From IMG/VR virus record IMGVR_UViG_3300046786_000521, positions 1-32,038 of that record: a stretch of DNA of 32,038 bases; one strand, given 5' to 3'. This document shows, in pieces, positions 1 to 32,038 of this stretch. The stretch is from a virus. Its lineage: Duplodnaviria > Caudoviricetes. Position numbers and translations under genes: made by a program. The notes beneath the pieces are model-generated. The model did no database searches, was not told the DNA's origin, and saw only the letters and a program-made list of their open reading frames with translations. Each line of letters starts with the position of its first letter. Positions within the stretch are counted from its first letter, which is position 1.

Positions 1-40
1 ATCAGTTTTATTAGATTAGGTTCTTACGTCTAATCATCTG

Positions 41-48
41 CAAATATA
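41..48 (-). promoter_or_regulatory. Bacteroidota-type -7 promoter box (TATATTTG), pointing out of the window
   Basis: Matches TAnnTTTG on the minus strand in an intergenic region; no clear -33 box. Confidence 0.5.
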
Positions 49-113
49 ATACTATTTTTAAAAAAAGCCACACCTTTCTCGAAAAACACTATGAAAAAAA
101 TAGGATAAGAACG

Positions 114-144
114 TTTGTAATTTGATGTGGCTTTTATATCTTTG
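114..144 (+). promoter_or_regulatory. Bacteroidota-type promoter, -33 TTTG and -7 TATCTTTG
   Basis: TTTG 114-117, 19-nt spacer, TATCTTTG 137-144. Confidence 0.65.
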
Positions 145-148
145 CACC

Positions 149-212
149 GATATACAAATTAATAACTTGTGTACGGTTTCTTTAGGGTAGGGGTGGTTCC
201 CTACCTTTTTTT
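149..212 (+). ncRNA. Candidate small RNA 1
   Basis: Promoter upstream; 5' hairpin TATACAA/TTGTGTA (151-157/167-173); terminator hairpin plus T7; no ORF. Confidence 0.45.
186..212 (+). terminator. Intrinsic terminator
   Basis: GGTAGGG-gtggtt-CCCTACC followed by TTTTTTT. Confidence 0.65.
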
Positions 213-455
213 ATTTAAGCGATATTCAGTTATGCGCGTCTTTTTACCATAATGCGTGATGTATGGCTTTGTTTCATACCCAATATCCCATCCGTCCTCA
301 ATCAAATCTTTAATCCTGCGCGGAGTGGCTGAATTAGATATAAATAGTTTTCGCATCGCATCTACTGTTGTAATGCGTTTGAACTTTTTTAGATAATTAA
401 GCAGTGCTTGCTTTTGTGTCGGATTGGCAATTTTGCCTTGATTGATTGGTTTCAT
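201..455 (-). CDS. Winged helix-turn-helix protein (HTH_39-like)
   Basis: TQKQALLNYL..ITTVDA..RRIKDL..GWDI..EYRL pattern typical of phage wHTH proteins. Confidence 0.7.
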   Translation of the reverse strand: MKPINQGKIANPTQKQALLNYLKKFKRITTVDAMRKLFISNSATPRRIKDLIEDGWDIGYETKPYITHYGKKTRITEYRLNKKR

Positions 456-585
456 TGGTTATTTTAGTTTTAGTGAGAAATAGTAGTTTTTGATCGTATC
501 GGTCATAATATTTTAGAACATCATATTCTTCCCAAGTCCATTCAAATTGCTTCCATAATTTCAATTGCTCTTGTTCCTGCGTCAT
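397..585 (-). CDS. Hypothetical protein (62 aa)
   Basis: ATG at 585 overlaps the exonuclease stop (ATGA coupling); overlaps the next gene by 59 nt. Confidence 0.5.
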   Translation of the reverse strand: MTQEQEQLKLWKQFEWTWEEYDVLKYYDRYDQKLLFLTKTKITNETNQSRQNCQSDTKASTA

Positions 586-1286
586 AATTCGATTGTTTGG
601 TAGAAATTTCGGCATTTCTCTATTTGCGTGATAAGATGTGCTATTTTGTTATCATCGTGGCTTATTTCGAATGTTTTAAGCCTTTTTTGAGCAGGAATAT
701 GACTGAATGTATGATTCTTTTCAATCTGCTCACAAATGCGCTGATATTCTTTATTATTCTCATCGCATCCGAACTTAAAAAAGTAACGCTTTTGTTCTTC
801 TTGGATAATTTCCAATGGTGTATCAATCAAAGCATAGCGCAATCGTGCTTTTGTTGCTCCTGTAAGCCACATATACCCACGTAACTGCCATTCATATATC
901 TTGGTCATTTCAGCCTCTGCATAGGATTTAATAGTGAATGAACATTTGGTATCTTCCACAATTGTTTCGCCATTGTCAGTAATTACCAAGTCAGGACTTC
1001 CCATAATATAATCATTCTTTAAGATACCACCTTTGAACTTCTCGCGGAAGATCCCATCATTGGCAACATCCTGAACTAATTGCATCGCATCCTGTTCGCA
1101 TAGCAATCCTTTGAGCATAGCATCAGTGACAACTATCTCATCGTAGCCATATTCATTCTTCAGCCAAATTTCTTTGATGTATGTCTTTGTAGTTTCGGAA
1201 AGCAATCCTGCTTCCTTATCAGCCTTTAATTTAGGCTCGGTCATTAATTTGCCCAATTGAGAGCAACGGAATAATACTTGATTCAT
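582..1286 (-). CDS. YqaJ/lambda-type PD-(D/E)xK exonuclease
   Basis: FRCSQLG, GSPD, EDTKC, YEWQLRGYMWLTG motifs; close to RecT; start set at the ATG after the CTACCACT leader. Confidence 0.8.
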   Translation of the reverse strand: MNQVLFRCSQLGKLMTEPKLKADKEAGLLSETTKTYIKEIWLKNEYGYDEIVVTDAMLKGLLCEQDAMQLVQDVANDGIFREKFKGGILKNDYIMGSPDLVITDNGETIVEDTKCSFTIKSYAEAEMTKIYEWQLRGYMWLTGATKARLRYALIDTPLEIIQEEQKRYFFKFGCDENNKEYQRICEQIEKNHTFSHIPAQKRLKTFEISHDDNKIAHLITQIEKCRNFYQTIEL

Positions 1287-1325
1287 AGTGGTAGTAGTGT
1301 TATTGGTCAGCAAATATGCAAGATA

Positions 1326-1547
1326 TTATTCAATAATTGTGCTTTTCAATTCAACTTTATTCCACATATCATTGTGGATAGTTAAGAATTCAACCCACGT
1401 ATCGTAGGTTTCCTGCGCTTTGCTGATTTCATTGGCATAAAATGGCTTTGATTCTTTACAATACCCATTTTCATCAAATAGGCGCACATAAATCCATTCT
1501 ACATTGTTAATGCCCGTTTCGCTTGATAGTGTTACTTTGTACTTCAT
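1326..1547 (-). CDS. Hypothetical protein
   Basis: 73-aa ORF preceded by the repeated leader motif. Confidence 0.7.
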   Translation of the reverse strand: MKYKVTLSSETGINNVEWIYVRLFDENGYCKESKPFYANEISKAQETYDTWVEFLTIHNDMWNKVELKSTIIE

Positions 1548-1639
1548 AGTGGTAGTTTTTATTTGTTTATTATTTACGTTTTTAGTGTTTTTGTTGATTT
1601 TAATCTACAAGTCAAGTTTTTGGAACCATTTACTTGACA

Positions 1640-2542
1640 TTATTTGTTTTTAGTTGGTTTCTTAGTCAATTCTTCCCTTCTCTCTTGGATAGCATCATAA
1701 CATCCATTCCCTACCGCAGTGTCCTCAAACGCATCTAATTCTTCTGCTGTGCCTAATTTCTTGATATGTGCAACAATGCGCTCACGTTCCTTGCGATTAT
1801 TGACTTCATCGATATCCATTGTGATTTTATCATTGTCAATGTATTCGACTTGATTTGTATCAGCATCCAATACCACTGCTTGATCGCTAATAACTGCCTT
1901 TTGCATTTCTACCGAAAGTGGAGCAAATTTGGATAGTAATAATTTAAGCACGGTTTTACTTGCCATTGCATCGAAATCATCCTTCCACAATCCATATCCT
2001 TTAGCAAATGTTTGGCTAAATTTCTTTCCGTGTGCAGTCAATTCCTCCGTTGACATAAACAAGGTGTTTTCTGCTCCATTAATAAGTTTAAAATAAGAAG
2101 CATATCCTACAATCTTGTCACTTGTTTTTTTGCTAAAATCGAACTTATATCCTGTTAATGGATTGGCTTCTATAATTTGTCCTTCATAAATCTTGGAAGA
2201 TGAAATAGTCAAAAATTGTCCTGAACGATAAGCTAATTGGATAAACGCCTTATATCCCATTTGAAACTGAGCAACCGTCTTATAACTTCCATCCTTTTGG
2301 CGTTGGTTGTAAGGTACAATATAGGCGAATCCAAGCGAATTATTCAATGGTAGGTCCAATGTAGCGGCTACTGCTGCTGATTGGTACACCGACATTGGTT
2401 CGGCTTTCTTTAATAAATCATTTGATGCGACAATCTGCAATACTGATGTAATAAATTGTGGCGCACGTTTGCCTAACATTTCTTTGAACTTATCCTGAAC
2501 GGACATTTGTGCAAAGAATTCTTTAGTAGTTAAATTTGACAT
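1640..2542 (-). CDS. recT: RecT-family single-strand annealing protein
   Basis: LGFAYIVPY, AQFQMGYKAFIQLAYRSG, W..DFDAMASKTVLKLLLSKFAPLS. Confidence 0.9.
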   Translation of the reverse strand: MSNLTTKEFFAQMSVQDKFKEMLGKRAPQFITSVLQIVASNDLLKKAEPMSVYQSAAVAATLDLPLNNSLGFAYIVPYNQRQKDGSYKTVAQFQMGYKAFIQLAYRSGQFLTISSSKIYEGQIIEANPLTGYKFDFSKKTSDKIVGYASYFKLINGAENTLFMSTEELTAHGKKFSQTFAKGYGLWKDDFDAMASKTVLKLLLSKFAPLSVEMQKAVISDQAVVLDADTNQVEYIDNDKITMDIDEVNNRKERERIVAHIKKLGTAEELDAFEDTAVGNGCYDAIQERREELTKKPTKNK

Positions 2543-2617
2543 AGTTGCTTGGTTTTGTTGGTGTAAAATTACAAATTAAGGATGGTATTTTGTGGGCAAA
2601 TTACCCACAGCATAGTG

Positions 2618-2842
2618 TTAACAAGTCATTGGAACATCCGTGTAATTAGTTGTTGAACCATCGCGATTGATTGAATGATGTAATCTTACTTTTGGTTTAT
2701 CCTGCGATACCTCTCTCCAATACTTTTTGCCATTGACAATATACCATTCCCATTTTCTTCCATTGCCCGGAATCAAGAAAGCATAGCGGAATGTTTCACT
2801 ATTTAATAATCGGTAGTAGATTAATTTGAATAATTTTTTCAT
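2618..2842 (-). CDS. Hypothetical protein
   Basis: 74-aa ORF, ATGA-coupled to the upstream gene. Confidence 0.65.
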   Translation of the reverse strand: MKKLFKLIYYRLLNSETFRYAFLIPGNGRKWEWYIVNGKKYWREVSQDKPKVRLHHSINRDGSTTNYTDVPMTC

Positions 2843-3024
2843 TGTTCGTCAATTTTAGAATTTAAAAAGTCAACTAAATGTTCGGTGTGGATTGCTCGGT
2901 TATTACTGAATTCACATCCGAATTTACGCAATTTTGCATATTGAACATAGAATGTAACCTGTACTTTCTTGTCATCATTGCTAACAGGCTTCCTTCCTCG
3001 TTTGATTGTTTTTGTTTTTGGCAT
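2839..3024 (-). CDS. Small putative DNA-binding protein (ribbon-helix-helix-like)
   Basis: RGRKP followed by a beta-strand-like KVQVTFYV. Confidence 0.5.
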   Translation of the reverse strand: MPKTKTIKRGRKPVSNDDKKVQVTFYVQYAKLRKFGCEFSNNRAIHTEHLVDFLNSKIDEQ

Positions 3025-3048
3025 TTGATTAGTTTTTGTCGGGAAGTG

Positions 3049-3099
3049 GTGGGGTAGTGTTATCTGCTAACTGCCTACCCCACATTCAACCGAGCAGAT
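3049..3099 (-). other. Structured intergenic RNA element (pseudoknot or alternative folds)
   Basis: GTGGGGTAG/CTACCCCAC 9-bp stem interleaved with ATCTGCT/AGCAGAT 7-bp stem. Confidence 0.45.
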
Positions 3100-3395
3100 T
3101 AGTTATTCCAATTATCTTCAGCAGTTTCAAGTAGTGTATTGCAGATAATATCGTGCATCAAACTATTTTTTAGCACTGAATCTGCTATGCTTATAAAATG
3201 GTTATCATGTTGTAATACTACATCGTGGATAGCTTCAATCTCGTAGTGGAATTCGATTGGAGTGAATAAGTCATCCTCATCGCGTTCCCATCCTTCAATT
3301 ACTTCTAATAATGTGTAAGTAACGAAGATTTCATAGCCATTGTCATCACTAATTGGGGAAGTGATTTTTTTCTCTTTGGTGATAGTTTTGCTCAT
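3099..3395 (-). CDS. Hypothetical acidic protein
   Basis: 98-aa ORF with an A/C-rich leader. Confidence 0.7.
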   Translation of the reverse strand: MSKTITKEKKITSPISDDNGYEIFVTYTLLEVIEGWERDEDDLFTPIEFHYEIEAIHDVVLQHDNHFISIADSVLKNSLMHDIICNTLLETAEDNWNN

Positions 3396-3409
3396 TGTAT
3401 TTGTTGGTT

Positions 3410-3643
3410 TTAATTAATTGAACAATCGATTGATAAAGTAGCGTAGTTTAAGCCTAATTGGTTGATCATAGCATCAATTAGTTGTCCTGAATAGGTGCGC
3501 TTTAAATCTACTTCTATTTGAAGCATATTAACGGATGCGTAGTTATGCTCGTGCCATTGACCATTTTCATCCATAACTTCAACTTGAACAGGAATACCTG
3601 CAATAAGATTTAATTCGATTTCGGTGTAGATGTTGTTTTTCAT
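3410..3643 (-). CDS. Hypothetical protein (77 aa)
   Basis: Start reassigned to the ATG inside the leader repeat. Confidence 0.7.
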   Translation of the reverse strand: MKNNIYTEIELNLIAGIPVQVEVMDENGQWHEHNYASVNMLQIEVDLKRTYSGQLIDAMINQLGLNYATLSIDCSIN

Positions 3644-3701
3644 TGTGGTAGGTTTTATTTGTTTATGTGCGTGATGGATGCGCACCCCCATTAAAATAAT
3701 A

Positions 3702-3977
3702 TTAATCAAACATTTCAATATGAGATGTATCAATTTTAAGTTCACTACAAGCATCAAATCCTTTATCAGTAAGCACCATCATAGGAGATTGTTTTTGCTC
3801 ATAAGCTCCATAATCAGAGCAGTCCCATACAAGACCTTTTTTTACTAAAGAACCTAAAGCTCCTTTTTCCTCGTTAGTAATGGCAAGTGCTGAAAAACAA
3901 GTGTAATTGCATTCATCTTGGCAGTTAGCTACTTTAGTAATTACTTTGATTTCTAATTGTGTTAAAATGTTTTTCAT
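3702..3977 (-). CDS. Hypothetical protein, winged-helix-like
   Basis: KGALGSLVKKGLV...LTDKG resembles a wHTH recognition helix and wing; starts in a leader repeat. Confidence 0.6.
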   Translation of the reverse strand: MKNILTQLEIKVITKVANCQDECNYTCFSALAITNEEKGALGSLVKKGLVWDCSDYGAYEQKQSPMMVLTDKGFDACSELKIDTSHIEMFD

Positions 3978-3988
3978 TGTGGTAGGTT

Positions 3989-4156
3989 TTAATTGTTATT
4001 GTTTATTTCGTCTAAAAATTTTGCTTTAATTAATTCTATATCTTCAATCCACATTTCTTTTGTTTCATTACTCAGTTTTGATAAATGTTCATTAAGGAAA
4101 TGAAATGCAGTGTTTATTACAATAATGTCATGTTTTGTTAATTCTACTTGTTTCAT
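3989..4156 (-). CDS. Hypothetical protein (55 aa)
   Basis: Start in one leader repeat, stop in the next. Confidence 0.65.
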   Translation of the reverse strand: MKQVELTKHDIIVINTAFHFLNEHLSKLSNETKEMWIEDIELIKAKFLDEINNNN

Positions 4157-4195
4157 TGTGGTAGGTTTTAATTGTTTTTTGATTGTTTGGTAGAA

Positions 4196-4226
4196 CAAAG
4201 ATATGGTGCGATTTTACATTTTGCAA
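4196..4226 (-). promoter_or_regulatory. Bacteroidota-type promoter for the small-gene and recombination operon
   Basis: TTG (4226-4224), 20-nt spacer, TATCTTTG (4203-4196). Confidence 0.7.
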
Positions 4227-4336
4227 GTTTTTTATGAATTATTTTTCACTTTTTTAATCAAATATGCCTCAAACATCGTCCTGTACGGCAAACTATTTTT
4301 TAAGAATAATAAAAAAATGGCACTATTTAAACGGAG

Positions 4337-4363
4337 AAAGGGGTGGACTAAAGCCAACCCCCC
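4337..4363 (-). terminator. Probable intrinsic terminator
   Basis: GGGGTTGG-ctttagt-CCACCCC-TTT after the HExxH gene. Confidence 0.5.
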
Positions 4364-4389
4364 ATAATAAAATACAAACCTCCGTATCT

Positions 4390-4689
4390 TTAAATCAAAT
4401 GTTCATCCTGCAAAGGAATTAAATCTCGATTATCTACTCGCCTGTAGCCTTGATCCCAAAGAATGCGCGTAATGGCTGTTGAAAGCCTAACAATGCCTTC
4501 TTCGTTCATTTCAGGCAACAAGATATGACAACTTTCGTGCGTTAGTATCTCCAAGTGTTTTTTGCCTATTATTCTGCTGTCAATCTCAATTGTATTTGTA
4601 GAATGGTCAGCAATGCCATAAGCCTTTTCTTTGCCTAATCTACGATATATTATCGTGATTTCATCCACTTGTTTCTTACGCTTTGCCAT
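4390..4689 (-). CDS. Small zincin-like metallopeptidase
   Basis: AYGIA..TIEID..ILTHESCH (HExxH)..EE. Confidence 0.7.
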   Translation of the reverse strand: MAKRKKQVDEITIIYRRLGKEKAYGIADHSTNTIEIDSRIIGKKHLEILTHESCHILLPEMNEEGIVRLSTAITRILWDQGYRRVDNRDLIPLQDEHLI

Positions 4690-4691
4690 AA

Positions 4692-5585
4692 CTATAAAGT
4701 TATAGTTTGCGTTCCATAAAACATCGCTTTCTTGATTAATTTTCGCGATTCATTTTCATCACGTACTTGTTCTACATTTACAAATACACCACCTAATGGC
4801 TTTGCAGGTCTGCCTTTCTCTATATGGAATCCTCCTTCCGTAAATTCTTGCTTATATGTAGAAGATTGAACCAATAATACCGAGCGCAATTTGGCACTAT
4901 TTGAACTTGGATTTGTATCAAGATAGTGCATCATTACTTCGGTGTTCGATTTCTCGTGGATGTGTCCTTGACTGATAATATCTGCACCTTCTACTGACAT
5001 CATATGACGCGACATAGATATCTGACCTCTCGTAACTGCTCCACCTCCACCATATCCGTGATGAAAATAAAGATTCAATGAATTTGCAACTTTATTACTA
5101 TTTGGTTCTAATACTTTAATCATCACCCATCCGTGATAACCCATAACAGGTACACCTGAATTTAACCCCCCTGCAAAACGCTCCAATACATCCGTTTCTA
5201 AATTCTTTAAGATGGCTGTTTCGTGATTACCATTGCCTAAAACCATATTTTTTGCATAGGGCTTATACCATTCAATGGCATCATTGATCACAGCATCCAA
5301 ATAATTGTGAACATTATGTTCAGGGCGAATATCTTTCTTGCTTCTACGTGGATCCCATTTACCCTGCATTAAGCAGAATGTATCTCCGGGCATTACAATC
5401 AATGCTTCCTGCGCTACGGCTTCATCAAGATGTTTTTTTAATAGTTTACGATCGCATTTAGGATTATCCCAATGTTGGTCAGGTGCGATAAAGATATTAA
5501 AGTCCTTTTCTCCTTTTTTTAGGTGTACGCGGACTTCGCAAACCATTTTGTTTAACTTCTTAATTTCGTAGCGTGGCATTGTCAA
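4692..5585 (-). CDS. Calcineurin-like metallophosphoesterase
   Basis: DxH (DQH), GD, GNHE, HHG, GHIH motifs in canonical order. Confidence 0.85.
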   Translation of the reverse strand: MTMPRYEIKKLNKMVCEVRVHLKKGEKDFNIFIAPDQHWDNPKCDRKLLKKHLDEAVAQEALIVMPGDTFCLMQGKWDPRRSKKDIRPEHNVHNYLDAVINDAIEWYKPYAKNMVLGNGNHETAILKNLETDVLERFAGGLNSGVPVMGYHGWVMIKVLEPNSNKVANSLNLYFHHGYGGGGAVTRGQISMSRHMMSVEGADIISQGHIHEKSNTEVMMHYLDTNPSSNSAKLRSVLLVQSSTYKQEFTEGGFHIEKGRPAKPLGGVFVNVEQVRDENESRKLIKKAMFYGTQTITL

Positions 5586-5968
5586 TTGTTTTGTATGAGC
5601 AGGAATATATGCCTATGATAGCCATCTAATTCACAATGCTCAAAATCAGAAAATGTAAATGGATAGTGTGTGATTTCTTTCTCCACACTCGTTATTTCTT
5701 CCATCTGCTTCCAATATTGAGCAAATGCAGGATTATCTTGTTTGATGATTATCTGCCCATTATCCTCCACGCCTAATTCCTTGACTAATTTGTCCGATTC
5801 AGAACGCACAAATTCCACGCTCGGCTTGATGCTTTGCAATAATTCGTTTAAATAATACTTTGTCTTGAATGGTAACTTATGCGCTAAAATTCCTTTGATT
5901 TGGTCGTTGCCTTCCAATTCAATTTGCAGTGCTAAGATTTGGTCTAATGTTAATTTGGTAGATTTCAT
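5582..5968 (-). CDS. Hypothetical helical protein (128 aa)
   Basis: Start reassigned to the ATG at 5968, downstream of the previous stop. Confidence 0.7.
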   Translation of the reverse strand: MKSTKLTLDQILALQIELEGNDQIKGILAHKLPFKTKYYLNELLQSIKPSVEFVRSESDKLVKELGVEDNGQIIIKQDNPAFAQYWKQMEEITSVEKEITHYPFTFSDFEHCELDGYHRHIFLLIQNN

Positions 5969-5972
5969 TAGA

Positions 5973-5980
5973 CAAATATA
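5973..5980 (-). promoter_or_regulatory. -7 promoter box TATATTTG
   Basis: TAnnTTTG 4 nt before the ATG at 5968. Confidence 0.5.
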
Positions 5981-5984
5981 AGAA

Positions 5985-6236
5985 TTATTCTGATTCCAAC
6001 AACTCTTTGATACGCGCTTCGGCTTGTTCATCGGTCCATTGACCTATGGCATCATATGCTTCGCCTTCCCATAATACAAGTTGTTTTGTAATTGGGTAAC
6101 CATTTTCATTATACGCTAATGTAACTTCAGTGATTACATTCTTATAGTCCTGGCTATCAATAATAGAAGAATAAAACACTACATCAGTAATGATTGCTGT
6201 TCTTGCTTCGATTGTTTTAGATAATTGTATTTGCAT
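5985..6236 (-). CDS. Hypothetical tail-fibre-associated protein (83 aa)
   Basis: ATG 1 nt after the fibre stop; LVLWEGEAYDAIGQWTD motif. Confidence 0.65.
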   Translation of the reverse strand: MQIQLSKTIEARTAIITDVVFYSSIIDSQDYKNVITEVTLAYNENGYPITKQLVLWEGEAYDAIGQWTDEQAEARIKELLESE

Positions 6237-6237
6237 T

Positions 6238-8046
6238 TTATACGAGTGTAAATGTTTTAGTAGTCGCGCCAACACGCATTTTTAAGTTGGTTCCATCATA
6301 CCAAATATCACCATCAGCAGGAGCAGATGGATTTGTACCTACGGATGTTTTTAAGTTGATTTGCGCATATCCTGTGGTGTTTGCTCCAATATGCAATAAT
6401 GCCGATGCAGGATTTAATGCACCTGCCGTATCAATCGAAGTACGCATATAATGTTGGACAAAACGATAAGAACTTGAAGTGTTAAACAAATCATATCTTA
6501 TTGCTACATCATAAGCCGTGAAAGTAGAATTGGTAGGCATTGCCCACTCAATATTCTTCTCGTGTGTTCCTGATAATGTACTAATACGCAATTGTATTTG
6601 CGGAACTGTTGCAGTATAACCAAAAAGTGACCTATTTGCTAATGTAAAAATAGGATATATCCAAGGAGCATTAAACGATGAATTATGTGTCATCATTATA
6701 CCGAAGTTACCACTTGCAAAAGATACAGCAGTACCTGCCGCTCCTGAAAATGATGTAGCACTTGCTGAGCCTGTCATAGCGTTTAATATCAATGACCTGC
6801 TTACGCCATTATTCCACAAAATAGTTTGTGTAGTAGTAAATGTGTTTGCTGTTCCAAACAAATTGAACCACGCAGGATTACCACTTTGTACTTGAAGAAT
6901 AAAACCATTAGTACCTATCCCTAATCTTGTTGGGGTTCCACTTGCTCCTCCATATATAATATCACCTGCAGTAGTCATTGGATTGGTCATACCTCCACTT
7001 GAAACAGTTGCCCAACTTGTAGTTGTTCCATTGGTGGTTAGATATTTTCCACTATTGCCTGTTTGAGATGGTAATAATCCATCCGCAGTGTAAGTAGGGA
7101 TATTTAGTGTATTGCTCACAAAAGTAGCAGAACCACTACTACCTGTTGTTGTTAGTGTAATTTGTGCTTGTGGCGTATATCCTAAAATCGTGGCAATTGT
7201 TTTATTCTTCCATAAGGTAGTAGAACTTTCATAAGTAAGAATATCATTATTTGTAGGTGTAGCAATGGCAACATCGTGCAATTCGTCTAATTCATATCCA
7301 TTTTGAATACGTAATACAATTGTACCATTTGTCGGTGATGTTCTCGTAACTACTCCAATATAAACAAGATGATTTGGAGCCGATGGTTTCACATTCGTTA
7401 CGTAACCTGCATTATTTGGGTCTAAATATAACTTATCTCCATCTGCTAATGTGACAGCAGTAATTGGATGTGGTGCTGTTGTACGTGTATCTAAATTATC
7501 AACAAATCCTGCGCACATAACATACCCATCCGTATTATTTGGCATATCCGCTAAAATCATCCCAAATGTACCTGCTGATGTTGACTCAGCATTGGCCCGT
7601 GATAATGTAAAATTAGGTCTATTACCTGTTGAACCACTAATATAAACAATCGAACCTTTATATAAGGTTGCGCCTGTTGAATTTCTGCCTAAAATAGTAA
7701 TTCCTTCTGCTTTATCAACTACCCCTGAATTATCCGTATCATAAACGGACTTTTGCATTACATCAGTAAATGCAACCCCACTATCTTTAATTAATTTGCC
7801 TGTTGTTCCATCAAATAGAACGACATCGCCATCTACTGACGAAGCAGGACCAACAACATCCCCTACAATTGCAGGTAATGTTGGCTTGTTTTTAATGTAC
7901 GCATAAGATGTAATATCCGTTTCCGTCCAATCTGCTTGTACCTGTTCAGGTAAATCAGCATAGTTCAATTTTTGACGCGATAATTCCACCAATTTATTTT
8001 GGATATATTGGAAGGAATAAACAGGATATACTTTTTGCGTTGACAT
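6238..8046 (-). CDS. Tail fibre / receptor-binding protein
   Basis: Thr/Ser/Gly-rich modular protein; QADW..YIKNKP, GDVVGPASS..FDGTTGKLIKDSG, QNGYELDELHDV, GDIWYDGT fibre-type motifs. Confidence 0.75.
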   Translation of the reverse strand: MSTQKVYPVYSFQYIQNKLVELSRQKLNYADLPEQVQADWTETDITSYAYIKNKPTLPAIVGDVVGPASSVDGDVVLFDGTTGKLIKDSGVAFTDVMQKSVYDTDNSGVVDKAEGITILGRNSTGATLYKGSIVYISGSTGNRPNFTLSRANAESTSAGTFGMILADMPNNTDGYVMCAGFVDNLDTRTTAPHPITAVTLADGDKLYLDPNNAGYVTNVKPSAPNHLVYIGVVTRTSPTNGTIVLRIQNGYELDELHDVAIATPTNNDILTYESSTTLWKNKTIATILGYTPQAQITLTTTGSSGSATFVSNTLNIPTYTADGLLPSQTGNSGKYLTTNGTTTSWATVSSGGMTNPMTTAGDIIYGGASGTPTRLGIGTNGFILQVQSGNPAWFNLFGTANTFTTTQTILWNNGVSRSLILNAMTGSASATSFSGAAGTAVSFASGNFGIMMTHNSSFNAPWIYPIFTLANRSLFGYTATVPQIQLRISTLSGTHEKNIEWAMPTNSTFTAYDVAIRYDLFNTSSSYRFVQHYMRTSIDTAGALNPASALLHIGANTTGYAQINLKTSVGTNPSAPADGDIWYDGTNLKMRVGATTKTFTLV

Positions 8047-8050
8047 AGAA

Positions 8051-8058
8051 CAAAGTTA
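8051..8058 (-). promoter_or_regulatory. -7 promoter box TAACTTTG
   Basis: TAnnTTTG 4 nt before the fibre ATG. Confidence 0.5.
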
Positions 8059-8067
8059 CAAATTAGA

Positions 8068-8089
8068 GGGGAATACCGAAGCATCCCCC
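8068..8089 (-). terminator. UUCG-tetraloop hairpin (terminator-like or stability element)
   Basis: GGGGATGC-TTCG-GTATTCCC; weak U-tract. Confidence 0.5.
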
Positions 8090-8099
8090 AACTAATTCT

Positions 8100-8348
8100 T
8101 TAAGGTTGTGATGTTTCTTCCAATTCCGAATGATCAACGGTTAACTTGGAAATGGCTGTTGCTACCGAACCGATAGCAATCATATATCCTCCAACTGCTA
8201 CAACTGCAGTAGGAATAATAATACCACTCGCAGGTAATGCCACAATCGAAGCACCCACTGCACCAAGACCAATGCCAATCTTTGCAATTTTTTGGAATAG
8301 TTTAGGGCTTTTTGTTGTAAGCCTCTTTTTGATAGTTAATTCAGCCAT
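8100..8348 (-). CDS. Putative holin
   Basis: Basic N-terminus, two hydrophobic segments, charged C-terminal tail. Confidence 0.55.
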   Translation of the reverse strand: MAELTIKKRLTTKSPKLFQKIAKIGIGLGAVGASIVALPASGIIIPTAVVAVGGYMIAIGSVATAISKLTVDHSELEETSQP

Positions 8349-8350
8349 AA

Positions 8351-8569
8351 TTAATGGTGTTTTTTAGGTGTAATCCATTTCATAATTAACTTGAAAAGCC
8401 ATCCACCTAATGCAGTAATGAACCCAACAAATAAAGCCATTACTAACTTTATGATGAATTCGTGTACTGTGCTTGATAAATGAATCGAAAATAAGCCATA
8501 GGAGAATCCTCCTACAAAGCCTATTGTTTGTTCCAAATGAACGGATAGCCAATCTCTGAAATGTGTCAT
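8351..8569 (-). CDS. Small membrane protein (holin-like)
   Basis: One or two hydrophobic segments, basic C-terminus. Confidence 0.5.
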   Translation of the reverse strand: MTHFRDWLSVHLEQTIGFVGGFSYGLFSIHLSSTVHEFIIKLVMALFVGFITALGGWLFKLIMKWITPKKHH

Positions 8570-8573
8570 CGTT

Positions 8574-8611
8574 AAAAAATTAAAATAGGGGAATGTTACA
8601 ACACTCCCCTA
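8574..8611 (-). terminator. Intrinsic terminator after the tail tube gene
   Basis: TAGGGGAGTGTT/AACATTCCCCTA stem then TTTTAATTTTTT. Confidence 0.7.
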
Positions 8612-8614
8612 CTA

Positions 8615-9157
8615 TTAATCACATACAAAGATGCCATCAGGCTTCAAGTAAGGAACAGGATGGTCTTCTTGGATGAAGCTAAATGCAACTTCCCAAACCA
8701 CGCGTTTCTTCTTGTCATTCTGAATGACTGCTTTAGGTTGAATTGTAACCATACCTTCGGAAATGTGAACGAAGTTTTCAGAGCAGAAAGCAATCTTATA
8801 ATCCTTGTGGGCAGTTTTACGTGCTTTGTTATAAGCAACAGCGTTTGCTTCGTAATTGAAGTCGCTAAACATACCTTTGAATTCAGATGTTTCGTACTCT
8901 TTGTCATCATTACCAAATCCTTCTCCGTATTGCTCAGTTCCTCCATCAAATTGTCCGTTAGTTTTAGGAATAACGAAGATTTGACCTGCAGAGATACCTG
9001 TTGCCCATTCGGTTGGATCGGTAGGATCAGTGAAAGCAAAAGATTTATGGATAAGAGCTACACCACGAATTCTTCCGTGTTCAATAGGAGCGCACGGCTC
9101 ACATTGGAATGCACTCAAAGCCAAACATCCTGTGCCATAAGTAGTACCGTAAGACAT
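8615..9157 (-). CDS. Major tail (tube) protein
   Basis: 180 aa, beta-rich, after the neck genes and followed by a terminator. Confidence 0.65.
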   Translation of the reverse strand: MSYGTTYGTGCLALSAFQCEPCAPIEHGRIRGVALIHKSFAFTDPTDPTEWATGISAGQIFVIPKTNGQFDGGTEQYGEGFGNDDKEYETSEFKGMFSDFNYEANAVAYNKARKTAHKDYKIAFCSENFVHISEGMVTIQPKAVIQNDKKKRVVWEVAFSFIQEDHPVPYLKPDGIFVCD

Positions 9158-9191
9158 TGTCTTTAAAGTTTAAAATTAAATTGATTGTTTA

Positions 9192-9785
9192 CTACACCTC
9201 CGTGCAGTCGCAGATGCTGAAGCAATCCTTTTCAAAAGTCGAATCAATTGTATAATTGATAGCAAAATACAAGTGATCGTTTTGCAAAATATTGCTCACA
9301 CCTTTAAATTCCTGACCGAATAACGAATTTTTATCGTAGTTCGTAGAAGTTGGCGCAACAAATAGGCTGAAGAATGGTTTAAGATTTATTTGCCCAAATA
9401 TTGCTCCCGATATTGCAGATTCTAATTCGTGTTCCGTTAAGAACCCTACTTTAGAGGACTGCGCCCACACAACCATTTGCATAGTCGTGACCTGTTTAAC
9501 GATTGAATAATCATCCCCATAATCTTCATCCTCCACAACGCTATATGTATTCCCAAGTAATTTATGGTAAACGATTAAATTGTATTTGTCATCTAATACG
9601 ATGGCTTTTGCATCCTTGCTATTTGGAACACGCACTCCGGGAAAGGTTGCAGTTCCATTTTCTTTCAAAGTACGCGTGATTGGAATGGTGATGCCACTAT
9701 ATTGTGCCATCTGAAATTCTTGTGATGGCAGTTTTGCTTGAATCTGCGCATTGATATTTGCTACGATGTTACTTAATAATGGCAT
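9192..9785 (-). CDS. Putative tail terminator / neck protein
   Basis: Immediately upstream of the tail tube gene; size. Confidence 0.5.
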   Translation of the reverse strand: MPLLSNIVANINAQIQAKLPSQEFQMAQYSGITIPITRTLKENGTATFPGVRVPNSKDAKAIVLDDKYNLIVYHKLLGNTYSVVEDEDYGDDYSIVKQVTTMQMVVWAQSSKVGFLTEHELESAISGAIFGQINLKPFFSLFVAPTSTNYDKNSLFGQEFKGVSNILQNDHLYFAINYTIDSTFEKDCFSICDCTEV

Positions 9786-10215
9786 TGATTAACGCATCTT
9801 TGGCGATTTCACTCGCTATTTGTTCTTCTTCTTTTGTAAGAGCATAAACCGTATGCCCAAACCGATTATCATTCCACACTGCTTTCTTATAGTTTTCAGC
9901 GTTGTTATATCCTAACCCATAGGAATTATTGCCAACTGCTTGAACAGTAAAATCATTCTCCATTTGTCTTGTCAAAGATAATACAACTTTTGAATCTGCT
10001 GTTCGGTTATATTTACGTTGCCTTTCTTTTAGATACGCATTGCTATATGTTCCAATCTCACTCCCATCACCTGCTAATCCATCATTGTGTATTCTTGCCT
10101 TCACAGGACCTAACAAAGCCGATGCGACTTCCAATGCAATAAACTGCTTAGTGGCATCGTTTAACTTTGCCTCTAAACTATTTATTAAAGCATCTATGTT
10201 GGTTGATACAGGCAT
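9769..10215 (-). CDS. Putative tail completion / virion morphogenesis protein
   Basis: TAATG coupling at 10215; RIH.DG..DG..IG.YS..Y and VVLSLTRQM motifs. Confidence 0.55.
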   Translation of the reverse strand: MPVSTNIDALINSLEAKLNDATKQFIALEVASALLGPVKARIHNDGLAGDGSEIGTYSNAYLKERQRKYNRTADSKVVLSLTRQMENDFTVQAVGNNSYGLGYNNAENYKKAVWNDNRFGHTVYALTKEEEQIASEIAKDALINAIIK

Positions 10216-11240
10216 TACATTCTTGATTCGCGTACTTGATATGGATAATTGCACTCAATACAGCAGTTGCGCAAACTGATTTCTATCCCATCCAACGCAT
10301 TCGATAAACGCTTTTCATATTCCACTTGGAAGATGGCACGTAATTCTTCAGCATCTGCACGTTTAACTGTTGTAAATTCATTTAATCGGTCAGAATAGGC
10401 TGTTTCAACCATTAATTCAGTACCTAATAGGTATAAGTAAGCATCCGCAAAATTCATCTTATTATCGCAAACTATACCATCATAAGAACAACCAATACTG
10501 AATACACCTGTCAATCCAAAGGTATCCCAATTTTGATCATAAATAGTTGCATCTGCTCCGTGTGATTCGATGCCATACAACATTGCGCGACAATTTGGTC
10601 CATAAAGAAATAATGAACACGATTGACATAAGCCATATGCAGCTTGTGGGATTGGCAAACTAACGCTATCCAATCCATTCGCATCGTAATAACACATTAA
10701 TGCAGTAGTACGGAATGATTGATTTACGTTAATATCTTGCCATCCTGTTGTTGTGATGGTAATGTATTTGCTCCACATTGCCTCACCTGTTTCTTTGTTC
10801 ACGATTTGAACTAAAACAGGGTCTGTAGGGATATTATCTGCATACAACGATAGGCTTTGAACGCGGATATGTTGTAGTTGTGTTTCTGCTAATTGGTTGC
10901 CATTTGGCACATATCCTAAATCTACACTAAAGCCACGATATTGTGTACTTGTTGGTGTAGTTGCTACCGCAGGATTATAACGCTTGCCCAAATTAATGGA
11001 TTGCGTAATGGTTTTTAACTTGTAACGCTTCTTTAGGTAATTGATAATGTCTTGTTGAATCTTCAAACCTGCACGTGCTTCTACTTCCTTAAATACCTCC
11101 ACAAAGGTGATTTGTTCAGAATTGGCAATCATATCAATGCTCTGCAAGGTCACCCCCGGCAATGAATTGATGTATAAACCGCTTTCGCTTTCCGCGCCCT
11201 GACATCCTTTTACCCCTATGAAACCTTCAAAGCAAGACAT
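10215..11240 (-). CDS. Putative head-tail adaptor, Cys-rich
   Basis: First gene after the capsid gene; helical termini with a beta-rich middle. Confidence 0.5.
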   Translation of the reverse strand: MSCFEGFIGVKGCQGAESESGLYINSLPGVTLQSIDMIANSEQITFVEVFKEVEARAGLKIQQDIINYLKKRYKLKTITQSINLGKRYNPAVATTPTSTQYRGFSVDLGYVPNGNQLAETQLQHIRVQSLSLYADNIPTDPVLVQIVNKETGEAMWSKYITITTTGWQDINVNQSFRTTALMCYYDANGLDSVSLPIPQAAYGLCQSCSLFLYGPNCRAMLYGIESHGADATIYDQNWDTFGLTGVFSIGCSYDGIVCDNKMNFADAYLYLLGTELMVETAYSDRLNEFTTVKRADAEELRAIFQVEYEKRLSNALDGIEISLRNCCIECNYPYQVRESRM

Positions 11241-11267
11241 AATATTTTGTTTTTATTGTGTAAAGAT

Positions 11268-11297
11268 AAAAAGGGGATTGATATAAACCAACCCCCC
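11268..11297 (-). terminator. Intrinsic terminator after the capsid gene
   Basis: GGGGGTTG-gtttatat-CAATCCCC-TTTTT. Confidence 0.7.
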
Positions 11298-11323
11298 ATT
11301 TATCATTTTATTAGTGATTCAGA

Positions 11324-12430
11324 TTAAGAAGCGTTGTTTGTAACTTCATAAGCCAATGAACCACGATTACCTGTAAGAACATCACTTGATTTGTAAGCAT
11401 CAGTTGGGATTGTGTACAATCCGAAGTTTTTGCTCAAAATCATATTATATCCTTTCTCGAAAGTTGTTTCACCTTCAGTCACAGCACAATCATTGTAACG
11501 TAATTGGTAATCGAACTTAATTGGAACCAATGTACCATCTGCATTAGGCATAGGCAATGTGATTGTACCGAAGATAGAAGCACCCGGTTTAGCACCTGCT
11601 TTGAAACCTTGATACTTCATATATTCTACGATTTGGATAGCATCCTTCTCGTAAACTACGATGTCATTACCATTACCTTCGATTGCGTTACCCATAGTGT
11701 AATCCAAGAAGAAATCCATACCTGCCGCTTGTACACGAGTATCCAAACCTGTGAATGAAGAACCTGTTGAAGCACCTGCTTGTAAGAACCAATTGTACAT
11801 CAAACCACTACCAACGATGATAGGTCGACCTGAGAAACGATTTTGCTTGAATTCGCTCATCAATTGAGTGATACCTGCAGAAAGGTAATTCTTAGTTGCA
11901 TCGTTTGTGATGTTTAATGGAGTAGCAGTAGTTACACCTGTAACGATGTTTTTACCTACGTTAGCAACTGCTAAAGCAACTAAATCTTCGTTAACACCTT
12001 GTAAGATTGCATTTGCTGCAACCATCATTGAATCCAACATTTCGAACATTAATGGATTCTCAGGAGCCATACCCGGAACCAATTGCAATTGAGAAGCATA
12101 AGCATCAAACGCCGCAACCGTTTCATCAGATAAACTGAAAGCCACTTGACGCACGTTAGCAACGCTAACTGTATCTTCAGTGTAAGGAATTGGCGCACCC
12201 ATAGCACAAGATAGGCTCGTAGATGTATCGCTAACTGTTAGACGCTTCTTCTTCTTAACTTTCACCGTCTTGAAGTGTCCATCATAAGAATCAACTTTGA
12301 TAGAACCCGGAGAGTGAGCAGTGTAAAGAGAAGCCAAGAATCCATAAGGATCTAATTTGTACGCAGGGGTAGCACTTTTAGTAACTTCCTTCATCATCTG
12401 AAGTAACCCCAAAGAAAAACCATTTGCCAT
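11324..12430 (-). CDS. Major capsid protein
   Basis: 368 aa, after the scaffold and before a terminator; high-expression-like codon usage. Confidence 0.75.
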   Translation of the reverse strand: MANGFSLGLLQMMKEVTKSATPAYKLDPYGFLASLYTAHSPGSIKVDSYDGHFKTVKVKKKKRLTVSDTSTSLSCAMGAPIPYTEDTVSVANVRQVAFSLSDETVAAFDAYASQLQLVPGMAPENPLMFEMLDSMMVAANAILQGVNEDLVALAVANVGKNIVTGVTTATPLNITNDATKNYLSAGITQLMSEFKQNRFSGRPIIVGSGLMYNWFLQAGASTGSSFTGLDTRVQAAGMDFFLDYTMGNAIEGNGNDIVVYEKDAIQIVEYMKYQGFKAGAKPGASIFGTITLPMPNADGTLVPIKFDYQLRYNDCAVTEGETTFEKGYNMILSKNFGLYTIPTDAYKSSDVLTGNRGSLAYEVTNNAS

Positions 12431-12493
12431 TTTAGTAAATGTTTGTTTTGATTGTTTGAAATAGATTAAGCAATTGCCGTTTTATTTTGTGGC

Positions 12494-13402
12494 TTATGCT
12501 TGACCTAATTGTGCGTTAATATCAGCAGTTAGTGATGCTTCAAATGCAGAAGTTTTACTAATGCCTCCATTCGGTTGGATAACACCCGGAGCAGAAGTTG
12601 CAACAGGTTGTTTACCTTGAGCAGGATTACTGCCCGACAGGTCAATTAACTTATTTTGGACGAGTGTTTCATCCACGAACTTATCAATCAGGATTTGAGA
12701 GTTTTGTTTGTCTAATGCCATTGTTCCTTCTTTAGTGAACAATTGTAACTTACCGCCTTCATTCTTTACCACTAACCCCATCTCGCTCATTTTGTTCTGC
12801 AATGCAGTCATAGCGATTTGTTGTTTCATATCGGCAGTCATAGCATCAGGTAGTGCATACTTTTTAGAAGCCAACATATTGCTCAATTGATAATTGATCA
12901 TCGATTGAGAATGGCTTTCCATTAAAGATTGCTTTTCTTGGTTAAAGGTATCTTGCAATGCTTTGTAATCATTAGTCAACTTGGTAACTTGCGCCTTTAA
13001 TGCTTCTTCAGCATCACTATTTTTTGGTGCTTTACCTTGTACTGACTTCAAAGCATCTAATTGCTCCTTCATAGCATTTTCAACCAACTTTAAACGCTTG
13101 AATGTTTCCTTTTCAGTAAGGATGCCTTCGCGCTTGTCATCGGCTAATTCTAATGTGTTCAAATAGTTTTCGATATTCTTATCTACACCATTGAATACCT
13201 CCGCGCGGATTTTATTACGCACTTCAGGATGTTGTGAAGCAGTTTTAATCGTCAATGTAGATTCCAAGATGGCATCTGCAATGCTTTGTTCTACTTCCAC
13301 GTTAGTTGATAAAATATCAATAAACGCTTGTGATGATTGGTCAATAGTTCCAACCTTGTCTGCCAATTGTTTTACCAATTCGCCAATTTTGATTTTACCC
13401 AT
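12494..13402 (-). CDS. Capsid scaffolding protein
   Basis: Coiled-coil body with a P/G-rich C-terminal linker, directly upstream of the capsid gene. Confidence 0.65.
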   Translation of the reverse strand: MGKIKIGELVKQLADKVGTIDQSSQAFIDILSTNVEVEQSIADAILESTLTIKTASQHPEVRNKIRAEVFNGVDKNIENYLNTLELADDKREGILTEKETFKRLKLVENAMKEQLDALKSVQGKAPKNSDAEEALKAQVTKLTNDYKALQDTFNQEKQSLMESHSQSMINYQLSNMLASKKYALPDAMTADMKQQIAMTALQNKMSEMGLVVKNEGGKLQLFTKEGTMALDKQNSQILIDKFVDETLVQNKLIDLSGSNPAQGKQPVATSAPGVIQPNGGISKTSAFEASLTADINAQLGQA

Positions 13403-13421
13403 AATTATTGTTTTGTGATGA

Positions 13422-13847
13422 TTAGGTCAGTTCAGAAATGCGCTTTTTAGCCGCTTTCAATATCGTTGAACGCTTGTCAGTACTTGCAATGCGTTCTACT
13501 TCTTCAATTGTGTGTGCTGAATTAATGAACCCTATCACCACTTTGGCATTCATAGGTGTTTCGATATCATTTGGCAGTTCCTTTTCCTCCTGTGCAATCT
13601 GCATTGCTTGAAGTTCTGCCAATTGTCGCTTTAATTCAAGGATCTCATTGTCCTTGCTAATTTCTTGAACACTTGGTGTGGTAAAATAGCCTGACTTATT
13701 ACGCCAAGCATTAACTTCCTCACGTGTTCCATAAAACCATCCACGCTCATTGGCTTGTAACATAAGGTGCTTATGTGTTTCTGCCGTCAATCTGCTCATT
13801 TTGTATTCCAATCCTTTAGGGGATATGGCGATAATTGAATTAGACAT
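13422..13847 (-). CDS. Hypothetical head-operon protein (141 aa)
   Basis: ATG at 13847 downstream of a promoter box; C-terminal DKRSTILKAAKKR. Confidence 0.65.
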   Translation of the reverse strand: MSNSIIAISPKGLEYKMSRLTAETHKHLMLQANERGWFYGTREEVNAWRNKSGYFTTPSVQEISKDNEILELKRQLAELQAMQIAQEEKELPNDIETPMNAKVVIGFINSAHTIEEVERIASTDKRSTILKAAKKRISELT

Positions 13848-13866
13848 ATTTGCCTCGTTGTTTTCA

Positions 13867-13914
13867 CAAAAGTAATTTAGGATTTGGATAATTGATAGGT
13901 TGTTTTTATCTTTA
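13867..13914. promoter_or_regulatory. Divergent promoter pair (capsid operon and thyX cassette)
   Basis: Minus TACTTTTG 13874-13867; plus TTTG 13883-13886, 20 nt, TATCTTTA 13907-13914. Confidence 0.55.
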
Positions 13915-13941
13915 CGGAACCAAATACACCAAAGCAACCAA

Positions 13942-14559
13942 ATGAATAAAGTTGAATTAATTGGGCATTATGGCAATGACCAAATCCACGCACAATCTGC
14001 TTGGACTTCCACAAGCAGAGATTTAACAATAAAAAAAGTTGAACGCATACCTGCTTTGTTGACTATGTTAGCAAAGGAAGGACACCACACGCCATTTGAG
14101 AAAAGCAGTTTGCATTTTTTAGTGACTATTGATCAAGCAACGCACATCCATTTATTGAAACATCGCATCGGGGTGAGCATCAATGGTGAATCTGCGCGAT
14201 ATAAAGAACTTAAGGAAGATAAATATTATATGCCTGAAGATTGGAATGAAAAATGGACGAATGCGCTGTTTACTTATACTAATTTAGGCAACACATTATA
14301 TCACGAATGCTTGGCTGATTTAACCCCTATTTTAGGTCGCAAAAGAGCAAAGGAATCCGCGCGATTCTTTAAGACAATGAATTCGCAGATTACTATGGAT
14401 ATAATGTTCAATTGGCGCAGTTTTGTTCACTTCCTGCACCTTCGTGATTCGGAACACGCGCAGGTTGAAGTACGCAATGTGGCTCGGCAAATGTTGGAGC
14501 AAGTAAAATCAATCAATGGAAATCCATTTGAATATACAATTAAAGCATTTAACCTATGA
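13942..14559 (+). CDS. thyX: Flavin-dependent thymidylate synthase
   Basis: GHHTPFE, KHRIGVSINGESARY (ThyX motif variant), KESAR, NWRSFVHFLHLR..HAQ.EVR. Confidence 0.92.
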   Translation: MNKVELIGHYGNDQIHAQSAWTSTSRDLTIKKVERIPALLTMLAKEGHHTPFEKSSLHFLVTIDQATHIHLLKHRIGVSINGESARYKELKEDKYYMPEDWNEKWTNALFTYTNLGNTLYHECLADLTPILGRKRAKESARFFKTMNSQITMDIMFNWRSFVHFLHLRDSEHAQVEVRNVARQMLEQVKSINGNPFEYTIKAFNL

Positions 14560-14744
14560 ATTCACACCTACTTGAATCCGTTATTAGCGATTTAGAAAGC
14601 AGAGAGCAACGCGGAATAGCAAAATATAATACCACGATGGACCGAAGCGATTTAACGCATAAAGAGTGGTTACAACACGCATACGAGGAAGCATTGGATA
14701 TGGCATTGTACTTAAAAAAAGCAATAACTGAATCGGAACAATAA
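14556..14744 (+). CDS. Small all-alpha protein, MazG/NTP-pyrophosphatase-like
   Basis: R..RG..KY and EEALD (EExxD); ATGA-coupled to thyX. Confidence 0.55.
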   Translation: MNSHLLESVISDLESREQRGIAKYNTTMDRSDLTHKEWLQHAYEEALDMALYLKKAITESEQ

Positions 14745-14778
14745 CCTAATTTTCGCATAACTTAATAACCTAATTTTC
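14740..14778 (+). repeat. 15-bp direct repeat AATAACCTAATTTTC, two copies
   Basis: 14740-14754 and 14764-14778, with a partial ATAACTTAAT between. Confidence 0.8.
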
Positions 14779-14801
14779 AAACAATAAAAACAACAAAAAC
14801 A

Positions 14802-15062
14802 ATGATTGAATTAAATCAAAAACCTGAACCTGTATTTGCAGATGGCATCTTATTCAAGCGCAGTCCAAATGCTCCTGATTTTGTAATCGGTCAAATGTCC
14901 TTTAAAGTGGAGGAAGCCATTAATTTTTTGAAAGCCAATTCAAAGAATGGATGGGTGAATGTGGATATTAAGCGTGGTCGCTCGGGTAAGGAATATGTGC
15001 AACTAAGCACTTACGAACCAAAGCCAAAACCAACTTCTACACACGATGATTCACCATTCTAA
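14802..15062 (+). CDS. Putative single-stranded DNA-binding protein
   Basis: Beta-rich core, Pro-rich linker, SSB-like C-terminal DDSPF. Confidence 0.5.
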   Translation: MIELNQKPEPVFADGILFKRSPNAPDFVIGQMSFKVEEAINFLKANSKNGWVNVDIKRGRSGKEYVQLSTYEPKPKPTSTHDDSPF

Positions 15063-15330
15063 TCCACAACAATGTCAGTTCTGCCATTCCGCAATGAGTG
15101 GCAGAAAGGACAAAAAATATTGTTCAAATAAATGCAGAAATATGGCTAACAATGGCAAATCTGATATTAACGATAGTCCAATAAAAATAAGCATTACCCT
15201 AAAGAATGTTCCACAGGACATTTACTGCTTATTGCTTGATAAACAAACTGAAATTAAGAAGAAAATTGGTGGTAACTTTGGACTTGAAGCAACCATCTAT
15301 AAATTATTGCGCGAAGCAGTTAAAAACTAA
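15046..15330 (+). CDS. Zinc-finger plus ribbon-helix-helix-like regulator
   Basis: CQFC..GRKDKKYCSNKC; ISITLKNVPQDIY...IYKLLREAV. Confidence 0.6.
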   Translation: MIHHSNPQQCQFCHSAMSGRKDKKYCSNKCRNMANNGKSDINDSPIKISITLKNVPQDIYCLLLDKQTEIKKKIGGNFGLEATIYKLLREAVKN

Positions 15331-15333
15331 CTT

Positions 15334-15426
15334 ATGAAGGAACTTCTATTATATCAATTCAGCAATATTTGTATTTGGGCATATACTAAAGAACAAGCCT
15401 TGCAAATATTAAATTTAATCAAATGA
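15334..15426 (+). CDS. Micro-ORF, 30 aa (MKELLLYQFSNICIWAYTKEQALQILNLIK)
   Basis: Fills the gap exactly; ATGA-coupled to the next gene; not in the ORF track. Confidence 0.55.
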   Translation: MKELLLYQFSNICIWAYTKEQALQILNLIK

Positions 15427-15800
15427 GCAAACTATTAACTTTTATTAAATCCTTTGGCTCTGCATTGGCATCCTCTATGGAAGATGCAGATTCATTAGCA
15501 GTAACGCGTATTTCTACTCCACAGGTTGAGAAAGTAGACAATTATTTGGGTAGTATGACAATTAAAAAAGGACATACCTTATTCAAAATTGAAACAAGCG
15601 ATGAACCTGCTGATGGATTTATATATCATTCCCCGACTTGCACCTTTATTAAGGTAGAAAAACATAAGCGAGAATTGAATGACATTGGCAATATCATTGC
15701 TGAATTAAAGCAAGGTCATTTGTATGTATCAGCCTTGAATGAGAAGAATGCGTTGAAATGGTATGCGAAGAACTTTTCTTCGTTAGCTTGGAAATCTTGA
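15423..15800 (+). CDS. Hypothetical protein
   Basis: 125-aa ORF ending the inverted cassette; 18-nt convergent overlap with the MuF-like gene. Confidence 0.65.
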   Translation: MSKLLTFIKSFGSALASSMEDADSLAVTRISTPQVEKVDNYLGSMTIKKGHTLFKIETSDEPADGFIYHSPTCTFIKVEKHKRELNDIGNIIAELKQGHLYVSALNEKNALKWYAKNFSSLAWKS

Positions 15801-16691
15801 GCGAATATCTAACGGAACAAATCTTGCATCAGTTGGTGTCAATTGATGCCCACAATTATATCCTCCACGATATACAAAGAAATTAGTGGCTGTTGTTCCG
15901 TCCACCATCCCTTTCGGCAATCCTGTTTTAGGATTCATATTGCCTGTCTTTTCAAATGGCTCAAAATCGCCTCTAACAATGGCAGGAAGTTCGCTTTTAT
16001 GAACATATCTCTTGGAAACTAATGCCTCACAAAATGCTCGTGATGTGCGCAATAAACTGCCTGTATAAACAAACCATTTATAGTTCAAACTATCAGCAAT
16101 AGTATAGGTATATTGTGCGCTAAACTGATTTAAACTGTCATTTGTGATTTGCGTGGTGTAGCGTTGCAATGCGCCTAACCCCTTTTCATTATTCAAGATA
16201 TAATCCTGCACCATCTTGTTCAAATCGCGCCAACTTCCCCCTGCTGTGATATTAGTACGTAGCATCTCAGTAATTGGCTCAATCACATTTGCATTGATTC
16301 CTGCTTCCGTTAAACTATTGGCTGTTGCTTCGATAGATTGGTTGCGTATCTCGGTTAAAATGGCTTCAGGTTTAAAGGACTTATTCATTGATTTAAAGTA
16401 CTGATTCTGCAAAGATGCTACCTCAGTAAACTTATTCAAGAACTCGGATACATTCGCCTCTAATTGCTTATTAAGGACTATATTGGATATCTCCTGCTTG
16501 ATTTGTCCCATCAATCGCAGATTCTTTACATTATTGACAATGTTTCCTTGATCATCAATATCTAAATCTTTGATCAATACGGACATCCGCATTGCTATGT
16601 TTTCTTGAATGCCGGGAATGGAAGCATTGAACTTGTCAACGCTCCCATCAATCAATTCGTGCAGTTGTTTAATATATTCCTCTTGGCTCAT
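15783..16691 (-). CDS. Minor head morphogenesis protein (MuF/SPP1 gp7-like)
   Basis: After the portal; Y.G....SRAFC and RGGYNCGH motifs. Confidence 0.75.
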   Translation of the reverse strand: MSQEEYIKQLHELIDGSVDKFNASIPGIQENIAMRMSVLIKDLDIDDQGNIVNNVKNLRLMGQIKQEISNIVLNKQLEANVSEFLNKFTEVASLQNQYFKSMNKSFKPEAILTEIRNQSIEATANSLTEAGINANVIEPITEMLRTNITAGGSWRDLNKMVQDYILNNEKGLGALQRYTTQITNDSLNQFSAQYTYTIADSLNYKWFVYTGSLLRTSRAFCEALVSKRYVHKSELPAIVRGDFEPFEKTGNMNPKTGLPKGMVDGTTATNFFVYRGGYNCGHQLTPTDARFVPLDIRSRFPS

Positions 16692-16692
16692 A

Positions 16693-18540
16693 TTAAGATA
16701 ATGGTAGTGGAGATGGTGTTTCTATTGGTTCTTCAGTTTCTTCAGGGATAGCAGGCATATACTTTTTAGGATCAATGGTATAACTGCTTTGTGCTAATGT
16801 TACTTGTGCAAATTTAGCCATTATTTTCTTTTGCTCTGCCAATGGTAAGTCAGTGAATTCTTCATTCTCGGCAATGGCACTTTTAACAAACTGCACCAAG
16901 TTACACCAAATCACAAAGTCCAATTTATCAATACCGCCATTTTGCAATCCTGCATTGATTTCATCTATGCTCTTGCCCGGAAATGGATCTAAATTCATAG
17001 TACAAACCAATTCATCTGCAACCTCATCATCACTGCTGAAATACTTACGTGCGATATCCAATTCCATTTGAGTGATAATAGTTGCATTGATTTTAGAATC
17101 ACGTGCAATCTTTAATTCTTCAAATGATGATTTAGTACTTAACAAATCGTACTTTTCAGGAACTGCAATATCAGGACACAATTCTTCACGCATCATAGGA
17201 TCAGGAACCGCTTGGAAGTAACGATAATCTGCAATAAATCCATAGATTTTATCCAAAATAGCAACAATATCCTCCGCAATTGCGTGTACAAAATTGTTTA
17301 ATTCGTCCTTGTCAATTTCCTTTGCTACTCCTGACTGATTTAATGGTGCTTCGGCAAGGAATTCCATATTGATGGCAGATAGGGCATAATAGGCTTGTTC
17401 TTTGATAATCTCGTTCAAAGTCCTTGTCATTTCAGCCACATCCGTTTTTTGGATATATCCTGCAGGAGGACCTGAAGGTAATGGTGCTTCACCTGCGTTT
17501 TGGTTGGTAGGTGTAACAATCACCAAATTCTCATAAGGTGATGTCATTACTTTTTGCTTACCATTACACGTAGGACATATCACGGTACCTGTTGCGCCAT
17601 TTCCAATAATGCTTCCTGTACCATTACAATGTGTACAATCTTGCGTAGCCAAAATCCAACGCGTTGAATGTACGTGCTGAACAATCTCGGCTTTGAAATC
17701 ACTCCATAAGGTAGCAAATTCATTTAAACGTGGAACGATGGAAGAAATACGACTTTCAAAAATAAAATGTGTATCTAATGCTTGGCGGAAAATACCTTGA
17801 AATTGGAACACAGGCAACTTATTCAAGTTGTGGATGTATTCTAAATCCAATACTAATACTACCTTCTTTTCTGCCTCGCTATATGCTTCCTTGTAACGCA
17901 AAATGCGTATTTTGTCAAAGATGTAGAATACCTTTCCTTGCTTGGTGATGCTATTCACTTGATAAGGAATCGTATCTTGCGATTCTACAATGGCATATTC
18001 ATCAATGCAGAAATCAATTACGTGGTTTGAATTGAAGATTAATGGATATGGCTTTAATAATTCAGTAGGTGCCACATTTGTGTTTAATGGCATAACTGCT
18101 ACCAATCCGTTAGGATCAATCAAATAGTTCTTTAACCCTACGTTAAACATCCAATTGGTGATGCTCGTAAAGAATGGGAAATGTTCCTCGCAATAATCAT
18201 ACATTGATTCACCAACAGGGATAGTTCCGATTGTTTTTTCTACCTCGTTTTCATACTTAATAGACCAATCAGGACTTCTGCGAATCTTATATAGCGATGA
18301 AATAATTTTATTTACTATCGGCTTTGTATGTGGCTGATAGGTTTTCTTGCGATATTCCTTTATCTCTCGGCTTTCGCTTGGACGCAATTCATCAATCAAC
18401 TCTTTAGGATATTCTCCATTTGCGTGGATGCGCAGTGAACGATAGATTTCATTCGCTATCACATAGGCAGGATGCTTTTGGTGATGCGAATAATAGTTAG
18501 CCAATAATTCGATTGGATCAGAAGAAGGAAGAAGTGCCAT
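16693..18540 (-). CDS. Portal protein with a zinc-finger insertion
   Basis: 615 aa upstream of MuF; QSGVAKEID motif (portal SG.A pattern); CxxCxGxG..CxxCxG insert. Confidence 0.75.
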   Translation of the reverse strand: MALLPSSDPIELLANYYSHHQKHPAYVIANEIYRSLRIHANGEYPKELIDELRPSESREIKEYRKKTYQPHTKPIVNKIISSLYKIRRSPDWSIKYENEVEKTIGTIPVGESMYDYCEEHFPFFTSITNWMFNVGLKNYLIDPNGLVAVMPLNTNVAPTELLKPYPLIFNSNHVIDFCIDEYAIVESQDTIPYQVNSITKQGKVFYIFDKIRILRYKEAYSEAEKKVVLVLDLEYIHNLNKLPVFQFQGIFRQALDTHFIFESRISSIVPRLNEFATLWSDFKAEIVQHVHSTRWILATQDCTHCNGTGSIIGNGATGTVICPTCNGKQKVMTSPYENLVIVTPTNQNAGEAPLPSGPPAGYIQKTDVAEMTRTLNEIIKEQAYYALSAINMEFLAEAPLNQSGVAKEIDKDELNNFVHAIAEDIVAILDKIYGFIADYRYFQAVPDPMMREELCPDIAVPEKYDLLSTKSSFEELKIARDSKINATIITQMELDIARKYFSSDDEVADELVCTMNLDPFPGKSIDEINAGLQNGGIDKLDFVIWCNLVQFVKSAIAENEEFTDLPLAEQKKIMAKFAQVTLAQSSYTIDPKKYMPAIPEETEEPIETPSPLPLS

Positions 18541-18542
18541 TG

Positions 18543-19427
18543 TTATTCTTTGGTACGTTCAGTTAGATAAGTGCGTTTGTCGGTGAAGTTCGTTATTTGG
18601 AATGGGATTGATTTCAATCCTAATTCGTTAAACGCTCTTTTGACTACTGCATTGTATTGCTTCTTTGAGGATTCGTCAACATACGCTCCTCCGATTGATA
18701 AAGTAAGATAAAGTTCGGCTATTTGATGCAAAAGTAGGTCTTTTTTTTCACGTGGGTACCAAAATGTAGGTAGGTAATTGTCAATTGCAGGATAAAACTG
18801 CAAAATGCTCATTGCTACTGCATACGCATATTCATCAGGATAAGCACCTGCAAATTCTTTTGGTTTAACTTTCGGCTTGGTATATACTTCACGTATCTTT
18901 TCAAAAAGTGTACGTATATTATCCGTACGCTTGAAGAATATGAATTCCGAATGAATCTTATAGAATCGCTCATCCGTAAATTCATAGCCACTACGCACAT
19001 CCAACATATCCGACCAATTCTCTGCTTGTGGGAAGATGATATTATCGAATCGAACATAGCCACTATTTTCAATCACATATTCGTGCTGTTCTAATTCTTC
19101 GAATATTTGTGAAGGTGTTTTCTTCCAAAGCCATACTTGGTCCACATCTAAAAACAATGTTTCATCGTATGGTGTTAATTGATCAAGATGCGCCTTTGTT
19201 TTGATGTAGGCTTTATTGTTCTTTCCTAATGTATAATACTTTTTTGGAATCTCTACAAAGTCATTGAAAAGTGCCTTTTCTTCCTCACTGATATGTGTAA
19301 CCGCGCTTTCAGTATATGCCAAGCAGATATTAATATCCTTGTCAACTAAACGGATGGATGAAGCCAAATTGACTGCCATCCTTCCGTAGTTTCTATGTCC
19401 ACAAGCGATTAGTAAGATACCTTTCAT
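18543..19427 (-). CDS. GT-A fold glycosyltransferase (GT8-like)
   Basis: Y...A.NLASSIR, TPYDETLFLDVD (DxD motif), PDEYA. Confidence 0.75.
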   Translation of the reverse strand: MKGILLIACGHRNYGRMAVNLASSIRLVDKDINICLAYTESAVTHISEEEKALFNDFVEIPKKYYTLGKNNKAYIKTKAHLDQLTPYDETLFLDVDQVWLWKKTPSQIFEELEQHEYVIENSGYVRFDNIIFPQAENWSDMLDVRSGYEFTDERFYKIHSEFIFFKRTDNIRTLFEKIREVYTKPKVKPKEFAGAYPDEYAYAVAMSILQFYPAIDNYLPTFWYPREKKDLLLHQIAELYLTLSIGGAYVDESSKKQYNAVVKRAFNELGLKSIPFQITNFTDKRTYLTERTKE

Positions 19428-19436
19428 AGTGTAAAT

Positions 19437-21050
19437 TTAGCAATTTGTATTGACACTGCACGTATTAATTGTCTTGTTTACCTTCACCGTTCCTTTGGCT
19501 AATGGGTATGGCTTGGTTTTGCTTTCCCAATTGATAGTGTAGTTATTTTGCGCTGTAATTTGGTCATTGATACCCATATTCCCTAACGCAATAACTGTAT
19601 CGTGTGCTAATGCTATCTTCAATGCTTTGTGTGTTCTTGCTTCCAACCAATCCGTTGTCAAGGTCCATTCTTCTTGAATACGCTCGGATAGTTTAACCCA
19701 CGTACCATCTGACTTTTGATAACCTGTACTTGTGGATGGATATTGCACATCTCTGAAGTACATTGGTAGGCGAATGCTTTGGATATAGTTAGCATCCTGC
19801 GAATAATAGAAGCATAATTCGTCATTGTTTGAACGGAAGCGTAATGCAGTAGTATAACACTCATCATTAATCCATTCAAAGCACCCATCCATACATCCTA
19901 AAATCGTATCTACCCATTCACCACCACCACCTTCTGCAGGTTCACGTTTGCATAAGCATATCTTGAAACAATCACCAATTGCGTGATTTGTTTGTACATA
20001 ATTCCATAATCCTGCCCAATCAATATAATCATTTACATAAATTTCAGTTCCCGGAACCGCTATCCACGTATCTAATTTAGCAACGGAATTAGCAAAATCA
20101 GGTGCAGTTGCAATATCAGTTGGAATCGTGCAATCATCACAAGGTGCTAAATATAATTGTGTTCCGTGTGAAATACCATCTCCTAAAATTGGTGTAGGGA
20201 AATTACCATATTGCCCACCAATTGAAACATCCACATACATTTGGAATTGCACATCATCCATTTCTAATACAGGCAAACAAGCAGTTTTATCATAGGCGCA
20301 AGTAGGTGTTACCTGCCCTTGCCCAAATGTTACAAATGAATGCTCGCTTACATTAATAGTCGGTAAATCAAAGTTGCTTGAACCAAACAAAGCATACATA
20401 TCCGCATATCCAACCAAACTAAGCGAAGGACAATAATATCTTGCACGATAACGCTTACCCACTCCTGCTTCACTGATTGGGATGGTGATGCTTACCGAAG
20501 CAGTATAACCGCCCGGTGAAGATTGTGTATTAGCAGGACATACCACGCTGTTTAAATTAGTCCATACGCCATTAACTTCTTCCCATACGCTGATACTTGT
20601 TTGATAAGGTAGCAATAAATCGCCATCAAATTGCAAAGTACAGGTGCAACTTGTGCCTGAAGATGCTGTCTGCGTTAGATTCACACGCGGAATCGCATAA
20701 TAATTCTTAACTGTGCTACCTGAAACGCAACTTGCATCCAAATAACAGCCATAAACGTGACATTTAGGTACTGCATAGGCTCCATACGGATAAATTGCAT
20801 CCGTTTCCCAATCCTTTTGTTGCCAAATGGCATTCCCTGCTCCACCCCAATGGTTATTTTGTGTCACAGGGCCTCCAACGGTAATTGTACCTGTATGTCC
20901 TGTGTTTACACAAGAAATAGTGTTTGCCGTACCATCAATCGTAGCATATTGAACGGTGTATTCCTTATTGGATGAAGTGGAACAAGATGCTCCAACAGGC
21001 ACTCCAAATCCAAATATTGCTCTTGATTTACGTTGTAATATGAATGTCAT
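19437..21050 (-). CDS. Minor tail / tail-tip protein, Cys-rich
   Basis: Beta-rich, in the tail operon, 22 Cys in 537 aa. Confidence 0.55.
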   Translation of the reverse strand: MTFILQRKSRAIFGFGVPVGASCSTSSNKEYTVQYATIDGTANTISCVNTGHTGTITVGGPVTQNNHWGGAGNAIWQQKDWETDAIYPYGAYAVPKCHVYGCYLDASCVSGSTVKNYYAIPRVNLTQTASSGTSCTCTLQFDGDLLLPYQTSISVWEEVNGVWTNLNSVVCPANTQSSPGGYTASVSITIPISEAGVGKRYRARYYCPSLSLVGYADMYALFGSSNFDLPTINVSEHSFVTFGQGQVTPTCAYDKTACLPVLEMDDVQFQMYVDVSIGGQYGNFPTPILGDGISHGTQLYLAPCDDCTIPTDIATAPDFANSVAKLDTWIAVPGTEIYVNDYIDWAGLWNYVQTNHAIGDCFKICLCKREPAEGGGGEWVDTILGCMDGCFEWINDECYTTALRFRSNNDELCFYYSQDANYIQSIRLPMYFRDVQYPSTSTGYQKSDGTWVKLSERIQEEWTLTTDWLEARTHKALKIALAHDTVIALGNMGINDQITAQNNYTINWESKTKPYPLAKGTVKVNKTINTCSVNTNC

Positions 21051-21053
21051 CGT

Positions 21054-23405
21054 TTAAAAATTTGCGGATAATAGTGTAAAGTTAGCAATTCCCTGATTTG
21101 GTTTATACTCAATGTTGAGAATATACCCGTACTGATACAAATTAGTGCTTGTACTATACTTAATATACCCGTAAGGGTTGGTTTTTATGAGATTATATTG
21201 ACTCATAGACATTGGATAGTCAAATTGGATTTGTTCAGGCTTCCATAATGGAACAGCAATATTAGGATCCGTAAACATTGAACTCTCCAACGCATCATTC
21301 TCGATCAATACCTGTCCATCCGTTGAACACGCTTGTGTATATTGCCCACCTGCAAAGTAGTTACCTGTTCCGTTGGCGAATATTAATTTGCTTGTCAATG
21401 GATTCTTTAATCCTGCAAACCACGTTTTCAACCATCTCGTTGCGTTACGAATTGGACTAATCGCAAAGTTATATACTGTGTTCGGGTCAACAATATTCAC
21501 ATCGCCTGATATTTGCCCTTGCTCCACCACAATATCCCCTGAATATCGCTTCATACAAATAACAAAGATGTCATTGTCTAATCGCCAATCGCTCGTTGTT
21601 AAATGCCCTTTTCTGCGTGTTACTTCCAACGCATATCCTGATGCGATAAAGTTACACACTCGGCTGTCTTTGTTCCGCGTTTGGCTCCATTCCGTGCGAT
21701 ATTCACGCTTGGAAAGGAATTCATCTATTCCTGTGATATCTTCACTCTCATATTTGGCATATCCTCCTTCAATCTCACTATACATTCGGGTAGGCAATAC
21801 CGACCTTGTAATGTTGAACACATTATCGCAAGTCATTATTGGCGTAGTCGAATCGTAGAAATGCTCAACAGGCTCAATGCGGATAATTTTCTCATGCCCA
21901 CCTCCATAGTTGTCATCCTCCAAACCTATCCCGATATTGTGGATGCAGTTAAACCCTGTAAACAAATCTTTGAAGGAGATATTCAATTTTGGCGTGTTAC
22001 CTGATACCAATTGCTCGCGAATTAGTAAACCTGTAGTGATGCTTTCTAAACTACCACAGCCATCAGTTAACGCTTTATAAGGTTGGCTATCCGTTCTTCC
22101 AAAATAATCCGAATAAACGCTCATTTTGTTGTCCGTGATCGCTTCAGTAGTACGCGCAAATGCTTCGTTCACTAAAAACGTGTCCGTGTTTGTTGTCGGC
22201 TTGTAAAGAATGGAATTAATGTTGAAATAACTATCAGATGACTTTTTGAACGATTGCGCCCAATATAAATCTTCCTTACTTAATAATTGACGATGGTATT
22301 GTCCTTCTTGCTTTACACGCAAATAAACAGCCACTACATCGCCATTGCTTAATGTAGCAGTAGTTGTATAACTATCATCAATATTAATATTGAATACTTG
22401 CGGATTGTTTTCATCAAATATGTTCAAATATTCTTGGCCCGGAGGAGCACCATTATAAGCAGGATTACATTCCATTGAGAATGCAGAACCTGCAGTTTTT
22501 GGTGCGCCTGTTATGGCTGATGAATAACTGCCTATAATTGTTTCAACATAGTTAATCGCCAATATTACATCTACCCAAATGTATGTAAATCCACCACCTG
22601 TACCTGCTGAATTTCCGGGTACTTCTGCAACAGGTGATCTTGCACCTGCTAATACAATACCTTTAACACGGAAGTCAATATCATATTGCCCATCATCTTC
22701 TATGATCATTGTGGACATACTACCATTGGTAAAATCCCACATATCTACCGCCTGCCAATTCTTTACTTCATCATTCTGCGCATTCTCGTAGTCCAAATCC
22801 CAATATATCGTTACATCATTTGTTTGAACACCCGTACCTGCACTAATATCATTCTTGCGATAGACACACGCTTGTGGAATGTACAAATCATTCTCCATAT
22901 AACGCAATGTGCGCTTATATAGTCCTTTTGATGGCAGATAAATGTTCTTTGGAAGATTCGTATAGGTTGTAAGTGCCGTGCCATCTAATGATTCCGTAGT
23001 GGCTAAATCCACAGCAGTATCTATACGATTGCGGAATGTTGTAACTACATCTTGTTGCTCCGTGCGAATAGACACACTACACAAATCGCTGATTGTTTCC
23101 TTATAGGTATCGAAAATTAATTTACCTGTATAGAACGTATCGTAGTTATCATCATCGCAGGAACCCTGAACCACTATATTCACATTTGCCTCTACACCAT
23201 ACCCATTATACGCATCACGCAAGATGCTCATACCTTCCTTATAGAATGTCAGTTCATTGCCTGTGAATTCAAAGAATATGCCGTGCATTTCTTCATCTCT
23301 GCGAATGTTTAACGAGATATTCTCCCATCCTTGTGGTTCGGTTACTTCCGTTTCCACTCCGTTAGGATCGTAGGTAAAATCTATTAATTTGAACTTCCAA
23401 TTCAT
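21054..23405 (-). CDS. Tail-tip / hub protein
   Basis: Directly after the tape measure; EPQGW..I.R..HG N-terminus, IRIEP..HFY. Confidence 0.6.
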   Translation of the reverse strand: MNWKFKLIDFTYDPNGVETEVTEPQGWENISLNIRRDEEMHGIFFEFTGNELTFYKEGMSILRDAYNGYGVEANVNIVVQGSCDDDNYDTFYTGKLIFDTYKETISDLCSVSIRTEQQDVVTTFRNRIDTAVDLATTESLDGTALTTYTNLPKNIYLPSKGLYKRTLRYMENDLYIPQACVYRKNDISAGTGVQTNDVTIYWDLDYENAQNDEVKNWQAVDMWDFTNGSMSTMIIEDDGQYDIDFRVKGIVLAGARSPVAEVPGNSAGTGGGFTYIWVDVILAINYVETIIGSYSSAITGAPKTAGSAFSMECNPAYNGAPPGQEYLNIFDENNPQVFNINIDDSYTTTATLSNGDVVAVYLRVKQEGQYHRQLLSKEDLYWAQSFKKSSDSYFNINSILYKPTTNTDTFLVNEAFARTTEAITDNKMSVYSDYFGRTDSQPYKALTDGCGSLESITTGLLIREQLVSGNTPKLNISFKDLFTGFNCIHNIGIGLEDDNYGGGHEKIIRIEPVEHFYDSTTPIMTCDNVFNITRSVLPTRMYSEIEGGYAKYESEDITGIDEFLSKREYRTEWSQTRNKDSRVCNFIASGYALEVTRRKGHLTTSDWRLDNDIFVICMKRYSGDIVVEQGQISGDVNIVDPNTVYNFAISPIRNATRWLKTWFAGLKNPLTSKLIFANGTGNYFAGGQYTQACSTDGQVLIENDALESSMFTDPNIAVPLWKPEQIQFDYPMSMSQYNLIKTNPYGYIKYSTSTNLYQYGYILNIEYKPNQGIANFTLLSANF

Positions 23406-23407
23406 TG

Positions 23408-25867
23408 TTATAGTTTATATCGGTTATCAATCACTCTGCGCTCACTGATGCCATTCATAATACGCGTTTCAAATCCTTTCTCATCAATGTTAACGCTTAC
23501 CTTTTGGCTATTCTTCAATTCCTCTCCTAAAGTACGCGCTAATTTCTTGTAATCAATATCCAATTTAGCAGATATATTTTGCTTAGTTACCGCATTCATA
23601 TTACGCAAGTTCATTGCAGGGATATTTGTCTTCAACAAAGCCTCCGTTAAATTGTTAGGAAGAATGATGCTATCAGCCTTCACGTGATCCAAAGTAGCAC
23701 GATTATACATCTTCATACTTCCATCACTATCTAATCGTAATTCGCGACCTGCTTCTCCAATGATCGCCATTCCTTCATAACCATCTAAGTTCTTACCTTT
23801 CGCGAACTTTGGAACAGGTTGTGAATCTATCACACGTACTTGTGTAGCAGTAGAAATAATAGAAGCGGCAGTCAAAATACCTGCTAATACAGGATTTGTA
23901 CCTCCATAAGATGCCCAAATATTAGTAATTGCTAATGCTCCATTAATAATGGCTTGTTTCTTCTTTGCATCTTGTTCTGCTTCCCACGCTTTCTTTTTTG
24001 CATCTGCTTCTAACTTATCATACTTGGTTTGAATTGCTAATTTCTGCGCTTCAGTTAAATTCTTATTCTTTAATTCATTTTCTTTTTGTGATTCTAACCT
24101 ATCTATATCCGCATCCAACTTTGCATCTCTATTTGCTTTATCAATCTCAAATTCTGCATTAGCAATTGTTTGAATCGAAGCAATAGCTTGGTCTTTAGCC
24201 GCTTGGCGATTTGCCTTTTCCATTTCTTGCTTACGAAGAATTGAATTGGCTAATGCTTGTTCATTGTCAGCATATACTTCTTGCATAAAATCAGCAAATT
24301 CTTTCTCAGCATCTTTATTTGCTTGTATCTTATCTCCTTCCAACTTTATTTGCTTCTTAATCCACTCAGATGTTTGCTTACTTAAATCATCTTGCGTCTT
24401 TTCAGTATTATCTGAAATTGTTTTATTTGCTTCAGCATTACTAAGTTTTAACTTGCCAAAATATTCTTCAGTTGAACCATTGGCTAATGCTAATTTATAC
24501 TGAGCATAAGCAGTTTGTGCCTCAATCAATTTGTTTTGTGTATCTTGATATTCTTTGCTTCCTTCCTTCATAGTAGTAAGCATTGTTTGATACATCAACA
24601 CATCCTTTTCATAGAAATCGTTTAATTCTTGTAATCTTTGTTCATTATCACGTTCTAATTGTTTCTTAGCATCTGCCTTTGCTTTATCACTAATATTCTT
24701 TCTAACACCTTCAATCTCTACTAATTTCTTATTATAATCTTCGCTTCCCTTTTCAAGAATACTTAATTCATCTTGCAAATATTTTAACTTGATAGCATTT
24801 ACATTTTTGCCCTGTGCTTCTGCTATATCAATTTGCAACTTTCTATCTTCAAGTCCTTTTTTAATCTTTAATTCTCTATCCTTTTCAGCATATCCTTCAT
24901 TGTAAGCAGTTGCAATATTTGCTCCAAAATTCTTAGCATCTTGAATCAATCCACTAATATCACCTGTGAATATATCGCCTAATATCTTTCCTAATCCTTT
25001 AAATCCTGCAACTACTGCATCAATCGCACCTGATGCAACTTGTCTAAAATTAGCAAAGAAATTAGTAACTGCTTGTAATTGAGGAAATGACTTATTAAGC
25101 CACCCAACAAATTCCTTCCAATTAGCCACTAACGCTCCGATTGCTAATACGATCAATCCAATACCTGTACTTGCTAATGCAATGCGGAATATCTTTAACG
25201 CTCCTGTGCTTTCTCCAACAACAAATGAATAGGCTTTTGTAGCATTAGTATTCAAAACTGTTGCTAAGTAACTATCCTTTAAATATGTTTCGTGTAATTG
25301 CTGAATACCATTAGAAATAGCCATCGCCGCGTTTACCTTTAACAATGCTTTCTCTACTTCCTTATTCTCCTTTCCAAATAATGCTGATGCACCTTGTACA
25401 ACGGAATAAGCAGATGCCATTGCACCTATTGCTTGGCTTACCGCCTTGATATATTTTGAATCATCCCCTAAAACACGAATACGATTGGATGTATCTCCGA
25501 TTTGATCGCTTAAATGACCTGCTCGTTCTGCCATTCGATTGAATTCTGCAGTGTTTGCCTTACCTGCATCCTCCATCTCTTGCAACTTATTCTTCAAATC
25601 GCGCAATTCAGCCTTCATTGATTGCTGTTTGCTTACGTTCTCCGTTATTGCTTGGCTATTTTCCTTGATGGATGTAGTTGCCTCATCAAATCCTTGTGAT
25701 ATAACATTCATCGGCATATTTTTTGCCGACTGACTTAATTTATCAATAGAGGAAGATGCTTCATTCGCACCTGTTGACAATTGCTCTAATCCTGAATTTT
25801 TTAATTGCCCTAATTTATCCTGCAACGGACCTAAATCGGCATCAAATTGTATCGTAACCTTCTCCAT
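23408..25867 (-). CDS. Tape measure protein
   Basis: 819 aa helical; ALASTGIGLIVLAIGALV hydrophobic block, coiled coils, PKFAKG..IIGEAGRE. Confidence 0.85.
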   Translation of the reverse strand: MEKVTIQFDADLGPLQDKLGQLKNSGLEQLSTGANEASSSIDKLSQSAKNMPMNVISQGFDEATTSIKENSQAITENVSKQQSMKAELRDLKNKLQEMEDAGKANTAEFNRMAERAGHLSDQIGDTSNRIRVLGDDSKYIKAVSQAIGAMASAYSVVQGASALFGKENKEVEKALLKVNAAMAISNGIQQLHETYLKDSYLATVLNTNATKAYSFVVGESTGALKIFRIALASTGIGLIVLAIGALVANWKEFVGWLNKSFPQLQAVTNFFANFRQVASGAIDAVVAGFKGLGKILGDIFTGDISGLIQDAKNFGANIATAYNEGYAEKDRELKIKKGLEDRKLQIDIAEAQGKNVNAIKLKYLQDELSILEKGSEDYNKKLVEIEGVRKNISDKAKADAKKQLERDNEQRLQELNDFYEKDVLMYQTMLTTMKEGSKEYQDTQNKLIEAQTAYAQYKLALANGSTEEYFGKLKLSNAEANKTISDNTEKTQDDLSKQTSEWIKKQIKLEGDKIQANKDAEKEFADFMQEVYADNEQALANSILRKQEMEKANRQAAKDQAIASIQTIANAEFEIDKANRDAKLDADIDRLESQKENELKNKNLTEAQKLAIQTKYDKLEADAKKKAWEAEQDAKKKQAIINGALAITNIWASYGGTNPVLAGILTAASIISTATQVRVIDSQPVPKFAKGKNLDGYEGMAIIGEAGRELRLDSDGSMKMYNRATLDHVKADSIILPNNLTEALLKTNIPAMNLRNMNAVTKQNISAKLDIDYKKLARTLGEELKNSQKVSVNIDEKGFETRIMNGISERRVIDNRYKL

Positions 25868-26647
25868 TATTGGAAGATTGTTTTGATTGATTTTGTGCTG
25901 TTATTATTACATCATTCCATTTGAAGTAATAATCGTCTATGGTAGTCCAATCGTGCAGTTCAGGACAATGTTTGGCTAAGGTTGTTATTGCTCTACGGAC
26001 TTCGTCTTCTGTTCGGATGACAAGTGCGAAAAAACTAACTGCGAGTTCTTCGCTAATTCCTCCGCTTGAATCGTCATCTCCATAATCTTCTGAAAATACT
26101 GTTGGGTATCTCCTGCGGATTGTTTCAAAAAGGGAACTAATTCCTGCACTTGCATTTGCAAAAAAAAATCATACATTGATGCGTTTTTCTTCCAAAATTC
26201 AATCTTTTTTTGATTATATCCGTGTTCGTAGTGCGTTGGACTTTCTGATTTGTCAAAGAATACCACACTCGCCAACTTATATATTAAGTCAGCGTCCGTG
26301 ATCATTGCCACGCGCTCCTTTAGGTTAATATCCAATTGTGCGGACTGATTCAACAAAGCAATGGTCTTATTCAGGTCCAACTTGTTGTTCTTTACGCTCA
26401 TTGAATCAATAATCTTCTGCCCTATGTTGGCTTTTGCATCACAAAAAGACATCAAGAAATCCCTATCGCAATTCATCTGCATTTCTCTAAAGAACGTAAT
26501 GGCTGTTAATCCTCTTTGGTAAGGTAGGTTAAATACATCATCGAATTGGTAGTATTCCACTCCACCACATACAAATGCTTTCTTAATCCTGAACTTGGAA
26601 GTAGGAACGGAAGCAAAGCGTAGTTTAAGTTTCTCAATAAAGTTCAT
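25842..26647 (-). CDS. Tail assembly chaperone, -1 frameshifted long form (about 268 aa)
   Basis: T9 run at 26168-26160; the -1 frame opens right after a TGA and runs 108 sense codons to the TGA at 25844-25842. Confidence 0.75.
25985..26647 (-). CDS. Tail assembly chaperone, short form
   Basis: Upstream of the tape measure; YDFFL slippery site. Confidence 0.7.
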   Translation of the reverse strand: MNFIEKLKLRFASVPTSKFRIKKAFVCGGVEYYQFDDVFNLPYQRGLTAITFFREMQMNCDRDFLMSFCDAKANIGQKIIDSMSVKNNKLDLNKTIALLNQSAQLDINLKERVAMITDADLIYKLASVVFFDKSESPTHYEHGYNQKKIEFWKKNASMYDFFLQMQVQELVPFLKQSAGDTQQYFQKIMEMTIQAEELAKNSQLVFSHLSSEQKTKSVEQ

Positions 26648-26650
26648 CGG

Positions 26651-26902
26651 TTATGGCGTTAGTTTTGTCAAAGATACATCAAATATTTCATTATTACCAC
26701 TCAAGGACCTTCTTCCGAATTTGTCATAATATGCCCACGCTTTCTTGGTTGGGTAAATCTTTAAAACGGATTTTGGTAGTTCAGGATGTTTATATCTACG
26801 TTCAAGATATCCCGGACAATAACACGAATGGAAATGCGTCCAACCCATTGTGAGCGCAAAATTGTGCATCTGCTCCCCTGTTTGTAGGTTAGAATTGATC
26901 AT
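26651..26902 (-). CDS. Hypothetical protein (83 aa) with a CxC motif
   Basis: Start reassigned to the ATG at 26902; HSCYCPG. Confidence 0.6.
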   Translation of the reverse strand: MINSNLQTGEQMHNFALTMGWTHFHSCYCPGYLERRYKHPELPKSVLKIYPTKKAWAYYDKFGRRSLSGNNEIFDVSLTKLTP

Positions 26903-27173
26903 AGGTTTTGTTAATAAGTCCGTTGAGAATTGCATTGCATCCAATGACGCAAGGGAAATAAAGCACGTTTGTGTAATCATTGGTAATGAAGATTAACCCT
27001 GTTGCACCCCAAAAACCACCCATACATACCAAACAATCGAATAATGGACTGCTCACGTAATGTGGTAGCATTGAACGGAATATGTTGCCGATACATCCTA
27101 AAAGGAAGCCATCGCGGAATACCATATTAACCCCTGTGCAAAATAGCGAGATGGTGATTATTGCTTGTAACAT
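26889..27173 (-). CDS. Membrane protein with CxxC (DUF1360-like)
   Basis: About three hydrophobic segments; LFDCLVCMGGFW. Confidence 0.65.
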   Translation of the reverse strand: MLQAIITISLFCTGVNMVFRDGFLLGCIGNIFRSMLPHYVSSPLFDCLVCMGGFWGATGLIFITNDYTNVLYFPCVIGCNAILNGLINKTYDQF

Positions 27174-27174
27174 A

Positions 27175-27546
27175 TTAATCGCCTATGATAGTTGCAGGTG
27201 GAACCACTCCTTCATAATGTTGGAATGATAATAGAACGCATTGTGTTAATACAACCCCAACATAAAAGTTAAATGGAGTTAAATATTGCGTATTTAAGAC
27301 GCGCATCTTGAACATCCCACTATGCTGTGTGAATAATCCTTCAGGAATATCTGCATTACCTAAAATAGGAATGTGAATCAATCCTGCTGTTGGATATGGT
27401 TGCTCAATCAATGTAGTATAAACATTGTCGAATTTATCGGTGAATTCGATTAGGTAATCTAATGATTCATCTAATCCGCTCCACTTCATTGAAATGAATT
27501 CAGGGCAGGATGGTAATGTGTACGTAACGCATTCTAAACAGGACAT
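27175..27546 (-). CDS. Hypothetical beta-rich protein with N-terminal CxxC
   Basis: MSCLECV..PSCP; promoter box directly upstream. Confidence 0.7.
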   Translation of the reverse strand: MSCLECVTYTLPSCPEFISMKWSGLDESLDYLIEFTDKFDNVYTTLIEQPYPTAGLIHIPILGNADIPEGLFTQHSGMFKMRVLNTQYLTPFNFYVGVVLTQCVLLSFQHYEGVVPPATIIGD

Positions 27547-27563
27547 AATGGAAAATTTTAGTA

Positions 27564-27610
27564 CAAATATACTTATTCACACCAATTAGTGGAAAATAAT
27601 TGTATTTTTG
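27564..27610. promoter_or_regulatory. Back-to-back -7 boxes
   Basis: Minus TATATTTG 27571-27564; plus TATTTTTG 27603-27610; no clear -33 boxes. Confidence 0.5.
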
Positions 27611-27614
27611 TTAC

Positions 27615-27685
27615 GCATTGCGGGGTGGTAGCCGTAGTGGTTGGTTATTGGGAAAGGGGGTGCAGAAATGTGCCTCCTTTTTTTT
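27615..27685 (+). ncRNA. Candidate small RNA 2
   Basis: -7 box upstream, G/U-rich body, plus-strand-specific terminator. Confidence 0.5.
27656..27685 (+). terminator. Intrinsic terminator with a GAAA tetraloop
   Basis: GGGGGTGCA-GAAA-TGTGCCTCC-T8; its three G-U pairs form only on the plus strand. Confidence 0.7.
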
Positions 27686-28925
27686 ATTTAGCCTTTAGGA
27701 ACCATCCCATAAAACTATTGCACCAATATCTGAACGTATCTAACGCATCGGCTTGTTGTGTTGCATCTGCACGATTGCTTTTTTCAATCTTGCCATCCTC
27801 ACTGATTTTCACGTTTTTAAGGTCATAAATCAGTGCTTTTGCCTTTTTATCTTGGATTTGTACCCCATAATTGGCTAACAAACTATTAACTAATACCTGA
27901 TTCTCTTGAATTGGTGGATTTATGATTGGCTGACGCATTTGTCCACTTCCTAAACGCAATCGGGTACGAATAACTGTATAATAGTTCAAATTGTCCTTGA
28001 CTAATGCTGATGTGTTTCGTCCTGTAGCATCCCCTGTGACAATGTATAGACAATTTGGGTAGTATGATAGGATGTAATCACATAGTGCGTAAATGTCGGA
28101 ATTTTCGAGTTTGATAGTTTCCAATACCCATATGGTCCTATCGTAATGTTGGACAACACTACACGAAATGGGATTCTTGTTAAAGTCAAATGATAGGTAA
28201 ACAGGCTCATTCTTATTAAGGTTGATTGGTTGATCAGTAACGTGCTTTTTGCTATCAAATGCAAATGCCCACAGCATTCCTTTCAAGTCCACATCCTCTG
28301 CCAAATATTCGCAACGGAAATATAAATCACTCATTGTTCGCTTGGCAGAATCTACCTCGCTTGATAGAATATGCGGATTGTCATAAGTTGTAAATGTCCA
28401 CGATTGCCATTCGTGGCTGAAATCAGGATTATCTCGCAAATGATATAGTTCTTTGAAATAGGTATCGCCAAATTTAGGGGTAGACAAGAACCACGCATCC
28501 CCTACATAGTCGGTTAGTGTCGCACGGATGGTACCATTCCACGCTTGTTCCAACTTACGCGCCTTTTCGCACTCATCAATCACCACGCGTTTGTACTTTC
28601 TACCTCGTCCACTATCAGGCTCATCCAATGACCACATATCAATAACTCCACCTGTGATCAATCGGATTTGTTTCAACTGCTCATTCTTAGATGCAATAAC
28701 TTCATAGCACGTTTCGGTTATTACGCGCCAAAAGTCCGCTAAGTCCTTGTAAGTTGGGGAATAGTATGCAACAGGGAAGCCATCTAAAGCAGGCTCAATG
28801 ATTAGTTCTTCTGCTAATGATGTTTTCCCAAATCTTCGACCACATTTTAGTACATTGAAACGCTTGGCAGTTTGAATGATGTGTTCCTGATTAACGTGCC
28901 TACTTTTTAATTTGACTGTCTTCAC
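27684..28925 (-). CDS. terL: Terminase large subunit
   Basis: Walker A GRRFGKT, Walker B VVIDE, LSTP coupling motif, SFDFN and DALD..RY nuclease motifs. Confidence 0.93.
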   Translation of the reverse strand: MKTVKLKSRHVNQEHIIQTAKRFNVLKCGRRFGKTSLAEELIIEPALDGFPVAYYSPTYKDLADFWRVITETCYEVIASKNEQLKQIRLITGGVIDMWSLDEPDSGRGRKYKRVVIDECEKARKLEQAWNGTIRATLTDYVGDAWFLSTPKFGDTYFKELYHLRDNPDFSHEWQSWTFTTYDNPHILSSEVDSAKRTMSDLYFRCEYLAEDVDLKGMLWAFAFDSKKHVTDQPINLNKNEPVYLSFDFNKNPISCSVVQHYDRTIWVLETIKLENSDIYALCDYILSYYPNCLYIVTGDATGRNTSALVKDNLNYYTVIRTRLRLGSGQMRQPIINPPIQENQVLVNSLLANYGVQIQDKKAKALIYDLKNVKISEDGKIEKSNRADATQQADALDTFRYWCNSFMGWFLKAK

Positions 28926-29175
28926 GAATTACTACAATTTTGTTATCGGTTACTGAAACATCGTTTTTCATCTCGGTAGGTATTAGTTTCGATGCTATCT
29001 TGTAGAATTCGGTAGTGTTTTCTTTTGCCCAAGTAGTTAGATTTGCTCTTGGATCATCCTGAAGTTCAGACATAGTAGTTTGTACCATCTCTTTGAACTC
29101 CCTTGTTAATTTGCTGACTGCGCCTTTCGGTCTGCCTCCACGATTAATCGGTTGACCTTCTCCAAATTTTGCCAT
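28900..29175 (-). CDS. terS: Terminase small subunit
   Basis: KFG.G...GGRPKG N-terminus; overlaps the terL start. Confidence 0.7.
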   Translation of the reverse strand: MAKFGEGQPINRGGRPKGAVSKLTREFKEMVQTTMSELQDDPRANLTTWAKENTTEFYKIASKLIPTEMKNDVSVTDNKIVVIREDSQIKK

Positions 29176-29198
29176 AATTAGCCGTTTTTTTTCAGTTT

Positions 29199-29591
29199 TT
29201 AAGTGGTTAGGTAGTTATCCACAACTTCTCTAAATTCATCGAATGAATGACATATTTTACATTCATAACCCAAAGATAGCATTTTTTCCATAAAGTGAAC
29301 CTGTGATAAGGTTGGCTTTCCTTCAGGAGATTTCATTTCTATAAATAATCCTGCAAATTTGCTATTAGGTTTTGGCATAAATAGGTCACTTACCCCTGCA
29401 AGCAGTCCTTCATCCTTTAACCTAACTGCTTCAATTACGTTTCTGCTTCCTCCGTTAGGGATGGAGAAGATAATCAATTGCGGATAGGCAAAACGGAACC
29501 AACGCACACAATTCTTTTGAATATCGGATTCGTGGTGCTTAATTTTCTTTTTAGCAGGTGCTTCAGTGCTTTTATACTTATTCCAAGTCAT
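29199..29591 (-). CDS. VRR-NUC domain nuclease
   Basis: ESDIQ, IPNGG.R, GVSDL, FIEMK, Q..F motifs. Confidence 0.88.
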   Translation of the reverse strand: MTWNKYKSTEAPAKKKIKHHESDIQKNCVRWFRFAYPQLIIFSIPNGGSRNVIEAVRLKDEGLLAGVSDLFMPKPNSKFAGLFIEMKSPEGKPTLSQVHFMEKMLSLGYECKICHSFDEFREVVDNYLTT

Positions 29592-29683
29592 TAATCGTCA
29601 TTTAGGGATTTAAACAATAGGATTAGTCCAATAATTAGTAACACGGTGCTAAATTCTAATAAGATTACGATTTGATTATCCAT
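29591..29683 (-). CDS. Single-TM micro-protein, 30 aa (MDNQIVILLEFSTVLLIIGLILLFKSLNDD)
   Basis: Overlaps the endolysin stop and is TAATG-coupled to VRR-NUC; not in the ORF track. Confidence 0.55.
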   Translation of the reverse strand: MDNQIVILLEFSTVLLIIGLILLFKSLNDD

Positions 29684-30164
29684 AGATTGCTTTCCATACG
29701 TTAGGGGTGTATTTGACATAGGTCATCTTACCTAATAAATTGCGCTTGGCTACCCATACCTCCTTTCGGTTAGGCTTAGCTGATGTGTAGGAGCAATGAA
29801 TCCATTTAGGCTGTCCATTCAGGTAATCTTCAGCAATCAATTGATCAAATTCAACATTATTCAATAGGAATAGGAATAATTCCTTGTTTGATTTTCCATT
29901 GGTCATCACTAAATCCAATGCTTCGCCTTTTATATGTTGGCTTGTTGGTTCTCCACCTATGGCTGAATTCAATTTTGGGCAACGATAACCACTACTGATA
30001 ATTATTGGAACACCAAAATGCTCTCTTGCAGGTTCAAATATCTTTTGTGCAGTGACTAACAAATTGGCTAACGCTTCCTTTGTAGGGGTGTTATCAATTC
30101 CTTTGCGCAATGCTGTACCGCTATGCGTCAATTCTGCGAGTGATAAGTGAGTGCTTATTTGCAT
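29676..30164 (-). CDS. Peptidase M15 family endolysin
   Basis: SSGYRC..LN..IGG...SQH..GEALD and WIHCS zinc-binding motifs. Confidence 0.88.
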   Translation of the reverse strand: MQISTHLSLAELTHSGTALRKGIDNTPTKEALANLLVTAQKIFEPAREHFGVPIIISSGYRCPKLNSAIGGEPTSQHIKGEALDLVMTNGKSNKELFLFLLNNVEFDQLIAEDYLNGQPKWIHCSYTSAKPNRKEVWVAKRNLLGKMTYVKYTPNVWKAIYG

Positions 30165-30183
30165 TTTAGTGTCATTTAATACT

Positions 30184-30191
30184 CAAAAGTA
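30184..30191 (-). promoter_or_regulatory. -7 promoter box TACTTTTG
   Basis: TAnnTTTG in the gap upstream of the endolysin. Confidence 0.45.
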
Positions 30192-30210
30192 GTGGTTTTT
30201 GTGCGTTTTA

Positions 30211-30813
30211 TTACCATTTGCCCTCTTTTACTTCATAAAATCCAACTTTATACTTGATTTGCTCATTGTATAGGCGAATTGCATCTTGCTCATCCTCAAT
30301 TACCCAACCTAAATTCAGAAATCTAACGCAATCATCACAATTGCAAGGTGACTTATCACGATAGACGCGCTTCCATATGCGTTGCAAAAACCAATCCATT
30401 GGAAGAATCTCCAATCCTTTCTTGTTTTCTAATGGATGGGTAGTCATTTCTGACTTCATCATCTCTGACCTGTACTTTTTTAGATATCCTGCCATATATT
30501 CACGCATATATTGGTTGCGCTTTTCCTTGCGGATATTGGCTGATTCTTCTTGCGTTTGAACAACTACATCTTCAGATGATGTTTTTTCTGCCTTTTTAAT
30601 GCTTTTACGCTTCTTAAAGATTTCTGACGATAAAATGTACTCTACTTCTCCATTCTTGCGTCTAATCGGATAAAAAGTGCTTCTGCTGCTATCGTACATC
30701 ATATTCACCTTGATGTACATTGTGTCCTTCAGCACATACAATCGCTTTTCTTCATAATTAATGAAGTAATTGTGCATTGTTTCAAAATCAAATGTTTTTG
30801 GTTCGTAGTTCAT
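30211..30813 (-). CDS. Hypothetical protein
   Basis: 200-aa basic ORF; RNQYMREYM and CNCDDC motifs. Confidence 0.7.
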   Translation of the reverse strand: MNYEPKTFDFETMHNYFINYEEKRLYVLKDTMYIKVNMMYDSSRSTFYPIRRKNGEVEYILSSEIFKKRKSIKKAEKTSSEDVVVQTQEESANIRKEKRNQYMREYMAGYLKKYRSEMMKSEMTTHPLENKKGLEILPMDWFLQRIWKRVYRDKSPCNCDDCVRFLNLGWVIEDEQDAIRLYNEQIKYKVGFYEVKEGKW

Positions 30814-30829
30814 ATTATTGGTCGGTTGA

Positions 30830-31771
30830 TTAAAAAAGTTTGGTTTGATTTAATAATGGTTGTATGCGCTTATTGGCAATTTTGATATATTCTTCACTCA
30901 TTTCACTACCGATAAATTGTCTATTGGCTCTGATGGATGCAATGGCTGTGCTTCCACTACCCATAAACGGATCATAAATAATCCCACCTTCAGGACATCC
31001 TGCTAAAATTGGTTTACGGATTAATTCATCATTATATTGGGCGTAATGTTTTTCTCCGCTTGGTTTGGTCTGAATATCCCAAAAATCTGCTACATCGCCC
31101 GGATTTTTACCTAATGGATTACAAAATCTATCACCCATTTTATCTGCATCAATTTCACCTATTGAATCGTGATTGGATTTCCAACCATATTCAATTCTTT
31201 GGATAGACGAATCTTTATGTTTACCTCTAACTGCATCCAAATCAAAATAATATTTTTTAGATTTTACCATAAAAAAGAAATATTCGTGCTTTTTAGTAAA
31301 TCTATCAGTTACAGGTTCAGGCATTCCATTTCTTTTTGCCCAAATAATATCATTTCTAACTATCCATCCGCGATCAATACATCCAATAGCAAATCTATGA
31401 GGAATTAAAATCAAACATTTATCTAAAAATCCTTTTTGTCCACCTCTGCCTGCTTTAGTTCCTGTTGAAACAATTGGTTGATCATTATATTTATTTTTCC
31501 TATCACCTGCCCAACCTGAATTATTATATGTATCTCCTAAATTAATCCATACTGTTCCTGATGGTTTTAATACGCGATATATTTCATCCATCATTTCCCA
31601 AAGATGTTCAAGATATTCTTTGAATGTTGGCTCTAATCCCCATTGACCTTCATATCCATAATCACGCAGTTGCCAATAAGGTGGTGATGAAATAACACAA
31701 TCAATGGAATTATCTTCCATTTTTCTCAATGTTTCAAGACACGGTTCTTGGTAAATTTTGTTTAGTTGCAT
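30830..31771 (-). CDS. DNA amino-methyltransferase (N4-C/N6-A, beta class)
   Basis: SPPY catalytic motif before the DPFMGSGST SAM-binding motif. Confidence 0.92.
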   Translation of the reverse strand: MQLNKIYQEPCLETLRKMEDNSIDCVISSPPYWQLRDYGYEGQWGLEPTFKEYLEHLWEMMDEIYRVLKPSGTVWINLGDTYNNSGWAGDRKNKYNDQPIVSTGTKAGRGGQKGFLDKCLILIPHRFAIGCIDRGWIVRNDIIWAKRNGMPEPVTDRFTKKHEYFFFMVKSKKYYFDLDAVRGKHKDSSIQRIEYGWKSNHDSIGEIDADKMGDRFCNPLGKNPGDVADFWDIQTKPSGEKHYAQYNDELIRKPILAGCPEGGIIYDPFMGSGSTAIASIRANRQFIGSEMSEEYIKIANKRIQPLLNQTKLF

Positions 31772-31780
31772 TTTGTTCGG

Positions 31781-32038
31781 TTATTTGTTTAAGTAAGAAA
31801 ATATGTGAGCAATGACATCAATTGTCCATCCATTGCCAAGCATTTTATGTGCTTGTGTTTTACTAATAATATTAGTATATCCTTCTTTTACCGTTTGAAG
31901 TTTCTCTACTTCATCTCTTTCAAGCATTCTTATTTTATCTTTTGTCTTGTTTAAATAATAGTTTTTTGAATGATTTTTAGCAGTTGTTAAACAATTAGAT
32001 TTGGATTCATAAATACTTTTAAGTTGATTCAATTTTAT
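31781..32038 (-). CDS. DNA cytosine-C5 methyltransferase, C-terminal part (cut by the window edge)
   Basis: IRML...EVEKLQT and KMLGNGWTIDVIAHIF resemble C5-MTase motifs IX and X. Confidence 0.75.
   Translation of the reverse strand: MKLNQLKSIYESKSNCLTTAKNHSKNYYLNKTKDKIRMLERDEVEKLQTVKEGYTNIISKTQAHKMLGNGWTIDVIAHIFSYLNK

Follow-up and report, generated by a model that had tools for sequence, protein, structure and literature searches.

Why does a stretch of freshwater phage DNA lack nearly all CYRG tetramers, and why does CCGG persist in it only where Pro-Gly is encoded? The stretch analyzed here in full (32,038 nt, hereafter the window) is a partial genome in which no terminal repeats were found (Table 1). 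A reading made from the sequence alone had attributed the purge to a host defense recognizing either one degenerate 4-bp CYRG site or several overlapping sites, CCGG being the least harmful word or one protected by phage methyltransferases. We evaluated this proposal by word counts, by comparison with sister phages and by a survey of other phage loci.

Depletion of CYRG tetramers in the window

An exhaustive count gave CCAG 0, CTGG 1, CTAG 0 and CCGG 16. The sequence-only reading had described the CCAG/CTGG and CTAG purge exactly, down to the one CTGG at 6150, and its 16 CCGG coordinates were all correct and all in-frame Pro-Gly. Its expectation of roughly a hundred occurrences of each class agreed with the composition-based value for CCAG/CTGG (129-136) and, by base composition only, with that for CTAG (109; 61 from dinucleotides), but was too high for CCGG (35-38). 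In 300 synonymous-codon shuffles, the expectations were 126 ± 9 for CCAG/CTGG (minimum 104), 47 for CTAG (minimum 30) and 29 for CCGG (minimum 17); shuffles preserving codon junctions gave 82, 17 and 26, respectively. Avoidable CCGG, outside Pro-Gly, was absent against 26.8 expected (minimum 16 in 500 shuffles). CCAG/CTGG, CTAG and avoidable CCGG all fell below every codon shuffle. Selection by a sequence-specific host defense is supported. Codon, dinucleotide or junction bias as the cause of the purge was rejected on the basis of these shuffles and composition expectations.

EcoRII, Dcm and DISARM II are CCWGG systems, and one longer site of this kind could have accounted for the depletion. 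However, CCAGA, CCAGC and CCAGT each occur 0 times in the window, so that the purge of CCAG holds whichever base follows it (every CCAGN at 0-1); the sole survivor is itself a CCWGG site, CCTG/CAGG is commoner than expected (236 vs 142), and CCWGG alone was discarded as the target. Further purged words (observed/expected) were CATG (3/76), AGCT (12/94), GGCC (3/28), ACAGA (2/60), AGACT (0/28), GAGAC (0/17) and GCWGC (4/18).

Table 1. Coordinates of the features discussed in the window.
Feature	Positions	Strand	Remarks
Purged partial tailed-phage genome	1..32038	.	Terminase, portal, tape measure, endolysin by PHROGs
One-way words	435..30594	-	RAGGC 50:0 (GCCTY expected 25), GMGGT 31:0 (expected 22), AAGTMT 24:0 (expected 18), GAGGY 36:0 (expected 15)
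16 CCGG, all Pro-Gly	2767..31102	-	Starts: 2767, 5386, 9637, 11156, 11584, 12073, 12307, 12586, 16612, 16977, 20051, 20513, 22439, 22615, 26812, 31099
Only leftover CCAG	6150..6153	-	Within CCAGG, encodes Ser-Gln
Pro-Gly polymorphism, putative major capsid and scaffold genes	12040..12620	-	Names inferred from position and size
Oppositely transcribed block (thyX and four small genes)	13900..15800	+	Control for DNA-strand vs mRNA polarity
Terminase large subunit	27684..28925	-	Query for fetching relatives
Pro-Glu (CCT-GAA) in VRR-NUC gene	29324..29329	-	Sister and distant alignment
N4/N6 DNA methyltransferase	30830..31771	-	PF01555, SPPY motif; homologue in CCA-GG sister L042/L045
C5 methyltransferase, C-terminal 85 aa	31781..32038	-	Full-length P0121, 313 aa

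Pro-Gly codons in the window

In the 47 curated genes, Pro-Gly occurs 16 times and is always written with CCG (12) or CCC (4), as had been noticed from the sequence. Only 2.2 of the 16 would be expected to do so, with a shuffle maximum of 6, and the proline codons of the window are overall CCT (154), CCA (148), CCG (41) and CCC (7). Before G[ACT]N, by contrast, proline is encoded by CCT in 78 of 78 cases. These data support the earlier view of CCGG as the least harmful word in the window strain.

One-way CCAG in sister phages

Relatives were fetched with the terminase large subunit. A search for cultured relatives in the phage collection gave terminase matches that were all below 60% identity, the top ones at about 31%; scans with capsid and tail genes returned the G002 contig only. 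The sister phages are ~90-95% identical to the window. All genomes compared are partial (43-57% for G001 and G002). L042 and L045 lie at distance 0.000 from G002 and were treated as one strain with it, not as independent sisters. On the sense-oriented strand, the CCAG:CTGG ratio was 40:0 in G002, 22:0 in G001 and 7:0 in L101 (binomial tests, 3.9e-12 and 5.6e-7). The one exception was the short contig L043 (3 kb), at 2:1, with one CCTGG facing the opposite way. The leftover CCAG of the window has the orientation kept in the sisters, and G002 and G001 have no such site at that position. The sisters are nearly devoid of CCGG. Their Pro-Gly dipeptides are encoded by CCA in 18/18 and 8/8 cases (26/26) and never by CCT, a codon about as common as CCA overall.

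Could this polarity arise at the RNA level, through an mRNA interferase or a codon-pair effect directed against CUGG? Most genes lie on one strand, and the window, G002, G001 and L101 all lack sense CTGG, as such avoidance would predict. The oppositely transcribed block separates the two cases: in G002, thyX and one or two further opposite-strand mRNAs carry CUGG and no CCAG. The contrast between 36 CCAG sites in co-directional genes and 3 CUGG in opposite genes was significant (Fisher, 1e-4; 1.4e-3 for strand-following once a site in a gene overlap was dropped). CCAG polarity therefore follows the DNA strand and not gene direction, the opposite-strand control consisting of 2-3 sites in one strain. 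The window has moreover lost sense CCAG too, and CUGG avoidance is a highly improbable explanation.

Dissociation of the three words across phage loci

We also surveyed 86 non-redundant phage loci (34 of 120 were dropped as redundant), a set from which we had removed, by name, 16 sister or duplicate loci that overlapped, as well as loci shorter than 7 kb. CCAG, CTAG and CCGG varied largely independently, in five different combinations. CCGG was purged without a CCAG purge in 10 of the 86 loci; five loci besides the window showed the reverse, with no CCAG/CTGG and with CCGG normal or enriched (e.g., L130, 0/0/122, and L051, 0/0/28). CTAG was absent from all six CCAG-purged loci. The unrelated L051, L078, L125 and L130 combined few or no CCAG with an excess of CCGG.

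These results bear on the main proposal of the sequence-only reading, a single CYRG enzyme, to which we added that overlapping methylation might shield CCWGG or CCSGG. Taken by itself, the window shows a purge of all four members; 30 of the 40 CCAG of G002 fall within CCWGG, and the lack of CTAG in all six CCAG-purged loci would also fit. However, CCAG/CTGG is asymmetric, with adenine on one strand, and a palindromic site cannot yield polarity such as 40:0 or 22:0; a single CYRG target is therefore not supported. CCA-GG and CCT-GG are moreover the same double-stranded CCWGG, yet the sisters chose CCA 26/26 times, and the five other loci without CCAG/CTGG kept their CCGG. We consider one palindromic CYRG site very unlikely, given the complete polarity in the sisters and the dissociation of the three words over the 86 loci. 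In the literature covered, with subscription papers largely outside the search, we found no CYRG site, CCAG polarity in phages or Pro-Gly trade-off.

Site-by-site loss and strain variation

Of the 36 CCAG sites of G002 that could be aligned, the window retains none, whereas nine control tetramers showed losses of 17-32%. The main replacement classes were CCAA (11), CCGG (10, at Pro-Gly), CCTG (5) and CCCG (3). Wherever a Pro-Gly of the window was conserved in G002, G001, L042/L045 or L101, the sister had CCA-GG. At the Pro-Glu in the VRR-NUC gene, G002, G001, L042/L045 and the distant L044 and L074 all encode Pro-Gly as CCA-GG, so the window is derived at this position. Sister trees were star-like (60-68% support); on parsimony and this one outgroup-shared Pro-Gly, the window is likely derived from an ancestor with one-way CCAG.

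Contigs from other samples contained both Pro-Gly states, together with a mixed strain. X4 has CCA at 12307 and 12586, X17 has CCG at both, and X6 and X11 have CCG at 12307 and CCA at 12586. In the first contig alignment, only pieces with zero differences were used, and X1 and X2, which may come from the source sample, were left out of the comparison.

If a CCGG methyltransferase were coupled to very-short-patch repair, CTGG would be converted to CCGG and CTAG to CTGG, without any need for selection. Such repair is a published explanation for CTAG scarcity (PMC4687349), and would suit both the ten Pro-Gly sites that went from CCAG to CCGG and the CCAG-poor, CCGG-rich loci L051, L078, L125 and L130. 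Against it, the sister CCAG outside Pro-Gly became CCAA, CCTG or other words, with 0 conversions to CCGG among the 36 aligned sites. Avoidable CCGG is absent, and the four CCC-GG and the polarity would be left unexplained. Such repair is an extremely unlikely cause overall; it is refuted for the window lineage by the fate of the aligned sites but may apply to the CCGG-rich loci.

Phage methyltransferases

Genes for an N4/N6 and a C5 methyltransferase are both present in the window, a pair seen at this place in no sister. If the window's own alleles protected CCGG, Pro-Gly could move to CCG or CCC and CCAG could be dropped, as an addition to the explanation preferred below. The C5 variable region indeed differs from that of the C5 gene in the CCA-GG sister L001. 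However, gene presence does not track the Pro-Gly state, which argues against the protection suggested from the sequence: L042/L045 have the N4/N6 gene but lack a C5 gene there, L001 has a C5 gene but lacks an N4/N6 gene of this kind, and both use CCA-GG; a mixed Pro-Gly strain also exists. With avoidable CCGG at 0 (vs ~27 expected) and CCT in 78/78 cases before G[ACT]N, CCGG therefore still looks costly. Homologues, structures and family models gave nothing informative on methyltransferase specificity. Protection by particular alleles is quite improbable.

Other one-way words and candidate systems

With a single CCAG left in the window, orientation bias can be assessed there on other words, such as RAGGC (50:0). 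Several are one-way (Table 1), and GAGGY overlaps both RAGGC and GMGGT. Among 54,416 motifs tested, RAGGC and GMGGT (50:0 and 31:0 in the window) were one-way in G002 too. One GCCTT sits in an opposite-strand gene. Adenine lies on the retained strand for CCAG and for RAGGC, likewise asymmetric with adenine on one strand, and on the other strand for GCGGT; no single strand rule therefore applies.

Of 301 Chitinophagales genomes, 21 contained Type III Res homologues, 4 of them above the cut-off. When the 18.6-kb right part of the window was compared with 401 genomes of this one order, 24 had short matches (68-91%) and none had an exact match of spacer length. At 4 bp, CCAG is outside the 5-6 bp of biochemically characterized Type III sites; long-read methylomes do include Type III motifs of 4 bp.

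The same polarity data would fit strand-specific recognition of CCAG/CTGG by a different kind of system (a 4-bp nicking enzyme, Type ISP, a BREX/MANTIS-like system, or a factor acting on one strand during injection or rolling-circle replication), with CCGG and CTAG again separate targets, and the site is shorter than those of classical Type III or MANTIS systems. Around sister CCAG sites, G+C is weakly raised within 40 bp (95:42, z 3.4), ranking first of 166 words, which would suit a nick-and-repair patch. However, this halo is faint in G001, runs the other way in L101 and is invisible in a codon-residual test of codon usage, which gave no C excess; there is only a weak G+C difference. The GCGGT adenine, opposite to those of CCAG and RAGGC, also speaks against this class, which we regard as rather unlikely.

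At least two separate host defenses as the preferred explanation

The observed counts, polarity and site-by-site losses, together with the reciprocal choice of Pro-Gly codons and the mixed strains, probably reflect at least two separate host defenses: one, Type III-like, with an asymmetric CCAG (possibly CYAG) target, and one with a palindromic CCGG target. The several overlapping sites that the sequence-only reading held as its fallback are thus a better description than one CYRG site. Cleavage at the CCAG (CYAG) target is predicted to be most efficient for pairs of facing sites, and the CCGG target would be an ordinary palindromic one. Pro-Gly is forced to spell CCAG or CCGG, and each strain would pick the cheaper word. 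CCA-GG may be cheaper where the CCGG cutter dominates, always as CCA and never CCT, which would keep the sites co-oriented. CCG/CCC-GG may be cheaper where even same-orientation CCAG is costly, or where CCGG is shielded or seldom cleaved. The window would represent the CCG/CCC-GG extreme, and the sisters the opposite choice, with one-way CCAG kept and CCGG purged. Co-oriented sites are also gone from the window, which a strict inverted-pair enzyme alone would leave unexplained; either a graded form of restriction or a second enzyme blind to orientation must be assumed. CTAG could be lost as the self-inverted member of CYAG or through the common generic avoidance of CTAG.

A bolder version is possible, though somewhat unlikely: freshwater Bacteroidota may carry a widespread unnamed defense acting on CCAG (or CYAG), best on facing pairs, that is not classical Type III and could be, e.g., nickase-based or BREX-related, leaving a G+C patch, with the Pro-Gly switch tracking it strain by strain.

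Comparison with known systems

Restriction-site avoidance has long been known, and avoidance of one orientation is known from T7 and reported as non-systematic. In the present population, one-way avoidance of a tetramer is complete, and a reciprocal trade-off is seen at a dipeptide unable to escape both targets, with strains 90-97% identical at either extreme or in between. Pro-Gly codons may thus offer a sequence-only readout of the defenses in a strain's hosts. For this uncultured phage-host pair, the predicted one-way host targets are CCAG or CYAG, RAGGC, GMGGT and AAGTMT, and the predicted both-way targets CTAG, CCGG, CATG, AGCT, GGCC and GCWGC. Reading a degenerate consensus off a single genome risks lumping unrelated targets together.

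That CCAG does serve as an asymmetric 4-bp methylation target is clear from hp0944 of H. pylori A45, shown by knockout to be a CCAG-specific methyltransferase, and the target is also reported in T. phaeum (PMC10689673). H. pylori belongs to another phylum, and the passages available mention neither the type of the enzyme nor a partner nuclease, a rule of orientation or avoidance by phages (PMC10689673). MANTIS/Gao_RL resembles the present case in its hemimethylated asymmetric site and strand-biased depletion in phages, and direct repeats are restricted less efficiently than inverted pairs, according to the parts available (10.64898/2026.09.23.753747). In contrast, its sites are of 6 bp and were studied in Pseudomonas, while CCAG has 4 bp; AAGTMT (24:0) would suit MANTIS by length.

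In a survey of dsDNA phages (Rusinov et al. 2018, PMC6286503), avoidance concerned mainly orthodox Type II sites, and according to the available passages no systematic strand asymmetry was found in the avoidance of Type III sites. The near-complete loss of CTAG, CCGG, CATG, AGCT and GGCC is similar, whereas the strongest signal here comes from an asymmetric tetramer. In site orientation, the likeness is with T7, which has 36 co-oriented EcoP15 sites; the biochemically characterized Type III sites have 5-6 bp (PMC3874151, as far as available). As for T7 versus T3 and EcoP15I, an asymmetric site is one-way genome-wide and close relatives differ (PMC3874151). Unlike T7/EcoP15I, the word is of 4 bp (~65 expected per strand), several one-way words occur in the window, one lineage removed the site from both strands, and Pro-Gly couples the choice to a second site.

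CYRG tetramers are purged from the window

A full count gave no CCAG, one CTGG, no CTAG and 16 CCGG, exactly as counted by eye in the sequence-only reading. In 300 synonymous shuffles, 126 CCAG/CTGG, 47 CTAG and 29 CCGG were expected, with minima of 104, 30 and 17, respectively. As that reading also held, each of the 16 CCGG encodes an in-frame Pro-Gly, and the proline codon is CCG or CCC in every one of the 16 Pro-Gly; proline codons in the window overall are CCT (154), CCA (148), CCG (41) and CCC (7). Avoidable CCGG numbered 0 against 26.8 expected, and proline before G[ACT]N is encoded by CCT in 78 of 78 codons. The purge is a real feature. CCWGG was ruled out as its cause: CCAGA, CCAGC and CCAGT are absent too, and CCTG/CAGG are in excess. 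Seven further words (CATG, AGCT, GGCC, GCWGC, ACAGA, AGACT and GAGAC) are also purged, and the window is therefore a heavily site-depleted phage.

The phage and its probable host

The window, 32 kb long, is part of a tailed-phage genome; no terminal repeat was found in it. PHROGs and Pfam annotate a terminase, portal, tape measure, endolysin, RecT, exonuclease, thyX and two DNA methyltransferases, and the sequence turns up in metagenome runs from freshwater, estuary and other aquatic settings. The host is probably a member of the Chitinophagales, since the sole genome-collection match of the terminase is a Chitinophagales MAG (51%), and a DNA search within this order found a 237-kb contig with syntenic portal, glycosyltransferase-like gene, tape measure, terminase and N4/N6 methyltransferase. 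The gene right after the portal had no match in Pfam, PHROG or NCBIfam. In the Atlas, its neighbours at 0.98 are clusters of viral proteins resembling nucleotide-diphospho-sugar transferases, and a homologue (35%) also adjoins the portal homologue in a Chitinophagales prophage region, making it a candidate virion glycosyltransferase.

Features and sites located in the window and its sister phages
Feature	Location	Strand	Observation
RAGGC, GMGGT, GAGGY and AAGTMT sites	435-30594		One-way in the window; also one-way in sisters
Single CTGG	6150
Stretches identical to contigs of metagenome run X3	13727-14041; 16773-17100
Intergenic piece, 89 bp	15332-15422		Skipped by contigs of runs X4, X5 and X6; inside alignment gap with G002; looks like a window-specific insertion
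Portal protein	16693-18540	-	Residues 301-334: inserted CxxC...CxxC zinc-finger-like segment (Anti-TRAP match under cut-off)
294-aa gene	18543-19427	-	DxD-like motif
Pro-Glu site	29324		Pro-Gly CCAGG in aligned sisters and two distant relatives
Slot after primase-helicase (swap cassette)	30169-32038; L001 6872-9253; L042 2162-4314		Both methyltransferases in the window; C5 only in L001; N4/N6 only in L042/L045
737-aa gene of G001	L188 11784-13994		Methyltransferase domain; inserted before RecT

Sister phages make the reverse Pro-Gly choice

Close relatives were fetched by terminase and RecT scans. Four sister contigs were aligned to the window: G002 (91.8% identity over 28,459 bases; loci L042 and L045 are of this strain), G001 (90.3% over 11,301), L101 (94.6% over 3,582) and L043 (91.8% over 1,889). 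G002 has a single CCGG, and its Pro-Gly is always spelled CCA-GG (18 of 18), like that of G001 (8 of 8); L101 has two CCA and one CCG. At conserved Pro-Gly positions, the window has CCG or CCC where the sisters have CCA, in each case.

All 36 aligned CCAG sites of G002 are lost in the window, versus 17-32% loss for nine control tetramers. They became CCAA (11), CCTG (5) or other words and, in Pro-Gly, CCGG (10) or CCCG (3). Seven of them lie outside CCAGG, so the pressure acted on the tetramer. The shared Pro-Gly CCAGG at 29324 makes the window the derived state there; the sister trees are otherwise star-like.

The window's Pro-Gly state is real and polymorphic among strains. Over 12040-12620, contigs of run X17 (depth 4.8) carry the window's CCG at both 12307 and 12586, those of X4 carry CCA at both, and those of X6 and X11, which share the same listed differences, carry one of each. 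Regained CCAG at these two sites is always in the sisters' orientation.

Where the window and G002 differ within 40 bp of a CCAG, G002 more often has G/C (95:42, z 3.4). This halo decays by about 80 bp and has the top rank among 166 words, but the lowest of them stands at -3.2. A three-way split attributes the signal to G/C lost by the window lineage (14:3 near versus 96:83 far, p 0.038). In G001 the halo is only weak and in L101 it runs the other way, and third-position residuals showed no C excess around CCAG. We regard it as a weak lead only.

CCAG keeps to one DNA strand in most sisters

CCAG occurs on one strand only in G002 (40:0), G001 (22:0) and L101 (7:0), the exception being the 3-kb L043 (2:1). 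CCT-GG is never used by G002 or G001, although it is the same double-stranded CCWGG as CCA-GG. Of the G002 sites, 36 fall in co-directional genes, where they read CCAG, three fall in genes transcribed the other way, including thyX, where they read CUGG, and one is intergenic. It is thus the DNA strand, rather than the mRNA, that the polarity rule obeys (Fisher 1e-4; 1.4e-3 when a site in a gene overlap is dropped).

Among 54,416 motifs tested, window one-way words common to the sisters were RAGGC (50:0), GMGGT (31:0) and AAGTMT (24:0), with 25, 22 and 18 expected in the missing orientation. These words and GAGGY overlap, and the underlying motifs may instead be AAGGC, GAGGY and GCGGT. Of 86 non-redundant loci, 5 contained 4- or 5-mers that were fully one-way, and three of these loci belong to this clade. 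The 737-aa gene of G001 holds all four CTAG of its contig, which is consistent with a recent acquisition; its three CCAG keep the genome orientation.

CCAG, CTAG and CCGG are separable words

Across the 86 loci, 41 purge none of the three words, 29 CTAG only, 5 CCGG only, 5 CTAG and CCGG, and 6 CCAG and CTAG. The last group keeps CCGG and comprises the window (in Pro-Gly only), L051, L078, L125, L130 and L155. The three words are thus separable and, together with the CCAG polarity of the sisters, this replaces the single degenerate CYRG site first proposed. A CYAG target, with CTAG as its own inverted pair, is possible because CTAG is missing as well from every one of the six CCAG-purged loci. 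In prokaryotes at large, a shortage of CTAG is generic, being reported for 55.4% of control pairs (PMC4687349).

In L051, L078, L125 and L130, CCAG/CTGG and CTAG are near zero and CCGG is in about 2- to 9-fold excess (0/0/0/122 in L130), a pattern that a VSP-like funnel or compensation might produce. In L124, L126 and L078, the listed NCAG/CTGN tetramers are all scarce (observed/expected in L126: ACAG 1/30, GCAG 5/26, TCAG 4/23) and CCGG is enriched, as if the trimer CAG/CTG had been purged.

Presence of the phage methyltransferases does not predict the Pro-Gly state

L042/L045 carry an N4/N6 homologue, about 74% identical (a value assigned via protein length and contig size), and no C5 gene at that place. 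The sister locus L001 has a C5 gene whose N-terminal 260 aa are 72% identical and whose variable region differs. This locus lacks the window-type N4/N6 gene, and its endolysin is also swapped for a different 182-aa protein. Both use CCA-GG, so methyltransferase presence does not predict the Pro-Gly state. Specific methyltransferase alleles of the window possibly protect CCGG; that avoidable CCGG is still absent argues that any such protection is incomplete at best.

A proposed mechanism and known systems

In the proposed mechanism, two separate targets would confront the phage population: CCGG, and an asymmetric CCAG (or CYAG) site whose facing pairs would be the most dangerous. Every Pro-Gly would have to spell either a CCAG-type or a CCGG-type word. 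All-CCA Pro-Gly would leave no CCGG and only co-oriented CCAG, and could be favoured where a CCGG cutter is common. All-CCS Pro-Gly would leave no CCAG, and could be favoured where direct repeats of CCAG still meet restriction or where some CCAG enzyme is blind to orientation. On its allowed strand, G002 has 40 CCAG versus 70 expected, which fits a residual cost of direct repeats, part of the shortfall being a separate CCAGA loss. For MANTIS, a preprint describes graded restriction of direct repeats (10.64898/2026.09.23.753747).

No enzyme responsible for the CCAG pressure was found. Methylation of CCAG is proven in H. pylori A45 (PMC10689673), Type III mod and res genes are reported together with a GGCC system in a Chitinophagaceae bin from Lake Biwa (PMC6329791), and a Res homologue is present in 21 of 301 Chitinophagales genomes. 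The model for one-orientation CCAG escape here is phage T7 with EcoP15I (PMC3874151). The escape resembles Type III strand-bias escape, but the responsible system is not assignable to Type III, because characterised Type III sites are described as 5-6 bp (PMC3874151) versus the 4-bp CCAG, the enzyme was not found, and a survey saw no systematic strand-asymmetric avoidance (PMC6286503).

The literature consulted, largely without subscription papers, held no report of CCAG polarity, a CYRG site or a Pro-Gly trade-off. Restriction-site avoidance and one-orientation escape are known kinds; what the window adds is a reciprocal, population-level Pro-Gly switch with complete polarity of a tetramer.

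Follow-up and report, generated by a model that had tools for sequence, protein, structure and literature searches.

A predicted 70-base phage RNA that may block translation of its own phage's early genes

Phage and Bacteroidota small RNAs and the candidate locus

The c4 RNA of phages P1 and P7 is a phage RNA of about 70-80 nt that acts on the phage's own mRNA. It exposes two short elements, one of them at the ribosome-binding region, and its specificity follows the exposed sequence; it has three stem-loops, RNase P releases it from a longer transcript, and it serves the immunity of temperate enterobacterial phages (excerpts of PMC5320573 and PMC12197685). P22 sar, lambda OOP and aQ are short phage transcripts made within an operon from an antisense promoter of their own, and each lowers the expression of one overlapping or adjacent phage gene (PMC12197685, in excerpt). 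VpdS of VP882 and PreS of lambda are phage sRNAs that act in trans to the benefit of phage development; they are Hfq-bound and act on host genes or host sRNAs, and in the sections of PMC12197685 that deal with them no start tag shared by the phage's own genes is described. The phage sRNAs presented in those sections have either a single phage gene or the host as their target. The strings 'Bacteroid' and 'Flavobacter' do not occur in the main text of PMC12197685, and the 38 sRNAs without function in its supplementary list may bear on the present unit. In Bacteroides thetaiotaomicron, MasB and GibS are chromosomal RNAs with host targets; they show that in Bacteroidota an mRNA can be repressed by base pairing with its 5' region, for MasB with proof by compensatory mutations (PMC10994844, in excerpt). 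Across the literature covered, in which few subscription journals are represented, we found no phage RNA aimed at a start tag shared by many of the phage's own genes.

Here we describe a unit at positions 27603-27685 (+) of the window, by which we mean the whole stretch of 32,038 nucleotides that was analysed, a single phage contig. Like c4, the predicted RNA is short, would act on the phage's own mRNA and exposes two short elements; unlike c4, it has one hairpin and a linker, a predicted promoter and terminator of its own, and about ten predicted tagged targets. In our model the unit works in the way of the P1 c4 RNA without belonging to the c4 family. No Rfam family reached its gathering score in the window, and the c4 covariance model was absent from the five Rfam matches at E values up to 10. 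Like sar, OOP and aQ, the predicted RNA would be a short transcript under its own antisense promoter, placed antisense within an operon, and it would overlap the terminase trailer on the opposite strand if the terminase transcript extends that far; in its conserved parts, however, short seeds correspond to start regions at a distance. VpdS and PreS act in trans, as we propose here for the unit. A CsrB/CsrC-type sponge was also considered, and was rejected (19.1 bits against 61; one loop, GGUGGUAG, and no repeated GGA loops).

The window encodes terminase, portal, tape-measure, endolysin, RecT, exonuclease and methyltransferase genes, and the minus strand carries almost all of them. Among the minus-strand structural genes lies a five-gene island on the plus strand (13942-15800), made up of thymidylate synthase and four small genes, and two copies of AATAACCTAATTTTC, possibly an operator pair, lie between plus-strand genes at 14740-14785. 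We infer a Bacteroidota host because TAnnTTTG boxes stand before operons, because Shine-Dalgarno-like words occur in just 7% of leaders, and because the single genome match was a Chitinophagales bin, with a terminase identity of 51%. No cultured relative was found, the best terminase identity among annotated phages being 31%. In the relatives G001 and L306, replication-initiator-like and primase-helicase genes lie between what are the window's end and start, and the gene order therefore closes on itself. The first-pass annotation had placed the target genes 23-26 kb from the unit. This distance reflects where the contig was cut; in the relatives the gene order continues past the window's end into what is its start.

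Throughout, 'early' refers to the block of small genes, exonuclease and RecT (201-4156) together with the genes at 30211-31927, a label taken from position and gene content.

The unit at 27603-27685: layout, promoter and conservation

On the plus strand the unit runs from a -7 box through a 5' hairpin and a linker to a terminator (27603-27685), and judged from its sequence it is likely to be a self-standing gene for a predicted 70-base RNA. The predicted promoter (27593..27610) combines AAAATAATTG with a -7 box behind it, TATTTTTG (27603-27610); boxes of the TAnnTTTG type number 12 on the window's plus strand, this one included. The Bacteroidota promoter consensus is TTTG/TANNTTTG (PMC6847099, in excerpt); the TTTG -33 element is missing upstream of the unit's box. 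Transcription is predicted to start at about 27616 (+), at the base of a 5' hairpin (27616..27639) with a predicted 8-bp stem, CAUUGCGG/CCGUAGUG. The 8-nt loop of this hairpin (27624..27631), unpaired with a probability of about 0.9, mirrors CUACCAC(U/A) and is referred to below as seed 1. Seed 2 is the unpaired linker GUUGGUUAUUGG(G) (27640..27652), which mirrors leader tags of the CCAAUAACCAAC type and has a perfect 12-nt match to one leader of G001. The intrinsic terminator (27653..27685) contains G-U pairs, ends in an 8-U tail and abuts the stop codon of the terminase large subunit gene on the opposite strand (27684..28925, -; phrog_2, E 1.9e-30). In three runs from the study that yielded the contig, no contig covered 27200-28200, a result that we count neither for nor against transcription.

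The whole unit folded at -30.5 kcal/mol on the plus strand (z -4.83; 0/200 shuffles as good), versus -8.7 kcal/mol on the minus strand (z -0.14; 92/200). For the terminator the values were -18.5 kcal/mol (z -4.43; 0/200) and -6.2 kcal/mol (z -1.02; 35/200), respectively, in agreement with the first-pass annotation, according to which the terminator folds well on the plus strand only. The sequences quoted there, the plus-strand -7 box included, were all found where it had put them. It had also seen no credible plus-strand gene, and this view held: the single plus-strand ORF across the unit (27589-27828, 79 aa) was considered as a gene and rejected, as it is frameshifted in G001. On the minus strand the 10-codon ORF that it had read, MRNKNTIIFH, does exist (27586..27618) and overlaps the RNA's plus-strand promoter. 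The ORF is unchanged in close relatives, as the promoter block is the same in them, no ATG stands at the matching position in the L030/L332 locus, and we regard it as probably incidental.

A divergent -7 box, TATATTTG (27564..27571, -), lies 31 bp from that of the RNA and heads a gene block leading to the tape-measure and portal genes. The interval between the two divergent boxes (27572-27602) holds an imperfect inverted repeat, a similar one being present in L332; it is possible that this repeat is a shared activator site for both promoters. The -33 TTTG is present at the first early promoter (4203), whereas five boxes before lysis and structural genes are without it, as is the RNA's promoter, which has one of these five at its back. 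A clean 'late promoter' class was tried and rejected, since the AAATAATT extension is also found elsewhere and some of its bearers have TTG at -33. In G004, G013, G014 and G018 this extension precedes genes at the small-terminase position or genes that follow the terminase. A second promoter-hairpin-terminator unit, with both a -33 TTTG and a -7 box, is located at 137-210 (+), antisense between a winged-helix gene and a promoter at 48. It is kept in G001, L223 and L306, its terminator is similar to the one in the L332 unit, and its position suggests a role in the control of the replication gene.

Terminase searches yielded 40 viral loci, 58 metagenome loci and one genome locus; the region behind the terminase was inspected in 34 of the 40 viral loci, in up to 33 of the 58 metagenome loci (seen in part) and in the genome locus. 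Among the loci inspected, the unit was present in L001 (from G001), L002 (from G002), L303, L304 and L306. Its body is the same as the window's in G002, L303, L304 and L306 and differs in G001 alone, and the loop GGUGGUAG is unchanged in all of them. In G001, 5/16 stem bases are changed and all 8 pairs are kept, by a compensatory double change from C-G to U-A and by changes from G-U to G-C, U-A to U-G and U-G to U-A; the terminator has one change, from G-U to A-U. Compared with the window, neither the loop (0/8 bases) nor the linker (0/13) is altered in G001, and the 47-bp promoter block has a single change (1/47), while 37/372 and 31/600 bases are changed in the flanking coding DNA. The G001 changes thus look like those expected when shape holds the stem of an RNA and sequence holds its open parts. 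They amount to one branch, because the clade has two distinct RNA haplotypes only.

Most of the other terminase relatives inspected had no such unit behind the terminase. In the distant phage L030/L332 (62% terminase identity), two divergent boxes stand 30 bp apart at the same post-terminase place, and the unit there has the same GAAAATAATT word, a body of its own and a terminator. The L332 locus carries, behind the terminase, a longer antisense unit of three hairpins (L332:8043-8145, -), which matches its own early starts weakly. Pattern scans of viral contigs for further members of the clade (91 + 50 stretches) returned G001 and G002 only, and a search with the gene downstream returned the same two and none else. 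A leader scan (81 stretches) found the repeated tag in no other phage.

Start-codon tags and predicted pairing

GTGGTAG occurs on the plus strand of the window at 1288, 1549, 3645, 3979, 4158, 27062 (inside a gene) and 27625 (in the candidate RNA). Read on the coding strand, 5/7 copies of CTACCAC have their end 0-5 nt ahead of a start codon (binomial p 5e-10); the same placement was found for 3/5 coding-strand copies in G001 and 5/9 in G002, and the tag stands before 1/1947 starts of other phage contigs. The body of the RNA had been said to resemble the antisense of the repeated leaders. That likeness is beyond chance, and is stronger than first described, the mirror sitting exactly in the 8-nt loop and a second seed lying in the linker. 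Three of the five CTACCAC leaders have a longer A-rich repeat in common, which could have spread by duplication. The tag is also found in front of accessory genes that occur in G001 alone (a helicase-methylase) or in G002 alone. A helicase-methylase fusion at L122:11781-13961 (-), a single-relative gene, has CTACCAC before its ATG, and a tag before the ATG was likewise seen for the accessory 406-aa gene and its neighbour at G002:C1:29167-31431.

The predicted targets are all minus-strand genes of the window. Both seeds are matched at the exonuclease start (1284..1306; phrog_5715), where CCAAUAAC and CUACCACU are present, and loop and linker are both predicted to pair with this leader; by predicted pairing it ranks 1st of 44 starts, at -14.5 kcal/mol. 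Seed 1 is predicted to pair before the ATG of a 73-aa gene (CUACCACU, 1545..1555; -9.6) and, at CUACCAC, before that of a 77-aa gene (3641..3651; -8.4), a 91-aa gene (3975..3985; -8.8) and a 55-aa gene (4154..4164; -8.9); the last of these genes comes first after the -33/-7 promoter at 4203. For seed 2 the predicted sites are at the start of a winged-helix gene (AAUAACCAAU, 453..463; PF14090; -8.5) and upstream of a 98-aa gene (AACCAAC, 3403..3409; -6.9), a 200-aa gene (AACCGACCA, 30819..30827; -9.8) and a DNA methyltransferase gene (AAUAACCGA, 31777..31785; PF01555; -6.9). In G001, L303 and L306 the site of the 200-aa gene reads AACCAACCA. The first-pass annotation had proposed five target genes; early start regions are indeed favoured in predicted pairing, but the likely set is larger than five because a second seed exists. 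A strong hairpin (-25.8 on the plus strand, -24.0 on the minus strand) was noticed at 3028-3098, before a 61-aa gene; on the plus strand it contains GUGGUGGGGUAGUG, near the seed-1 word.

Pairing energies were corrected for accessibility and computed with our own script, not with IntaRNA, and the sets of early starts were drawn by position. Predicted pairing averaged -6.6 kcal/mol for 13 early-type starts versus -2.6 kcal/mol for 32 others (p 0.0005), and the same bias was found in G001 (p 0.0003) and G002 (p 0.0006). When loop and linker were shuffled with stem and terminator kept, the early mean was equalled in 0/150 shuffles, the early-minus-other gap in 0/150 and the count of strong targets in 1/150; for shuffles of the whole body the figures were 0/100, 1/100 and 0/100. 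Early starts were thus favoured both over the other starts and over the shuffled controls. The 137-210 unit, when tested as an anti-leader RNA, showed no early-start bias (p 0.94) and no enrichment of start matches. The predicted pairings are 7-10 bp long. Exact 7-nt matches to the window's unit were found at 11/45 starts against a background of 5.7% (p 5e-5); at 8 nt the enrichment was marginal (3/45; p 0.04-0.05), and at 9 nt it was not significant (1/45).

Some early-type starts scored poorly (RecT, -2.4; a 74-aa gene, -0.2; the last fragment, 0), and some late starts scored high (terminase, -9.3; a 302-aa gene, -7.6; a structural gene, -6.8). A check for co-variation of the RNA and the leaders among relatives had been proposed. 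Orthologous leader variants that leave G-U pairs were found for the 73-aa gene (two variants), the 98-aa gene and the 200-aa gene; they are consistent with pairing, though weak as support, because such transitions are common. The RecT leader of the window has lost its match to the RNA.

Analogous units, proposed mechanism and alternatives

Units made of a -7 box, a short body and a terminator were scanned for in 43 contigs or loci found via terminase, RecT or the leader motif; duplicates from one clade, extended forms of a unit already included and bodies below 15 nt were dropped, and 27 units were tested. Enrichment of 9-nt matches at the phage's own starts over foreign ones (p < 0.05) was found for five of the 27, those of G001, G007, G013, G021 and L307, where about 1.4 would be expected; the other 22, the window's own included, showed none. 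The own-start matches numbered 7/54 in G013 (background 2.3%), 4/23 in L307 (2.1%) and 5/67 in G007 (1.8%).

The layout of AAAATAATT, -7 box, hairpin, linker and terminator recurs in the unit of G013, a complete genome with 64% terminase identity, and the seed of this unit mirrors CUAUGAAAAC at its own starts. It is located before the early operon (G013:C1:29561-29635, +, equal to L380:10561-10635; also in L451-L465). In 12 further viral matches the seed is invariant and the terminator varies; one of these has a changed 3' arm, in which pairing is still possible. Lying on the strand of its neighbours, this unit can be no leader relic and no cis-antisense RNA. The L307 unit (L307:2521-2608, +) carries the hairpin loop UUCCAUUUGU, which mirrors ACAAAUGGAA at 3/23 starts, the three lying in the surrounding operon, versus 2/2069 foreign starts. 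In a cross table of seven RNAs, hand-picked after the matching results had been seen, six pair best with the early starts of their own lineage; the G006 RNA fails this test. The L030/L332 unit matched 4/18 starts at 8 nt (p 0.1), and its difference between early and other starts was not significant (p 0.07). Short antisense units at G007:C1:13220-13290 (+) and G006:C1:36670-36740 (+) mirror the RecT start over 13 nt and 11 nt, respectively, and the G006 unit may be a leader duplication. In L283, near 6799-6945, a tRNA-like sequence with a terminator lies on the antisense strand between two genes.

A covariance model joining the window RNA and the G013-type RNA recovered the training clades alone in 100 sources. 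The cross-clade alignment of the two was out of register, with 69% of cells paired, and the best 17-nt identity to G013 was 11, versus 12 to an unrelated unit. As these comparisons do not establish homology, we refer to the two units as analogues.

The unit has its own predicted promoter and intrinsic terminator and no conserved ORF, together with a conserved exposed seed whose complementarity is enriched at translation starts, features by which trans-acting sRNAs are classed. The best explanation, and one that on these sequence comparisons we hold to be moderately probable, is that of a trans-acting RNA that blocks the translation of early genes, probably late in infection. The loop would pair first, at -8 to -2 of the target leaders, and the linker would pair further upstream, at about -23 to -5. 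The paired RNA would mask the region that Bacteroidota ribosomes need unpaired, and so block ribosome loading. We expect repression because Bacteroidota ribosomes do without Shine-Dalgarno pairing and favour unpaired A-rich starts; A at -3 and -6 is positive and structure tunes translation in this group (PMC6847099, in excerpt). The RNA would probably fire when late transcription starts, given that its promoter is without the -33 element and lies back to back with the structural-gene promoter. The early-to-late switch of the first-pass annotation is plausible in this sense, from the promoter context only.

The same pairing could instead serve immunity or superinfection exclusion, by silencing the early genes of incoming relatives or of a non-integrated resident genome. 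The tags are common to G001, G002 and L223, so that the RNA would hit relatives, and the c4 RNA of P1/P7 serves immunity (PMC5320573, in excerpt). Yet a search of five records, of which two are at least 90% complete, found the tyrosine integrase PF00589 in none (0/5), and the lysogeny switch offered earlier thus finds no support in them; moreover, GTDB genomes contained no close prophage (1 match, 51% identity), and the -33 element, present at the first early promoter and in the 137-210 unit, is missing from the RNA's promoter. We consider this use unlikely. It is also quite unlikely that the unit works in cis only, its antisense transcript and terminator trimming the 3' end of the terminase mRNA or shielding it from the structural genes, in the manner of lambda OOP RNA, and its likeness to the leaders being incidental. 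Such a role would suit an RNA that is antisense to the terminase trailer, with a terminator abutting the stop codon, and the L030/L332 unit, which sits at the same place and matches its own starts weakly, fits it as well. However, the loop and linker are invariant on a drifting stem, although cis pairing needs no fixed sequence, and both the tag before five starts (p 5e-10) and the same-strand unit of G013 would be left unexplained.

Two further readings assign the conserved parts to something other than RNA pairing by the plus strand. The minus strand may be the functional one, as a relic or live early-gene leader with its 10-codon ORF, in which case the terminator would be an ordinary one for stray antisense transcripts and the tag would have spread by cassette duplication. 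The minus strand does read as a leader followed by an ATG, three leaders share the longer repeat, hairpin-plus-leader layouts are common in these phages, and the G006 and G007 units adjoin leaders that resemble them. But the non-Watson-Crick pairs of the hairpin are G-U on the plus strand and A-C on the minus strand, the A-rich part of the repeat is absent at the unit, real leaders are unstructured, the other tagged leaders have in common the core alone, 1-4 nt from the ATG, and L030/L332 has no ATG at this place; together these points make a functional minus strand very unlikely in our view. Finally, the loop could be a protein site or decoy, Csr-like or phage-encoded, with CUACCAC in the leaders being the protein's site. 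An invariant loop on a drifting stem would fit this too, and there is the weak CsrC match of 19.1 bits; that score, however, stands against a gathering score of 61 and comes mostly from the terminator, the single loop is without GGA repeats, and the RNA carries the complement of the tag, not a copy of it. We regard a protein site as highly improbable.

Returning to a trans-acting RNA that represses early genes, it also seems possible, though we put this forward tentatively and do not expect it to hold as readily, that the unit is one instance of a master switch made of tag and mirror, in which the seed and the tag are rewritten together in each lineage. Short leader tags would enrol early genes, and newly gained genes would join by carrying the tag; the RNA with its two seeds, made from a promoter that stands back to back with that of the structural genes, would then shut off all tagged genes. 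The pairs of seed and tag would be specific to the lineage, with CUACCAC here, CUAUGAAAAC in G013 and ACAAAUGGAA in L307. If true, such a switch would also give lineage-specific exclusion of relatives. How early expression is shut off in phages without a known shut-off protein is largely an open question. Here, an RNA of 70 nt with two seeds has about ten predicted targets that are defined to the base, and a switch based on leader tags would work where Shine-Dalgarno occlusion cannot apply. It would, if true, be a compact and reprogrammable translational switch for the phage's own gene set.
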